This document shows, one piece after another, positions 1 through 50,115 of a DNA stretch of 50,115 nucleotides; position 1 is the stretch's first letter; each line of letters begins with the position of its first letter. The position numbers and the translations under genes were made by a program. Location: IMG/VR virus record IMGVR_UViG_3300012942_000059, positions 1 to 50,115 of that record; one strand, 5' to 3'. Below the pieces are notes generated by a model, which saw nothing but the letters and a program-made list of their open reading frames with translations, had not been told where the DNA came from and searched no databases. Source of the stretch: a virus (lineage: Duplodnaviria; Caudoviricetes).

Positions 1-123
1 CATCGGGGTAGGCTGTTCCGCGAAGGCTATCGAGGGCGGCGTTCGCGGCTTTTCGTATGGACGACATTTTGGGGCTCCCAAGTCCTTCCCATTTTTTGCA
101 CCAATCGCCCGACGCTTCAACCC
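1..123. repeat. Terminal direct repeat, left copy (circular-assembly overlap)
   Basis: 1..123 (catcggggta...cttcaaccc) is identical to 49993..50115. Confidence 0.95.
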
Positions 124-233
124 TCGCTAGATGGCCGGCAAAAAGAAGGGGCCGCCGCATCAACGCGGCGCTATGGACGTTTCGGCGCCAACTGTGTATG
201 TTTTGGCGCGCGACAATCTGGACATAGACGACA

Positions 234-1466
234 TTGGCCGATCCCGCTCCTTACGAAGTAAGCTTCAGCTTCGCCGGCTTCCAGGCCACGAGCCCGCAGG
301 AGCCGCTGCCGGGTGACGATCTCGACAACGAACTCGCGAATATCGCCACCGCGCTCAATACGACGATAGATGCGCTGAAGGACGTCCGCCGCGAAGACGG
401 TGCGCTCGTCAACGATATTGTCACGCTCGACAGCTTGGCCGACGAAGTGGTGACGAAGTTCCAAGGCGCTACGGCGTATCAGCTTGCCGTCGAGAACGGC
501 TTCACGGGCACGGAAACGGAATGGCTGGCCTCGCTTGACGGCTCCGACGGCACCGATGGGGCGAATGGCGCGGACGGCGTCGCCGCGACTATCACGATCG
601 GCACAATTACGACGCTTTCGCCGGGCACCGCCGCCACGGTGACGAATTCCGGAACGGATACCGCCGCCGTGCTGGATTTCGGGATCCCGCAGGGCGCAGC
701 CGGCGCGGCGGGCGCCGGCACCGGCGACATGCTCGCGGCGACGTATGACCCGAACAACAAGGGCGGCGACGCATTCGCGATGGCGAATATGTCGGAGGAC
801 ACGACCCACAAGGTCATGACTGGCGCCGAGCGGACGAAATTGACCGGCATCGCGACAGGAGCGACGAAGAACGACACCGACGCCAATCTGAAAAACCGTG
901 CCAACCATACCGGCACGCAGCTTGCGGCGACGATCTCGGATTTCAGCACGGCCGCCGACGCGCGCATAACCGCCGCGATCGGGACGACCGTGCAGGGCTA
1001 TTCTGCCGCGATCAATGGCACGACTGCTTCGTTCACGACGACACTAAAGACGAAACTGGACGGTATCGCCTCCGGCGCGACGGCGAACGATACGGACGCC
1101 AATCTGAAGAAGGAAGCGATCATCGTCGCGGTCGGCGACGAAACGAGCGCCGCTTCGGCGGGCACGGCGAAGGTCAAGTTTCGCCTGCCGTACGCCTTCA
1201 CGCTGCAGGAAGTGCGCGCGTCGCTGACGACCGCGCAGACCAGCGGCAGCATCTTCACGATCGACATCAACGAGAGCGGCACGTCGATCCTGTCGACGAA
1301 GCTGACGATCGACAACACGGAGAAGACGTCAAAGACCGCCGCGACCGCCGCGGTCATATCCGACACGGCGCTGGCCGACGACGCGGAAATTTCGATCGAC
1401 ATCGACCAGATCGGCAGCGGCACGGCGGCGGGCCTGAAAGTCGCGCTGATCGGGTATCGGACGTGA
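234..1466 (+). CDS. Tail fibre / receptor-binding adaptor protein
   Basis: TTG start. N-terminus (MADPAPYEVSFSFAGFQ..PLPGDDLDNELANI) is paralogous to the tailspike at 46768. Collagen-like GxDG stretch, AVLDFGIPQG motif, internal repeat TKLxGIAxGATxNDTDANLK x2. Confidence 0.75.
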   Translation: MADPAPYEVSFSFAGFQATSPQEPLPGDDLDNELANIATALNTTIDALKDVRREDGALVNDIVTLDSLADEVVTKFQGATAYQLAVENGFTGTETEWLASLDGSDGTDGANGADGVAATITIGTITTLSPGTAATVTNSGTDTAAVLDFGIPQGAAGAAGAGTGDMLAATYDPNNKGGDAFAMANMSEDTTHKVMTGAERTKLTGIATGATKNDTDANLKNRANHTGTQLAATISDFSTAADARITAAIGTTVQGYSAAINGTTASFTTTLKTKLDGIASGATANDTDANLKKEAIIVAVGDETSAASAGTAKVKFRLPYAFTLQEVRASLTTAQTSGSIFTIDINESGTSILSTKLTIDNTEKTSKTAATAAVISDTALADDAEISIDIDQIGSGTAAGLKVALIGYRT

Positions 1467-2146
1467 GCTTCGTAATCGCCCCTTACCGATTCGCGACCGT
1501 AGCGGCGCCGATCGCCTACACGACGGTTATGTCGCATACTGCGTTATCGAGGACCGTCAAGAACGCCAACCATTACACGGTATCACTACCCGCCCCCGCG
1601 TCTGGCAGAATGATGGTGCTTATGTGGACGGGTTTGGAGGGGAATGGCGCACCAACATCCGCCACGATTGGCGGGGTGACGGCGTACCTGAAAGTTTATA
1701 ATTTTCTTACGTCAGGATCGAAGGTGTGGCGACTGATCGTGGTCATAGCCGACGACGTTCCGCGCGATGGAAGCGGCAACGCAAGCCTCATAGTGAACTA
1801 CAGTTCCACGTTCGCGGGGACGTACACTCGCGAGGCCGTCGTTATCGGCGTCACCGGAGGCGTCGGCAGCAATGCGTTGGTTACCACGGCGTCAGCATCG
1901 ACTAAAACGCTCACTATATCGAGCGTTTCGACAGGAGAGAACGAAATTATCGTATGTATAGCGAGTAATAAATTTTACGGCGATAGCTGCTCTTGGTCCG
2001 GCGCGACAGAAATAGCGGATCAAGATGGCGATTTACGTGATTGCGCGGCTATTGTCGGAAAGAGTCATTCCGGAAATGTAACGTTCACCACTAGTAACTC
2101 AGATGGCCCTTACGGAGCGTGGGCTATGCTTATTAAACTCAGCTAA
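1463..2146 (+). CDS. Putative tail-tip / fibre-associated protein
   Basis: GTGA overlap with the fibre gene; beta-rich Ser/Thr/Gly composition; visibly more AT-rich codon usage. Confidence 0.5.
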   Translation: MSFVIAPYRFATVAAPIAYTTVMSHTALSRTVKNANHYTVSLPAPASGRMMVLMWTGLEGNGAPTSATIGGVTAYLKVYNFLTSGSKVWRLIVVIADDVPRDGSGNASLIVNYSSTFAGTYTREAVVIGVTGGVGSNALVTTASASTKTLTISSVSTGENEIIVCIASNKFYGDSCSWSGATEIADQDGDLRDCAAIVGKSHSGNVTFTTSNSDGPYGAWAMLIKLS

Positions 2147-2248
2147 TTGTCTGGAATGGCGATTGACATGAATATACGATTGAAACTCATCGAGCACTGG
2201 CGGCGTCGTTTCGATAGTCCGGAATGACGGGCGACAAGGAACACAACG

Positions 2249-3046
2249 ATGGACCTTAACTTCAAACGCGCAATTCCGCTGGTGCTTCGGGAAGAAGGCG
2301 GCTTTGTCAATAATCCGAAGGATCCAGGCGGCGCGACCAATAAGGGTGTCACGCTTGCGACCTTCCGCCGCTACGTGAAACCGAGCGGAACGGTCGCCGA
2401 CCTGAAGCGATTGACGACTGCGCAGGCCGAGACGGTCTATTACAAGCAGTATTGGTCCGCTGTCGACGGCCCCGCACTCCCCGCCGGCGTCGATTACGCG
2501 GTGTTCGATTTCGCGGTGAATTCCGGTCCAGCGCGGGCGGCGAAATATCTACAAGCGGTCGTCGGCGCTCCGCAGGACGGCAAGATCGGTCCGAAGACGA
2601 TCGCGGCGTGCGAAGCGATGGCCGCCGATGACGTCGTCAACAAACTTTGCGATCGTCGCATGGCGTTTCTGCGCGGCCTGAAGACGTGGACGACGTTTCA
2701 CAACGGCTGGACGGCTCGCGTCAGCCGCGTACGCGCGGCGGCGCTCGACATGGTCGGTAACCCGGCCGATGTCGTGACGAAAGAAGTACACGTCCCGGTT
2801 CCAGTCGAGAAACCGACCGTTCCGACGACCGTCGAAGTCAAGGTCAAGGAGAAGGTCGATTGGTGGGGCAAGCTGACCGGCGGGGCTGGTATCGGCGGCC
2901 TTGGCCTGAGCGGCGTTCTCGGCGCGGACTGGAAGACGATCCTGGCGGTCGGTGTCGTCGGCATCGCGGCGGTCGGCCTTTACTTCCTGATCCGCAATCG
3001 TGCGGTTGCCGGCGTCAAGGAAGTCCGCGCGGAGGTCGAAGCGTGA
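2249..3046 (+). CDS. Endolysin, glycoside hydrolase family 108 with PG-binding domain and hydrophobic C-terminal tail
   Basis: EGGFVNNPKDPGGATNKGVT and FDFAVNSGP motifs; QDGKIGPKT PG-binding motif; RBS AAGGA. Confidence 0.9.
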   Translation: MDLNFKRAIPLVLREEGGFVNNPKDPGGATNKGVTLATFRRYVKPSGTVADLKRLTTAQAETVYYKQYWSAVDGPALPAGVDYAVFDFAVNSGPARAAKYLQAVVGAPQDGKIGPKTIAACEAMAADDVVNKLCDRRMAFLRGLKTWTTFHNGWTARVSRVRAAALDMVGNPADVVTKEVHVPVPVEKPTVPTTVEVKVKEKVDWWGKLTGGAGIGGLGLSGVLGADWKTILAVGVVGIAAVGLYFLIRNRAVAGVKEVRAEVEA

Positions 3047-3333
3047 GTTTCTTGCTGGCGGCGTGGGCGTACCGGAAAGCGATCGCGCTCGGCGTGCTGA
3101 TCGCCGCGGTTCCGGTTGCGTACGTCGTCGGGCACGCACGCGGCGATAGGCAAGGGTACGACAGGCGAATCGCCGAGCAGGCGGTCGCGGACACGAAGGC
3201 AGAGGCCGAAAGGAAGGGCGATGACGCTAAAATCGGCAATATGGCGGATTACGATCTTTGCGTCGCTTCTTTGCAGCGTCGCGGCTTGCCAATCGACGCC
3301 TGCGACGAGCTGCGCGGGCTTCAGTCTGAATAA
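3043..3333 (+). CDS. i-spanin (Rz-like)
   Basis: GTG start overlapping the endolysin stop; N-terminal TM helix (IALGVLIAAVPVAYVVG) then a charged helical region; overlaps a lipoprotein ORF. Confidence 0.65.
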   Translation: MSFLLAAWAYRKAIALGVLIAAVPVAYVVGHARGDRQGYDRRIAEQAVADTKAEAERKGDDAKIGNMADYDLCVASLQRRGLPIDACDELRGLQSE

Positions 3334-3439
3334 TTTGTCAGCGGCCGGCACGGTGGCGCTCATCAAGGCCGACCGGCCCGGCTTCAATAGGGTCGAAGCG
3401 AATGACAGGAATTTCGAGCGGCGGAAATGTGGGACTTGA
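3221..3439 (+). CDS. o-spanin (Rz1-like lipoprotein)
   Basis: MTLKSAIWRITIFASLLCSVAA-C signal peptide and lipobox; partly nested in another frame of the Rz-like gene. Confidence 0.7.
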   Translation: MTLKSAIWRITIFASLLCSVAACQSTPATSCAGFSLNNLSAAGTVALIKADRPGFNRVEANDRNFERRKCGT

Positions 3440-3552
3440 AGCATTTCCGGCGCATGTGGCGCGAGGCGTTCGCGTCCGATAAGTGCATACTTATGTGTTA
3501 CGGCGCGTTTGCCTTTGCGATTGCCGGTTTCATCTTTCTACGCGTGGCATAG
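3436..3552 (+). CDS. Small membrane peptide (38 aa), possible holin/antiholin
   Basis: TTG overlapping the o-spanin stop; MKHFRRMWREAFASDKCILMCYGAFAFAIAGFIFLRVA; below the ORF-track length cutoff. Confidence 0.35.
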   Translation: MKHFRRMWREAFASDKCILMCYGAFAFAIAGFIFLRVA

Positions 3553-3565
3553 GGCAACGGGGCTG

Positions 3566-3991
3566 ATGGCGGATCAGATGCAGCAAAATCGCGAAGTCAA
3601 CGTGAACTGGCTCCGGGTAAACGTCCCTTCGGTGGTAAGCATCGTCGTCGTTGGCGTCGGCGTGGCGATGTACGTGCAAAGCCTCGCCAGTCGTGTCGAA
3701 CAGATCGAACAGATGCGGGTGGCGCGTTCCGATCTGGTCGACAAGAACTTCGACCAGATACAGGCGCAACTTCAGCCGCTCGTGAATCTGCCCTACCGCA
3801 TGGGGAACGTCGAGCAGGGCCTGCTGACAACGAATCAGCGGATGGATACCTATCTTCAGACGCTCGGCACGAAGATTGACGGCGTGAGCGAGCGCGTAAA
3901 CGGCCTGACGACAAAGGTCGAAGTCCTGGCGCAGAAGATAGACGCTTTGTCGCCGGAAAAACGCGCCGATATCGAGCGGCAAATACGCTGA
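3566..3991 (+). CDS. Single-TM coiled-coil protein (lysis-associated hypothetical)
   Basis: TM segment VVSIVVVGVGVAMYV followed by heptad-rich region; lies between lysis genes and terL. Confidence 0.6.
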   Translation: MADQMQQNREVNVNWLRVNVPSVVSIVVVGVGVAMYVQSLASRVEQIEQMRVARSDLVDKNFDQIQAQLQPLVNLPYRMGNVEQGLLTTNQRMDTYLQTLGTKIDGVSERVNGLTTKVEVLAQKIDALSPEKRADIERQIR

Positions 3992-5635
3992 ATGCCGCAC
4001 CCGCACGCCATCAACCCGAAGACCGGCAAGCGGTACAACTTCGTCGATCCGCGCCAGGCCGAGATCGAAGAGGCGGCGCGCGAACGCGAACTCAAATCGC
4101 AGATCGCGCTGCTCGAGCGTCAGCAGATGGCGCAGGCGGCGCGCGACGATCTCCTGAAGTTCACCAAGTTCACGATGCCGGATCCGGAAGCACCGAATGA
4201 CGTGCATCGGTCGCGGTATGAAGACGAGCGATTTCACCGTGCTATCGCGGCCGATCTGACGAAGTTGATCGACGGCGAACTCGGCACGAATCAGATTATT
4301 TTCGTGATGCCGCCGCGCCACGGGAAGACGCAGCTTTCCACGAAGAGCCTGTCGGCATGGGTGAGCGGGAAATTCCCGGCATGGGACATCGCGGTCGCGT
4401 CCTACAGCGATACGATGGCCGAAGACATGGGCGCCGATACGCGCGCCATCATGCAGACGCCGCAGTTCCGCCAGGTTTTTCCAACGCATCGCCTGCGGCG
4501 TGGCGGCACGTCGAAGAGCAACATCCAGACGACCGAAGGCGGGCGCCTCGTCTTCGTCGGCCGCGGCGGTGCGTTGACCGGGCGCGGCATGCACCTTGGC
4601 ATCGGCGACGATCTCTTCAAGGACCACGAGGAAGCACGGTCGCAGGCCGTTCGTGATGCGGCATGGAACTGGTTCACGAAGGTCTTCATGACCCGCCGCA
4701 TGGGGCCGAAGTTCGTAATCCTGACGTTCACACGCTGGCATTCCGACGACATAATCGGTCGGCTGACGGACCCGGAAAACCCGAACTACAACGAGATCGA
4801 AGCGAAGAAGTGGAAGATCATCCGTTTGCCGGCTATCGCGGAAGAGGGCGACCCGCTCGGCCGCAAGGAAGGCGAACCGCTGTGGCCGGAGCGGTACGAT
4901 CTTGATTTTCTGCTCAGTCAGCAGCGTCTCGACCCGCTCGGCTTCGCCGCGCTCTATCAGCAAAGGCCGACCGTCGCCGACGGCATTCTGTTTCGCCGCG
5001 AGACGATCCAGTATTACACGCCGGACGAATTGCCGGAGAATCTGCGCTACTATTGCGCTTCGGACCACGCCGTCGGCACGAACCAGCGGAACGACCCGTC
5101 GTGCTTGATAAAAGTCGGTGTCGACGCGCAGGACAACATTTATCTCATCGACGCGATCTGGCGACGAATGCCGACTGATGAAGCGGTCGAAGCGATGCTG
5201 GCAATGGCCGGCGGGAACAAGCGGCCGCTTCTGTGGTGGGCGGAACGCGGTCACATTTCCAAGTCTATCGGGCCGTTCCTGCGCAAGCGGATGTTGGAAT
5301 CAGGCACGTACATCAATCTCGTCGAAGTCACGCCGGCGGTCGACAAGGAACAGCGCGCGCAGTCGATCGCCGCCCGCGTCGCCATGGGGAAGGTCTACTT
5401 CCCGAAGGGCGCCTGGTGGGCGGAAAAGGCCATCAGCGAACTCCTGGCATTCCCGAACGGAACGCACGATGACTTTGTTGACGCGCTCGCGTATATTGGC
5501 CTTGGCCTTCAGAGCCAGTTCGGCCCGTCAAAGCCGAGAGTGCAGCCGAAATCCCACGAGGGAACGTTCGGCTGGTTAAAGAAGCAAGAGGATTGGCGAC
5601 GTGCCCGTGAACGGGCGGTCGCGAACGGGATTTGA
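3992..5635 (+). CDS. terL: Terminase large subunit
   Basis: Walker A MPPRHGKT, Walker B GIGDD, TRWHSDD coupling region, C-terminal nuclease FPNGTHDDFVDA. Confidence 0.95.
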   Translation: MPHPHAINPKTGKRYNFVDPRQAEIEEAARERELKSQIALLERQQMAQAARDDLLKFTKFTMPDPEAPNDVHRSRYEDERFHRAIAADLTKLIDGELGTNQIIFVMPPRHGKTQLSTKSLSAWVSGKFPAWDIAVASYSDTMAEDMGADTRAIMQTPQFRQVFPTHRLRRGGTSKSNIQTTEGGRLVFVGRGGALTGRGMHLGIGDDLFKDHEEARSQAVRDAAWNWFTKVFMTRRMGPKFVILTFTRWHSDDIIGRLTDPENPNYNEIEAKKWKIIRLPAIAEEGDPLGRKEGEPLWPERYDLDFLLSQQRLDPLGFAALYQQRPTVADGILFRRETIQYYTPDELPENLRYYCASDHAVGTNQRNDPSCLIKVGVDAQDNIYLIDAIWRRMPTDEAVEAMLAMAGGNKRPLLWWAERGHISKSIGPFLRKRMLESGTYINLVEVTPAVDKEQRAQSIAARVAMGKVYFPKGAWWAEKAISELLAFPNGTHDDFVDALAYIGLGLQSQFGPSKPRVQPKSHEGTFGWLKKQEDWRRARERAVANGI

Positions 5636-5640
5636 CCGGA

Positions 5641-7857
5641 ATGGCGTACGACAGCGACGAACAAACCGACGCAACGGCCGACAGCGCCGCGGTCGACACG
5701 AACGAAGCGAAGGACGGCGAGCAGTCCCCTTCCGAAGCGCAGCTCGTCAAGGACATCCGCAAGAAGGTGAAAGCCGACAAGTCGTTCTTCGCGAAGGACT
5801 ACGACCGCATGCGCGAGGACATGTTCGTCGCGCGCTACGGCCGCGGCAAGGATTATCCGGCCCATCACTACACGGCCAATCTCGCGGGCCGCCACGTCAA
5901 GCAGAAGACGGCCGCGCTCTACGCGAAGAACCCGAAGATCGTCGCGCGTCGCCGCGAGACAATGGATTTCACGATATGGGACGAAGACCCGAAGTCGCTG
6001 GAATTGGCGTATAAGACGATCGCGATGGCGAAAGCCGCGCTCGCCCAGGCGCAGAACCCGACCGACCCGATGACCGGCGCTCCGGTTCCGCCAGCATCTG
6101 ATCCGATGACCGGCGAACCGGCGCTTCCGCGCGTCCCGCCGGAGATCGAGCAGGCTTTCGAAACCGCGCAGAGCACCATCGCCGACTACCAGCAGGGCAT
6201 GCAGAAGCGCCTGATGATGCAGCGCGTCGGGAAGACGCTGCAGATTCTCTTCGCGCAGCAGCTTCGCGAACAGAAGCCGGCGGACTTCAAGACCGGCATG
6301 AAACAGGCTGTGCGCCGCGCGACCGTTACCGGCGTCGCCTATGTCGAACTCGGCTTTCAGCGCGAATACGGCCCGCGCACCGGCTTGACCGAACAAATGG
6401 ACGACATTCGCGTCCGGCTCGACCATCTTCGCACGCTCGCCAGCAATCTTACCGACGAAGAGAACCCCGTGATGCCGGACGACCCGGAGATCGCGGAACT
6501 CGAAAAGGGCCTCGCCGCGCTTCAGGCCGAACCGGAAGTCATCACGCGCGAAGGTCTCATCATCGACTTTCCGCAAGCCACGCGCGTCATTCCTGACAAG
6601 CTGTGTCGAAATTTGACCGGCTTTGTCGGCGCTAGGCACGTCACGGTCGAATATCTCTACACCTGCGAGCAGGTGAAGGAGATTTTCGACGTCGATCTCG
6701 GCAAGAACTACAACGGCTATGTGCGGGACATGAAGAATCCCGCAACGGAAGACGGCGACAAGGACGCCCTTCCGGATGACACGTCTTATTCGCCGGCGAA
6801 GAAAGGCCAGGGTCTCGTTTGTGTCTGGAAGACCTACGACAAGCCGTCCGGCCTCGTCTATTACACCGCCGACGGCTACGCGAAATTCCTGAAGGAGCCC
6901 GCCTCGCCCGACGTATTCGTCGAAGACTTTTGGCCGGTCTACGCGCTGACATTCAACGAGATCGAGAACGAAGACCGCATCTTCCCGCTCTCCGACGTGC
7001 ATCTGATGTACGAGCAGCAAAAAGAATGGAACATGTCGCGGCAGGCCAAGCGGGAGCATCGTTATGCCGCGCGGCCGCGTTGGTTCTACAAAAACGGCGC
7101 GCTCGATAAGGAAGACGTCGAAGCGATCAAGAAGACCGGACCGCTGGAAGCGACGGGGCTCAATACGGACGGCGCTCTGAAAGACGTTTTCGATGCTCTC
7201 CCCGTCCCCGGCGTCGATCCGAATCTGTACGAGACCGGCGAGTTCTTCACCGACATCCAGTATGTCACCGGCTCGTCGGAATCGCAGTTCGGCGTCACCG
7301 GCAACGCGACGGCCACCGGCGAATCTATCGCGGCGAACTCGTCGAAGTCGGCCGATGATTCGAGCATCGACGATCTCGACGCTTTCCTGACGGTCGTGGC
7401 GCGTGGTGGCGGCCAGATCCTGCTTCGCGAAATGTCCGAAGAACAGGTCAAGATAATCGTCGGCGTCGGCGCCATGTGGCCGCATATGTCGCTTTCCGAG
7501 ATCGCCGACGAACTCTATCTAGAGGTCGAAGCGGGCTCGACGGGCAAGCCGAACCAGGCCGTCGAAGTCAACAACTGGAAGAATCTCCTGCCGTTCCTGA
7601 TGCAGATGCCCGGCATAAGCCCTGTATGGCTGGCGCGTGAGACGATCCGCCGGCTCGACGACAACGCCGATCTGACGGAAGCGCTCACGCAGGACATTCC
7701 GTCCATCGTCGCGCAGAACGGTCTCGCTACTATGTCGACCGGAAATCAGCAGACGGATCCGAACGCGCAAGGGGCCGAAGGCGCGAAGAACGCGCCGCAG
7801 CCGCATAGCCGCACGGAGGGTACGGACGCGGCCTTCGGCGATAACAAGACGCAATGA
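5641..7857 (+). CDS. Portal protein (podovirus type)
   Basis: About 740 aa, directly after terL and before scaffold/capsid; ATG at 5641 (TTG at 5632 is an alternative). Confidence 0.8.
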   Translation: MAYDSDEQTDATADSAAVDTNEAKDGEQSPSEAQLVKDIRKKVKADKSFFAKDYDRMREDMFVARYGRGKDYPAHHYTANLAGRHVKQKTAALYAKNPKIVARRRETMDFTIWDEDPKSLELAYKTIAMAKAALAQAQNPTDPMTGAPVPPASDPMTGEPALPRVPPEIEQAFETAQSTIADYQQGMQKRLMMQRVGKTLQILFAQQLREQKPADFKTGMKQAVRRATVTGVAYVELGFQREYGPRTGLTEQMDDIRVRLDHLRTLASNLTDEENPVMPDDPEIAELEKGLAALQAEPEVITREGLIIDFPQATRVIPDKLCRNLTGFVGARHVTVEYLYTCEQVKEIFDVDLGKNYNGYVRDMKNPATEDGDKDALPDDTSYSPAKKGQGLVCVWKTYDKPSGLVYYTADGYAKFLKEPASPDVFVEDFWPVYALTFNEIENEDRIFPLSDVHLMYEQQKEWNMSRQAKREHRYAARPRWFYKNGALDKEDVEAIKKTGPLEATGLNTDGALKDVFDALPVPGVDPNLYETGEFFTDIQYVTGSSESQFGVTGNATATGESIAANSSKSADDSSIDDLDAFLTVVARGGGQILLREMSEEQVKIIVGVGAMWPHMSLSEIADELYLEVEAGSTGKPNQAVEVNNWKNLLPFLMQMPGISPVWLARETIRRLDDNADLTEALTQDIPSIVAQNGLATMSTGNQQTDPNAQGAEGAKNAPQPHSRTEGTDAAFGDNKTQ

Positions 7858-7933
7858 TTGTCCGTAATGGCGGGCGACACTTGCGACATACCGGACAAAT
7901 GTGTATTTTCATGTCGAACCAACAGGAGCGTAA

Positions 7934-8959
7934 ATGCCTCCCGAACTAGAAAATGACGCCGCGGAACTCGATCAGGTCGATCCGAACGAAGCGGCTCAGG
8001 ACGGAGCGGATGCCTCGAAAGAGGCCGAGCAATCCGCGAACGCAGATTCGTCCGCTGCGACCGACGCAAGCAAAACCGAAGGTGACGAGACCCTTTCGGT
8101 CGTCCGCGATGTGGTCGACGGGAAGACTCAGAAGCCGGCGGCGGCCTCGTCAGCCGATGGCGCCGAAGACGGGCAGCAGCCCGGTGCGAAGGCTCCGAAG
8201 GAACCCAAGGAACCGGACAACGAGAACTACACCGATGTCCCGTTCAACAAGCACCCGCGGTTTCAGGAAGTTCTCGGGAAACTGAAGACTGCCGAAACCG
8301 ACGCGCAGCGGTACAGGAACGTCGAGACGTTCATTGATGAGCAAGGGCTGTCCGGCGACGAAGCCGCCAGTCTTCTGCGCATCGGCGGGCTCATCAAGAC
8401 GAACCCCGCCGAAGCATGGAAGCAGATGCAACCTGTGGTGCAGAATGTCCTGATTGCGGCGGGCGAACTGCTCCCCGACGATCTGAAACAGATGGTCACT
8501 GAGGGCAAGATGACGCCCGAAGCTGCGCTGGAAGTTTCGCGGTCGCGGGCGGCGGTGAAGTCCACCGAAGCGCGGACGCAGTTCGATCAGAAGCGGTCTG
8601 AGAGCCGCCAACAGACCGATCGGCACAACGCTATTCAGGGCGCGGTTTCCTCCTGGCAGTCTGAGCGCAAGGGCCGCGACCCGAACTTCGAAGCCAAAAT
8701 GCCTGCTCTTCAGCGGGAGATCGCATGGCTTCAGGCCCGAGAAGGCCGCCCCGATACGCCGGAAGGCGTCAGGGCGCAGCTTCAGAAGGCTTACGACGCG
8801 GTTTCGGCGGCTTACTCGCCGCCGGCCAATCCGCGTCAGAAGAAGCCGGCGATTCGACCGATCACCGGAGGGCAGGCCGCAAGCGGAAACGCGCGCCCCG
8901 AGATCAATGACACGCTCGACGCTGTGAACGCCGTCATTTCTCGGAGGGCTGCAGGCTGA
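7934..8959 (+). CDS. Scaffolding protein
   Basis: Acidic, disordered N-terminus; PFNKHPRFQEV motif; helical; lies between portal and capsid; RBS AGGAG. Confidence 0.7.
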   Translation: MPPELENDAAELDQVDPNEAAQDGADASKEAEQSANADSSAATDASKTEGDETLSVVRDVVDGKTQKPAAASSADGAEDGQQPGAKAPKEPKEPDNENYTDVPFNKHPRFQEVLGKLKTAETDAQRYRNVETFIDEQGLSGDEAASLLRIGGLIKTNPAEAWKQMQPVVQNVLIAAGELLPDDLKQMVTEGKMTPEAALEVSRSRAAVKSTEARTQFDQKRSESRQQTDRHNAIQGAVSSWQSERKGRDPNFEAKMPALQREIAWLQAREGRPDTPEGVRAQLQKAYDAVSAAYSPPANPRQKKPAIRPITGGQAASGNARPEINDTLDAVNAVISRRAAG

Positions 8960-8973
8960 CAGGAATCCGAGAG

Positions 8974-10044
8974 ATGGCATCTCTTACGGCAGACGAACTA
9001 TCCGACATCAACAACATGGCGCTCGAGACCTACCTGAACAAGGGCAAGGTCTTCAAGCAGGACGTGGCGAACAAGCCGATGCTCGCCGCGTTTCAGGCGA
9101 AAGCGGGGCAGTTCCCCGGCGGCAAGGAGTATGTCTCCTTCCTGGTCGGCTCCGGTTACGGCGGCGGCACGCTCGCCGGCTACACCGGCGACGATCAGTT
9201 GTCGCACTACAACCCGACGGGTTCCGCCCGCGCTCGCATGGCGTGGAAGGAACATTACATCGGCATGGTCGTCACGCAGACCGAACTGAAAATGGACGGC
9301 ATCGATGTCGTCGAGCGCGGTTCGGATCAGACGACTTCCGAGATGTCGGGCCGCGAGGCGCAGGCGCTCGCCAACATCTTCGACGAGAAGATGGAGAAGC
9401 TTGGCGCCGACTACAACTTCTCGCTCGACCGCCTCATCCACGACGACGGTTCGACCGACGTGAAGGCCCTTGCCGGCATCAAGGCTTTCCTTCTGGAAGA
9501 CCCGGATACCGGCTCGACCGAAAACGTTAGTCGCGTGGCGAACACATGGTGGCGGAACGACGCCATGACCACGGCGTCGGGCGGCGTCATTACGTCCGCG
9601 ACCACAAATGGCGGCGCGCTTATCGAGGCGATGGACAAGGCGGCTCGCCGCCGGTCCAAGTACGCCAACGGTCAGACGTCGGTTCGCTACTTCTGTGGCT
9701 CGGACTTCATCGACGCCTACAAGAAGGAAATGCGGGCCAACGGCTACTACACACAGACGGGATGGAAGGGGCAGACCCCCGACGGTTCGATGGCCGATCC
9801 GAACCACGCCGGGCTTCCGCTTGAATGGGATCCGACCATGGACGATCTCAGCAAGTCGAAGTTCTGCTACGCGATCGACATGGGCGCCCGCGGCCTCCGG
9901 CTGATGTACATGGACGGCCAGAAGTACAAGAAGCACAACCCGGCCCGGCCCTACGACCGCATGGTGATGTACAACGGCATCTCCATGACCGGCGTGATGG
10001 TCGCCCGGCAGCTCAACACTTCCGGCATCTACGAAATCGCCTGA
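8974..10044 (+). CDS. Major capsid protein
   Basis: 356 aa, strongly biased codon usage, follows scaffold, followed by a hairpin. Confidence 0.85.
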   Translation: MASLTADELSDINNMALETYLNKGKVFKQDVANKPMLAAFQAKAGQFPGGKEYVSFLVGSGYGGGTLAGYTGDDQLSHYNPTGSARARMAWKEHYIGMVVTQTELKMDGIDVVERGSDQTTSEMSGREAQALANIFDEKMEKLGADYNFSLDRLIHDDGSTDVKALAGIKAFLLEDPDTGSTENVSRVANTWWRNDAMTTASGGVITSATTNGGALIEAMDKAARRRSKYANGQTSVRYFCGSDFIDAYKKEMRANGYYTQTGWKGQTPDGSMADPNHAGLPLEWDPTMDDLSKSKFCYAIDMGARGLRLMYMDGQKYKKHNPARPYDRMVMYNGISMTGVMVARQLNTSGIYEIA

Positions 10045-10052
10045 TCTGAGTA

Positions 10053-10080
10053 GCGGGGCTCCAGCCCCGCCTCTTCCCTT
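10053..10080 (+). terminator. Hairpin / putative intrinsic terminator after capsid gene
   Basis: gcggggct-cc-agccccgc followed by ctcttccctt. Confidence 0.55.
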
Positions 10081-10104
10081 CAACACGAAATCGAGGTTAC
10101 TCAG

Positions 10105-10731
10105 ATGAGCTCTCTCGGAAATATCAGTGTCGTTCTCGCGTCGGCCGTAGCCGACGACGGTACGGTTGCCGTGTCCTATCCGACCGGAACCACGCAGGCC
10201 GGTTTGACCGGATCGACGGACGGTGAAGTCACGATCAACGACGGCGCCTATGGCCGGTGGGACCAGGGCGACGACGGCGCGACGTTCGCGTTCGGTGCGT
10301 CCACGATCACCATCACCAACAAGAGCGGCGTATCGTGGCCGGCCGGCGCAACGCTTCGCGCTTCCTTTGGCGACAACACGAATAACGGGTCGTACAATCC
10401 GTCCGACCCGCGCGACGCCGCGCCGGCGAGCCAGACGCTCACGGCTTCCGGCGCCGTGGCTACTGGCGTGCAGAACGTGCGGTTGAACCACGCAACCGTA
10501 GCCGTTGCCGCAACCATCGCCGACGCCGCCGCGCATGCCGGCTTCTTCGCCGTCACCGATGTGTCGGCGTCCGGCACGGCGGCTCACACGCTCACGCTGA
10601 CGAAGGGCACGTTCGACGGCACGAACAACGTCGCGACGCTCAACGCGCCGGCGGAAAGCCTGCTCGTGTTCTTCGACGCCGCCGGCAACGGCACGATCGT
10701 CGTGAACACGGGATCCGTCGCCCTCTCGTAA
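10105..10731 (+). CDS. Capsid decoration / minor structural protein
   Basis: Ala/Thr/Gly-rich beta-type protein right after the capsid gene; RBS GAGG. Confidence 0.6.
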   Translation: MSSLGNISVVLASAVADDGTVAVSYPTGTTQAGLTGSTDGEVTINDGAYGRWDQGDDGATFAFGASTITITNKSGVSWPAGATLRASFGDNTNNGSYNPSDPRDAAPASQTLTASGAVATGVQNVRLNHATVAVAATIADAAAHAGFFAVTDVSASGTAAHTLTLTKGTFDGTNNVATLNAPAESLLVFFDAAGNGTIVVNTGSVALS

Positions 10732-10738
10732 TCCTTAA

Positions 10739-10760
10739 CGGCGGGGCTTCGGCCCCGCCG
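10739..10760 (+). terminator. GC hairpin with UUCG tetraloop
   Basis: cggcggggc-ttcg-gccccgccg; no clear U-tract. Confidence 0.5.
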
Positions 10761-10789
10761 ATCATCCGCAACCTGACAGGAGACGACCT

Positions 10790-11308
10790 TTGCAGACCGC
10801 CAACATCATGCTCGCCCTTGGCGGCGATATGGGAACCACCGTTCCGAAATACGGCGTCACGGCGTCGGAAATCGCCGTGTTGATGGCGATCCACGGCAAC
10901 AGCGCCGTTCACGAGATCGAGCCGAAGGACAACATCGACCGCAGCGACCGTGACGAGATTCGACGGCTGCGCGAGATTTACGGTCGCGCCCGCATCCAGA
11001 CCGAAGAGGGCGACGTGGCGGCGGTAAATGCGCTGTTCCCCGGCGCCGCGGCGCGCGCCTACCAGAAGCTCGACGAACTGGAAATCGACCCGACCTTCTT
11101 CAAGGCAACGTCGCGCGCCAAGCCTGCGGACGCTCCGGTCGTCGGGGGCATGACGAAAGCCGAGCTCGTCGAACTGGCCGAGCAGAAGGGCGTCGAAATC
11201 GACCCGAAGGCGAAGAAGGCCGAGATCGCGGAAGCGGTGAAAGCCGCCGAAGCCGCCGAAGACGAGACGGAGACCAAGCCCGAAACCGACGAGAATCTGT
11301 TCGGCTGA
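10790..11308 (+). CDS. Hypothetical protein with C-terminal HeH/Rho-N-like motif
   Basis: TTG start with RBS AGGAG; MTKAELVELAEQKGVEIDPKAKKAEIAEAV; ends ENLFG. Confidence 0.7.
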   Translation: MQTANIMLALGGDMGTTVPKYGVTASEIAVLMAIHGNSAVHEIEPKDNIDRSDRDEIRRLREIYGRARIQTEEGDVAAVNALFPGAAARAYQKLDELEIDPTFFKATSRAKPADAPVVGGMTKAELVELAEQKGVEIDPKAKKAEIAEAVKAAEAAEDETETKPETDENLFG

Positions 11309-11338
11309 TAGCCGACGCATCCACGAGAAGGAAGAACG

Positions 11339-11599
11339 ATGACAACCATGCGCGCGAAAGTTCGTGTCTCTGCCGTGCTGCCGTATTCCGACGGGGATGG
11401 CGGCGTGAATTCGGAACGGCTGATGTTCCATGGCGTAGCACGGTCCGATTCGTACCCGGCCGATGGTTCGGATGAGAACAACACCTTCGCCAGGTTCTCG
11501 CCGTCTGTCGCCTTCGACATGCAGGTCGCCAATCCGGCTTTGATTGGCAAATTCGCGGTAGGCGACACGTTCTACGTCGATTTCACGCCGGCAGAGTAG
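11339..11599 (+). CDS. Hypothetical phage protein
   Basis: RBS AAGGAAG; MRAKVRV...ENNTFARFSPS...FYVDFTPAE. Confidence 0.75.
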   Translation: MTTMRAKVRVSAVLPYSDGDGGVNSERLMFHGVARSDSYPADGSDENNTFARFSPSVAFDMQVANPALIGKFAVGDTFYVDFTPAE

Positions 11600-11605
11600 T
11601 CCGGA

Positions 11606-12316
11606 ATGGCGCGCGACACGACACTCGTTAAGCTGCTCGATCTGCTACGGGTCGAAGCGCGCCTTTCGCTCAATCCTGCGCATAACGCGCAAGACCGATC
11701 GGCTCAGGTCACGCTTCTGCAGGCCGAGCAGGAGCGGCTTTGGGAAGACTTCGACTGGCCGCATCTGCGCGTGAAGCGCAAGGTCGCCGTACAGGCGGGC
11801 CAGCGTTACTACGCGATGCCGGAAGACATTCAAGTCGATCGGCTGGAAAAGCTTCAGATTTTCACGAACGGTCGCTGGTTCGATCTTCTGCCAGGCATCG
11901 GCGCCAACGAACTCGCGGCCTACAATTCCGATCTCGACCAGCGGTCCTATCCGCCGCGCCGATGGGAAATCTACGAAGACGGCAATATAGAGATATGGCC
12001 GATTTCGGACATCGACGGCGATGCCGACACCTTCGAAGGTTACATCCAGTTCATCGGCATCCGGAATCTTAATCCGCTTGTCGCCGATTCCGACAGGGCC
12101 GATCTCGACGATCGGATGCTGGCGCTTTATGTCGCCGCGAAGAAGCTGGCCGCCAGCGGCGCGAAAGACGCCAAGCTGAAACTTGACGAGGCGAATTCGC
12201 GGTACGCCAGGTTGCGCGGCCGGTTGACGCCGCGCGTGAAGTTCAAGCCGTTCTGCGGCGACCAGGCGCCGCCGTCGCGCAAGATTTTCGTCACGAATTA
12301 TCGCCCGCCTACCTGA
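11606..12316 (+). CDS. Head-to-tail adaptor (tail tubular A-like)
   Basis: Size and position before the nozzle gene; DFDWPHL and GQRYY motifs typical of podovirus adaptors. Confidence 0.7.
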   Translation: MARDTTLVKLLDLLRVEARLSLNPAHNAQDRSAQVTLLQAEQERLWEDFDWPHLRVKRKVAVQAGQRYYAMPEDIQVDRLEKLQIFTNGRWFDLLPGIGANELAAYNSDLDQRSYPPRRWEIYEDGNIEIWPISDIDGDADTFEGYIQFIGIRNLNPLVADSDRADLDDRMLALYVAAKKLAASGAKDAKLKLDEANSRYARLRGRLTPRVKFKPFCGDQAPPSRKIFVTNYRPPT

Positions 12317-12965
12317 AAACGCCGGCTCTCGTTATATGCTGATAGCCCTCGCCCCTTTTGATCCGGTTGACCGTGTGGCGGTCGACGCTGAGTTCACGCC
12401 CTATTTCGGCGCCGCTTCTCGGGTCGCACATGATCTGCTGTATCTGCTCGTCGGTAAGACGGCAGTTGGCGTGACGCCTTGTGCGAATGCCGCGCGGGCG
12501 TTGATTCGAATTCTGTTCGGAGTACGTCGCCCATTTGCAATTGCCGGGTTCGTAGTTCCCGTCGTTGTCTTTGCGCTCGATCGTAAGCCCTTTCGGGCGC
12601 TCGCCCATGTCTTCAAGAAAATTCTTAAAGGCGCGCCAGCGTTCGCAAACGGTGATACCGCGGCCAGCGTAGTCAACGTGGTGCAGGCACCTGTTGAGCA
12701 TGTCTTCCCACGTTTTGTAAGTGGGCGACACACGACCCCCCGCCGAATGGCCGTGCTTCCAAAGCCGCTTGCGATGCATGTCTGCTTTGAAACATCCGCA
12801 GGATCGCGTAGTTCCGCCAACGATCTTAGACGCCGCAACACGCACCATGTTGCCGCAGTCGCATTTGCACAACCAAAGCGGCTCCTTTTTGTTCGACCCG
12901 TCTCGACGGATAACGACCAGTCGCCCCGACTTTTTGCCGGTAAGGTCTCGTGCTTGCACGCCCAT
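12309..12965 (-). CDS. HNH homing endonuclease-like protein inserted antisense
   Basis: WLCKCDCG, TRSCGC, YAGRGITVCERW, TIERKDNDGNYEPGNCKWAT motifs; C-terminal HTH-like segment; RBS AAGGAG before ATG at 12965. Confidence 0.9.
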   Translation of the reverse strand: MGVQARDLTGKKSGRLVVIRRDGSNKKEPLWLCKCDCGNMVRVAASKIVGGTTRSCGCFKADMHRKRLWKHGHSAGGRVSPTYKTWEDMLNRCLHHVDYAGRGITVCERWRAFKNFLEDMGERPKGLTIERKDNDGNYEPGNCKWATYSEQNSNQRPRGIRTRRHANCRLTDEQIQQIMCDPRSGAEIGRELSVDRHTVNRIKRGEGYQHITRAGVFR

Positions 12966-13033
12966 GAAATCGGCTCCTTTCAACTTGCGCAACGAGATTA
13001 TCTCGTTGGAGCAGATTTGTAAAGGAGTTCACG

Positions 13034-15136
13034 GTGGGAGAAATTTGGGTTAAGGAATTTACTGGTGGCCTTGACGCCCGGCGTATGCCGGAAACGTCGC
13101 CGGGCGGCACGCTCATCCAGGCATCCGACGGTCATATCACCAGCGGTGGGGAATTCGAGAAACGCGCCGCCTTCGTGTCGGAATTCGAACTGCCGCCGGG
13201 CACCGTCGGCATGGCCTACACCCGCACCGGCATCGTGGTTTTCGGAAGCGGCGAGGAACCGGCCGGGATACCGACCGGCGTGACCTATCAGCGCCTGCAG
13301 CATCCTGACGGCACGCCGACGCTGCTCTCCGTCCCGTCATTCGATCTCTATAAGGGCCTGATCTACGCGGTCGGCATTTTCTCCGACGGTAGCCGCCAGC
13401 ATTATTACGACGGCGTTCATGTCGACGACTGGTTCGACGGCCGCGCTCGCGCCACGTTCCAGGTCACGGCGGGCGTCGAAGACGCGGCTGTCGCCGCGTC
13501 CGGTTCGTTCACGATCACCGGCGGCTCGGAAGGCACGGGTAACGAAATCTCGTCGGTGACGGTCGACGGCGTGACGATCACGTCTGGCGCCGTCGCGTAC
13601 ACGACCGACAACGCCACGACCGCGCAGGCCGTCGCCGACGACATCAACAGCAACACGTCGACGCCCGATTATACGGCGACGGCGGATAGCGGCGTCGTCA
13701 CCATAACGGCGACCGACGCCGGCGCCGCATCGAACGATCTCGTTGTCGCGGCGACAGTCGGCGGCGACGTGACGGTCGGCGACGAAACGGCTCTTTCCGG
13801 CGGTTCCGACAACGCCACGTCGTCGCTCACATCGCTGACCGTCGATGGCGTCGACATCATTTTCAGTTCGATCGACTGGACCGGCAGCAACGCCGATACC
13901 GCCGCCGCTATCGCCGACGCCATCAACGCGGCGGCGACGAGTCCCGAATACGAAGCTATCTCAAACGGCGATCAGGTCGTCATCCTGGCCGGAGACGCGG
14001 GCTCCGACGCGAACGGCCGTGCGGTTGCGATCGGAACCGACGAGGGCTTCGGCGTGACGCCGGCAACCGGCCTGTCGATGGCGGGCGGCGTCGATCTCGA
14101 CGACACATTCGAGCCGGGCACGTTCGTCCGCACGATCAAGTCGAAGATGTATTCTGTCAGCGGGCCGGACATGCACTTTTCCGGCATCCAGCAGCCGACG
14201 AAATGGACGACCGACGCGGCCGGCGCAGGATTCGTCGATATGTCGAGCCAGTCGTCCGGTTCGGAGGAACTGGTCGCGTTGGCGCGCTATCAGGACAGCG
14301 TTGCGGTCTTCGCCGCCACGATCATTCAGATTTGGTACGTCGATCCCGACCCGACGTTGAACAAGCAATCGCAGTCGCTCAACAATACCGGGTCGGTTTT
14401 CCCGCGGTCGATCACGCAGTTCGGCGACAACGATCTCTTTTATCTCGACGAAAGCGGCCTGCGGTCGCTGCGCGCTCGCGACAGTTCGAACGCGGCTTCC
14501 ACGACGGACATCGGCGTGCCGGTCGACGACCTGGTGCGCGCCGCCAAGAAAGACTTGACGACGGACGATCGCCAGAACGTCATCGGCCTGATCGAACCGC
14601 AAACAGGCCGGTTCTGGCTCATCATCAAGGGTGAGATTTTCGTCTTTTCGTTCTTCAGCGGTGCGAAGGTCAGCGCATGGTCGAAGTACAATACGGTCGA
14701 TTCGGATGGCGACGATTTCGAGCCGACGGACGCAGTTGTTTTCGACAGGCGCGTCTACTTGCGCGCCGCCGACACGATCTATTGCTATGGCGGGACCGGA
14801 AGCGATCCCGTTTACGACGACACGGAAGCCGTCGCGCAAATCCCTTATCTTGACGGCAACGCGCCGTGGCAGACGAAGCATCTGGCGGGCATCGACGTCG
14901 CCGCGCAAGGCGCGTGGAAAATCTACGCTGCGATGAACCCGAACAACATCGAAGCGCAGGACAAGATCGGCATCTTTGCGAACGTCGTCTCCGACACGAC
15001 CTACGGCGCGGCGCGCATCCCGGCGGTCGGCCAGTCAACGCATTTCAGTCTGATCTTCAAGAGCCAGGGCGACGGTTACGCCAAGCTCGGCGCTTGCGTC
15101 ATCCATTTCACGAGCGACGAGGATCCTCAGAATTGA
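13034..15136 (+). CDS. Tail nozzle / packaged-DNA stabilization protein
   Basis: N-terminal FTGGLDAR, beta-propeller-like repeats, VSAWS motif, inserted Ala/Thr-rich duplicated domain; RBS AAAGGAG. Confidence 0.75.
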   Translation: MGEIWVKEFTGGLDARRMPETSPGGTLIQASDGHITSGGEFEKRAAFVSEFELPPGTVGMAYTRTGIVVFGSGEEPAGIPTGVTYQRLQHPDGTPTLLSVPSFDLYKGLIYAVGIFSDGSRQHYYDGVHVDDWFDGRARATFQVTAGVEDAAVAASGSFTITGGSEGTGNEISSVTVDGVTITSGAVAYTTDNATTAQAVADDINSNTSTPDYTATADSGVVTITATDAGAASNDLVVAATVGGDVTVGDETALSGGSDNATSSLTSLTVDGVDIIFSSIDWTGSNADTAAAIADAINAAATSPEYEAISNGDQVVILAGDAGSDANGRAVAIGTDEGFGVTPATGLSMAGGVDLDDTFEPGTFVRTIKSKMYSVSGPDMHFSGIQQPTKWTTDAAGAGFVDMSSQSSGSEELVALARYQDSVAVFAATIIQIWYVDPDPTLNKQSQSLNNTGSVFPRSITQFGDNDLFYLDESGLRSLRARDSSNAASTTDIGVPVDDLVRAAKKDLTTDDRQNVIGLIEPQTGRFWLIIKGEIFVFSFFSGAKVSAWSKYNTVDSDGDDFEPTDAVVFDRRVYLRAADTIYCYGGTGSDPVYDDTEAVAQIPYLDGNAPWQTKHLAGIDVAAQGAWKIYAAMNPNNIEAQDKIGIFANVVSDTTYGAARIPAVGQSTHFSLIFKSQGDGYAKLGACVIHFTSDEDPQN

Positions 15137-15612
15137 GGGCCGACGTTCCGACAATTGACGCGGTGCGCTACGTCGCCGGCCGGATGCGGGCCAAGGACGT
15201 CGAGGAATTCATCGCGCTTTCCTTCGCGGCGGATGCGGCGGCCCTCGCGGACGATCTCGTCAAGCGGTACGCGACGCATTCCGATGGCGTGTGCTTCTTC
15301 GATGCGAACGAGCCGGTCGGCGTCGGCGCGATGGTAGAAGCAAGGCCGAATGTCCGGACGTTGATGTTCTTCGCGACCGACAGCTTCCCGAATATCGCGC
15401 TGCCGATCGCCCGCTTCACCAAGCGCATTCTGTTCCCGAAGTATCGCGAGGCCGGAGCGCACCGGATCGAGTGCATCTCGATCGACGGCTACGAGGAAGC
15501 GCATCGCTGGATTGATCTCGTCGGCATGTCGCACGAAGGGGCAATGCGCGGTTACGGCCGGAACGGCGAGACGTTCCATCATTTCGCATGGGTGGCCGAC
15601 AATGTTCGTTAG
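15133..15612 (+). CDS. T7 gp13-like / GNAT-fold tail assembly protein
   Basis: TTG overlapping the nozzle stop; MRAKDVEE and AHRWIDLVGMSHEG..GRNGETF pattern; syntenic position. Confidence 0.6.
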   Translation: MRADVPTIDAVRYVAGRMRAKDVEEFIALSFAADAAALADDLVKRYATHSDGVCFFDANEPVGVGAMVEARPNVRTLMFFATDSFPNIALPIARFTKRILFPKYREAGAHRIECISIDGYEEAHRWIDLVGMSHEGAMRGYGRNGETFHHFAWVADNVR

Positions 15613-16078
15613 GCTCGCCATGCCTGATGAAGAAGACGATTTCGTCCGCATGGGCGTGGCGAATCTGGAAGAGACCATGCCCGGCGAGCCGTATAGCGTC
15701 GAGAAGTTGCGCCAGACATTCCAGAAAAGCATTGCGACCGCGCAGCCGACGATCTGGTTCGTCGAGCACCAGCGCAAGCCGATCGGCTTCATGATGTCAT
15801 ACATGCTGGAATTCGACTACCGGGATGGACTTTATACGACACAGCGCGTAATTTACGTCTCGCCGGAAAATCGCGGAACTCGGGCGGCCGTTCTTCTCGC
15901 CAAGGAACTTCTGCGTTGGAGCACATCGCTCGGCGCATCGAAGATCGAAGGCGGCAACGACAACAGTTTCAAATCAGAGAGAACAGCAGGATTTTTGGAG
16001 CACTTCGGCTTCGAACGCTGCGGGTATCATCTGACGAAGCTTTTGGAAGAACGCGATGGGCAACAAGAAGGGCGGTAA
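15602..16078 (+). CDS. GNAT family acetyltransferase
   Basis: IYVSPENRGTRAAVLL acetyl-CoA motif A; FLEHFGFE. Confidence 0.8.
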   Translation: MFVRLAMPDEEDDFVRMGVANLEETMPGEPYSVEKLRQTFQKSIATAQPTIWFVEHQRKPIGFMMSYMLEFDYRDGLYTTQRVIYVSPENRGTRAAVLLAKELLRWSTSLGASKIEGGNDNSFKSERTAGFLEHFGFERCGYHLTKLLEERDGQQEGR

Positions 16079-16826
16079 CGACGAGGCCAAACAGGCCCGT
16101 AAGGACGAAGAGGCCCGCCAGGCGCGGATACGAGCCGGAACGGCTCGCGTCAACTCGATTTTCGACGGCGGCAACGTCGCGACGGGCGCACTCGACGCGG
16201 GCGCGACATTCGATCCTAACGCCACCTACTACAACCCCGACGGCACGGTTTATTCCGGCGGCAGTGGCGGATTCGGAAAGGCCGCGAAGGCCGGTCAATT
16301 GTTTAGCGGCGTCACGCCGGAGACCGGCTTCAACGACGACTTCTTCAACGGCCTGAAACAGTCCTATCTAGACTATGCGGATCCGCAACTCGAGGACCAG
16401 TACAACGACGCCAACAAGCAACTGACGTTCTCGCTGGCCCGCTCCGGCAATCTGGACAGCTCGGCCCGCGCCGAGAAGGAAGCCGATCTCGGCAAGCTCT
16501 ACGACACGCAAAAGCGCGCCGTAGCGGACAAGGCGCTCGGCTATGAGACGAGCTCGCGCAATGCGGTCGAAGACGCCCGCGCCAATCTGCTTTCGACGTT
16601 GAATGCGACCGGCGATCAGCAAGGCGCGGTGAATTCCGCATTGGCTCGCGCGTCGGCCCTGTCGCAGCCGCCGGCATACGATCCGCTCGGACAGCTTTTC
16701 GTCGATTTCACGAACGGGCTCGGCGTCCAGGCGGCGCAGGAGCGGTCCTACGCCGCGGGCGGGCCGACACCACGGTACGACACCGGCTTGTTCGGCAACA
16801 CCGGCCGCGTTTCGGTGAGGTCATAA
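16056..16826 (+). CDS. Internal virion (ejection) protein
   Basis: Gly-rich N-terminus MGNKKGG, Ala/Gln helical content, podovirus synteny. Confidence 0.6.
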   Translation: MGNKKGGNDEAKQARKDEEARQARIRAGTARVNSIFDGGNVATGALDAGATFDPNATYYNPDGTVYSGGSGGFGKAAKAGQLFSGVTPETGFNDDFFNGLKQSYLDYADPQLEDQYNDANKQLTFSLARSGNLDSSARAEKEADLGKLYDTQKRAVADKALGYETSSRNAVEDARANLLSTLNATGDQQGAVNSALARASALSQPPAYDPLGQLFVDFTNGLGVQAAQERSYAAGGPTPRYDTGLFGNTGRVSVRS

Positions 16827-16827
16827 G

Positions 16828-17568
16828 ATGTGCGATCCCTTGACGATAGCCGGAATTGCGTTGACGGCCGGTTCGGAAGTCGCGAACGGCATCGCCACGA
16901 GCCGCGTCCAGCATGCGCGGAATGACGCGCTCGACGCCGAACGCATCCGACAGCAGGGCCTTGATCGCGAAGCCGCGAACGTCAACACGCAGTCGCAGGA
17001 CCGCTATCTCGATTTTGGCGGTCAGCAGGGCGAGAAGGCTTCCGATCTCGGCCAGTATTTCACCGACCAGAAGATCGAGAACGCCAACGACAATGCGAAG
17101 GCGACGAACGAACTGACGTTGCCGCAATCCGGTTCGAATGTCGTCACGCGCGAAATCGAGAAGCAGAAAGGCAAGGCCGACGCCTATGGCAACCAGCAAG
17201 GTCAGGCGCTCGGCCAGCTTCGGTCGTTCGGCGATCTGATCGGCGACATCGGGCGCGCGCAGGCGCGTGACGCCGGAACTATCGGCCAGATCGGCGGCTT
17301 CAAGGCCGGCTCCGAAAATGTCTTGCCGTTCGAACTCGACGCCGCCAGCCACAAGGGCGACGCGCTGAAGACTTTCGGCGACGTGCTCAATCTCGGCGGT
17401 TCGCTCCTTACGGGCGCGGGATTGAGCGGCGCCAGTTTCGGCGGCCCCGACGTGATTTCGCAGCTCGAAACGGCGCCCGGCGTGGCGACGGTCGGCGATC
17501 CGTGGGCCGGGCTGCGCAGCGTGTCGCGCGGCGCGAATCTCTTCTCGCCATATGCGAGGTCGATCTGA
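16828..17568 (+). CDS. Internal virion protein (T7 gp14-like)
   Basis: MCDPLTIAGIAL N-terminus typical of podovirus ejection proteins. Confidence 0.7.
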   Translation: MCDPLTIAGIALTAGSEVANGIATSRVQHARNDALDAERIRQQGLDREAANVNTQSQDRYLDFGGQQGEKASDLGQYFTDQKIENANDNAKATNELTLPQSGSNVVTREIEKQKGKADAYGNQQGQALGQLRSFGDLIGDIGRAQARDAGTIGQIGGFKAGSENVLPFELDAASHKGDALKTFGDVLNLGGSLLTGAGLSGASFGGPDVISQLETAPGVATVGDPWAGLRSVSRGANLFSPYARSI

Positions 17569-18878
17569 TGCCTATCCGTTCATCCGGCTACTATAACAAC
17601 CCGCAGTTTGCGCAGGCCGCGAATAACCTGATGCAGTTGTTCGCGCCGCCGAGCGGTGCGGATGCGGCAGGGTGGGCGACCGCTGATGCGACGCGGGCGA
17701 AAGAAGCGCGACTGCACGATTTCTACACGCACATCACGGACCCGAACGTGCCGCTTCAAACGGCTGACCGCTACGGCATTGGCGCCGGTGCGTATGCACC
17801 GACCAGTTCCGTCTACGCCGTCGATCAGGGCAATTTGACGACGCGGCGCGGCCAGGATGTCACCGCCGCAACGTCACGCGCAAATAACACCGCCGACAAT
17901 GCGCGAGCGCTCGACGTCGCGCAGATCGGCGAACTCGGCAGGGCTTACGCGCCGCTTAACCCCGGCCAAATACGACCGGAAATCCCGGCCAACGTCGCAA
18001 TTCGATTCGGCCAGCCTTCCGCGCCGATTGCGGCCGTGTCTGGCGCACCGAAGCCACAGACGACGGACGAACTGAAGGCGGCCATTATCGGCAGGCTCGA
18101 CCCGAACGTGCAGCGCGCCGTCGCCATTGGCAGCACACCGGTCGAAAGCGTGGTGACGCCGGAAGGGCCGAGGATCGCGTATCGTTCCGATGCCGTCGGC
18201 CAAGCTCCTTACGAGAAGGCATCCGGCAACGGTCTTTCGGTGACGCTGCCGGACGGCACAGTCGTGCAGCAAGGCGGCGGCAAGCCGATGACCGAAGCGC
18301 AGGCGCGGCTGACGAATTTCTCGACAACGGCCGAAGCCATGCTTCCGATTCTGGACGAAATCGGCCCCGCTCTTACGAGTCCGGTCGAAGGCGCGTCCGA
18401 AGCGTCTCCGTCGATCGGTACGCTCAACCCCGGCAACTATCTGCAGTCTCCGAAGTACCAGCAGGCCCGCGTCACTGGCGAACGTTTTGTGCAAGCAATA
18501 CTGCGCAACGAATCGGGCGCCGCCACGCCCGATGCGGAGATCCTGCACTACCAGGAAACGCTGCTGCCGCGTCCCGGCGACGGCCCCGAGCAGATTCGCA
18601 TGAAGTCATGGCTTCGGCATGTGGCCGTGGACGCGATGGACGCCGGTCTCGGCCTTCAGGCGCGCAAGGCGAAGATCGACGCGGCGGCCGCCTCCGGCCC
18701 GCCGCCGAATTTTCGGCCTGCCGCGGGTGCGAGCGCACCAGCAGCCCCGGCACCCGCGCCTTCGCAGCAGCCGGCCGGAGAGCCGGCGCGACCGCAATCG
18801 GACGCCGAGTACAATGCGCTTCCAAGCGGCGCGTTGTTCGTCGATCCCGATGACGGCAAGACGTACAGGAAACCGTGA
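17568..18878 (+). CDS. Internal virion (ejection) protein
   Basis: TGATG coupling; ILRNESGAA..PRPGD motif; C-terminal YNALPSGALFVDPDDG. Confidence 0.6.
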   Translation: MPIRSSGYYNNPQFAQAANNLMQLFAPPSGADAAGWATADATRAKEARLHDFYTHITDPNVPLQTADRYGIGAGAYAPTSSVYAVDQGNLTTRRGQDVTAATSRANNTADNARALDVAQIGELGRAYAPLNPGQIRPEIPANVAIRFGQPSAPIAAVSGAPKPQTTDELKAAIIGRLDPNVQRAVAIGSTPVESVVTPEGPRIAYRSDAVGQAPYEKASGNGLSVTLPDGTVVQQGGGKPMTEAQARLTNFSTTAEAMLPILDEIGPALTSPVEGASEASPSIGTLNPGNYLQSPKYQQARVTGERFVQAILRNESGAATPDAEILHYQETLLPRPGDGPEQIRMKSWLRHVAVDAMDAGLGLQARKAKIDAAAASGPPPNFRPAAGASAPAAPAPAPSQQPAGEPARPQSDAEYNALPSGALFVDPDDGKTYRKP

Positions 18879-21073
18879 TGCCCCGTTTCGCTGGAACGCC
18901 AGTTGAAGCCGAAGCGGTCGGCCCGCGCTTTGCCGGCGTGCCGGTTGACGCCGCTGCGCCGGAACAGCCGTCGACCGCGATGGACGTTCTGAAGTCCGCC
19001 GGTTCGGGCGTCGTACGCGGCGCTGTCGAGACGGCTATGGCGCCGGTGACACTCGGCCGTCTCGTGCGCGCCGGCGACCGCTGGCTCTACGACAAGGGCG
19101 AGGGCCTTGTTCGCTCGATCTTCGGGCTTGGCCCCGTGACGCCCGAAATGCAGGCCGAGCGCGACGCTATCGAAGCGTCGATGCCATCAACCGGCCTTGG
19201 CCGTGCCGCCGCTGGCGGCCAAGACGCTGTGCGCCGCGTCATGGATGAGAACTTGCACGCGCCGGAAACGCGCGCCGGGCGCTTCGCCGAGACGATCGGC
19301 GAGTTCGCCGCGCCAGGCGGTATTCCGTCCAAGGCTACCCGCGCCGCGCCGACGCTGGCGCGCAAGGCTGCCGAGTACGCTGCCGATCTCGGCTACAATG
19401 CGGCCATCCCCGGCGCGTTGTCGGAAGCCGCCGGTGAAGCGACCGAAGGCACGGCAGCGGAGCCTTACGCCCGCCTTCTAGCCGCGATCGTTGGCAATGG
19501 CGCTACGGTCGCCGGCCGGGCCTATTATGCGCCCGACATGCAAATCCGACGCGCTACGGAAGGCATGACCGACGCGCAGTGGCAACGGGCGAAGGAACTG
19601 CAGGACAACAGCACCGGTGTGCGGCTGAGTGGCCCCGAAGCGGTCGCGCAGGCCACGGAAGGCGCAAGCGCCTTGCCCGACGTACTGCGCGTCGTCGAAG
19701 GTTCCGTCACTGGTCGGCAGAAGACGGCCCCGTTCTTCGCGCAGCGCCCCGGCCAGGTCGACACGGCTGTCGGCGGCTTGCTCGACAAGGTAGCGCCGCA
19801 GAACGCGCAGCCATCTACGCTCGGCCCGCGCTCCGCTGACGCGGCGACCAACGTCATTCTCGACGCCGAGAAGGCGCGCACGGCCGCCGTCACGCCGCAT
19901 TACACCGCAGCCGGCGCGGATAAGGTTCCTGAAGACACGGTGGCCGATCTGCTGGCGTCGATCGACAACACCGCAGCGGCGGATAAAACGGGCATTCTCT
20001 CTGGCCCGCTCGCCGAATTGAAGAATCGGCTTTTGGCGTCGAAAGCGCAGCCGGCGGTTCCCGCGCAGCGAATCGCGCAAGAACGGCCGAACGGAACGAT
20101 CTACAAGACTGTTCCAGGCGTGCCCGCCGTGCCGGAAAAGCCGATCGTCGATATTGAGAATCTGGACCGTGCGCGGAAGTATTTCCGCGACAAGATGGAC
20201 CTGCCGCAGATCGGCCAGGAAGCGATCACGAAAGAGCAGAACGCGGCCGTCACGGGTATTCTGACGAAGCTCGACGCGGCTATGGAGGCGGCGAGCCCTG
20301 AATTCCTCGCCGGCAAGAAAGAGTTCGCGGACATTTCACGGAATCAGGTCGACCCGCTGACGCAAGGGCCGGTTGGCCGCGTTGCGGCGGCTGGAACGAC
20401 CGAAGGCGCCGGCAATGCGATCCTGCCGCAGAACCCGCTTACCGGCTCGGCTGGCGAGACCGCCGATGCCGTCACGCGCCTCGTCGCCAAAGACCCGGAA
20501 GCCGTCACGGGGCTTATTCGGCAGCGATTGGCCGATATCTACGCGAAGGCGTCGACCGCAACGCGCGAGAACAGTCGCGAGTTCGGCGGCGCGAACTTCA
20601 ACAAAGCCGTCGCCGGCAACCCGACGCGGCGCGAAGTGCTCGACGCGGTGCTCGGCGCACTCCCGAACGGCCAAGCCGCCGCGGTCGCTCCGGAACTGCT
20701 CGACGTACTCGCGGCAACAGGCCGACGCTCCGGCGTCGGTAGCCGAACAGCTTTCAACACGGCTATCAACGCAGAACTCGGCACCGCATCGCCGGTCGGT
20801 CGTGCCGTCGATATCGCTCGCACGCTTGGCGGCAGTTTCTTGACGCAAGCAGGGGACGCGGCCCGGCGGGCAACATTGCGCGGCAGTCTCGGCGAATTGG
20901 CTGATTTGTTCACGGATCCGCAGTCGGTCGATCTGTTGCGGCAGTCTGTGCTGCGCGGCGCTCCGACGGTGTGGCCGGAAGCAGTAAGCCGGACGGCGCT
21001 ACAATCCGGGGCTATAGCGAACGGCGGAGCACCGCTGGAACTGACCGTGACGCCGAAGGACAAGCGTCAATGA
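18878..21073 (+). CDS. Large internal virion / DNA-transfer protein
   Basis: About 730 aa, Ala-rich and helical, last of the ejection cluster. Confidence 0.6.
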   Translation: MPRFAGTPVEAEAVGPRFAGVPVDAAAPEQPSTAMDVLKSAGSGVVRGAVETAMAPVTLGRLVRAGDRWLYDKGEGLVRSIFGLGPVTPEMQAERDAIEASMPSTGLGRAAAGGQDAVRRVMDENLHAPETRAGRFAETIGEFAAPGGIPSKATRAAPTLARKAAEYAADLGYNAAIPGALSEAAGEATEGTAAEPYARLLAAIVGNGATVAGRAYYAPDMQIRRATEGMTDAQWQRAKELQDNSTGVRLSGPEAVAQATEGASALPDVLRVVEGSVTGRQKTAPFFAQRPGQVDTAVGGLLDKVAPQNAQPSTLGPRSADAATNVILDAEKARTAAVTPHYTAAGADKVPEDTVADLLASIDNTAAADKTGILSGPLAELKNRLLASKAQPAVPAQRIAQERPNGTIYKTVPGVPAVPEKPIVDIENLDRARKYFRDKMDLPQIGQEAITKEQNAAVTGILTKLDAAMEAASPEFLAGKKEFADISRNQVDPLTQGPVGRVAAAGTTEGAGNAILPQNPLTGSAGETADAVTRLVAKDPEAVTGLIRQRLADIYAKASTATRENSREFGGANFNKAVAGNPTRREVLDAVLGALPNGQAAAVAPELLDVLAATGRRSGVGSRTAFNTAINAELGTASPVGRAVDIARTLGGSFLTQAGDAARRATLRGSLGELADLFTDPQSVDLLRQSVLRGAPTVWPEAVSRTALQSGAIANGGAPLELTVTPKDKRQ

Positions 21074-21237
21074 GCGGCGCGGTACTCTTCCATGAACCGC
21101 TGCGCGGCGGACTTTTTCTCCGCCGGAGTGAGGGTGCGCGTCACGCCGCGACCGATGGCGCGCGGCAGCGCGAGAATCGCCACGATCGCGAACCACGCCA
21201 CGAATGCCCCGACAATGATCGTAAGGAACGCCGCCAT
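21067..21237 (-). CDS. Small membrane protein (possible superinfection exclusion)
   Basis: RBS GAAGGAG; MAAFLTIIVGAFVAWFAIVAILALPRAIG; antisense between virion genes. Confidence 0.6.
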   Translation of the reverse strand: MAAFLTIIVGAFVAWFAIVAILALPRAIGRGVTRTLTPAEKKSAAQRFMEEYRAAH

Positions 21238-21280
21238 ACCCGTTTCTCCTTCGCGCTTAATGTAGGATCGGAAGGACAAA

Positions 21281-21910
21281 ATGTCCACTCCGTTTGACTT
21301 CTCGAAATTCGCCGTCGGCGGCGCGACCCGGCCGGATACCTTCACGGGTATGCAGCCGGAGTTTTCGGCCGCGCTGACGCGGCTGTTCGAAAACGCCCCG
21401 CCGGAAATCCGGGCCAGTCTTCGCGTCTCGTCGGGATTCCGCTCGCCGGAGCGCCAGGGCGAACTCTACGATGCCGCGTTGCGGAAATACGGCTCGCCGG
21501 AAGCCGCGCGCAAATGGGTTGCGCCTCCGGGACGGTCGCAGCACAACCACGGCGACGCGGCCGATCTGAAGTTCCTCGATCCGGCGGCGCTCGCATGGGC
21601 GCACGAAAACGCCGGAAAGTTCGGCCTTGCCTTCCCGCTCTCGAATGAGAACTGGCACGTCGAATTGGCGGGCGCTCGGGGCGGCCACCCCGCCGCGCCG
21701 GCGGCAGCGGCAGCGGCAGCGGCAGCGGCAGGCGCACCCGCGACGCCGCGATCCTTCGGCGATCTCGTCGCGCCCGCGCCGGCCGCCGCGGCGTTGCCGT
21801 TCGCCGATATTCTCGCCAGTTACGCGGCCCGAAAGCAGCAAGAGGCCGAAGCCGCGCAAGCCGACCAGCAGCGTCGCGAAGCGCTCTTCGGCGGAAGCCT
21901 TTTAGGCTGA
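21281..21910 (+). CDS. M15 (VanY-like) peptidoglycan peptidase
   Basis: SGFRSPERQ, PPGRSQH-x6-D and ENWHVE zinc-peptidase motifs. Confidence 0.85.
   Translation: MSTPFDFSKFAVGGATRPDTFTGMQPEFSAALTRLFENAPPEIRASLRVSSGFRSPERQGELYDAALRKYGSPEAARKWVAPPGRSQHNHGDAADLKFLDPAALAWAHENAGKFGLAFPLSNENWHVELAGARGGHPAAPAAAAAAAAAAGAPATPRSFGDLVAPAPAAAALPFADILASYAARKQQEAEAAQADQQRREALFGGSLLG
21701..21730 (+). repeat. (GCGGCA)5 tandem repeat encoding poly-Ala
   Basis: Five perfect hexamers in frame within the M15 peptidase linker. Confidence 0.9.
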
Positions 21911-21911
21911 T

Positions 21912-21932
21912 GACTACCAAACGACTACCAAA
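21912..21932. promoter_or_regulatory. Putative integrase arm-type sites
   Basis: gactaccaaa repeated directly left of the att core; gctacca x2 at about 22177-22195 on the right side. Confidence 0.45.
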
Positions 21933-22003
21933 ACGCTGTTTGTCGCGCCTGTGTTCGGCGGTGTTCGTTTGTCGTGAATCCAGCATTCGCAAGGCTTTGC
22001 GGA

Positions 22004-22049
22004 TGGTGGGCGTGACAGGGATTGAACCTGTGACCCCTACGATGTCAAC
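22004..22049 (-). mobile_element. attP: attP core = 3' half of tRNA-Val(GAC)
   Basis: Minus strand reads GTTGACATCGTAGGGGTCACAGGTTCAATCCCTGTCACGCCCACCA (anticodon loop GAC, T-arm, CCA); about 150 bp downstream of the integrase. Confidence 0.9.
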
Positions 22050-22195
22050 ACTGTTGTCGTTCATTTTGTCGTGTGTCGCGCGACATGACTTTGCCGGGTT
22101 TCCGCACACCTGATCGGTGCGCATCGGCTCATATTGTCCGCTGTCGGGCGACATTCCGCACAGTTTTTCGGTAGCGGCTACCACGTTCGCTACCA

Positions 22196-23317
22196 TCATT
22201 CTGCCGCCTCCAAAACGCCGTCGGAGATGCGGTCGACGGCTTCCCGTAAATCTTCGGGTTGGTATTTCGCATACACCTTTTCGACCATCGCGATCGTGTT
22301 ACCAAGAATCTTCGCGATCTTGAACAGAGACACGCCGCGTCGCGCCATGTGCGTCGCCGCCGTGTGCCGCAGGGTGTGTGGCGAGATGCCCGTCGCGTGC
22401 GGTTTCTGGCCGCGTTCGATCTTCTGTTTCGGCGCAAGCCCCGCCTCGATCACGGCCAACTGAATCGGCGCCCACACCGCGCCCTTGTTGTCGAGCACCA
22501 GGCAATCTTTCTTCTTGTCGAGACGTTCTTCGTACGCCCGTTTCAGCACCGGGAGAAGCGCCGCCGAGATCGGAACGTTGGCGCGACGCTTCTTTGTCTT
22601 CCGTCGGCCCGGTACGTCGAGCTCGATCATGCCCGTCTCGAAATCGACGCGGCTCCATGTCAGATCGAGCAACGCTTCCTTGCGCCCGGCCGTCTCGAGT
22701 GCCAGCCACAGAAACCGCTCCGCACGCGACAGGCGCGGCCCGCGCCGGAGCTTGGCCGCCGCGTCTAGCAGTCGTTGAATCTCGTCGTGCCGCAACCAAC
22801 GGTCGCGCGGATCGCCCGGCGCCGGCAAATCGTAGCGCTGGACGAACATCGGGTCGATCAGCTTGCGACGCGGGTCGGCGCAGAACTTGACGGCGGCCAG
22901 GAGGTAGGAAAGTTCCTTCGCGACAGTTTGCGGCTTGACCTTGCGTCCGAGTTTGCCGGTTGTCCGTTTCTCGACATACTCGTCAACCGCCATTTGCGAC
23001 AACTGCGGAACCAGCAACGCGCCGAAATGCGGCGTCAACTGTTTCCACGCCAAATCGGCGTTGTATGTGCCAGCGACCTTCTTCTGCACATGCAGCCGGT
23101 CGTAGGCCACCCACACGTCGGCCAGGGTGAGATCGGAGCCGAGCGGGCCGTCCTTCGGCCCCTGCCCTTCCGTCAAGAGCCAGTGCGCGAGGAAAAGGCG
23201 CGCTTCAGCCTCTTCTTTAACACTCGTTGATACGCGCTTTCCGATGCGGTTTTCGGTCCAGTGGACATACCAGATGCCGTTCGGGGCGCGTTTGAGGTAC
23301 GGGATTGATTTCGACAT
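22196..23317 (-). CDS. int: Tyrosine integrase
   Basis: ETAGRKEALL (R), KTKK, PHTLRHTAAT (HxxR), LGN, VYAKY catalytic Tyr region. Confidence 0.95.
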   Translation of the reverse strand: MSKSIPYLKRAPNGIWYVHWTENRIGKRVSTSVKEEAEARLFLAHWLLTEGQGPKDGPLGSDLTLADVWVAYDRLHVQKKVAGTYNADLAWKQLTPHFGALLVPQLSQMAVDEYVEKRTTGKLGRKVKPQTVAKELSYLLAAVKFCADPRRKLIDPMFVQRYDLPAPGDPRDRWLRHDEIQRLLDAAAKLRRGPRLSRAERFLWLALETAGRKEALLDLTWSRVDFETGMIELDVPGRRKTKKRRANVPISAALLPVLKRAYEERLDKKKDCLVLDNKGAVWAPIQLAVIEAGLAPKQKIERGQKPHATGISPHTLRHTAATHMARRGVSLFKIAKILGNTIAMVEKVYAKYQPEDLREAVDRISDGVLEAAE

Positions 23318-23472
23318 TTGGCCCTCTCTTGGTAGGATTCGAGATCCTGCTCGTCGATAAGAGGCGGCCGGCCGGGGATGTAGACCAGCCGTCCGGAAAG
23401 CCGCAGGCGCTTGACCTTTCCTCGCGAGCAGCGAAGTCGTTCGGCGACTTCAGCTTCCGTTAGTAAGGTCAT
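23173..23472 (-). CDS. xis: Excisionase-like HTH protein
   Basis: LLTEAEVAERLRCSRGKVKRL winged-HTH pattern; immediately upstream of and overlapping int. Confidence 0.75.
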   Translation of the reverse strand: MTLLTEAEVAERLRCSRGKVKRLRLSGRLVYIPGRPPLIDEQDLESYQERAKCRNQSRTSNAPRTASGMSTGPKTASESAYQRVLKKRLKRAFSSRTGS

Positions 23473-23884
23473 CGGCCAGAAGCTGCATGATCTTCGTGCC
23501 GGTCTCGATCGAGACGGCGCGGTCGATCCTGATCCAGCCGCGGCGCGGATCGGCAGAGCTGACGCGGAAATCGAACGCGGGCGCGTCTTCCTCGATCGCC
23601 GACGCGACGTGGTTCGGCATCAACTGGTCGGCGGGCATGCCGAGAGCTTTTGCAAGCGACTCGACACTGGCCGGAGTCGGGAAATTGAGGCCACGGACGT
23701 AGCTCGACACGAGGCTTCGGCCAAGGCCGGCGGCGCGGGCGAGTTCGCTCTGCCGCATGCCTTTCGACATCATCAGTTTGTACAGGCGCCGACCGAATTC
23801 TTCCCGCGTCAGGCGCTTCAGCGACGTAACGTCGCTTTTGTCGGCGCCATCGCCGAAAATATGCGTACGATCCTTACGAGACAT
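23450..23884 (-). CDS. Immunity repressor, XRE-family HTH
   Basis: GMRQSELARAAGLGRSLVSSYVRG..P....LAKALG; RBS GGAAGGGA; divergent from the cro-like gene. Confidence 0.85.
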   Translation of the reverse strand: MSRKDRTHIFGDGADKSDVTSLKRLTREEFGRRLYKLMMSKGMRQSELARAAGLGRSLVSSYVRGLNFPTPASVESLAKALGMPADQLMPNHVASAIEEDAPAFDFRVSSADPRRGWIRIDRAVSIETGTKIMQLLADDLTNGS

Positions 23885-23965
23885 TAAATTTGGTCCCTTC
23901 CTGTTAGCACATTCGTTGCTGCACTGAGTTAACCTACCGCATGGAATTGCGGAATTTGTATGTCG

Positions 23966-23994
23966 TTTATAATGCCGCACCGCACAAACGTCAA
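23966..23994 (-). promoter_or_regulatory. Leftward sigma70-type promoter (repressor/xis/int)
   Basis: TTGACG-17bp-TATAAA on the minus strand. Confidence 0.7.
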
Positions 23995-24016
23995 GACATT
24001 TTGTCTGACAAAACGC

Positions 24017-24045
24017 TTGACGCCCGACAAACTGTCCGGCATAGT
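24017..24045 (+). promoter_or_regulatory. Rightward sigma70-type promoter (lytic operon)
   Basis: TTGACG-17bp-CATAGT. Confidence 0.65.
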
Positions 24046-24089
24046 TAACTTACACACGACAAACACCGAACAATTTCAGCGGCGGCGGC

Positions 24090-24311
24090 ATGTTTGATGC
24101 AAGGAAGTTTTTGGAGGTCGAGTTTTCCAATGCCCCTAATGTACGAGTGCTGCTTACCTCTTACGGCGTAAAGGCTCCTAGCCTCGCAGCCGTTGAGAAA
24201 TGGTTTCAGCGCGGACGCATATCGGGCGAGTATCTTCCTCTTCTGCTGTGTGTACTCGAAATCGAAAAGGGCGAGCCGATTCGGTTGGCCCGCTACATGC
24301 AAGGAGCGTGA
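24090..24311 (+). CDS. Cro-like small DNA-binding protein
   Basis: 73 aa, AAVEKWFQRGRI HTH-like segment, first gene of the rightward operon. Confidence 0.6.
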   Translation: MFDARKFLEVEFSNAPNVRVLLTSYGVKAPSLAAVEKWFQRGRISGEYLPLLLCVLEIEKGEPIRLARYMQGA

Positions 24312-24314
24312 AGA

Positions 24315-24521
24315 ATGACGAATTTGCTTGCGGTAGAAAGCAAGGCTTTGTGGGAATTGTCGAACGAGATCAACTCGTGCCGACGCGGCGGCCATGGTAA
24401 TCTTGAAGAGGCGACCGAAGAAGTCGAGTGCATCCTGCAGCACACGGAACACGACATCATTCGCCAGCGGTGCCTGGCGCTCGTTGGCCCCGATAGCGTG
24501 TCCGCTGGCCTCGCTTATTAG
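24315..24521 (+). CDS. Hypothetical protein
   Basis: RBS AAGGAG; operon continuity. Confidence 0.55.
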   Translation: MTNLLAVESKALWELSNEINSCRRGGHGNLEEATEEVECILQHTEHDIIRQRCLALVGPDSVSAGLAY

Positions 24522-24545
24522 GCGGGCTTGTCCGGAGTGTCCGTA

Positions 24546-24983
24546 ATGGAGTCCGACATCGTGCGAATCGAGCTCGCCGGGGCGCCAATGGGCAAGGAGC
24601 GCGTGCGCGTGACGCGCACCGGCCACGCCTACACGCCGGAACGCACGGTCAATTACGAATCGCGCCTGGCGCTGGCGGCGCAGATGGTCATGAACGGCCG
24701 CCCGTTGCTGGAAGGACCGTTGGCCGTGGTCGTGGAAGCGTACATGCCGATCGCCGCCAGCAAGCCGAAGAAATGGCAGGCCGCGGCGCTGTCGGGCCAG
24801 ATACGGCCGACGAAGAAGCCCGATTGGGATAATTTCGGAAAAATTCTTGACGCGCTTAACCTCGTCGTGTGGGCCGACGACGCGCAGATCGCCGACGGCC
24901 GGGTTTTGAAGTGGTACAGCGCGCGGCCGCGCATGGTCGTGCATGTGCGGAAGATCAACCAGGAAGAAGGAGTGTTTCAGTGA
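24546..24983 (+). CDS. rusA: RusA-family Holliday junction resolvase
   Basis: KKPDWDNFGKILDALN..WADDAQI motif; ends EGVFQ. Confidence 0.9.
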   Translation: MESDIVRIELAGAPMGKERVRVTRTGHAYTPERTVNYESRLALAAQMVMNGRPLLEGPLAVVVEAYMPIAASKPKKWQAAALSGQIRPTKKPDWDNFGKILDALNLVVWADDAQIADGRVLKWYSARPRMVVHVRKINQEEGVFQ

Positions 24984-25456
24984 CGACCAAAGCGAAGAAC
25001 GCGCGACGCGAAGTCAAAGATGCCATCGAATCGGTCGGCTTGGACCCGCATGCATATATGAACCCGGAATGGCCGATCGACGCTCCGCAACAGGAATCGC
25101 ATCTCGCCGACGCACTCGACAGGGAACTGGCCGCCGAGACGTTCGGTGCGCTCGATTCGTACGGAATAAAGCACGACACCGGCAAACTGCCCCTACATCT
25201 CCTGCCGGTCGATGCGATCGAGGCCATCACGGAAATCCTTGACTTCGGCGCTCGGAAGTATGCGCCGCGCAATTGGGAAAAGGGCATGGACTGGAGCCGC
25301 GTCTATCGGGCGACGATCGGCCATCTCTTCAAATGGTGGGCCGGCAAGGGACCGGACGAAGAAACTGGCAAGTCGCATCTGTGGCATGCCGGATGCTGCA
25401 TCCTGTTTCTCATCAGCTACGAACTTCGTGGCGTCGGTCAGGACGACCGGCCATGA
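24980..25456 (+). CDS. DUF5664 / dATP-dGTP diphosphohydrolase-domain protein
   Basis: GIKHDTGK..LLP, FGARKYAPRNWEKG, DEETGKSHLWHA motifs. Confidence 0.8.
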   Translation: MTTKAKNARREVKDAIESVGLDPHAYMNPEWPIDAPQQESHLADALDRELAAETFGALDSYGIKHDTGKLPLHLLPVDAIEAITEILDFGARKYAPRNWEKGMDWSRVYRATIGHLFKWWAGKGPDEETGKSHLWHAGCCILFLISYELRGVGQDDRP

Positions 25457-25812
25457 AAATTTACGTCGCTGGCCCGATGCGGGGCATTCCGGAGTTTAAT
25501 TTTCCGGCCTTCAACGCCGCCGCGGCCGCACTGCGCGCCGTCGGTCACGTCGTCTTCAACCCGGCCGAACGCGACATCGAACGGCACAACGGCGTCGACG
25601 TGTCGAAGGGCAACGCTACGGGCGACGAAGAGATCGCCGCCAAGGAACACGGTTTCTCGCTTCGTGACGCACTCGCGGACGATACGCGGTGGATATGCAA
25701 GGAGGCCGACGCCATCGCCTTGTTGCCGGGATGGGGCGCATCGAAGGGTGCGAAGGCGGAATTGGCGTTAGCTGAAGCGCTCGGATTGGAAATCATCCTA
25801 CTTCCCGCTTGA
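25453..25812 (+). CDS. DUF4406 (nucleoside deoxyribosyltransferase-like) protein
   Basis: KIYVAGPMRGIPEFNFPAF..NPAE; LPGWGASKGAKAE. Confidence 0.85.
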   Translation: MKIYVAGPMRGIPEFNFPAFNAAAAALRAVGHVVFNPAERDIERHNGVDVSKGNATGDEEIAAKEHGFSLRDALADDTRWICKEADAIALLPGWGASKGAKAELALAEALGLEIILLPA

Positions 25813-25837
25813 CCCTTTTGTATGTCGTGTCCATAAT
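25809..25837 (+). promoter_or_regulatory. Internal sigma70-type promoter upstream of the MTase
   Basis: TTGACC-17bp-CATAAT, with TTTGTATGTCG in the spacer. Confidence 0.6.
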
Positions 25838-25886
25838 GACGCCCGACATTCCGAACATGCGAAACTGATTGGCCGGAGAGCCGCCC

Positions 25887-26636
25887 GTGACGACCACCTA
25901 CCAGCTTATGCAGGGCGACTGCCTTGATTTGATGCGTTTTATTCCGGACGCATCGATCGATCTCATATTGGCCGATTTGCCCTACGGCACGACGCGGAAT
26001 AAGTGGGATTCCGTCATCCCGCTCGACGCGCTTTGGAAACAATATTGGCGCGTCGTTAAGGTAAACGGCGCGGTAGTTCTTACGGCGCAGACGCCCTTCG
26101 ACAAGGCGCTCGGCGCGTCGTGCTTGCAGCATCTCAAATATGAATGGCTTTGGGAGAAGCCGCGTGCAACCGGCCATTTAAACGTTAAAAAACAGCCGAT
26201 GAAGGCGCATGAAAACGTGCTCGTTTTCTACCGCTCGCAATGTCTCTACAACCCGCAAATGACTCCCGGCGAGAAGTACGCTGTCGGCGGCGGTGCGTCA
26301 AAAATGGACAACTATGGCCGTTTTTCAACGGCCCGCGAAAACGACGGGGCTCTCCGCTACCCGCGTAGCATCCAGAAGTTTGCGACCGAAACCGGATTTC
26401 ATCCGACCCAAAAACCCGTCGCCCTGATGGAGTACATGATCCGGACCTACACGGACGCCGGCATGACGGTGCTCGATAATGCGATGGGCTCCGGCACTAC
26501 CGGCGTTGCCGCCGGGAACACGGGCCGGAGTTTCATCGGCATCGAAAAATACCCCGACATTTTCAAAATAGCCGAAGGCCGAATCAAACCGGCCTTTTCG
26601 TCCGGAATGACGCGCGACATAGGCGTATTCGCATGA
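25887..26636 (+). CDS. DNA amino-methyltransferase (N6_N4 family, beta class, DLPY)
   Basis: ADLPYG motif IV, HPTQKPVAL, VLDNAMGSGTTG motif I; ends IGVFA. Confidence 0.9.
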   Translation: MTTTYQLMQGDCLDLMRFIPDASIDLILADLPYGTTRNKWDSVIPLDALWKQYWRVVKVNGAVVLTAQTPFDKALGASCLQHLKYEWLWEKPRATGHLNVKKQPMKAHENVLVFYRSQCLYNPQMTPGEKYAVGGGASKMDNYGRFSTARENDGALRYPRSIQKFATETGFHPTQKPVALMEYMIRTYTDAGMTVLDNAMGSGTTGVAAGNTGRSFIGIEKYPDIFKIAEGRIKPAFSSGMTRDIGVFA

Positions 26637-27976
26637 CGACCATGACGCCTTTCCCGACGCAATTGTCGGGCGCGGCTTTCCTTGCCGCGAACCGCTATGC
26701 ACTGTTGGCCGACGAGCCGCGTGTCGGGAAGACCGGCACGGCGATCATCGCTGCTGACTACATCATGGCGGCATCAATTCTGGTCATCACGACGGCTTCC
26801 GGTCGCGGCGTCTGGAAAAAAGGCTTCGCGGACTGGTCGGCGTTCGACCGCCGCGTCGCCATTGAAGACCCGACCGCCGATGTCGTCATTGTCGGCTGGC
26901 CGTCGATCGCCAAACCGGCCTTGCTGGCGAAGCTTCTTTCCCGCGAATGGGACGTGCTGATATCGGACGAGGACCACTTCGCCAAAGCTTTCACGGCGAA
27001 GCGCACGCAGGCGCTCTACGGCGAACTTCTGGATGACGGCGCGCATCTGCAGAACATCCGCGCGCTCTACGCCTGCGCGAAAGCTGTGTGGCCGCTAACC
27101 GGCACGCCGATCCCGCATTCACCGGCCGATATGTACCCGCGCCTCCGTGCGCTTGCGCCGGAACGTCTCGCCGCCAATCCCGCAAAGGACTGGCCGGACG
27201 TGACGCGCTACGGCGATTTTCTGCATCGCTATTGCGTCGTCCGGATGAAGAAGATTTCGAACTTCCGTCGAATCCCCGTCGTCATCGGCGGCCGGAACCT
27301 GCCTGAATTGCGTGACCGCGTTGCCGGTTTCATGCTTTTGCGGACCCAGGCAGATGTAGGGATCCGGCCGCCGGTGCACGAATTGCTGCCGCTGCTCATC
27401 TCCGATGCCAAGCGCCGCGAGATCGAACGCGACGTCGATAAGGCCGCGATCATGGCTGCGGCCGACAACGGCAATACCCGCGATCTCGAAATGCACCTTG
27501 GCCCGTTGCGTCGCATCACCGGCCATATCAAGGCCGATCTGGTCGTCGAAGCCGTCAAGGAAGAATTCGACTGCGGTCTCGACAAGATCGTGCTGGCCTA
27601 TTGGCATAAAGACGTCGGCGCCGCACTGCGCGATGGCCTGGCGACGTTCGGCGTGACCGGCATTGACGGCTCGACGCCGGACGCCCGGCGCGGCGAGAAC
27701 GTCGCCGCGTTTTCCCGGCCGGACGGGCCGCGCGTGTTCCTCGCGCAGATCGAGGCCGCCGGCGAGGCGATCGACCTGTCGGCCGCTGCCGTGATGTGGT
27801 TCGTCGAAACCAGCTTCTCGCCCCGTTCGATGAAGCAGATGTCGCTTCGCATCACAAACCATTCGCAGCGGCGGCAAGCCGTTGTGAAAGTCGCCGTTCT
27901 GGAAGGCTCGATCGACGAAGCCTTGCAGGCGTCGCTTATGCGGCTCTGGTCCGCGATACGTGAAGTCCTGAATTAA
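26633..27976 (+). CDS. SNF2-like helicase
   Basis: ADEPRVGKT Walker A, degenerate DEDH box, LTGTP, AGEAIDL. Confidence 0.85.
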   Translation: MTTMTPFPTQLSGAAFLAANRYALLADEPRVGKTGTAIIAADYIMAASILVITTASGRGVWKKGFADWSAFDRRVAIEDPTADVVIVGWPSIAKPALLAKLLSREWDVLISDEDHFAKAFTAKRTQALYGELLDDGAHLQNIRALYACAKAVWPLTGTPIPHSPADMYPRLRALAPERLAANPAKDWPDVTRYGDFLHRYCVVRMKKISNFRRIPVVIGGRNLPELRDRVAGFMLLRTQADVGIRPPVHELLPLLISDAKRREIERDVDKAAIMAAADNGNTRDLEMHLGPLRRITGHIKADLVVEAVKEEFDCGLDKIVLAYWHKDVGAALRDGLATFGVTGIDGSTPDARRGENVAAFSRPDGPRVFLAQIEAAGEAIDLSAAAVMWFVETSFSPRSMKQMSLRITNHSQRRQAVVKVAVLEGSIDEALQASLMRLWSAIREVLN

Positions 27977-27994
27977 CAACCAAAGGAGACGACC

Positions 27995-28663
27995 TTGCCA
28001 ATTGACATTCATATCAGCGCACACCCCGACCACGGCGACCTTTCGCATCAGATCGAAGAAGCGATGGCCGCTGTCGGATTTGTCCGTAATAGCGCGCGAC
28101 AGATCGTAGATCGCACGACCATCGCGAGCGTCCCGGCGTCGAAAGACCCGATCGTCGATGAGAGCGGCGCGGTCGACGGTGCCGCGGACAAGCCGCAGCG
28201 CGAACGCGGCCAGCCCGCGCCGGGCCGGAAGCGCCGCACCAAGGAAGAGATCGCCGAAGACGAGGCGGCCGACAAGGCCGACGCCGAAGCATCCGCCGTC
28301 CACGAAGAAAAGCCGCAGATCAGCACCGGCGAAGAGCGTGTCGGACCGGAAGACGATGCCGAGACCGTGGCGCAGGACACGGCCGACGAGAAAGCCGAGA
28401 GTGACGCCGCCAAGGCCGCTCGCGAGCCGGACAAGAAGCTGACGTTGGACGACGTGCGCAATGCGCTCGGCGGCTACGTCAAAAAGTTCGGTATGGCCGC
28501 CGTGCAGGAAGATGGCCCGAAGGTCATCAGCCTCGTGCTGAAGGACGACGCGAAGGTAAAGGTCTCCGACATTCCGGACGACCAGGCGACCATCCAGCGC
28601 GTCATCGACGGCGTGAACGAGATGATCGCCAAGAACCCCTTCCAGCGCGACAAGGTGGCGTGA
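27995..28663 (+). CDS. Hypothetical acidic protein preceding the DUF2800 gene
   Basis: TTG start with RBS AAAGGAG; PGRKRRTKEEI basic patch; C-terminal helical domain. Confidence 0.7.
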   Translation: MPIDIHISAHPDHGDLSHQIEEAMAAVGFVRNSARQIVDRTTIASVPASKDPIVDESGAVDGAADKPQRERGQPAPGRKRRTKEEIAEDEAADKADAEASAVHEEKPQISTGEERVGPEDDAETVAQDTADEKAESDAAKAAREPDKKLTLDDVRNALGGYVKKFGMAAVQEDGPKVISLVLKDDAKVKVSDIPDDQATIQRVIDGVNEMIAKNPFQRDKVA

Positions 28664-28983
28664 TGGGCGGGTTCCGCACTTTCCTGAGCGGAGGGGCGTC
28701 GCTTGGCGCCCTCTTCGCCGGAATCGTCTCGCGCACCGAAAAGAAGCGCGAGCCGTTCGCCCCGACGAAACGGAAACCGGAGTTTCGGCGCCGTAACGCC
28801 GTCGCATCGGCCAAACGCGCTGCGTCTCGTAGCGCGGCGCACGAGCGGTACGAACGCCAGCTACGCAAGGAACGCGAGATCGGCGTCGATCCTATTTTCT
28901 GGCACGGCGACAGTTCGCGGAAAATGGAAGCGCGACGTTTTTGGCAAAAGCAAAGCCGCGAATGGGACCGCGCTCATGGTTGA
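28660..28983 (+). CDS. Hypothetical basic protein
   Basis: Overlapping start/stop coupling on both sides. Confidence 0.5.
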   Translation: MMGGFRTFLSGGASLGALFAGIVSRTEKKREPFAPTKRKPEFRRRNAVASAKRAASRSAAHERYERQLRKEREIGVDPIFWHGDSSRKMEARRFWQKQSREWDRAHG

Positions 28984-30229
28984 CCACGGCGCACGCGAAC
29001 ACGCCCTGTGGAGTGCGTCAGCGACGGCCAGGAACGTTCATTGTCCTGGCGCGCTGGCGCTCGCCCCGCTCGGCGAAGACAAGCCGAGCCTGTACGCCGA
29101 TACGGGGACCGCCGGCCACCAGATCGCCGAGCGATGCCTGCGGGAAGAACTCGATCCGATCAGCTTTCTAGGATCGGTCGAGAAGACCAAGGCGCACGAC
29201 ATCACAGTCGACGAGGAACTTATTCGTTCCGTCGAAGAGTACGTCGACTATTGCCGGGGCCTGATCGGCCCCTGCACCGAATATTGGCTGGAAGAGCGCT
29301 TCGTGCTCGACAAGCTTAATCCGCCCTTCGATGCCGGCGGCACGGGCGACTTCGTGGCCTACTTCGAAGACGAGAAGCGGCTTGAAATCGTCGATTTCAA
29401 GAACGGCCGCGGCGTTGTCGACGCGGAAGGCAACCCGCAACTTCGCACCTATGCTTTGGGCGCGATGTTGGCGCATCCGGGGCTGGATATCGACCACGTT
29501 ACGGTCACCATCGTCCAGCCTCGCGCAGCCCACAAGGACGGTCGCATCCGTTCCGAGACGATCCACGTCATCGACCTGGCCGAATGGTCGGCCGATCTGG
29601 TCGCGGCCATGAAGCGGTCGAAAGCCGCCATGGACGAATATGACGCGGCGGGCGGCAACACCGTGTTGCTGGACGAGTGGCGCGACAAGTGGCTTCGTCC
29701 GGGCAAGTGTACGTTCTGCCCGGTCGAAGGATCGTGCCCCGCGTTGCGGAAACAGGCGCTCGACGTCGCCGCTGTCTGGTTCGACGACATGTCGGAACCG
29801 CGCATCGGCAATTCGGCCCTCGATACCGACCCGGAAAGCGTCGCGCGGGATCTCGACATGATCCCGATGCTCGAGGACTGGATCAAGGCCAGGCGCGCAC
29901 TGGCGCACACAATGGCCGAGCAGGGCCAGAAACTGCCTTGCCCGGACGGCGAGGAATATTTTCTCGCCGACAAGATCGGCAATCGCAAGTGGACCGACGA
30001 GACGGCCCTTGCGGCGGCCATGCAGACGGCGGGGCTGTCGGACGACGACATCTACGCCGAGCCGAAACTGAAATCCCCCGCCGCACTCGAAAAGGTGCTC
30101 GGGGCGAAACGGAAGGCTCTGATCGAGCCCTTCGTCGAACGTCCTGTGACGGGGACGAACCTCGTTCGCAGCGACAAAACCAGTCGTCCACCGGCAAAAA
30201 CGGTGGCCGCGAAATACTTCCAACCCTGA
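28976..30229 (+). CDS. DUF2800 PD-(D/E)xK (Cas4-like) nuclease
   Basis: SASATAR..CPG, GGTGD..IVDFKNG, NPQLRTYALG, C-terminal CTFC..CP. Confidence 0.85.
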   Translation: MVDHGAREHALWSASATARNVHCPGALALAPLGEDKPSLYADTGTAGHQIAERCLREELDPISFLGSVEKTKAHDITVDEELIRSVEEYVDYCRGLIGPCTEYWLEERFVLDKLNPPFDAGGTGDFVAYFEDEKRLEIVDFKNGRGVVDAEGNPQLRTYALGAMLAHPGLDIDHVTVTIVQPRAAHKDGRIRSETIHVIDLAEWSADLVAAMKRSKAAMDEYDAAGGNTVLLDEWRDKWLRPGKCTFCPVEGSCPALRKQALDVAAVWFDDMSEPRIGNSALDTDPESVARDLDMIPMLEDWIKARRALAHTMAEQGQKLPCPDGEEYFLADKIGNRKWTDETALAAAMQTAGLSDDDIYAEPKLKSPAALEKVLGAKRKALIEPFVERPVTGTNLVRSDKTSRPPAKTVAAKYFQP

Positions 30230-30246
30230 TAAACGGAGAAACGGAC

Positions 30247-30888
30247 GTGGCATCTAAAAAGAGTATGTTTCGCGGAGAACTGTTCCGCACAGACGAAGGC
30301 GTTGTTTCCTACGCTTTCGGCCTCTTCAAATCCCGCACGAAGACGAGTGACGACGGTTCCACGCGCGAATCGTGGGACGCGACGCTTATCTTCCCCGCAT
30401 CGTATCGGCCGAAGTTGGAGGCCGAAATCGCCAAGGTCATCGTCGGCGAATGGGGTGAGAAAGGCATCAAGATGGCGAAGGATGGCCTGATCAAATCGCC
30501 GATTCTCGCCGGCGACGGCAAGGAAGCCCGCAACAAGGAAACCGGCGAGTTGCATCCGGGCATGGGCGCGGACAAGATTTTCATCCGCGTGCAGTCCAAC
30601 AAGGCCCCGGTTGTTCGCTACAAGGATCCGAACATCCCCGCGACGGAGGCGGAAGTCTATTCCGGCTGCCGCGGGTTCGGCGTCATCAACGGCTTCGCCT
30701 GGTACAATGCGAAGAACGGCAACGGCGTCTCCTTCGGCATCGAGTACTTCCAGAAGACCGGCGAGGGCGAGCGTATCGGCGGTAGCGGCGGTGTGAACGC
30801 GGCGGACTGGTTCGAGAAGATCGACGACACCGGCGACGCGCCCGAAGAGACGAAGACCGGCGCCGGAGCCGGTGGCCTTTTCGGCTGA
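30247..30888 (+). CDS. DUF2815 single-stranded DNA-binding protein
   Basis: GTG start with RBS GGAG; VYSGC..NGVSFG motif; acidic tail ending GLFG. Confidence 0.8.
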   Translation: MASKKSMFRGELFRTDEGVVSYAFGLFKSRTKTSDDGSTRESWDATLIFPASYRPKLEAEIAKVIVGEWGEKGIKMAKDGLIKSPILAGDGKEARNKETGELHPGMGADKIFIRVQSNKAPVVRYKDPNIPATEAEVYSGCRGFGVINGFAWYNAKNGNGVSFGIEYFQKTGEGERIGGSGGVNAADWFEKIDDTGDAPEETKTGAGAGGLFG

Positions 30889-30958
30889 CTGTCCGGAATA
30901 GAGCGCGACACGCCGGACAGAGCGCCGGCGTGTCTCCCCGAAACAAGGAACGACGATC

Positions 30959-31261
30959 ATGCCAAAGAAAGAGGCCGGGATCGGCCACAACAGCGACGGC
31001 GTTACGGAAACGTCACAGACCGTCGCGGCGGGTCAGCTCCGCGCCTTCATCGAACGTATCGAGCGGCTCGAGGAAGAGAAGAAGGCCCTGAGCGACGACG
31101 TCCGCGAAATCTACTCGGAAATGAAGGGCGTCGGCTTCGACACCAAGGCCGTCCGCACCATCATTCGTTGGCGCAAGAAGGACGCTGCGGAGCGGCAAGA
31201 AGAGGCGTCCATTCTTGAACTCTACGCCGGGGCGCTCGGCATGGTCGGCGTCTTCGGCTGA
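30959..31261 (+). CDS. GapR-like (DUF2312) DNA-binding protein
   Basis: [38 protein letters not shown]; ends VGVFG. Confidence 0.9.
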
Positions 31262-31452
31262 TGGCCCGCTTCGCGCAGACGACCATTCATGCCGAGATCA
31301 CCAGGACGACCGACAAGGCCGTCCTGGTGACGATCGACGGCGAAGATCACTGGATACCGCGCCGCGTCTGTCTTGACGGCGATGCGCTGGAAGTTGGCGA
31401 CGACGATCTTATCGTCGCGGACTGGTGGCTCGAAAAGGAGGGCTTGCTGTGA
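31261..31452 (+). CDS. Hypothetical phage protein
   Basis: TDKAVL..WIP..WWLEKEGL pattern; coupled to neighbours. Confidence 0.7.
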   Translation: MARFAQTTIHAEITRTTDKAVLVTIDGEDHWIPRRVCLDGDALEVGDDDLIVADWWLEKEGLL

Positions 31453-31997
31453 AACACGTAATGCTGGATTTGGAAACGCTCGGCACAATCCCCGGCGCTT
31501 CCGTCATCTCCATCGGAGCGGCCGAATTTGAACTCGACGGTTCGATCGGTCGCACCTTCAGCCAAAACATATCGGCAGCTTCTTGCCGGGAGATCGGTTG
31601 CGTCGAAGATCCCGCAACGCATGACTGGTGGGCCAAGCAGTCGAAAGAGGCGCAGGACCGGTTGACGAAGGGCCGGAAACACGTCGCCGAAGCCGCTGCG
31701 CTCTTTCACGCATGGTTCCAGAAATGCGGTGCCGACTTCGTATGGGGCAACGGCGCGACGTTCGACATCAGCTTGTGGGAGGCCATCTGCCGTAAGCTTG
31801 GCATCTCGGCGCCGTGGAAATTCTGGAACGTCCGCGACATGCGCACAGTGATCCATCTGTTCGATTTCGACGTGCGCGACATGAAACGTTCCGGCGTTCA
31901 CCACGACGCGCTCGACGATGTGAAATTCCAGATCACTTGCGTCAGCGCGGCGCTGAAGAAAGGCCGCGCGGGCGCGGTGGAAAGCGTCTTCGGATGA
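31449..31997 (+). CDS. DEDDh 3'-5' exonuclease
   Basis: MLDLETLG, WGNGATFD, HDALDD motifs; ends ESVFG. Confidence 0.9.
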   Translation: MKHVMLDLETLGTIPGASVISIGAAEFELDGSIGRTFSQNISAASCREIGCVEDPATHDWWAKQSKEAQDRLTKGRKHVAEAAALFHAWFQKCGADFVWGNGATFDISLWEAICRKLGISAPWKFWNVRDMRTVIHLFDFDVRDMKRSGVHHDALDDVKFQITCVSAALKKGRAGAVESVFG

Positions 31998-32224
31998 CGA
32001 TCGACGAAGCCCTGCGCGCCCGCGCCGGCGAGCGAATCAGCGTCACGGTATTCCCGGCTTCGTCGGGCTACCAGGCCAACATCTCGACGGACGGGAAGTC
32101 CTGGCGCGTCGAGATGGGCACCACCGCCGAGACGGCATTGAAAAAGGCGCTCGGCATTTTGCCGGGCGCATCGGGGCCGACGCTTGTCGCGCCCGAACCG
32201 ACATCAGGGAGCGTATTTGAATGA
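31994..32224 (+). CDS. Hypothetical protein
   Basis: ATGA coupling; ends GSVFE. Confidence 0.65.
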   Translation: MTIDEALRARAGERISVTVFPASSGYQANISTDGKSWRVEMGTTAETALKKALGILPGASGPTLVAPEPTSGSVFE

Positions 32225-32514
32225 GCTTCTTTCAAGAGATCGAAGGCGAGGCCGCGGTACTCGTTGAGAACGGGGTTTACCGCCAGACGCCGATCTACAG
32301 CCGGGACGGCTATCTCTACGCCAAGGTCAACGGCGGATTCGTCCGTTTGATGGCCGATGGCGCCACGACCAAGGCCAAGATGCGTCTCGACTTCCTGTCG
32401 TTCGAAAAGCCGCTCTACCGCGACGGCATGGGCCGGCTCTGCACCGTCGAAGTCAAAGGCGGCATGGCGTTGCCGGATGCGACAGCGCAGAAGTTGCTCG
32501 GCTGTACGGAATGA
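32221..32514 (+). CDS. Hypothetical protein
   Basis: ATGA coupling. Confidence 0.65.
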   Translation: MSFFQEIEGEAAVLVENGVYRQTPIYSRDGYLYAKVNGGFVRLMADGATTKAKMRLDFLSFEKPLYRDGMGRLCTVEVKGGMALPDATAQKLLGCTE

Positions 32515-32517
32515 CGC

Positions 32518-33807
32518 ATGACACAGCCAACAGCGTACTACAACGAGATCGATCCATTCGCGGCCGCGTGGCTGCGGGAACTCATCAAAGCCGGCCACAT
32601 CGCGCCGGGCGACGTGGATGAAAGGAGTATCGAGGATGTCAGCCCCGACGACTTGCGAGGCTACCGCCAGTGTCATTTCTTCGCCGGGATCGGTGTCTGG
32701 TCCCACGCGCTCCGCCGAGCCGGATGGCCCGACGATCGCGAAGTCTGGACCGGAAGCTGCCCGTGCCCGCCGTTCTCGGCCGCCGGCAAAGGAAGCGAGT
32801 GTCCTAGCTGCGGCGGAAAAAGCTGTCTCTCGCATCCTATCGTCACAGCCGGATGGATATGTCTCGATTGCGGCGACGAGTGGCGCGGCGACGATCGACA
32901 CCTTCTCCCCGAGTTCATCCGCCTCAAGGGCCAGTGCCGACCTTCAGTCGTCTTTGGAGAGCAGGTTGCGAGCCGCGACGGCCGGCTGTGGCTCTACACT
33001 TTACGCGCTGTCATGGAAGAAGCTGGATATGCCGTCGGGGCCGCCGATCTGTGCGCTGCGGGCATCGGCGCGCCGCACATCCGGCAACGGCTCTTCTTCA
33101 CTGAAGAGCGGTTGGCCGACGCCGGACGCCCAAGCGATGAATGTCTTCGCGGACCCGGAGAAGCATCAGGAGCGCCGCGATCGGCTGAAAGCGAAGCATG
33201 GAAACGGCAATGGAGCGGGACTGCCGATAGGACAGGCGGCGCATCTCGCGGGATGGCCCACTCCGACGGTCGGGAACGCCTCCGGTTCGCAGATGGCGAA
33301 AGACGCCTCATCGACGGGCAAGCGGCCGGACGGTTCGAAGGCTACCGTGAGCCTGCCGCAAGTGGCGATGACGGCGGGATGGCGCAGTCCGAACACCGTG
33401 GATGCGAAGGGCGGGAACCGGCTCGGCGAAGGCCAGGTGCAACTGTGTCATCAATCTCTCTTGGCAGGGTGGCCGACGCCCATGGCCGGATCGCCGGGGA
33501 AACCGGGCCGCTACAATCCGGCGGGGAACAACGACAGCAGCCGGAAAACGGTCGATCTCTGCGCTACCCACGGCCCGGCCCGACTAACGGCATCTGGCGA
33601 GATGCTGACTGGCTCTTCTGCCGGGATGGAAAGTGGCGGCCAGTTGAACCCGGCACATTCCCGCTGGCTCATGGGTCTCCCGCCAGAGTGGGACGACTGC
33701 GCGGTTATGGCAATGCAATCGTTGCCCCGCTCGCGCAAACGTTCATCGAAGCGTTCCTCGACGCCGAAGCCGACGAACGTCTTCGACTGACGGGGGTGTT
33801 CGCATGA
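32518..33807 (+). CDS. C5-cytosine DNA methyltransferase, large (alpha) polypeptide
   Basis: YNEID, FFAGIG (I), GSCPCPPFS (IV), GEQV (VI), PHIRQR (VIII), LRGYGNAIV (X); ends TGVFA. Confidence 0.9.
32618..33790 (+). CDS. Nested alternative-frame polypeptide (beta subunit / TRD repeats of the C5 MTase); true start uncertain
   Basis: Open +1 frame with four GW(P/R)(T/S)P repeats and motif IX-like [16 protein letters not shown]; ends TNVFD. Confidence 0.75.
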
Positions 33808-34112
33808 CAAAAGTCGTCATCACGGACCACGCGCTGATCCGGTGGCTCGAGCGCGCCCGCGGCTTCGATCTTGAAATCTTCCGCGACGCCCTGGCCGAGA
33901 TTGCGCAGCCCTACGCCGATATCCGCGTCAAACAGGCCGAGATCGGCGGGCTGTGGTTCATCTTTCACGAAGACCGGCTGGTCACCGTCACGCCAGAGAA
34001 GCCGCGCCGCGCGCAAATGCTTCGTCATGATCGGGAATATTCGAACGGCACGGACGCGCCGCGCGAACGGGCGTCGTGGCAAATGAAGAAACGGCGGAAG
34101 GCGCATAAATGA
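33804..34112 (+). CDS. Hypothetical phage protein
   Basis: ITDHALIRWLER motif; coupled on both sides. Confidence 0.7.
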   Translation: MTKVVITDHALIRWLERARGFDLEIFRDALAEIAQPYADIRVKQAEIGGLWFIFHEDRLVTVTPEKPRRAQMLRHDREYSNGTDAPRERASWQMKKRRKAHK

Positions 34113-35140
34113 TTGAGATCATCCACGGCGATTGCCTCGCCGCGCTGGAATTGCTGCCGTCCGAAAGCGTCCACTGCATCGTCACGTCGCCGCCTTATTG
34201 GGGCCTTCGCGACTATGGCGTCGACGGCCAGATCGGCCTCGAACAATCGCTTGGCGAGCATATCGATCGGCTTGTAGAAGTGTTCGGCGAGGCCCGACGC
34301 GTTCTTCGAAAAGACGGAACGCTATGGCTCAACTACGGCGATGCCTACGCCAGCGCGCCGAACGGGCGTTCCGCCGCCGACACAAAAACACTCGGCAACG
34401 ATGATCGAACTTTCCGCGACAAACCGATCTCGACCGTCGGCCCCGTTCGCAAGTCATTCCGGCGAGACGGCGGTGCAGTCTTGCCAGTGATCCGCGCAGC
34501 AACGCCGGAACTGAAGGCGAAAGACCGCATGATGCTGCCCGCGCGTGTTGCGATCGCGCTGCAGGAATCTGGCTGGTGGATCCGCGACGAGATCATATGG
34601 CACAAGCCCAACCCGATGCCGATCAGCGTTCGCGACCGTACCACACCCGCGCACGAAATGCTGTATTTGTTGTCGAAGTCGGCTCGGTATTACTACGATC
34701 AAGAGGCGATCAAGGAGCCGATCGCCGCAGCGTCGAGAAAGCGGTACGCGCAGGAAACTCTGAATTCACAGACAGGCGGGTTTAAGCAGGAACAGTACGA
34801 AAGCGGCATCACCGGGCAGCGCGCCCGTTCCCGCCGGCCGGCGGAAATACTTAAAACGCTCGCAGGGCAGGAGAAACGCAACAGGCGCAGCGTCTGGACG
34901 ATTGGAACGAAGCCGTTCGCCGACGCCCACTTCGCCACCTTCCCGCCCGATCTTATACGGCCCTGTATCCTGGCCGGGTGCCCTGAAGGCGGTATCGTGC
35001 TCGACCCGTTCTTCGGCGCCGGCACGACCGGTCTTGTCGCTCGCGAACTAGGCCGACGCTGCATCGGGATCGAATTGAACCCTGCTTATATCGAGATCGC
35101 GAAAAAGCGTCTCGGCCTCGCCTACGGGGTGTTCGCATGA
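34109..35140 (+). CDS. DNA amino-methyltransferase (N6_N4 family, SPPY, likely m4C)
   Basis: VTSPPYW, HFATFP, VLDPFFGAGTT motifs; ends YGVFA. Confidence 0.92.
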   Translation: MIEIIHGDCLAALELLPSESVHCIVTSPPYWGLRDYGVDGQIGLEQSLGEHIDRLVEVFGEARRVLRKDGTLWLNYGDAYASAPNGRSAADTKTLGNDDRTFRDKPISTVGPVRKSFRRDGGAVLPVIRAATPELKAKDRMMLPARVAIALQESGWWIRDEIIWHKPNPMPISVRDRTTPAHEMLYLLSKSARYYYDQEAIKEPIAAASRKRYAQETLNSQTGGFKQEQYESGITGQRARSRRPAEILKTLAGQEKRNRRSVWTIGTKPFADAHFATFPPDLIRPCILAGCPEGGIVLDPFFGAGTTGLVARELGRRCIGIELNPAYIEIAKKRLGLAYGVFA

Positions 35141-37368
35141 CGCTCGAGATCGACTTCGAGACCCGTTCCGCCGTCGATCTGAAGAAGCGCGGCGTCTACA
35201 ACTATATGGCATCCGAGACAACCGAACCGCTAATGGCGTCCTACTCGATTAACCAGAATCCGGTTAATCGCTGGCGACCGCCGGCGCCGTGCCCGCCCGA
35301 TATCGTCGAGCATGTCACGGCTGGAGGCATGATTTCGGCCCATAACGCTGCGTTCGAACGGTTGCTGTGGCAGTACGTCCTGACGCCGCGCTACGGATGG
35401 CCCGCTGTGAAAACGGAGCAATTCCGCTGCACGGCGGCCACGGCGGCGGCCATGTCGCTGCCGCGTGCGCTCGGCGATCTCGGCGCGGCGCTCGATCTCA
35501 CGATCCAGAAGGACAAGGAAGGCTCGCGGCTCATCCGGAAATTCTCGATCCCGCGCCGCGTCCGCAAGGGCGAAGAGCCGGGCGTCTACTTCAATCAGCC
35601 GCACGAGCACCCGGAAGAATTCGAGCGCTTCCACGACTACTGCGATGATGATGTGCGCACGGAAGCCGGTGCCGACCGCCGCATGGTTCCGCTGTCGGCT
35701 GACGAGCAGGACGTCTATGTGCTCGGGGAGATCATCAACGACCGCGGCATCCGCATCGATCGACGATCGGCACGCGCCGCGCTGCGGCTGGCGGAGAAGG
35801 CCAAGCTGAAGCTTGACCGCGAATTGCGGCTTGTGACCGGCGGTTATGTTCCGTCGACGACGCAGCCGGGCAAGCTGGTCGAGTGGGTCGAGAGCCAAGG
35901 CGTGCCGATGTCGTCGGCGGCCAAGGCCGAGCTCGAGGCGTTGCTGGAACTGGACGATCTGCCGGCGAACGTCCGCCGCGCGATAGAGATACGCCAGGAA
36001 GCGGCGAAGACATCCGTGTCGAAGTTGAAAGCGATGCTGGACCGCGCTTCCGACGATGGCCGCGTGCGCGGCACGTCGATCTACCACGGCGCCGGCACGG
36101 GCCGTTTCCAGTCGGTCGGCGTTAATTTCTCGAATCTTCCGCGGCCCCGTCGCGAGTTCGACGACGCGCATCTCGACCGCGCGACGCTGTTCAAAGCATT
36201 CCGGCACGAGGATCCGGACTTCCTGCAGTTCCTATACGGCGACACGCTCGGCCGCCCGCTGCATCTCGTCTCCGACGCTATACGCGGCTTCATCATGGCC
36301 GCGCCCGGTCACGATCTTGTACAGGCCGACTATTCCGGCATCGAAGGCGCCGTCATCGCATGGTCGTCGGGCGAGCATTGGAAGGTGCGGGCGATGCACG
36401 AGATCATCGCCGATCCCGATCTGCCGGATATGTATCGCCGGACAGCCGCCGGTATTCTCGGCTTGCCGGTCGACGTCGTGACGAAGAAACATTGGGCGCG
36501 TCAAGCCGTTGGCAAGGTGAGCGAGCTCGCCCTTGGCTTCGGCGGCGGTGTGTCGGCCTTCCATTCGATGTCGAAGAACTACGGCGTCAAGCTCGATCCG
36601 CTGTTCGGGCCGGTGTGGGCGACCGCCGACGAAGAACGCCGCGAACGTGCGGTCAAGCGCTACGAGGCGAACCTGAAGCGCGGCAATGAAAAGACCGACG
36701 AACTGTCGCGCGAAGCATGGTTGGCTTGCGAGATCATCAAGGTCGGCTGGCGCGAGACGAACCCGGCCATAAAGAAAGGCTGGCACACTCGCGAAGACGC
36801 CGTGCGCGACGCGATTCGCAACCCGGGAACGCAGTTCACGGCGCTAAAGTGTTCCTACCTTGTCGCCCGCGGCTTCCTGTGGTGCCGTCTGCCGAGCGGC
36901 CGTTGCCTGGCCTACGGCTCGCCGCGGCTGCGTGACCAGGTATGGGCGGAAGTCAAACTCGACGACGGGGCATGGTGCGACGCCGAAGTGATGGACCGCG
37001 AGACGGCCGAGCGCATGGCTGTGCGCGGAACGTGTCGAATCAACGGTTCGACGTCGCCTTCGATCTCGGCGCTCGGCGTCAATTCCGTCACGAAGAAATG
37101 GACGCGCTCGCATCTCTACGGCGGCTTGTTGGCCGAGAACGACACCCAGGCCATCGCCCGCGATCTGCTCGTCAACGGCATGCGCAAGGCCGAAGCGGCC
37201 GGTTACCCGATCATCGCTCACGTCTACGACGAGATGATCGCCGAAGTGCTGCGCGGAACCGGGGATCTGGCAGCGTTCGAAAAGCTGATCTGCGAATTGC
37301 CGGAATGGGCCGCGGGGATGCCTTTGACGGCGGGCGGATGGCGGGGAAAGCGGTACCGCAAGGACTGA
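35137..37368 (+). CDS. Family A DNA polymerase with 3'-5' exonuclease domain
   Basis: IDFET and AHNAAFE exo motifs; TGR; motif A ADYSGIE; motif B RQAVGKVSELALGFGGG; motif C HVYDE. Confidence 0.93.
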   Translation: MTLEIDFETRSAVDLKKRGVYNYMASETTEPLMASYSINQNPVNRWRPPAPCPPDIVEHVTAGGMISAHNAAFERLLWQYVLTPRYGWPAVKTEQFRCTAATAAAMSLPRALGDLGAALDLTIQKDKEGSRLIRKFSIPRRVRKGEEPGVYFNQPHEHPEEFERFHDYCDDDVRTEAGADRRMVPLSADEQDVYVLGEIINDRGIRIDRRSARAALRLAEKAKLKLDRELRLVTGGYVPSTTQPGKLVEWVESQGVPMSSAAKAELEALLELDDLPANVRRAIEIRQEAAKTSVSKLKAMLDRASDDGRVRGTSIYHGAGTGRFQSVGVNFSNLPRPRREFDDAHLDRATLFKAFRHEDPDFLQFLYGDTLGRPLHLVSDAIRGFIMAAPGHDLVQADYSGIEGAVIAWSSGEHWKVRAMHEIIADPDLPDMYRRTAAGILGLPVDVVTKKHWARQAVGKVSELALGFGGGVSAFHSMSKNYGVKLDPLFGPVWATADEERRERAVKRYEANLKRGNEKTDELSREAWLACEIIKVGWRETNPAIKKGWHTREDAVRDAIRNPGTQFTALKCSYLVARGFLWCRLPSGRCLAYGSPRLRDQVWAEVKLDDGAWCDAEVMDRETAERMAVRGTCRINGSTSPSISALGVNSVTKKWTRSHLYGGLLAENDTQAIARDLLVNGMRKAEAAGYPIIAHVYDEMIAEVLRGTGDLAAFEKLICELPEWAAGMPLTAGGWRGKRYRKD

Positions 37369-37389
37369 TCCTTTTGTCCGTTTTGTCGC

Positions 37390-37418
37390 TTGACACACCG
37401 TACAAAACGACATACAAA
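37390..37418 (+). promoter_or_regulatory. sigma70-type promoter with embedded operator-like sequence
   Basis: TTGACA-17bp-TACAAA; shares acaaaacgacatacaaa with the promoter at 45709-45737. Confidence 0.65.
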
Positions 37419-37548
37419 TTGTCTGCATAGACCAGAACTTCAACGACCAGGAGGTTCGCCATGTAGACCGCAGCGCGTTGCGCGCACCACCTTTCGACAG
37501 CCGGCTTCGCCGCCCCCGCGAAGCCGGCGCCCCATTAACGAGGACCAC

Positions 37549-37749
37549 ATGAAGCGCAAGAAGACCTACCGGAAGAAGTACGGCCATCCGACGGAGATGC
37601 TAGCCGTCCGCGTGCCGGCTCCGTTGCATCGGGCCGTCAAGTCGCGCGCCAAGCGGGAGAAGAAGCCGAAGTCCGAAACGGTCGTCGGTATCCTGGCCGC
37701 TGCGCTCGCTCCGGAGGCTCCTGCCGAGAAAGAGAGCGTGTTCGAATGA
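37549..37749 (+). CDS. Ribbon-helix-helix (Arc-like) DNA-binding protein
   Basis: RBS GAGGA; MLAVRVPAPLHRAVKSRAKREKKPKSETVVGILAAAL; ends ESVFE. Confidence 0.7.
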   Translation: MKRKKTYRKKYGHPTEMLAVRVPAPLHRAVKSRAKREKKPKSETVVGILAAALAPEAPAEKESVFE

Positions 37750-38021
37750 CTGACAAGATCAACGGAGGCCCCGCCTTTCCACACCCGAATCCGGGGTACG
37801 CGCAGAACTGGGGCCGCACGGACAGAACACCGCCGTTCGGCGGCATGTCGCTGCGCGACTACTTCGCCGCGCAGGCACTCGTCGGCTCCTTAGCTTCAGT
37901 TAGCGAGGATGATGTGCGGGATATGACCAAGGCGGGTATGACAGCGACGCAGCGCGCGCATCTATTCGCCGAACACGCTTTCATCATGGCCGACGCCATG
38001 CTTACGGAGCGGGACAAATGA
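37746..38021 (+). CDS. Hypothetical phage protein (GGPAFP...GMSLRDYFAA family)
   Basis: GGPAFP, GMSLRDYFAAQAL, ADAML motifs. Confidence 0.8.
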   Translation: MTDKINGGPAFPHPNPGYAQNWGRTDRTPPFGGMSLRDYFAAQALVGSLASVSEDDVRDMTKAGMTATQRAHLFAEHAFIMADAMLTERDK

Positions 38022-38176
38022 AACAGATGATCGTATTCGCGGCCTTCGCCGCTTTGCTGTCCGGCTGCATGACGACCGGGAACGGCGCCGCCTACAACCG
38101 CAGCTACACCGCCACGTCTTTCGAGACCGTCAATTACGGTGCGATCGGCTACGGCTATCCCGGTTCGTTCTGGTGA
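38018..38176 (+). CDS. Small lipoprotein (52 aa)
   Basis: MKQMIVFAAFAALLSG-C lipobox; ATGA coupling; not in the ORF track. Confidence 0.65.
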   Translation: MKQMIVFAAFAALLSGCMTTGNGAAYNRSYTATSFETVNYGAIGYGYPGSFW

Positions 38177-38379
38177 TCGCCATGCGCCACCCTTCAACAT
38201 ACACGACCATGCCGTTCGGCGCGATGCGCGTCATGGAAGTCGATGCCGGGACCGACGTTACCGACGAACGCACCGGCGAAACAATCACAGTCGACGACGA
38301 GACCGCCGCCGTAAAAGGCCGCGTCATCTTTTGCACGAAGAAGATGTACGAGGCCATAAAAGCGAGATGTCTTCAATGA
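38173..38379 (+). CDS. Hypothetical protein
   Basis: Coupled small ORF. Confidence 0.55.
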   Translation: MIAMRHPSTYTTMPFGAMRVMEVDAGTDVTDERTGETITVDDETAAVKGRVIFCTKKMYEAIKARCLQ

Positions 38380-38585
38380 CTTTCGACGAAGCCCGCGCCA
38401 CCTATCCTCGCTGGTCGTTCGGCGTCTATGCGCTGGAACCGGGCGCGGGCGTCACGCTCGAGATACTGACCGAAGACGGCCAGTCCTTTTCATTCGAGGC
38501 CGCGACGCTAGACGACGCGCTATCGGCGGCGTTCCCGCCGGCGCCGGAAGAACCGCAACCCGAGCCAAGCGACGTGTTTGCATAG
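38376..38585 (+). CDS. Hypothetical protein
   Basis: ATGA coupling; ends SDVFA. Confidence 0.65.
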   Translation: MTFDEARATYPRWSFGVYALEPGAGVTLEILTEDGQSFSFEAATLDDALSAAFPPAPEEPQPEPSDVFA

Positions 38586-38617
38586 TACGGAATGACGACC
38601 GACACAGGAGACAAATC

Positions 38618-38863
38618 ATGGGAATCAGTTACCAATATGCGTGCGACGGTTGCCGCGCAAAGAAGAACGCCGAGACGCCGGAACTGCCCTTCGCATGGGC
38701 GATGGTGACGGTAGCGATTTCGCAGGATGGCGGCGGTCCGGTGTCGCAGACGCATCTTCTTTGCGAATCCTGCCGCGCCGAGATCGTCCGCAAAAGCGAT
38801 CCGAAGCAGTGGTCTCGTGCGCGGGACTGCGCCGAATTAACTGCGGCGAGGATGCCGTCATGA
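38618..38863 (+). CDS. Small CxxC...CxxC zinc-binding protein
   Basis: CDGC and CESC; RBS AGGAG. Confidence 0.7.
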   Translation: MGISYQYACDGCRAKKNAETPELPFAWAMVTVAISQDGGGPVSQTHLLCESCRAEIVRKSDPKQWSRARDCAELTAARMPS

Positions 38864-39126
38864 ACCGCGCCGCCCTGAAAGCCAAAGCCCGCCGCTTCCT
38901 GGTCTATCGCGCGTGGAAGGCCGCGGACGATCCGCTGGTCCGCCCGATCGACATCGCCCGCGTGACCGGGCTGAAGCGCGGGACCGTATCGCATCTGCTG
39001 ATCTCGATGGGTCTCGCGCACAACAGCGATACGACGAACAGCGTAGCAAATATCGGCCGGTTGCCGGTCGACACGTTCATGCGGCTGTCGCCGCTCTCAC
39101 CCGTCATCGCGCGGGAAACGTACTAG
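38860..39126 (+). CDS. Putative HTH protein
   Basis: RPIDIARVTGLKRGTVSHLL; ATGA coupling. Confidence 0.55.
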   Translation: MNRAALKAKARRFLVYRAWKAADDPLVRPIDIARVTGLKRGTVSHLLISMGLAHNSDTTNSVANIGRLPVDTFMRLSPLSPVIARETY

Positions 39127-39137
39127 GGAGACGCCCG

Positions 39138-39266
39138 ATGCAAACCTTGCTTGCCGCCGCGATCGGCGCGGCTCTCGGGCTCGGCGCCCTGGTCGTCATC
39201 GTATGGGCGATGCGGATCCGCGAACGCCAGATCATCGCCTTGCTGGAAGGAGAGGAACGGCCGTGA
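39138..39266 (+). CDS. Small membrane protein
   Basis: RBS GGGAG; MQTLLAAAIGAALGLGALVVIVWAM. Confidence 0.5.
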   Translation: MQTLLAAAIGAALGLGALVVIVWAMRIRERQIIALLEGEERP

Positions 39267-39469
39267 CCGTTTACACCTGTTCGTTCCAACACAACGGACG
39301 CCAGCACGTCGTTCATATCCACGCCGATGATCCGCTCGACGCATCGCGCCGGCTACGCGCCATCGGCATGACGGCCCGCGTCGACGGCGAGCTCGTCGCG
39401 GAAATTCCGGTCAAGGTTCCGCTTCCTTGGCCGGGTTGGTGGCGCCGAGTAATGGGCTGGCGGTCATGA
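39263..39469 (+). CDS. Hypothetical protein
   Basis: GTG start overlapping the previous stop; RBS GAGGA. Confidence 0.55.
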   Translation: MTVYTCSFQHNGRQHVVHIHADDPLDASRRLRAIGMTARVDGELVAEIPVKVPLPWPGWWRRVMGWRS

Positions 39470-39588
39470 CATGGCTGTGGATCATCGCGGCGTTCTATGC
39501 CGGCCTGGTGTTCGGTTACGGCGTGGCGGCGCTGATGAGCGCGGCGAAACGCGCTGACGTGGCAATGGGAATAGAGGAAGAGATATGA
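39466..39588 (+). CDS. Small membrane protein (40 aa)
   Basis: MTWLWIIAAFYAGLVFGYGVAALMSAAK; ATGA coupling at both ends. Confidence 0.5.
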   Translation: MTWLWIIAAFYAGLVFGYGVAALMSAAKRADVAMGIEEEI

Positions 39589-39854
39589 CTGACACTACCG
39601 GACTGGACGCGAAACTCCTGCCCTGCCCGTTTTGCGGCAACGCACCGAACCCGGTCCCGCAGAACGATTATTGCCGGCTACCACCACCGGACAAGGGCTA
39701 CTTCCAGACGATATGGTGCGAAAATTGCGGAGCCCAAGGCGCCAAACGCAAAACCGACAAGGAAGCCATAGCAGCCTGGAACCGCCGCAATCCGCGCTCT
39801 CCCCGCGGAGGTTCAGAATGCAACCCAAAATTCAACCAAAGGAGACTGACATGA
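39585..39854 (+). CDS. Lar-family restriction alleviation protein
   Basis: LLPCPFCG...CENCGA...EAIAAWNRR. Confidence 0.8.
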   Translation: MTDTTGLDAKLLPCPFCGNAPNPVPQNDYCRLPPPDKGYFQTIWCENCGAQGAKRKTDKEAIAAWNRRNPRSPRGGSECNPKFNQRRLT

Positions 39855-40069
39855 CCAAGCTTACTAGCAAGATCGCCCTCGAACTCGTCACTCGCATCGA
39901 AGCTCTCAATGATCAGATTCACGAGGTCTATCGGGAGGCGAACGACTATGACGGCATAAACAACATCAACGTGATCCGCGACATCGTCAAAGCCCGCGAA
40001 GAAGTCGCCGATCAGAAATGCATCGCCGATGGTCTCCTCGAATCCCTTGATTTGGAGGATGGGGATTGA
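39851..40069 (+). CDS. Hypothetical protein (weakly GapR-like)
   Basis: RBS AAGGAG; LVTRIEALNDQIHEVYREA..G..VIRDIVKAR resembles the DUF2312 pattern. Confidence 0.55.
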   Translation: MTKLTSKIALELVTRIEALNDQIHEVYREANDYDGINNINVIRDIVKAREEVADQKCIADGLLESLDLEDGD

Positions 40070-40404
40070 CCGTCGCCGCGCCTTGGAGTCTCGCCATGCA
40101 GATTGAGGCGCTGATAGACTGGCAAGCCCGTGCCCTAGCCGCCGAAGCACGCGCAGAGAAGGCGGTAGAGGATATGCGGGAGGCGACGGAAGCCGCCAAA
40201 CGGCTGGAACATGCGGTAGTTTTCACGGCTCGTATGGCATGGCGCACCGACCCGCCGAACGCCAACGCGAAACTGACCGACGCCGAACGTCTGTCGGCCA
40301 TCAAGTTCCACCCAACCATCAAGAAATACGGCGAGCCGCATCAGGAACTTGCCGAGAAGGAAGCGGCCATCCGCGCTCTCCCCCACGGAGGTTCAGAATG
40401 CTAG
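40066..40404 (+). CDS. Hypothetical protein (start uncertain; ATG at 40096 likely)
   Basis: GGAG upstream of ATG within repeat B; coiled-coil AEARAEKA. Confidence 0.55.
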   Translation: MTVAAPWSLAMQIEALIDWQARALAAEARAEKAVEDMREATEAAKRLEHAVVFTARMAWRTDPPNANAKLTDAERLSAIKFHPTIKKYGEPHQELAEKEAAIRALPHGGSEC

Positions 40405-40625
40405 TTGATGCGAGGCTATTCGCAATCGCTCACGGGATAGCGTCACGACACGTCAAGAAGCGGTTTTTCGAAAGCTACACCAGCGAACTCGTTCGGAAGA
40501 TTAGACTTCGGACGGAAATCTATAACGCGCTCGCCACCGAAGCCGGCCGTCGCGCCTTGGAGTCTCGCCATGCAGATTGCGGCGCTGATAGAGCGCGAAA
40601 GCTGGAAGGGTTGAGCCGTGGGTAG
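40398..40625 (+). CDS. Hypothetical protein
   Basis: GGAGG RBS and ATG supplied by repeat A. Confidence 0.45.
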   Translation: MLVDARLFAIAHGIASRHVKKRFFESYTSELVRKIRLRTEIYNALATEAGRRALESRHADCGADRARKLEGLSRG

Positions 40626-40941
40626 GCCGCAGGGCCACAAACCGGCCAACTCAGGCAGGGCCGCCAGGCGCAAGCCGGTGCGGTCCGCCATCCCATCCGT
40701 GCGGGAATTCTTCGACTTGCTGGACCGCGACGAGCGCAGCGTTGGCGAGATCGCCGCCCGCGCCGGCGCGCACGAAGTCACGATCTGCATGTGGCGCGGC
40801 GGCCATCGGTCACCGCAGCTATCGACATTCGAGAACATGCTGGAAGTGATGGGTTATCGTCTTGCCATCGTTCCGCTGTCCGGGATGGCGCACGACACCG
40901 ACGACACTTCTGGACAAACGGAATGCGGCGCGTCAGACTGA
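40618..40941 (+). CDS. XRE-family HTH protein
   Basis: SVGEIAARAGAHEVTICMWRGGHRSPQLSTFENMLEVMGY. Confidence 0.75.
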   Translation: MGRPQGHKPANSGRAARRKPVRSAIPSVREFFDLLDRDERSVGEIAARAGAHEVTICMWRGGHRSPQLSTFENMLEVMGYRLAIVPLSGMAHDTDDTSGQTECGASD

Positions 40942-40981
40942 GCGTTCCCGCAAAATCCTGACGACCATGACGCGAGGGACC

Positions 40982-43099
40982 GTGAACTCCGAAACCGGCA
41001 ATCCTTTCCTGCGCTTCCACGCGCTCGGCTACACACGTATCGTACCAGTGACGCCGCCAAAGTGCGAAGTGTCGCCCCGTTCGACATTCGCGAAACGCCT
41101 AGCCGCAGCCAAAGGCGATCCGAAGAAAGATCCCCGCGGCAAGGCGCCCGGCGTGAAGGGCGACGATGGTTGGCGCGGTATCGACTTCACCAAGGTCGAA
41201 GCCGAATTGCGCGATCTCGACATATGGCAGCGCATGGGCGCGTCGGTCGGCCTGAAGACGGGTCGCGGCCTGGCCTTCGTCGACGTCGATACGCTGAAGG
41301 CTGAATGGGCCGCGGCGGTCAAAGCCATTTTCGAGAAACATCTCGGCACGAACATATTCTGGCGCGTCGGCAACTACCCGAAAGCCGGGTTCATGCTCTT
41401 GACCGACGAGGACTACGTTTACCATTGCGTCGCTTTTGGCGATCGCGACGAGCACGGCCGGCTGACAAGCCGCGTCGAGATATTGTGCGAAGGCCGCCAA
41501 TTCGTCGCGCACGGCATCCACCCCGCCACCGGGAAACCCTACCGCTGGCCGCAAGGCATACCGCCGCGCAAGGACCTGGTTTACGTGCCGGCGGCCAAGC
41601 TCGACGCCATTCTGCAGGAAATAGCCGAAGCGATGCCGCAGGCCGAGCCGGTCAAGCACGAAGGCGCGCAATCCGACGATCCAGTCGATCCCGAAAAGCT
41701 GAAGGGCGATCCGGTCCTGGTCGAGCGCGCGGTAAAAGCCATGCGCAACACGGCTGGCCGGGACGAATACGTTGCGGTCGGCTACGCGCTCAAAGGCGCC
41801 TTGCCCGACGATCCGGCCCTTGCCTTCGAACTCTATGCCGACTGGTGCGACAGATGGGAAGAAGGCGAGAACGACCCCGATGTGGTTGCGGCGGAATGGG
41901 CGCGCATGACGCTGCCGCCGCGCATCGGCGCCGATTGGCTCTACGCGCGAGCACACGAATGGAGCGGCGGTGCGTTCACGCCGCATTTCGATCCGGTCGC
42001 CGCGGCGCAGGTGAATGACGCCGCGGCCGAATCGCTGTTCCCGCCCGAAGAGAAGAAGCAGCGCAAGTTCGATATCCTGTCATTCGGCCAAGCTGCCGAC
42101 GCCGCGCTCGGCGACGTCTCGGCGCCGCTCATCAAGGGACTGTTGGACCAGGGCGCGATGACGGTGCTGTATGGCCCCTCCAACGTCGGCAAGACATTCG
42201 TTGCGATGGATATCGGCTATCACATCGCGGCCGGCACGGAATACGCCGGCATGCGCGTCACCAAGGGCGCGGTGCTGTACGTCGCGGCCGAAGGCGGGCG
42301 CGGCGCCAAGCGCCGGGTCAGAGCGCTGCGGGAGAAATACGGCGCCGACGACGTGCCGTTCTTCCTGTTGCCGTCCAGCGTGGACTTGCGGCGGCCTGAT
42401 GCGGATCTCCGACCGTTGATCTCGGCCATTCGCGAGATGATGGCGACGCTGCGCGAGCGTGGTTTCGATCTGGTGCTGATTGTCATCGATACGCTGTCGC
42501 GCGCCATGGCCGGCGGCGATGAAAACTCGTCGGTCGACATGGGCCACATTGTCACGCATTTCGACGCGCTGCGGGCCGCGACTTCGGCCCACTTGTTGGT
42601 TGTGCATCACAGCGGCAAGAACGTCGCCATGGGCGCGCGCGGGCATTCGCTGCTACGCGCGGCCACGGACACGGAGATAGAAATCGGCGAAGGCGCGATC
42701 GAAGTCACCAAGCAACGCGATCTGGATAAGTCCTGGTCGTCTGGCTTCGTCTTGGAGACGCGGGTTTTGGGTGTGGACGGTGACGGCGATCCTGTGACGT
42801 CGTGCACGGTGCGGCTATGCGGCAAGGATACGGTCTCTGCGCCCGCGCCGCGCGCCCCTACGGCACGGGAAGAGGTTGCCCTCGCCGCCGTTGAGGCGCT
42901 GCAGGCTAGTAGCAGGGACGGTGAGGCGGGCGTTTCCGCTGCCGAACTATGCGCGTATATGGTTTTGCAAGGGGACAATTTGTCCGACAAGAACGCACGT
43001 TATCTACTCGCCAGCTTGATAGAGAAGCGGCTTATCGAGAAGATCGGGCGCGGCCGGTATAGGGTTGTCGAGCGCAAAGAAGATAGCGTTTTCGAGTAA
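40982..43099 (+). CDS. Primase-helicase (Prim-Pol, PriCT-2-like, AAA_25/RepA-type SF4 helicase)
   Basis: GKAP, VDVD, QFVAHGIHPATG primase motifs; GPSNVGKT; VIDTLSR; HHSGK..GARGHS; ends DSVFE; GTG start with RBS GAGGG (ATG 40967 alternative). Confidence 0.92.
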   Translation: MNSETGNPFLRFHALGYTRIVPVTPPKCEVSPRSTFAKRLAAAKGDPKKDPRGKAPGVKGDDGWRGIDFTKVEAELRDLDIWQRMGASVGLKTGRGLAFVDVDTLKAEWAAAVKAIFEKHLGTNIFWRVGNYPKAGFMLLTDEDYVYHCVAFGDRDEHGRLTSRVEILCEGRQFVAHGIHPATGKPYRWPQGIPPRKDLVYVPAAKLDAILQEIAEAMPQAEPVKHEGAQSDDPVDPEKLKGDPVLVERAVKAMRNTAGRDEYVAVGYALKGALPDDPALAFELYADWCDRWEEGENDPDVVAAEWARMTLPPRIGADWLYARAHEWSGGAFTPHFDPVAAAQVNDAAAESLFPPEEKKQRKFDILSFGQAADAALGDVSAPLIKGLLDQGAMTVLYGPSNVGKTFVAMDIGYHIAAGTEYAGMRVTKGAVLYVAAEGGRGAKRRVRALREKYGADDVPFFLLPSSVDLRRPDADLRPLISAIREMMATLRERGFDLVLIVIDTLSRAMAGGDENSSVDMGHIVTHFDALRAATSAHLLVVHHSGKNVAMGARGHSLLRAATDTEIEIGEGAIEVTKQRDLDKSWSSGFVLETRVLGVDGDGDPVTSCTVRLCGKDTVSAPAPRAPTAREEVALAAVEALQASSRDGEAGVSAAELCAYMVLQGDNLSDKNARYLLASLIEKRLIEKIGRGRYRVVERKEDSVFE

Positions 43100-43114
43100 A
43101 CGTCGTTCCTGGCA

Positions 43115-43350
43115 TTTCCTAGCAAACTCAGTAACGCCTTGAATCCATTACATAAAATTTTCCTAGCAAATGAAATCGCGTATGTCGTTTTCGCATCGTT
43201 TGCTAGGAAATGCTAGGCGTTTGCTAGGAAGCCGAAACGCCAATAAAATCAAGTGTTTGGCCCGTTTGCTAGGAAATGCTAGGAACGCTAGGAACGATCA
43301 AGGCTCATTTGCTAGGTTTGCTAGGCCCCCTATAAGAAGGGCCTAGCAAA
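43115..43350. repeat. GCTAGG iteron array, candidate replication origin
   Basis: About 11 copies of (TTT)GCTAGG(AA) in both orientations in AT-rich non-coding DNA after the primase-helicase; IHF-consensus-like AATCAAGTGTTTG at 43247-43259. Confidence 0.75.
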
Positions 43351-43402
43351 CCCGTAAGCCCGGTGTTCTGGCATTGGAATTAATAGCAATGGCCAACGCC
43401 AC

Positions 43403-43437
43403 AAAAAGAAACGGCCGCCCTATCGCGGCGGCCGTTC
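43403..43437 (-). terminator. Intrinsic terminator of the leftward early operon
   Basis: aacggccgcc...ggcggccgtt hairpin followed by TTTCTTTTT on the minus strand. Confidence 0.7.
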
Positions 43438-43536
43438 AATCATTCGGGCGATGCCATAGACAATCTGTCCAACGGCTCGAGGCAAGGCAATGGCCGATAG
43501 AACGGCCAGGACGGCGAGCGCCGCAATTGCGATCAT
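43420..43536 (-). CDS. Small membrane peptide (38 aa)
   Basis: MIAIAALAVLAVLSAIALPRAVG; ATGA coupling. Confidence 0.5.
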   Translation of the reverse strand: MIAIAALAVLAVLSAIALPRAVGQIVYGIARMIERPPR

Positions 43537-43850
43537 TTTGTCAGATGCTTGGAAATAGGATCCGGAAACGGACGCCGGTGCAGCGCGGCGAGATTCTGCG
43601 AACAAACGGCCGCAAGGATCGCCTTGCCCGTGTTGTGTCGCGTTCCGCTCGCGCAAGGGCAAGGCGGCGGTGTCGGCGCGGCGCGGCTAAGCAACGCGTC
43701 GTTTTTCGCCCGTATCGCTTTCAGTACGGCCGCGCCATGCTCGGCTATGTTTTCGGGCGTGCGCGGCTTGCGGCGAAGCTTGGCGACCCGGGTGCCGAGA
43801 TCAGGGTAAACAGGGCCGAAAGGCTCGGGAATGATAAATGGTGCGTTCAT
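43533..43850 (-). CDS. Hypothetical early protein
   Basis: RBS GGAG before MNAPFIIPEP. Confidence 0.55.
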   Translation of the reverse strand: MNAPFIIPEPFGPVYPDLGTRVAKLRRKPRTPENIAEHGAAVLKAIRAKNDALLSRAAPTPPPCPCASGTRHNTGKAILAAVCSQNLAALHRRPFPDPISKHLTK

Positions 43851-43945
43851 GGTTCTTCTCCGTTGTCTGTTCCGGCCATATCCGGCCGCTGGTGCGCGTA
43901 TGGGCGTCCGGCGGTGTCTTCCGTCATTCCGGACGCCAACGCGCG

Positions 43946-44047
43946 TCACAAGCCATTTGTGGCGATTGTCCAGGCGTAGAATCCGATCATGGCGCAAAAG
44001 GCCAGCATGACGATGAATTCCAGCCCGTCGCGGAAGAGATCACGCAT
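43946..44047 (-). CDS. Small membrane peptide (33 aa)
   Basis: MRDLFRDGLEFIVMLAFCAMIGFYAWTIATNGL; RBS GAGGA. Confidence 0.45.
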   Translation of the reverse strand: MRDLFRDGLEFIVMLAFCAMIGFYAWTIATNGL

Positions 44048-44051
44048 TGGC

Positions 44052-44315
44052 CTATTCCTCGTTGAACGCGTCGGCGATTTCTTGCCAATCGACAAGATTC
44101 ATTCGCTCGCGCGCTGCGGTTTTGGAGAGCGGAGACCAATCCTCGTCGGTCTGCATGTCGGGCGTGCCGTGCGGAAATGCCTCCCGGCAAAACGACTCGG
44201 CCGTTGCGGCCGTGAAAGGCCGTTGCGCGCACATGGCGCGATAGGCCGCCTCGTCATTGTTGACGTAAAGCGCGACGTTCCAAGTCTCGTAGTTTTTCCA
44301 ACCCTGGTAGGCCAT
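44052..44315 (-). CDS. Hypothetical early phage protein (GWxNYETWNVAL family)
   Basis: RBS AGGAG; GWKNYETWNVALY...VDWQEIA. Confidence 0.75.
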   Translation of the reverse strand: MAYQGWKNYETWNVALYVNNDEAAYRAMCAQRPFTAATAESFCREAFPHGTPDMQTDEDWSPLSKTAARERMNLVDWQEIADAFNEE

Positions 44316-44370
44316 GGTGAAAGTCTCCTGTTTCGGTTTGTCGTTGGTGTCGGTCGTCATTCGGGACGCG

Positions 44371-44682
44371 CTAGGCGCGGCCTTCAGCTTTGGCGATCGC
44401 GGCGAGAACCATCGCTCGGCCCTTTTTCACATTGTCGCGCCATTCCTGCGTTGCGCCGTAGGGCTGCGGCGCGGCGATGAATTTCAGCGCGGCGAGCATG
44501 TCAGGCGCTGCGGCCAAAAGGTTTGCGTAGGGCTCGGTGAGATTTCCGAGCGCGGAAACCCTACAAACGATAGAGCCGCCTTCACCGCCGAAATCTTCGT
44601 ATATGTCGAACGGGTTGCACGACACGCCGTTTGGCGCTTTGCGCGTGAATTTGCGGCGCAGTACGTAATCGAGATTGAACAT
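44371..44682 (-). CDS. Hypothetical early protein
   Basis: ANLLAAAPDMLAALK...AAIAKAEG motif common in phage early genes. Confidence 0.75.
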   Translation of the reverse strand: MFNLDYVLRRKFTRKAPNGVSCNPFDIYEDFGGEGGSIVCRVSALGNLTEPYANLLAAAPDMLAALKFIAAPQPYGATQEWRDNVKKGRAMVLAAIAKAEGRA

Positions 44683-44733
44683 GGTCGTCTCTCCGTTTCG
44701 GTGTTGCGTGTGTCGGTCGTCATTCCAGACGCG

Positions 44734-45060
44734 CTAGGCGCCGTAAGCGTGCTGAAACGCTGCGGACATGGCGCGGCGGATGTTTTCCGACCCGAACGCT
44801 TTTTGCACGTCCCACGTGCCGGCCGTCTCGGTCAGCTTCGCAAAATCGAGATGGCGCTGCAGTTCATCGGCGAAGCGCTTCGCTTGCGCCTTGCTATCGA
44901 AATGACGCCCGCCGGTGATGGAACATCCGCTTTCCGGATGCGTCACAATCCATTTCTTTTCGCTGCTCATTGCGCGATGGATCGCCAGCGCGCCAGCTTC
45001 GTATGCGTCGATCGCTTCGCGTTTCGCGAAGCCAGCGCGAGCGACAAAAATCTGTTTCAT
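44734..45060 (-). CDS. Hypothetical early protein
   Basis: Repeat-borne RBS; WIVTHPESG motif. Confidence 0.7.
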   Translation of the reverse strand: MKQIFVARAGFAKREAIDAYEAGALAIHRAMSSEKKWIVTHPESGCSITGGRHFDSKAQAKRFADELQRHLDFAKLTETAGTWDVQKAFGSENIRRAMSAAFQHAYGA

Positions 45061-45112
45061 GGTCGTTTTCTCCGTTTCGGTGTTGCGTGTGTCGGTCGTC
45101 ATTCAGGACGCG

Positions 45113-45424
45113 CTAGGAACGGCTTTGCCGCAATTCGGGGTGATCCGGCCACGTGGGGCAGGAGTAGCAGTCACCGCGGGCTGCGAGAGTCCCGTTTTCG
45201 CGGACGGGGAAGCGCGTGTTTTCCAGCCAATCGCGGTCGCTTGCGAACTGGACGGGGTAAACCGGCCAACCCGGCCAACGCATGTTTCCGCCGCCGGCGG
45301 CCTCGTTTGCCCATGCCGGCTTATGCTCTTTCGTGAAACGGTGGGCGTAGCGCGCCAAGGCACGGCGTTGATCGGCAGGCGACAGGTCGATTCCGAGTTT
45401 TCCGTTAGGGAAAGCGGGCGTCAT
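45113..45424 (-). CDS. Hypothetical early protein
   Basis: Repeat-borne RBS GGAG; YAHRFT.EH.PAWA..QFASDRDWLENT. Confidence 0.7.
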   Translation of the reverse strand: MTPAFPNGKLGIDLSPADQRRALARYAHRFTKEHKPAWANEAAGGGNMRWPGWPVYPVQFASDRDWLENTRFPVRENGTLAARGDCYSCPTWPDHPELRQSRS

Positions 45425-45495
45425 GGTCGTTTCTCCGTTTCGGTGTTGCGTGCGAGTATTCTGGAAACCCCGCCGGAGCGGGGAAACCGGAAGAC

Positions 45496-45672
45496 TCAGC
45501 GCGATTTGGCGATCGCAGTGAACGCGCGGCGATATTCCAGCGCCTCGCGGTAGGTATCACAGCGCACCTTGTCCAATAGATTGCCAGCGGTGTCGCGAAG
45601 GACGACTCGGAACCAGCCGTTTTCCTTCTCGAAGATGACCGTGCCGCATTGAAATTCACGAACCATGTACAT
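45496..45672 (-). CDS. Hypothetical early protein (first of the leftward operon)
   Basis: RBS GAGGGG; directly downstream of the promoter at 45709-45737. Confidence 0.65.
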   Translation of the reverse strand: MYMVREFQCGTVIFEKENGWFRVVLRDTAGNLLDKVRCDTYREALEYRRAFTAIAKSR

Positions 45673-45708
45673 TGATCTGCGCCCCTCAATTTGTATGTCG
45701 ATTTGTCT

Positions 45709-45737
45709 TTTGTATGTCGTTTTGTTCGGCACGTCAA
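45709..45737 (-). promoter_or_regulatory. Leftward early promoter with tandem TTTGTATGTCG boxes
   Basis: TTGACG-17bp-TACAAA; boxes at 45690-45700 and 45709-45719. Confidence 0.7.
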
Positions 45738-45843
45738 GCGACAAAATGAACAAAATTAGACAGCGCGTCGACGGCGCTCTATCCTGCGATGGTGATTTTA
45801 GATATAAGCGCTTGCTTATGAAACTCATTTCGGAAGCGTAACG

Positions 45844-46311
45844 ATGGCGCGAAATTCGGGACGTCTCAGTCGTCAACAGCAACGGTTTGTGGAAGTGATG
45901 GTCGAGACGGGCAACGCGACATATTCCGCGGCGAAAGCCGGCTACTCGTCGCCGCAGCCGCGCGGCTCGCAAAACATGCAAACGCCGGCAATCCAAGAAG
46001 CCGTGCGCGCCGCCCAGGTGGCGCGGCTGCATAACGATCTGTTGCCGAAAGCGCTCGGCGCCCTCGACGACGCCCTGACAAAGCCGGCGATCGCCACAAA
46101 AGACCGGATTCAAGCCGCAAAGGTCGTTATCCAGTACGCCTTTGGCGACCGGGCCGGCGGCGCGATGAAATCACCTGCGGAGATGTCGCCGGACGAGATC
46201 ACGCAGGCCCTCGAGTGGCTGAAAAGCGAGCTCGCCGATCGCGCCAGGCCAGCCGTGATCGAGGCTGAGCCGATCGACGAGAAAGCGCAGGATCCCGGCG
46301 TTTTCGACTAG
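45844..46311 (+). CDS. terS: Terminase small subunit
   Basis: LSRQQQRFV..GNATYSAAKAGYS N-terminal HTH typical of TerS; ends PGVFD. Confidence 0.85.
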   Translation: MARNSGRLSRQQQRFVEVMVETGNATYSAAKAGYSSPQPRGSQNMQTPAIQEAVRAAQVARLHNDLLPKALGALDDALTKPAIATKDRIQAAKVVIQYAFGDRAGGAMKSPAEMSPDEITQALEWLKSELADRARPAVIEAEPIDEKAQDPGVFD

Positions 46312-46593
46312 TGCGCTACCAATCCGCTACCATGCGTCAGCGCTAAGTCATTGATTTCATTGGCGTAGAAACTGTGTAAATGACGTAGTTAGCGCCACCA
46401 TGGGGCGGCTCGTCGGCCGCTCCCGGCCGGTGCCCGACCCCTGCCGATAGTCCGCGCACGTCGGCGCGAACGCCGTCGGACGCCCATACAAATTTTCACC
46501 CGAAAAATCGAACCGGACTCCCCGTCCGTAGCGGCCGCAGCGCCGAAACGGCTTGACCGGGCTGCAGACCCGCCGCGGTGCAACGCCGCCCGC

Positions 46594-46623
46594 TTGACAA
46601 ACTCCGGACAACCGCCCTACATT
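46594..46623 (+). promoter_or_regulatory. sigma70-type promoter
   Basis: TTGACA-18bp-TACATT. Confidence 0.55.
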
Positions 46624-46630
46624 CCGCATT

Positions 46631-46710
46631 GTAAAAGTCCTCCCTGGCTTTGCCGCGTGTCTGGTCGTCACGCTTGACCGCCTCAGCGATCCTCCCCGCT
46701 GAGGCGGTTT
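46631..46710 (+). ncRNA. Candidate small RNA / leader with CCUCCC anti-SD loops
   Basis: Three predicted hairpins, the first and third carrying CCTCCC at the loop; follows a promoter. Confidence 0.4.
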
Positions 46711-46767
46711 GCGTTTCGGGCGGATTGTCGGTAATGTCGCGCGACATTCCGGACGCGAGCGCGCTAG

Positions 46768-49212
46768 ATGGCTGACCCCGTAAAACCCGACATCGAATAT
46801 TCCTACACCGGGTTCCAGCAGGCGACTCAGGACAGGCCATTTCCGGGCACGCAACTTGACGCCGACCTGGCCGAATTGAAGCGCGCGTCGGACGACACGA
46901 TCGACGCGCTCTCCGATGTGCGCAGGGCCGACGGCAAGCTCAACAACAAGATCGTCACGACCGACAGCCTGGCCGACGGCGTGCTGGTCGGTATCGAGCC
47001 GCCGGAAGCGTGGGCCACCGGGACGGAGTACTTTCCACCGGCGACGGTGACGAACGGGCTCGGGATGTATCGCTGCGTCGAGCCGCACACGTCCGGCGTG
47101 TTCGCGGACGACCTGGCCGCGGGCAAGTGGGAACTGATCTTTACGCTGCAGCAAGGCCCGGCAGGCGCCGACGGCGCTGATGGAGCGGACGGCCAGGACG
47201 GAGCGCCCGGCGCCGACGGCGCCGCAGCGACGGTTGGTGTCGGTACGGTGACGACTGGCGCGGCCGGCAGCGATGCGGCCGTGACGAACTCCGGCACGTC
47301 GGCCGCCGCGGTGTTCGATTTCACCATACCGAAAGGAGCCAAGGGCGATACCGGCGCAACGGGGCCGGCAGGGGCCGACGGCGCCCCAGGCACGACGGAT
47401 TATAACGAACTCGACAACAAGCCGACTCTCGGCACCGCCGCCGCAAAGAACACGGAATTTTTTGCGACCGCCGCGCAGGGCACAAAGGCCGATGGCGCTG
47501 CGCAGAAGGCAAACAACCTTGCCGATCTCGCAAGCGCCAACACCGCGCTTGCGAATCTAGGAGCAGGCTTTAGAGGGACGCAGCTTTTCAAGGCGGCTGA
47601 TACGCCGACGTTGACGGCGATTCTTGTCGGCGCGATTGACGATGCGGCCGTCAAGAGCGGTACGACCCTCTACAACCGCATCACCTATATGCATAGCGTG
47701 CGGGATTTTGGGGCCAAAGGGGACGGCACCACGGACGACACCACGGCTTTGCAAGACGCGCTGGACAGCAACCGGGTGTGCTTCATGCCTCCCGGCAAAT
47801 ACCGCATCACCAGCCCGCTCCTTGTCGATCCGCAGCGCAACCGTGGCAACGGGTTCATCGGCCTCGGCAACCCGTCCTTCTGGCCCTATACGACGCAGAC
47901 GGGTGGCCCGGCGTGGACGACTGGCGTTAACGAGCCGATCATCTATTACGACGGCAATGCCAACGACGGGGCAGTCATAGCGGTATCCGGCGCGGCGGTC
48001 GGAACCGAGCCGGGCAACACGTTCGCGTCTGACACGATAGTCGGGTTCCGTCTTGAAAGCGTCCTGCTGGACGGAAACAACAAAGCCCTGTTCGGCCTCT
48101 ACACGGCCCGTCTCCAGAACGGCTATCTCGATCACGTGCTTGCCATGAACTGCAAGCGCGACGGCATCTATATCAACGGCTCCTATTCCGGCCACTTCAA
48201 CCGGCTTACCGGCTACAGGAACGGCCGACGCGGAGTGTCGTTCGGGGCGGCGCTACGGGACATGGCATGGACCACGCAGTACGCCTGCAACGCTATCCAC
48301 CCAACGAGTATTTGGGGCTTCGGCAACGGGACGGGCGGCGAGTTCGATGATGCAACGTCCGTTTGGTCGCGAACGGCCGGGTGCGGCATTTATTGGGGGC
48401 CGCACCGGGGCTGTACGTTAAACGGCTGGCTTGGCGAGGCGAATGACGGGGCAGGCCTCGTCTATGCCGCAGATGACAGCGGCAACGGCGCGTATGGTGG
48501 CTACACCGAACAGAATTGTTCAACAAACGTCACCGGCAGCGGTTCGGCTATATCAACCGGCCGAGCCGATCAACAGTACGGGATCATGGTCATCGGACCG
48601 GCGTCCAACACCTTCTTCGGCAACACCATCAAGAAAGCATGGGTCAACGCCGAATATATCTATATCGGCGGCACCAATCCGAGCGCGAGGGCGCGCGACG
48701 CTTTCACCCTTGATGAGATCGACGGCGCGACGGGCATAAAAGCGGCAAACGGGTTTTATTACTACATGCTCAATTGTCATGAAGACCTGGCCGACAACAT
48801 CACCGGCCAGCATCCGCTTAACGATGGATCGTGGACGCCGGTGCTCAAGGGCTCCACAACGGCCGGGTCTAACACCTATGCGGTGCAAAGCGGAGAATAC
48901 GTCTATGAAGACGGGTGGGTGACCGCGTGGTTTCGTCTTTCCTTGTCGGCAACCAGCGGCATGGCTGGCGGTCTGATAATCGACGGCCTGCCGTTCCCTT
49001 GCGCCCAATTCCAGTCTTCCATGCTCTACCCGTGCGAGATCGGGGAGTGGATATTGGCAACTTCCAAGCGGCCGACAGGATACGTGCTAAATGGCAACAG
49101 CTACATCACGTTGATGACCGATGCTTACAGCGGTAGCAGCGGTGTGGCGCTTGCGGCGAGTGACATTTCCAACAGCACCCGCCTTACAGGCGTCATACGT
49201 TACCGGGCTTAG
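46768..49212 (+). CDS. Tailspike with pectate-lyase-like beta-helix (polysaccharide depolymerase)
   Basis: Anchor paralogous to 234..1466; collagen-like GADG repeats; SVRDFGAKGDGTTDDTTALQDAL and PPGKYRI. Confidence 0.88.
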   Translation: MADPVKPDIEYSYTGFQQATQDRPFPGTQLDADLAELKRASDDTIDALSDVRRADGKLNNKIVTTDSLADGVLVGIEPPEAWATGTEYFPPATVTNGLGMYRCVEPHTSGVFADDLAAGKWELIFTLQQGPAGADGADGADGQDGAPGADGAAATVGVGTVTTGAAGSDAAVTNSGTSAAAVFDFTIPKGAKGDTGATGPAGADGAPGTTDYNELDNKPTLGTAAAKNTEFFATAAQGTKADGAAQKANNLADLASANTALANLGAGFRGTQLFKAADTPTLTAILVGAIDDAAVKSGTTLYNRITYMHSVRDFGAKGDGTTDDTTALQDALDSNRVCFMPPGKYRITSPLLVDPQRNRGNGFIGLGNPSFWPYTTQTGGPAWTTGVNEPIIYYDGNANDGAVIAVSGAAVGTEPGNTFASDTIVGFRLESVLLDGNNKALFGLYTARLQNGYLDHVLAMNCKRDGIYINGSYSGHFNRLTGYRNGRRGVSFGAALRDMAWTTQYACNAIHPTSIWGFGNGTGGEFDDATSVWSRTAGCGIYWGPHRGCTLNGWLGEANDGAGLVYAADDSGNGAYGGYTEQNCSTNVTGSGSAISTGRADQQYGIMVIGPASNTFFGNTIKKAWVNAEYIYIGGTNPSARARDAFTLDEIDGATGIKAANGFYYYMLNCHEDLADNITGQHPLNDGSWTPVLKGSTTAGSNTYAVQSGEYVYEDGWVTAWFRLSLSATSGMAGGLIIDGLPFPCAQFQSSMLYPCEIGEWILATSKRPTGYVLNGNSYITLMTDAYSGSSGVALAASDISNSTRLTGVIRYRA

Positions 49213-49853
49213 ACGGCTTCGAAATACCAGCTATTCGTCAAGCCCGCCCAAGTGTCCGCGCCCTTCTTTTCATAAAGGTCGCGGACGCCGCGGAACCCGG
49301 CCGCCAAAAGCAAATCGACGGTTCCTGACCGAGAAACATGCCAATCGACGCCGGGTCTTCCGGGGTGGCCTTCGAGTTGCGTTGAGAAGAAAGAGCGGTC
49401 GCTATTCTGGCGAATGTATTTCAGCAGTTCGACGTTTGTGCCCCTGTCCAGATGGTAGATGATGCCCAGGCAGAAGATGATGTCGAATTTGCCGAACGCC
49501 TTTGCGTAGTCGTCGGCGGTCTTTGTACGGGCGAAGCGATCGCGAATGACGGTCGCCGGCAGATTGAATTCATCCACCACGAATTGCGCCTGCCGATAGA
49601 ACGTCTCGTTTCCCTCGACGCCGACAAGTCGGGAAGGGCGGAATTTCGAAAGTTCTATCAGGTTGCCGCCCGCGTTGCAGCCGAGATCAAGGATGGATTT
49701 GCCGACGAATTCTTCGGGGCGTAGCGACTTCGACAGATAGTCTCGCCAGAGAACTTCCTTACTGCGCCCCGGACCTACTACCGTTCCATCGGGGAAGGTG
49801 ATGCGCTCCCAAAACTCGCCTAGTTCGGAAATGTCTTGTTGCATGAAGATCAA
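49209..49853 (-). CDS. Class I SAM-dependent methyltransferase (non-DNA type)
   Basis: GKSILDLGCNAGG motif I; FDIIFCLGIIYHL. Confidence 0.85.
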   Translation of the reverse strand: MIFMQQDISELGEFWERITFPDGTVVGPGRSKEVLWRDYLSKSLRPEEFVGKSILDLGCNAGGNLIELSKFRPSRLVGVEGNETFYRQAQFVVDEFNLPATVIRDRFARTKTADDYAKAFGKFDIIFCLGIIYHLDRGTNVELLKYIRQNSDRSFFSTQLEGHPGRPGVDWHVSRSGTVDLLLAAGFRGVRDLYEKKGADTWAGLTNSWYFEAV

Positions 49854-50059
49854 ATCTCAGTTGTTGTGTCGTAGCCAGGCCAAAGACTTTCACGCTCTTC
49901 CATCACGCTTCGAACGAGTGCAATGGCCTCTTCCTCCGATATGACGTGGCTTGAAATACGCAATCTGGATGCGGCTCGGATAATCTTCTCGCCATCGGGG
50001 TAGGCTGTTCCGCGAAGGCTATCGAGGGCGGCGTTCGCGGCTTTTCGTATGGACGACAT
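49850..50059 (-). CDS. Hypothetical protein
   Basis: GGAG upstream; stop overlaps the methyltransferase start; start lies within the terminal repeat. Confidence 0.55.
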   Translation of the reverse strand: MSSIRKAANAALDSLRGTAYPDGEKIIRAASRLRISSHVISEEEAIALVRSVMEERESLWPGYDTTTEI

Positions 50060-50115
50060 TTTGGGGCTCCCAAGTCCTTCCCATTTTTTGCACCAATCGC
50101 CCGACGCTTCAACCC
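49993..50115. repeat. Terminal direct repeat, right copy
   Basis: Identical to 1..123. Confidence 0.95.

Follow-up and report, generated by a model that had tools for sequence, protein, structure and literature searches.

A short C-terminal tail shared by otherwise unrelated, mostly DNA-acting proteins in a clade of temperate phages

The window, the whole 50,115-nucleotide stretch of phage DNA that was analysed, contains 15 open reading frames that end in a short hydrophobic tail, referred to here as the tag. These are listed in Table 1 together with two untagged genes. The stop coordinates and terminal residues given for all 15 in a preliminary description, made from the sequence alone, proved to be correct: 13 proteins end in x-V-F-x and two in x-L-F-G.

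Table 1. Tagged genes of the window and two untagged genes that lie among them
Feature	Coordinates	Strand	C-terminal end	Remarks
Family F4 protein	10790..11308	+	NLFG	C-terminal part like endonuclease VII / Arc-like PHROGs
HNH endonuclease	12309..12992	-	GVFR	TAG stop; phrog_374, E 2e-57
RusA resolvase	24546..24983	+	GVFQ	Pfam domain stops at residue 135/145
N6/N4 DNA methyltransferase	25887..26636	+	GVFA	Domain match (N6_N4 MTase)
F23 protein	27995..28663	+		Untagged
T7 gp2.5 / Enc34-type SSB (DUF2815)	30247..30888	+	GGLFG	
GapR-like DNA-binding protein	30959..31261	+	...ALGM-VGVFG	
Rv2179c-like 3'-5' exonuclease	31449..31997	+	SVFG	
Small protein, family F26	31994..32224	+	SVFE	9/10 orthologues tagged
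C5 cytosine methyltransferase (frame A)	32518..33807	+	GVFA	
Nested ORF in other frame of C5 methyltransferase DNA (frame B)	32618..33790	+	NVFD	
N6/N4 DNA methyltransferase	34109..35140	+	GVFA	
Family-A DNA polymerase (PolA)	35137..37368	+	...KRYRKD	Untagged; end kept
Small protein, family F34	37549..37749	+	SVFE	Start maybe 37390; 5/5 orthologues tagged
Small protein, family F18	38376..38585	+	DVFA	TAG stop; start maybe 38139; 15/16 orthologues tagged
Prim-Pol / AAA_25 primase-helicase	40982..43099	+	SVFE	TAA stop; intergenic region follows
Small terminase subunit (TerS)	45889..46311	+	GVFD	TAG stop; start maybe 45844; 13/18 orthologues tagged

Most of the functional labels assigned earlier were confirmed, namely those of RusA, the two N6_N4 methyltransferases, GapR, the Rv2179c-like exonuclease, the C5 methyltransferase, the primase-helicase, TerS, the Enc34-type SSB and the HNH endonuclease. 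The label 'RHH' for 37390-37749 was not borne out, as this protein matched no Pfam and no PHROG family. The C5 methyltransferase translation is 49% identical, over residues 3-339, to the methylase gp12 of EBPR podovirus 2 (342 residues). The second frame in the same DNA is open from 32522 to 33790, with its start uncertain (ATG at 32618 or at 33137), and its counterparts in two related genomes (G003 and G012) are also open and end in SIFD and GIFD. The fold of the SSB matched 4klk, 5odl and 1je5 with a Foldseek probability of 1.0, in agreement with DUF2815, Enc34 ORF6 and T7 gp2.5, and its tag follows a linker of ∼34 residues that is predicted to be disordered (AlphaFold2 pLDDT, ∼44 for residues 180 to 213).

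The general form of the tail is a small residue, then V, I, L or A, then Phe, then any residue, with the consensus [G/S/D/N]-[V/I/L/A]-F-[D/E/G/A/S]-COOH at the extreme C-terminus. The last residue is mostly D, E, G, A or S. Upstream, position -6 is most often A, E, G or D and position -5 most often E, G or A, and the tails are mildly acidic (mean net charge of -1.4 over the last 12 residues). The carriers are ∼10 to 15 otherwise unrelated, mostly DNA-transaction proteins: a T7-type SSB, a primase-helicase, a GapR-like protein, RusA, an exonuclease, three methyltransferases, the small terminase, HNH, the EndoVII/Arc-like protein and several small ORFs. The proposal of a genome-wide tail on non-homologous, mostly DNA-acting proteins was thus supported. 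PolA, SNF2, the integrase, the repressor and the virion proteins are untagged in the window, just as had been stated, and so is the DUF2800 nuclease.

In order to evaluate whether such endings exceed chance, as had been claimed from a rough expectation, genes were called with a self-trained caller blind to the motif. The caller kept a single frame of the overlapping pair at 33790/33807, and 14 of the 72 called genes in the window end in [AVIL]-F-x, which bears out the excess (binomial P of 6e-15, given that the [AVIL]F dipeptide occurs at 0.93% of internal positions, 2450/264644). The position of the motif is fixed. When the window and 19 related genomes were considered together, 155 of 1295 genes had [AVIL]F with exactly one residue after it, whereas at each of 11 other C-terminal offsets the dipeptide was found in 4 to 17. 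The background frequency of tag-like endings is ∼1%.

The constraint acts on the peptide rather than the DNA, as had been argued from codon usage. Among the 13 VF tags the Val codon is GTG in five, GTT in three, GTC in three and GTA in two, and the Phe codon is TTC in 10 and TTT in three; the stop codons of the 15 tagged ORFs are TGA (11), TAG (3) and TAA (1). Every synonymous codon of these residues is therefore represented in the claimed spread, and V, I, L and A interchange at -3. Furthermore, 108 of 120 primase-helicase homologues with 44 to 74% identity end in [AVILMC]-F-x, and the linkers that precede their tags are variable and do not align. On the coding strand, 11 of the 13 plus-strand RGNGTNTTY sites lie in frame at gene ends, compared to 1 of 14 sites on the minus strand.

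The tag is restricted to a clade of temperate ∼48-kb phages that includes the window, prophages of Hyphomicrobiales, the cultured Rhizobium phage RHph_N65 and EBPR siphovirus 2. Each of 15 related ∼48-kb genomes has 7 to 14 tagged genes. In RHph_N65, 14 of 69 deposited coding sequences are tagged, with an HNH protein that ends in GVFG, and the deposited annotation of EBPR siphovirus 2 has 11 tagged of 75. The record of the latter has a CRISPR match labelled CAP, which we take to indicate a betaproteobacterial host. Tagged genes numbered 96 of 783 in the related loci (L004-L029) versus 12 of 1008 in distant loci (L030-L083), and 34 of 284 in prophage loci of the clade versus 11 of 1265 elsewhere. 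The tag is lacking in other prophages of Hyphomicrobiales hosts.

Within the clade, the SSB is the most constantly tagged protein (16/20 orthologues), with the primase-helicase next; RusA orthologues are tagged in 11 of 12 cases and F4 orthologues in 11 of 19 genomes. Homologues beyond the clade mostly lack the tail. None of 60 chromosomal-type GapR proteins (85 to 88 amino acids, ending in ...ALGM-x) is tagged, in contrast to 34 of the remaining 60 GapR matches, which typically end in ...ALGM-x-G-V-F-G, so that the tag of the GapR-like protein is an extension of 4 or 5 residues beyond the chromosomal end. RusA homologues were tagged in 5 of the best 30 cluster representatives and in 1 of the next 120. 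To judge from the GapR and RusA sequences and the modelled disorder of the SSB tail, the tag is an add-on to existing proteins.

Tags co-vary within genomes. Depending on the genome, V, I, L or A predominates at -3. Among nine non-homologous families 185 pairs were concordant, a value that no shuffle of 5000 equalled (null, 90.2 ± 6.9), in a test that takes no account of genome relatedness. Because of this kinship the independent switches are few: by an approximate count, A was reached once, I once or twice and L twice, and F gave way to L once. The V-, A- and L-type genomes are grouped in a single tight PolA clade, and the L type arose twice. The F-to-L switch is found in G007, where 11 of the 12 tags have the form x-[V/A/L]-L-x. 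In the SSB (...GGLFG-ASGGSALD) and GapR (...ALEIF-SVLD) of this genome, the old tag has become internal and a new one has been appended. Co-variation and the switch in G007 point to one shared, co-evolving receptor, and in this respect the sequences favour the single common partner that had been proposed earlier.

We consider it probable, though well short of certain, that this C-terminal short linear motif is a shared docking label. Linkers that are short, variable and disordered would connect it to its carriers. A hydrophobic pocket would take up the Phe and its aliphatic neighbour, and a single shared receptor would read the free carboxylate that lies one residue past the Phe, so that all tagged proteins would be gathered at one place on the phage DNA.

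It is possible, but unlikely, that the tag instead acts as a C-terminal degron, with [VILA]-F-x-COOH read by a protease or adaptor of the host (or of the phage) that would keep DNA-acting enzymes short-lived, for example in order to limit damage from leaky expression in the lysogen. C-degrons typically lie at a fixed distance from the free C-terminus (ssrA/ClpX, Tsp), and the tag has such fixed spacing. Consistent with this explanation, the integrase and repressor, which have to remain stable in a lysogen, and the virion proteins are untagged, and a host-encoded reader would account for tags that shift jointly after a host change. However, known ClpX and Tsp tags end in non-polar residues, unlike the usual D, E, G, A or S of the tag. 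A reader conserved so widely as to serve EBPR siphovirus 2 as well does not fit the fine, genome-specific tuning. Furthermore, the tag is kept most constantly by the SSB, a protein needed in stoichiometric amounts, and next by the primase-helicase, and tails of T7-type SSBs are described as docking elements (PMC12339929, PMC5686142).

Somewhat less likely still is a minimal clamp-binding motif. The host beta sliding clamp would then accept the aliphatic-Phe pair in its subsite I and act as a toolbelt for phage proteins, as gp45 does for T4 gp43, gp33 and gp55. The phage has no recognizable clamp gene of its own (no matches at E ≤ 1 to PF00712, PF02916 or PF00705), and the residue at -4 (S, D, N or G) recalls the S/D of QL[SD]LF. 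Exactly one residue follows the Phe of the tag, which clamp motifs do not require, and the Gln and first aliphatic residue that define the clamp motif, 4 and 3 positions before the Phe, are missing from the tag and are not enriched there. It has been described that an LF moiety by itself is capable of clamp binding, that many such motifs lie at the C-terminus and that the same ligands are bound by the clamps of different organisms (PMC11139829), and three unrelated T4 proteins share interchangeable C-terminal clamp epitopes on variable linkers (PMC2988020). However, across 11 hosts that carry V-, I- and L-type prophages, the 18 pocket positions of the clamp are identical, bar one L177M. With a pocket that is constant whatever the tag type, the clamp cannot be what drives the co-variation, whether V/I/L/A or F-to-L. 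The tag is also absent from other prophages whose hosts belong to the same order. Thus, of the partners named in the preliminary description, whose interpretation was partly supported overall, the host clamp is weakened and the phage polymerase stays a candidate.

It is highly improbable that each tail is a plug that mimics single-stranded DNA and inhibits its own protein in cis, with no common receptor. The majority of tagged proteins are DNA binders, and the tail of T7 gp2.5 is described as competing with single-stranded DNA for the protein's own groove (PMC12339929, PMC5686142), but unrelated DNA-binding folds would not all settle on these four residues at one fixed distance from the C-terminus, or change them together within a genome, and the tail is undocked from its own core in the single-chain AlphaFold2 model of the SSB. 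A nucleic-acid signal, either RGCGTNTTCGNN-TRA as a Shine-Dalgarno sequence and spacer that couples translation to an overlapping downstream start or a recombination joint at gene boundaries with the peptide as a by-product, has next to no likelihood and is already contradicted by the data: although 7 of the window's 14 tagged genes run into or right up to the next start codon, with several ATGA junctions and a G-rich stretch 7 to 11 bases upstream, untagged genes are coupled nearly as often (17/58), four tags are followed by TAG or TAA and no nearby start codon (38585, 43099, 46311 and 12309, the HNH gene, whose end no start codon overlaps), the third base of the -3 codon is free while the first and second vary only among V, I, L and A codons, the Phe codon was swapped for five different Leu codons in G007, and neither the other frames nor the opposite strand are enriched in the motif.

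The preliminary description did not recognize the tail as a known system; literature searches likewise found no description of such a tag, and the shared tail system appears to be undescribed so far. A docking label has parallels elsewhere. The E. coli SSB has a hydrophobic/aromatic tip (...DDDIPF) on a disordered linker and organises genome-maintenance proteins. There, one tail meets many partner pockets; here the topology is reversed, and the many proteins that carry the tail imply one pocket. The HbYX motif (hydrophobic-Tyr-any-COOH) of proteasomal ATPases and the L-Y-G-COOH end of p97 have the same layout as the tag, with a penultimate aromatic residue that is preceded by an aliphatic one and followed by any residue, whose free carboxylate is read by a receptor. 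This resemblance is one of form only: those motifs have Tyr rather than Phe, and nothing in this phage evidently corresponds to their receptors, which are proteasome alpha-rings or PUB/PUL domains. The bacterial beta-clamp motif, Q-phi-x-[L/M]-[F/L] or QL[SD]LF (PMC11139829), is likewise short, often C-terminal and common to many DNA enzymes that bind one hub, with an aliphatic-Phe pair after a small or acidic residue. The tag differs in its preference for V and I over L and M and in its one fixed residue after the Phe, and it has no Gln or first aliphatic residue.

In T4, gp43, gp33 and gp55 are reported to have highly similar, interchangeable short hydrophobic/acidic C-termini, which are carried on divergent unstructured linkers and dock on one DNA-bound hub, gp45 (PMC2988020). 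As in the window, several unrelated proteins of one phage have similar short C-termini on variable linkers. However, three proteins are tagged in T4, compared to 10 to 15 here, and T4 encodes its hub, whereas no clamp gene was found here. A strict register with a penultimate Phe and co-variation within genomes are features of the tag.

The replisome components of T7, a gp2.5-fold SSB, a primase-helicase and a family-A polymerase, are all present in the window, with a disordered Phe-bearing tail on the first two. According to the accounts of T7-type proteins, SSB tails bind polymerase and primase-helicase, and acidic tails ending in Phe on T7 gp2.5 and the gp4 primase-helicase bind gp5; in the Enc34 crystal, the tails rest on the beta-sheet of neighbouring SSB molecules (PMC12339929, PMC5686142). 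In T7 the Phe is last rather than penultimate, the tail is strongly acidic rather than at a net charge of ∼-1.4, and two proteins are tagged, whereas the tag here is also found on methyltransferases, a resolvase, the terminase, HNH and small ORFs.

Under the docking-label reading it is less firmly suggested that the receptor would be phage encoded and part of a T7-like replisome. Because the SSB is of the T7 gp2.5 type, the SSB core and the family-A polymerase are the leading candidates, the polymerase by analogy to T7. F23, which has a small domain at its N-terminus, a three-helix domain at its C-terminus and disordered linkers that are charged, is a weak candidate; it is present in 18 of 18 related records rich in tags and missing from G015, although G015 keeps a few tags. 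A column-by-column search of 15 genomes for receptor positions that follow the tag type, which covered PolA, SSB, DUF2800, SNF2, F23, primase and virion proteins, gave nothing above noise. For a phage receptor and a dozen tags to change at once is a harder evolutionary step than for tags to adapt to the protein of a new host, a consideration in favour of a host-encoded receptor. A phage-encoded receptor, whether the family-A polymerase or the core of the gp2.5-type SSB, would shift in specificity from one phage to the next and drag every tag along.

The 50,115-bp record is a complete IMG/VR virus genome with direct terminal repeats and a G+C content of ∼62%. It encodes an integrase, a repressor, virion genes, a small terminase subunit (TerS), an HNH endonuclease, and a replication module. 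The module comprises RusA, an SNF2 helicase, a protein designated F23, a DUF2800 PD-(D/E)XK nuclease, an Enc34/T7 gp2.5-type SSB, a GapR-like protein, an Rv2179c-like exonuclease, three DNA methyltransferases, a family-A polymerase (PolA), and a Prim-Pol/AAA_25 primase-helicase. Scanning of the window against Rfam and for tRNA genes gave no match. All 15 C-terminal tags that the preliminary description had listed were found at their stop codons (13 x-V-F-x and 2 x-L-F-G), with the reported variety of Val (GTG 5, GTT 3, GTC 3, GTA 2), Phe (TTC 10, TTT 3), and stop (TGA 11, TAG 3, TAA 1) codons. The enrichment that it had estimated only roughly held up in a proper count. When genes were called with a self-trained codon-usage model, which is blind to the motif and keeps one of the two frames ending at 33790 and 33807, 14 of 72 window genes ended in [AVIL]-F-x (binomial P = 6e-15 versus the internal [AVIL]F rate of 0.93%). 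Gene starts are uncertain in these calls; the endings are set by stop codons alone.

The position of the motif was equally specific. Among the 1295 genes of the window and 19 related genomes, [AVIL]F was followed by exactly one residue at the end of 155, compared to 4 to 17 at each of 11 other offsets from the C terminus and only 6 at the extreme C terminus. Deposited GenBank annotations gave the same picture independently of our gene caller, with 14 of 69 CDSs tagged in Rhizobium phage RHph_N65 and 11 of 75 in EBPR siphovirus 2. A residue profile was built over 161 tags, counting back from the last residue (position −1), with F or L at −2 as part of the definition. The commonest residues were D44, G43, A22, S22, and E21 at −1; F150 and L11 at −2, all 11 L coming from one genome (G007); V59, I43, L42, and A16 at −3, mostly neither L nor M; G59, S39, D33, and N15 at −4; and E28, G28, A18, P14, S11, T10, and L10 at −5, where L was at 0.8 times background. 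The eight commonest at −6 were A30, E24, G17, D15, P11, K11, T9, and R6, and Q was not among them. Upstream of the tag A, E, P, and G were enriched; E/D enrichment reached 1.4- to 2.9-fold at some positions, and the last 12 residues had a mean net charge of −1.4.

Several observations indicate that the constraint is on the peptide rather than the DNA, as had been proposed. The 13 window sites have the DNA consensus RGCGTNTTCGNN-TRA. On the plus strand, 11 of 13 matches to RGNGTNTTY fall in frame at the end of a gene; on the minus strand, 1 of 14 does, and the pattern is not otherwise enriched. In relatives, position −3 varies only among V, I, L, and A, with all synonymous codons. Because 7 of the 14 tagged window genes overlap the next start codon or lie directly against it, a Shine-Dalgarno sequence plus spacer had to be weighed as the meaning of the tag DNA. 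That reading fails on four counts: the DNA pattern and the residue swaps just described, four tags that end with TAG or TAA and have no start codon close by, and coupling to the next start in 17 of 58 untagged window genes, almost as frequent as among tagged genes. The strongest single result in favor of a peptide-level constraint is the tail of the primase-helicase. Of its 247 homologues, the best 120 (44 to 74% identical) include 108 that end in [AVILMC]-F-x, and the 10 to 20 residues preceding the tag are of low complexity and cannot be aligned.

The tag is an add-on to protein ends. Pfam domains in the window stop 6 to 20 residues short of the C terminus, and an AlphaFold2 model of the SSB shows a disordered tail of 34 residues (tail pLDDT, ∼44; core, >90). 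The preliminary description had suggested checking whether orthologues beyond the clade of related phages lack the tail, and they do. None of 60 GapR homologues of 85 to 88 residues, which end in ...ALGM-x and include chromosomal Mesorhizobium proteins, is tagged, and 34 of 60 other hits are, typically as ...ALGM-x-G-V-F-G, four or five residues longer. Only 6 of the 150 best RusA representatives (50% clusters) carry the tag, 5 of them among the first 30.

Tags were concentrated in one phage clade. An alignment query retrieved 80 IMG/VR loci (among 558 relatives), and a query with a single primase-helicase sequence retrieved none. In the 26 loci with close relatives (L004 to L029), 96 of 783 called genes were tagged, compared to 12 of 1008 in the 54 loci sharing little beyond the helicase domain (L030 to L083). 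In GTDB genomes, clade prophages had 34 tags in 284 genes, and all other loci, many from the same bacterial order, had 11 in 1265. Hosts of the clade prophages include Methylobacterium, Aureimonas, Chelatococcus, Xanthobacter, Bosea, Methylopila, Arsenicitalea, and Rhizobium tibeticum. Of 19 related records analyzed whole, 15 have 7 to 13 F-type tags among 47 to 73 genes. Tagged orthologues were counted for SSB (16/20), primase-helicase (14/20), GapR-like (13/20), TerS (13/18), RusA (11/12), the EndoVII/Arc-like family F4 (11/19), and the small-protein families F18 (15/16), F26 (9/10), and F34 (5/5); methyltransferases are also among the tagged families. PolA, integrase, repressor, F23, and most virion families were never tagged in the compared genomes, and SNF2, the DUF2800 nuclease, and three virion families carried the tag in only one or two genomes each.

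Coordinates of features in the window and related records
Feature	Record	Coordinates	Remark
Large terminase subunit (F7)	window	3992-5635	ends ANGI
Large terminase subunit (F7)	RHph_N65	43776-45446	so annotated
Virion protein F5	window	11606-12316	
MazZ-like gene	window	24980-25456	dATP/dGTP diphosphohydrolase N-terminal domain, E 8e-30
Next gene	window	25453-25812	relative of nucleoside 2-deoxyribosyltransferase and MazG
F23	window	27995-28663	untagged
Frame A, C5 methyltransferase	window	32518-33807	ends GVFA
Frame B	window	32522-33790	ends NVFD
Methylase match in dual-coding region	window	33572-33752	147-181 nt
Frame A	G003	40889-42241	ends SIFE
Frame B	G003	40932-42185	ends SIFD
Frame A	G012	9150-10430	ends DVFA
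Frame B	G012	9442-10413	ends GIFD
SSB	G007	L101:154-858	Phe at the position of Gln169
Polymerase	G005	34889-37969 (-)	1126-aa frame
gp35, putative SSB	EBPR siphovirus 2	L222:15980-16669	ends ...GGAGSLFG-NQ
gp51, polymerase	EBPR siphovirus 2	L222:26691-29828	1045 aa

At the C5 methyltransferase gene, the tag marks what is probably a fully nested gene pair. Frame A is 49% identical end to end to methylase gp12 of EBPR podovirus 2, and a frameshifted C5 methyltransferase was rejected on this alignment. The frame B product contains GWPTP repeats, and a homologue is present in G016. In three divergent genomes (the window, G003, and G012), ∼1.25 kb stays open in two frames, and both frames end in a tag in all three overlaps. 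When 23 kb of the window was compared with GenBank phages by megablast, only a methylase stretch within the dual-coding region matched, with 85 to 91% DNA identity to methylase genes of 77 phages of Escherichia, Burkholderia, Klebsiella, Xanthomonas, Edwardsiella, and other hosts. Such DNA conservation would fit constraint from two frames. Elsewhere in the window, the MazZ-like gene and its neighbor, along with the three methyltransferases, hint at nucleotide-pool editing or DNA base modification.

At −3, nonhomologous proteins of one genome tend to share the same aliphatic residue. It is V in the window, G009, and G019; A in G001 and G005; I in G003, G010, G011, and RHph_N65; and L in G004 and G014. 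Concordant pairs numbered 185, compared to 90.2 ± 6.9 when the residue was permuted among genomes inside each of nine families (100 cells) with relatedness ignored, and none of 5000 shuffles reached 185; SSB, in which −3 is always L, was excluded. Genomes of the V, A, and L types (G000, G001, and G004, respectively) group into a single tight clade in a PolA tree, and the L type has two origins. In G007, 11 of 12 tags read x-[V/A/L]-L-x, on orthologues of F-tagged genes and with five different Leu codons. Its SSB ends in ...GAGAGGLFG-ASGGSALD and its GapR-like protein in ...ALEIF-SVLD; in both, the ancestral tag now lies internally and a new one has been added after it. For such a concerted change at a dozen unrelated gene ends, we see no other explanation than a shared reader that would have shifted its preference. 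Searches with P0060 and P0113 for more genomes of the L type added no records. The ending of gp35 of EBPR siphovirus 2, which is taken to be a putative SSB from its position and glycine-rich tail, consists of the usual tag plus two extra residues and resembles the internalized old tag of the G007 SSB.

It seems reasonably likely that the tag serves as a plug by which DNA-acting phage proteins dock on, and are gathered by, a single common receptor. The receptor would lie on or near the phage DNA, and docking would concentrate replication, modification, resolution, and packaging proteins in one spot. The SSB has an Enc34/T7 gp2.5 OB-fold (Pfam Enc34_ssDNA-bd, E 3.4e-17; Foldseek probability of 1.0 to 4klk, 5odl, and 1je5). 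Phe-ending tails of T7 gp2.5 and gp4 are described as binding the family-A polymerase, the gp2.5 tail as also binding the SSB groove, and the tails in an Enc34 crystal as resting on the β-sheet of neighboring SSB molecules (PMC12339929, PMC5686142). According to a reference cited in PMC12339929, suppressors of tail mutants in T7 mapped to the polymerase gene. Based on these T7 and Enc34 precedents, the SSB core and PolA would be the first candidate readers. A hint toward the SSB comes from Gln169, which 17 of 18 aligned SSBs share, some of them no more than 24 to 26% identical, and which is replaced by Phe only in G007. Q169F is the only striking change among the G007-specific changes at conserved columns and may be a compensating pocket change, a lead from a single F-to-L genome. 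The tail was not docked in cis in the AlphaFold2 SSB model. The extreme end of PolA is a conserved basic ...KRYRK[DE].

F23 is a further, weak candidate. A profile search found this fast-evolving family (385 homologues) in all 18 related records rich in tags, excluding the window as the source of the query. G015, G016, and G024, with few or no tags, lack it, and the hit in G013 was weak and partial. A few tags persist in G015 without F23, and a single evolutionary event may lie behind the whole pattern. The protein combines a small domain at its N terminus with a conserved basic stretch (RERGKPAPGRKRRTKEEIAEDEAA-like), disordered acidic linkers, and a confidently predicted C-terminal domain of three helices; G001, G004, and G005 carry this last domain in duplicate. 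No Pfam, PHROG, or PDB relative of F23 was found by sequence, and the best hit of a fold search had an E value of 2.7; a hidden clamp was rejected for this helical, partly disordered protein. Column-wise covariation (mutual information and class-specific columns; 26 families, 15 genomes) revealed nothing above noise. Four columns common to both independent L-type genomes cluster in virion protein F5 and were judged to be chance; F5 of G004 and G014 is only 46% identical, which rules out recent transfer.

Two further protein families have features of their own. Relatives of the large terminase subunit share an ending ...G-G-F-COOH, with GF in 10 of 18 orthologues and GGFG in 2 more. The G005 polymerase matches in two pieces (residues 1 to 466 and 466 to 742) within one frame, as does the polymerase of EBPR siphovirus 2, and both look like cases of an intein-like insertion at the same place.

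The reader could instead belong to the host, and a variable host protein or protease adaptor is kept in play. Adapting tags to the protein of a new host is evolutionarily simpler than altering a phage receptor along with a dozen tags at the same time; however, other Hyphomicrobiales prophages are without the tag. A degron is the main rival to docking. ssrA-like degrons (ClpX C-motif 1) have nonpolar last two or three residues, such as LAA, whereas the last residue of the tag is polar or small. Because of this difference, and because SSB and primase-helicase are the most constant carriers, we judge a degron improbable.

The host β-clamp is another candidate reader. The complete 50-kb genome has no match to a clamp gene (PF00712, PF02916, and PF00705 at E ≤ 1), leaving the phage without a recognizable clamp of its own, and an aliphatic-Phe pair is described as able to anchor in subsite I (PMC11139829). 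However, the clamp-binding motif begins with Gln (position 1), which stands four residues ahead of its terminal aromatic or aliphatic residue, and has an aliphatic position 2. Both are missing from the tag, in which E, G, and A are the commonest residues at −5. Its anchor is [L/M] followed by [F/L], compared to F preceded by V, I, L, or A in the tag. Furthermore, the 18 residues of the clamp pocket do not differ among 11 lysogen hosts whose prophages are of the V, I, and L types, apart from one L177M. EBPR siphovirus 2, which is tagged, has a CRISPR match labeled CAP, presumably "Candidatus Accumulibacter," a betaproteobacterium. Taking the clamp invariance, the tags of EBPR siphovirus 2, and the untagged Hyphomicrobiales prophages together, we favor a reader encoded by the phage rather than by the host.

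The closest systems are the C termini of T4 gp43, gp33, and gp55, the T7 gp2.5 and gp4 tails, and the bacterial clamp-binding motif, with the HbYX motif (hydrophobic-Tyr-any-COOH) similar in form only. The tag lacks a defining feature of each. HbYX has a penultimate Tyr, never seen in the tag, a weak comparison since the definition itself required F or L. The window SSB resembles T7-type proteins in its OB-fold and disordered C-terminal segment, but the T7 aromatic residue is last and the tag Phe penultimate, and T7-type tails are strongly acidic, compared to the modest mean charge of tag tails. The T4 proteins are described as having interchangeable clamp-binding C termini (PMC2988020). Like the tag, these are similar epitopes on unrelated proteins behind divergent linkers; however, T4 encodes its clamp. 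The tag is best filed among hub-binding C-terminal peptides, unusual in its breadth and concerted evolution. A literature search for a phage-wide tag of this kind gave no description, in agreement with the initial impression that this was not a recognized system.

It is possible, although on the doubtful side, that the tag is a private addressing code. A phage hub (SSB core, polymerase, or scaffold-like F23) would collect all proteins with a task on phage DNA (replication, methylation, resolution, and packaging) via a four-residue plug, and the code would diverge (V/I/L/A at −3, F versus L at −2) so that there is no cross talk with coresident or superinfecting relatives. Hub and tags would then coevolve like a lock and a dozen keys. 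If so, tag presence could be used to decide which open reading frames are translated, such as the frame nested in the C5 methyltransferase gene.

Recruitment of proteins to a hub by short peptides is a central organizing principle of replication and repair, as in the clamp-binding motif, the PIP box, and the SSB tip. To our knowledge, such recruitment in phages involves just two or three proteins at once, as in T7 and T4. Here, one tetrapeptide marks up to a fifth of the genes of one phage, spanning replication, DNA modification, recombination, and packaging. The V/I/L/A and F/L variants are a natural mutational series for receptor mapping, and the function of the tag is directly testable in RHph_N65, which is cultured and has a known host, Rhizobium phaseoli. 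As a sequence mark, the tag also helps identify overlapping genes and genuine small open reading frames in these genomes. If the code is orthogonal between phages, it would offer a simple, portable tag to recruit cargo to phage DNA. For the phages themselves, the tag gives a ready list of the proteins expected to meet at one site.

Follow-up and report, generated by a model that had tools for sequence, protein, structure and literature searches.

The window analysed here is a stretch of 50,115 nucleotides, positions 1 to 50,115 of the IMG/VR record IMGVR_UViG_3300012942_000059, from a virus of the Caudoviricetes (Duplodnaviria). On its plus strand an open reading frame of 429 aa (frame A, 32518..33807) is assigned from the list of open reading frames, PF00145, phrog_363 and a fold match as the putative alpha chain of a C5 cytosine methyltransferase. 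Wholly within it, in the +1 frame of the same strand, lies a second open reading frame (frame B, 32636..33790), the putative beta chain, which encodes 384 aa from a conserved ATG and covers 1155 of the 1290 nt of alpha. Both frames close with a V-F-x end and a stop (33776..33807, plus strand), NVFD-TGA in frame B (33776-33787) and GVFA-TGA in frame A (33793-33804). An earlier note on this DNA had proposed that both nested frames code and together form a split C5 methyltransferase, a proposal that the comparative evidence and the complex prediction with controls set out below strongly support.

The translation of frame A contains motifs I, IV, VI, VIII and X, as had been read from the sequence, together with a variable middle and without motif IX. 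Across 49 sequences the invariant residues are F55, A56, G57 and G59 of motif I (FFAGIGVW, aa 54-61), S80, C81, P82, C83, F86 and S87 of motif IV (aa 79-91), where the P-C dipeptide with the catalytic cysteine is present, G147, E148, Q149 and V150 of motif VI (FGEQV, aa 146-150, an E-Q-V variant of the E-N-V type), R189 and R191 of motif VIII (R-x-R, aa 185-194), and G398 and N399 of motif X (G-N, aa 396-406, nt 33703-33735). The PF00145 match scores 24.3 bits against a cut-off of 22 and covers aa 127-194 only, while the profile match to phrog_363 has an E value of 5.5e-72. The predicted fold aligns with M.HhaI over 162 of 327 residues (Z 13.2, rmsd 2.9), followed by many further C5 enzymes at Z 10-13. 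When the structure of alpha alone is predicted, aa 1-200 are ordered and aa 206-357 have a pLDDT <50; the region between motifs VIII and X (aa ~200-357) is unconserved, with an amino-acid identity of 0.05-0.3. The TRD and motif IX, which are expected between VIII and X within a C5 polypeptide, are absent from frame A, and no IX-like segment occurs there. Taken together, the sequence and the model indicate that alpha corresponds to the large, catalytic part of a C5 cytosine methyltransferase and has no conserved or ordered small domain. A segment of about 40 residues preceding motif X is strongly conserved and has a pLDDT of 40-55 when alpha is folded alone. A zinc-ribbon-like CxxC...CxxC insert follows motif IV (aa 95-118, 32800..32871, plus strand); its presence was noted correctly, but it is a lineage-specific and not a general feature, being a gap in ~91% of 54 non-redundant sequences and common in the alignment to this gene and locus L005.

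Frame B is open from stop to stop over 422 codons (32522..33787). An ATG at 32618, from which the 390 codons originally counted to the stop at 33790 are confirmed, precedes the conserved ATG at 32636. Eight nucleotides upstream of the latter lies a Shine-Dalgarno-like AAGGAG (32622..32627, plus strand), formed by the frame A Arg-Ser codons AGG AGT, so that the start signal of frame B sits within alpha codons 36-40. The ATG column is retained in 38 of the 54 non-redundant loci, 32 of which also carry the Shine-Dalgarno-like site, and a further 9 loci present a Shine-Dalgarno site and start at a shifted position; the frame A codon pair at this site is AGGAGY in 22/54 loci and CGGAGY in 10/54. 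The alignments thus indicate that the internal start signal of frame B is conserved. The beta leader that follows, ~95 residues, is without constraint of its own (beta 1-49 has a pLDDT <50) and is open in 42 of 49 loci but also in 44% of shuffles, so that the per-locus evidence for the upstream start is modest.

Downstream of the leader, the four GW(P/R)(T/S)P repeats described by the earlier note are confirmed in frame B at 33110-33124, 33251-33265, 33377-33391 and 33467-33481, and the motif IX-like segment is found at 33644-33691. Variation in repeat number among homologues, suggested as a check, was found, the count ranging from 2 to 5 across 49 loci and from 1 to 9 across 119 database proteins. 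The IX-like segment presents an invariant L-x-P...W-L...P..W pattern, lies ~4 codons before alpha motif X and is modelled against motif X; we use the label ‘motif IX’ as a putative one, based on a short resemblance, this place before alpha motif X and the modelled contacts. Profile matches relate beta to phrog_1008 (E 2e-27) and phrog_31772 (E 5.6e-36), and at least 7641 proteins of 8000 scored candidates are relatives at E <= 1e-3. Beta matches no family in Pfam, and none of its 49 members matched PF00145 when each was scanned at E <= 10. Among the 120 near-length relatives listed, there is no Pfam domain and no in-frame fusion of PF00145 to a beta-like region, the latter being a weak negative as alpha itself barely reaches PF00145; likewise ten long near-length matches show no Pfam family, and 13 longer matches, without PF00145, join the beta-like region to PF01555, PF00476, PF00176/PF00271, PF12705 or PF05869. 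Against solved structures the sequence search returned one chance row (E 0.7) and the profile search of the PDB nothing better than E 1.1; NCBIfam gave one chance row only. Beta alone folds poorly (mean pLDDT 57.6), with no Foldseek match in the PDB at E <= 0.001, and a search of the ESM Atlas yielded only viral clusters without names.

Conservation by codon position, computed on 49-locus sets which, as for the linker and leader tests, were pre-selected for two open frames, switches along the gene from A-driven to dual, to B-driven, to dual and back to A-driven. In the first, A-only zone (32636..32935, plus strand), which holds alpha motifs I and IV and the beta leader, position 2 of frame B (equivalent to position 3 of frame A) is the least conserved, at 0.46-0.61 versus 0.7-0.97. 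In the first dual-coding zone (32938..33110, plus strand) alpha motifs VI-VIII coincide with the earliest of the conserved beta blocks (aa 107-149), and conservation at each of the three codon positions falls within 0.57-0.98. The B-only zone (33110..33565, plus strand) contains the four GW(P/R)(T/S)P modules, over which frame A is an open, unconserved linker; at the modules position 3 of frame B is conserved at 0.37-0.43, below positions 1 and 2 (0.5-0.7). The second dual-coding zone (33566..33715, plus strand) lays the IX-like segment of beta over the pre-X segment of alpha (33595-33675), with amino-acid identities of 0.6-0.9 in both frames and codon-position values of 0.6-0.93. This pattern of substitution indicates purifying selection on both frames, acting separately in the zones proper to each and on the two together in the dual zones.

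Structure prediction of the heterodimer, another check that had been proposed, gave ipSAE values of 0.89, 0.90 and 0.87 in three runs, with 0.00 for the best of 3 controls; these scores express model confidence and are not a measurement. The runs share at least 48% of contacts, with a partner pLDDT of at least 57. Among 80 solved complexes 58 attain the same mark, as do 2 among 110 mismatched pairs, a rough calibration given that our own alignments were used here. The modelled contacts pair alpha 167-202 with beta 99-143 and alpha 352-420 with beta 312-363, and the interface coincides with the two dual-coded zones.

On this comparative and modelling evidence we consider it likely that two nearly co-extensive open reading frames on the same strand encode a two-subunit C5 cytosine DNA methyltransferase in which beta has the role of the recognition domain. 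Alpha would be translated from 32518 to provide the AdoMet-binding and catalytic large domain, while its central ~150 residues would form a sequence-unconstrained and probably disordered linker, present only because the ribosome must read on to motif X. Beta would start at its own AAGGAG and ATG 32636 and comprise an unconstrained leader, a conserved block, W-P-T-P modules in variable number and an IX-like helix. We infer that both frames are translated and that the two chains assemble, as in the model, into a heterodimer in which beta stands in for the small domain, that of target recognition, missing from alpha. The presumed role of the enzyme is that of an orphan methylase which modifies the phage DNA against restriction.

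Beta might instead be translated and bound to alpha as an accessory chain such as a regulator, a DNA-binding clamp or a scaffold, with alpha a minimal methyltransferase that uses its pre-X segment for recognition. The ~40 strongly conserved residues that alpha keeps before motif X would suit such an arrangement, as would the lack of detectable homology of beta to known TRDs or PF00145. However, the pre-X segment is poorly ordered when alone and is part of the modelled beta interface, the fold alignment of alpha spans only about half of M.HhaI, and beta is found together with alpha in every one of the 80 genome loci; we therefore regard an accessory role for beta as rather unlikely.

The order of elements on the DNA, with I-VIII in frame A, the variable region and the IX-like segment in frame B and X in frame A, is canonical, and the IX-like segment stops just short of motif X. 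Such an order could also arise if programmed frameshifting occurred twice, with translation passing from A to B after motif VIII and returning to A before motif X to yield a single polypeptide. Yet conserved beta sequence lies over alpha motifs VI-VIII, upstream of the supposed shift to B, and conserved alpha sequence lies over the IX-like segment of beta, upstream of the supposed return to A. Beta also has its own conserved Shine-Dalgarno site and ATG ~470 nt upstream, and both frames stay open far beyond the need of two shifts, all of which makes double frameshifting very improbable.

The earlier note had made its reading depend on the +1 frame being kept open in homologues, and so it is: the two frames stay open together in 78 of 80 IMG/VR loci, with 42-57% identity to alpha, and in 77 of 80 loci from bacterial genomes that were selected by means of a beta motif. 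Frame B is the A+1 frame in 80/80 of the bacterial-genome loci, and in-frame stops were seen in L007 and L009 only. When frame A is shuffled synonymously, the observed +1 open length is reached in 1 of 200 trials for this gene, and in 33 of 54 non-redundant homologues 0/200 shuffles reach the observed +1 ORF; the loci are mutually related, so that these counts are not independent probabilities. As a control, the open length of the +2 frame equals the shuffle mean. Conversely, under shuffling that preserves the beta protein, frame A is open across the B-driven middle in 49/49 loci versus a mean of 11% of shuffles, and the third frame has stops at the expected level in this middle region.

Frame B could in principle be untranslated, its openness and conservation being a by-product of G+C content, of constraint on frame A or of constraint at the nucleic-acid level. 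Long alternative ORFs are frequent in high-G+C genes, shuffled alpha still yields +1 ORFs of about 100-250 codons, and in the N-terminal third the conservation of frame B is passive. Against this, the third position of frame B is the least conserved in 33110-33565, where frame A is itself unconserved, and the two-frame arrangement also holds in Paenibacillus phage Xenia, at 47% G+C. In the beta family some residues never vary and the number of peptide modules does, and the Shine-Dalgarno site with its ATG, the V-F-x ends and the complex score relative to controls all point the same way, leaving a by-product even less credible than double frameshifting. A pseudogene or sequencing error, that is, a normal methyltransferase gene broken by indels, has in its favour only the look of a canonical motif order spread across two frames and is refuted by the same layout in the 78 viral and 77 bacterial loci, which come from independent assemblies, and in named phage records. 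Comparison among these homologues indicates that this is a conserved dual-coding gene and not the result of chance or error.

The proposed alpha/beta enzyme can be set beside several known systems. M.AquI is a two-subunit C5 methyltransferase that is split in the variable region, its two chains having to assemble and its genes being consecutive with a short overlap; the split is alike, whereas here one ORF is nested in the other. The multispecific C5 methyltransferases of Bacillus phages (SPR, phi3T type) carry tandem modules, variable in number, between motifs VIII and IX of a single polypeptide that also bears the catalytic domain. The variable module number is shared, but here the modules have a W-P-T-P core and reside in a separate overlapping ORF, and we regard them as candidate specificity modules; their variable number would offer a tractable system for how C5 target recognition is built.

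M.EcoHK31I, to which the earlier note had likened this gene, is described as a natural heterodimeric C5 methyltransferase of E. coli in which both chains are needed, alpha keeping the TRD and a small beta carrying only motif IX (PMC2836561). The analogy, drawn from the described architecture, holds for a nested second ORF in an alternative frame but not for a TRD in alpha, as here constraint on the variable repeat region is seen in the beta frame only. A further difference is that beta is almost as long as alpha, and each chain is unconstrained where the other is constrained.

Both ORFs have been annotated before in a few GenBank records. The record of E. coli phage K1ind1 places ORF28, a ‘putative Mte8-like protein’, inside ORF29, a ‘putative C-specific methylase’, and that of Paenibacillus phage Leyra holds two nested ‘DNA-cytosine methyltransferase’ CDSs. 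Names of such ORFs have been given without discussion of the overlap or a subunit role (PMC5582158), and two cytosine methyltransferases appear in a table elsewhere, the overlap and subunit role again not being discussed (PMC6070908). A full-text search of main texts, with most subscription journals and REBASE outside its scope, found no paper on the nested beta ORF of this family, and work on Valp1 (PMC11054321) and Burkholderia KL1/AH2 (PMC3483164) has no bearing on it. The frame annotated for phage methylase genes differs between genomes, being A in one and B in another. PHROGs divides the gene into unrelated families, and phrog_1008 and phrog_31772 are both named ‘DNA methyltransferase’. 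Annotation of one protein per gene would miss half of the probable enzyme, and the labels on thousands of beta proteins read hypothetical, ‘Mte8-like’ or even ‘putative metabolic enzyme’. A codon-optimised alpha ORF would destroy beta, and a methylase so expressed might then show no activity.

A wider proposal, the chances of which we judge to be about even, is that this gene belongs to a clade of widespread phage and prophage C5 enzymes that are obligate alpha/beta pairs. Their ORFs would overlap by ~0.7-1.5 kb with complementary spacers, the dual zones would be the parts in contact, the number of beta modules (1-9) would set or multiply specificity, and the beta frame would express HNH elements. 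The range given for this clade takes in Alpha-, Beta- and Gammaproteobacteria, Desulfovibrio and Firmicute phages; well-known phages, epsilon15 and N15 among them, have genes that belong to it. If both chains are made, these overlaps would be among the longest and most widely conserved same-strand overlaps in dsDNA phages, with two proteins selected over >1 kb.

With respect to the HNH elements, DNA methylase genes of actinophages have been reported to contain an out-of-frame ‘hidden’ HNH insertion, the translation of which is posed as a question, and no second methylase subunit is described there (PMC11855218). In L005 and P0005 an HNH element likewise lies outside the annotated methylase frame, and alpha is open across it; here the element is in frame with beta. 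The beta frame may be the expression frame for out-of-frame HNH homing elements in methylase genes, and so offers a concrete possible answer to how hidden elements of this kind get translated.

Lastly, the ends of the two frames are as originally read, NVFD and GVFA with stops 17 nt apart. The argument that a doubly encoded tag speaks for its selection is strengthened, since both frames end in V-F-x again in the two related viral loci examined, L005 and L008; beta ends in the V-F-x tag of the phage here and in L005, L008 and P0005. Among ORFs of at least 50 codons, V-F-x-stop endings occur in 12 of 290 on the plus strand versus 1 of 306 on the minus strand. The stop of frame A shares nucleotides with the start codon (ATG, 33804) of the gene that follows.

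The best reading of the nested gene is a two-chain enzyme, in which the alpha chain would provide the catalytic large domain while the beta chain, carrying the variable modules and a motif IX-like helix, would take the place of the small domain. Frame A (32518..33807) encodes 429 aa and the +1 frame, from an ATG at 32618 to 33790, 390 aa; from stop to stop the two remain open for 430 codons (A, 32515-33804) and 422 codons (B, 32522-33787). The methyltransferase motifs, the four GW(P/R)(T/S)P repeats with the IX-like segment, the CxxC...CxxC insert and the two V-F-x ends separated by 17 nt were all located in the window sequence where the earlier note had placed them. Frame A scores 24.3 bits against Pfam DNA_methylase (cut-off 22) in a match limited to aa 127-194, weakly matches the M.HhaI sequence over aa 43-194 and matches phrog_363 (E 5.5e-72). 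No Pfam family was found in frame B; its matches are to two PHROGs called ‘DNA methyltransferase’, phrog_31772 (E 5.6e-36) and phrog_1008 (E 2e-27). PHROGs keeps the products of the two frames apart, in families that it treats as unrelated. P0001, a database protein of 253 aa, is the frame B product of the window itself, begun at an internal Met.

The two-frame layout recurs widely. A tblastn search of both translations against 50,697 phage records found A in 283 and B in 231, in the same places. In Burkholderia phage vB_RY5 the A and B matches begin at 43313 and 43431, respectively, and the CDS at 43311-44495 (PV072764.1), a ‘putative metabolic enzyme’, lies in the frame of B, as it does under the same label in relatives of this phage. 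In Salmonella phage epsilon15 (AY150271.2 34020-35189) it is frame A that carries the annotation ‘cytosine methylase’, with the B match +1 to it, so that annotation is inconsistent between phages. Scanning IMG/VR gave 589 candidate stretches, 575 of which proved to be related to A; among the best 80 of these, 78 have an open frame A of 300 codons or more together with an open +1 frame of 240 or more, so the open +1 frame on which the earlier note had staked its proposal is indeed kept by homologues. The +1 frame of these loci usually starts 60-120 nt past the start of A, and their longest +2 ORF is much shorter than the +1; in-frame stops occur in two loci, L007 and L009. A second, independent sample, drawn with a frame B peptide pattern from one genome per bacterial species, gave 271 confirmed stretches, and in the best 80 of these A and B both match with B = A+1 in all 80, both ORFs being open in 77. 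In the viral loci the +1 frame usually ends some tens of nt ahead of the A stop, and for the bacterial-genome loci the median distance is 26 nt; the record titles of this second sample name Alpha-, Beta- and Gammaproteobacteria, Desulfovibrio and one Flavobacteriaceae MAG. Paenibacillus phage Xenia (47% G+C) has the same layout, with GGGAGG ahead of a +1 frame that encodes 234 aa and contains the same blocks; this protein matches 105 phage records, among them Lactobacillus phage Lc-Nu and gene 58 of E. coli phage N15. In EBPR siphovirus 2 (JF412297.1 19594-22089) the ‘methylase’ gp44 has 832 aa; its alpha frame contains a large extra insert, the alpha match falls in two pieces across ~2.5 kb, and the distal part holds the beta match (50% identity) in its +1 frame.

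For analysis of selection the viral loci were thinned to 54 sequences below 85% identity, window included, and conservation was scored by codon position; all 54 entered the frame A alignment and 49 the frame B alignment, L016, L019, L031, L034 and L078 being dropped for irregular ends. Across 32636-32815 frame A position 3 is the least conserved (0.46-0.61 vs 0.7-0.97), as when A alone is selected and frame B is a passive leader, and at ~32938-33110 all three positions score 0.57-0.98, a constraint on both frames. Between 33110 and 33565 the pattern is that of selection on B alone: frame A is hardly alignable (amino-acid identity 0.05-0.3) and conservation inside the repeat modules drops to its minimum at frame B position 3 (0.37-0.43 vs 0.5-0.7). 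Both frames are again constrained at 33566-33715 (codon positions 0.6-0.93; amino-acid identity to the window 0.55-0.90 in either frame), and downstream of 33716 frame A position 3 is once more lowest, as driven by A. With alpha protein and codon usage held fixed, none of 200 shuffles per locus reached the observed +1 ORF in 33 of the 54 loci, and 1 of 200 did so for the window, while the +2 frame equalled the shuffle mean. In shuffles preserving beta, A was open across the B-driven middle in 49/49 loci vs a mean of 11% of 300 shuffles, and the third frame carried as many stops as in the shuffles. The beta leader gives a weaker signal, being open in 42/49 loci vs 44% of shuffles. These counts are not independent probabilities, the 49 loci being mutually related and pre-selected for two open frames. 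In the other 7 of the 49 loci the beta start is probably displaced a few codons downstream.

In the window AAGGAG (32622-32627) stands 8 nt upstream of an ATG at 32636, and this ATG column is conserved in 38 of the 54 sequences, an SD-like site accompanying it in 32 of these; 9 of the 16 without it have a start and SD-like site a few codons downstream. The site is built from frame A Arg-Ser codons (AGGAGY in 22/54 sequences, CGGAGY in 10/54). The ATG at 32618 is not conserved, and frame B likely begins at 32636, giving 384 aa. A double programmed frameshift yielding one polypeptide does not fit, since frame B has a start signal to itself, beta is already conserved ahead of motif VIII, alpha shows conservation before motif X where its frame overlies the IX-like segment of beta, and the openness of both frames goes well beyond what frameshifting needs.

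Binding of the two chains is predicted by a complex model, whose scores are not a measurement. Three runs of the alpha-beta pair, using our own alignments of both chains, gave ipSAE values of 0.89, 0.90 and 0.87, vs 0.00 for the best of 3 controls, with at least 48% of contacts shared between runs and a partner pLDDT of at least 57. In the calibration of the tool, its mark was passed by 58 out of 80 solved complexes and by 2 out of 110 mismatched pairs; this calibration is only rough here because own alignments were used. Where the expected error is low, the predicted contacts involve alpha 167-202 and 352-420 on one side and beta 99-143 and 312-363 on the other, the stretches that the two dual-coded zones encode. 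Along the DNA the elements run I-VIII (frame A), variable region and IX-like segment (frame B, ending ~4 codons ahead of motif X) and X (frame A), a canonical order which would suggest derivation from a single-frame gene of the usual kind.

The residues of motifs I, IV, VI, VIII and X are invariant across 49 alpha sequences. Folded alone, alpha is confident for aa 1-200 and a C-terminal helix (403-424), below pLDDT 50 at 206-357 and weak over the conserved 359-398; its closest structural matches are C5 methyltransferases, led by M.HhaI (Z 13.2, rmsd 2.9), aligned over 162 of 327 residues, approximately the size of the large domain. The CxxC...CxxC insert (32800-32871; alpha aa 95-118, beta aa ~55-79) is common only to the window and L005, a related viral locus, among the 49 aligned loci. 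Models of moderate confidence show it as strands in alpha and as a helix and hairpin in beta, and the complex model lists the two encoded stretches in contact, at a place where the alignment is too shallow for this contact to be assessed.

Beta has an invariant core (G119, W127 and a block around aa 107-149), modules centred on W-P-T-P and an invariant C-terminal segment (Q336, L337, P339, W344, L345, P349, W352). The repeat-number variation envisaged in the earlier note is present, with 2-5 modules per locus across the 49 loci and 1-9 per protein among 119 from the database, and module number follows beta protein length (r = 0.70). Of 8000 candidates scored, 7641 are relatives of beta at E <= 1e-3, and no Pfam domain was found among the 120 listed. 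Alone, beta is poorly modelled, with no known-fold match to its model; its IX-like segment is a candidate motif IX by resemblance, position and the model.

In M.EcoHK31I the alpha product contains I-VIII, X and the TRD, and a second frame lying entirely within the alpha gene encodes the beta chain, which bears motif IX (PMC2836561). The analogy drawn earlier with this enzyme holds in kind, as a nested second frame, but the present family differs in that beta is nearly as long as alpha and itself holds the variable region. In phage K1ind1, ORF28 (‘putative Mte8-like protein’) is nested in ORF29 (‘putative C-specific methylase’), and in Leyra LEYRA_62 is nested in LEYRA_61, both ‘DNA-cytosine methyltransferase’; the accessible parts of the published accounts give names of such ORFs only (PMC5582158, PMC6070908). 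Full-text literature searches of a limited set of journals, with REBASE outside it, found no description of the nested arrangement or a subunit role.

The window, a complete virus record of 50,115 bases with direct terminal repeats and ~62% G+C, is of temperate type, with an integrase (22199-23317, minus strand), a family A DNA polymerase (35137-37368), a primase/helicase (40862-43099), exonucleases, an endolysin and tail genes. The nested gene sits within its replication and modification module. Apart from the nested gene, two DNA methyltransferases belong to phrog_67 (25869-26636 and 34109-35140; E 7e-69 and 3.5e-78), both terminating in a V-F-A tag, and the phage therefore encodes three methylases. 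Among ORFs of at least 50 codons V-F-x-stop ends close 12 of 290 on the plus strand vs 1 of 306 on the minus, with the consensus [G/S/D/N]-V-F-[A/G/E/D/Q]-stop, at ~24.5-46.3 kb on the plus strand (e.g. 26625-26636, 31250-31261, 31986-31997, 32213-32224, 35129-35140, 37738-37749, 38574-38585 and 43088-43099). Several lack an overlapping downstream ATG, and all four third bases are used in the valine codon, which points to selection at the peptide level. Such ends also occur in two related viral loci, 3 in 4.6 kb of L005 and 6 in 4.1 kb of L008. The double tag reported earlier for the nested frames of the window recurs in both L005 (PGVFG and NVFD) and L008 (DVFG and NVFG), which fits treatment of the frame B end as a real gene end.

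In L031 and the contigs of database proteins P0123-P0128 and P0133 the beta frame continues without a stop into the next gene, giving proteins of 680-1100 aa that may be real fusions or gene-caller run-ons; the partners are an N6/N4 methylase (PF01555), DNA polymerase A (PF00476), SNF2 helicase (PF00176/PF00271), PD-(D/E)XK (PF12705) and Dam (PF05869). An HNH-type element of ~135 codons follows the IX-like segment, in frame with beta, in L005 (2639-3016, frame B) and in database protein P0005, where a repeat of a P-x-E-W-x-D-C-A stretch flanks it; frame A is open across the element and then resumes ahead of motif X. The HNH piece also matches Komagataeibacter phage phiKX1 (13454-13819), directly past its alpha match, and has a match within a ‘DNA-cytosine methyltransferase’ of a Staphylococcus phage. 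The element is similar to the ‘hidden out-of-frame HNH’ of PMC11855218, and the beta frame could be a route by which out-of-frame HNH elements are translated.
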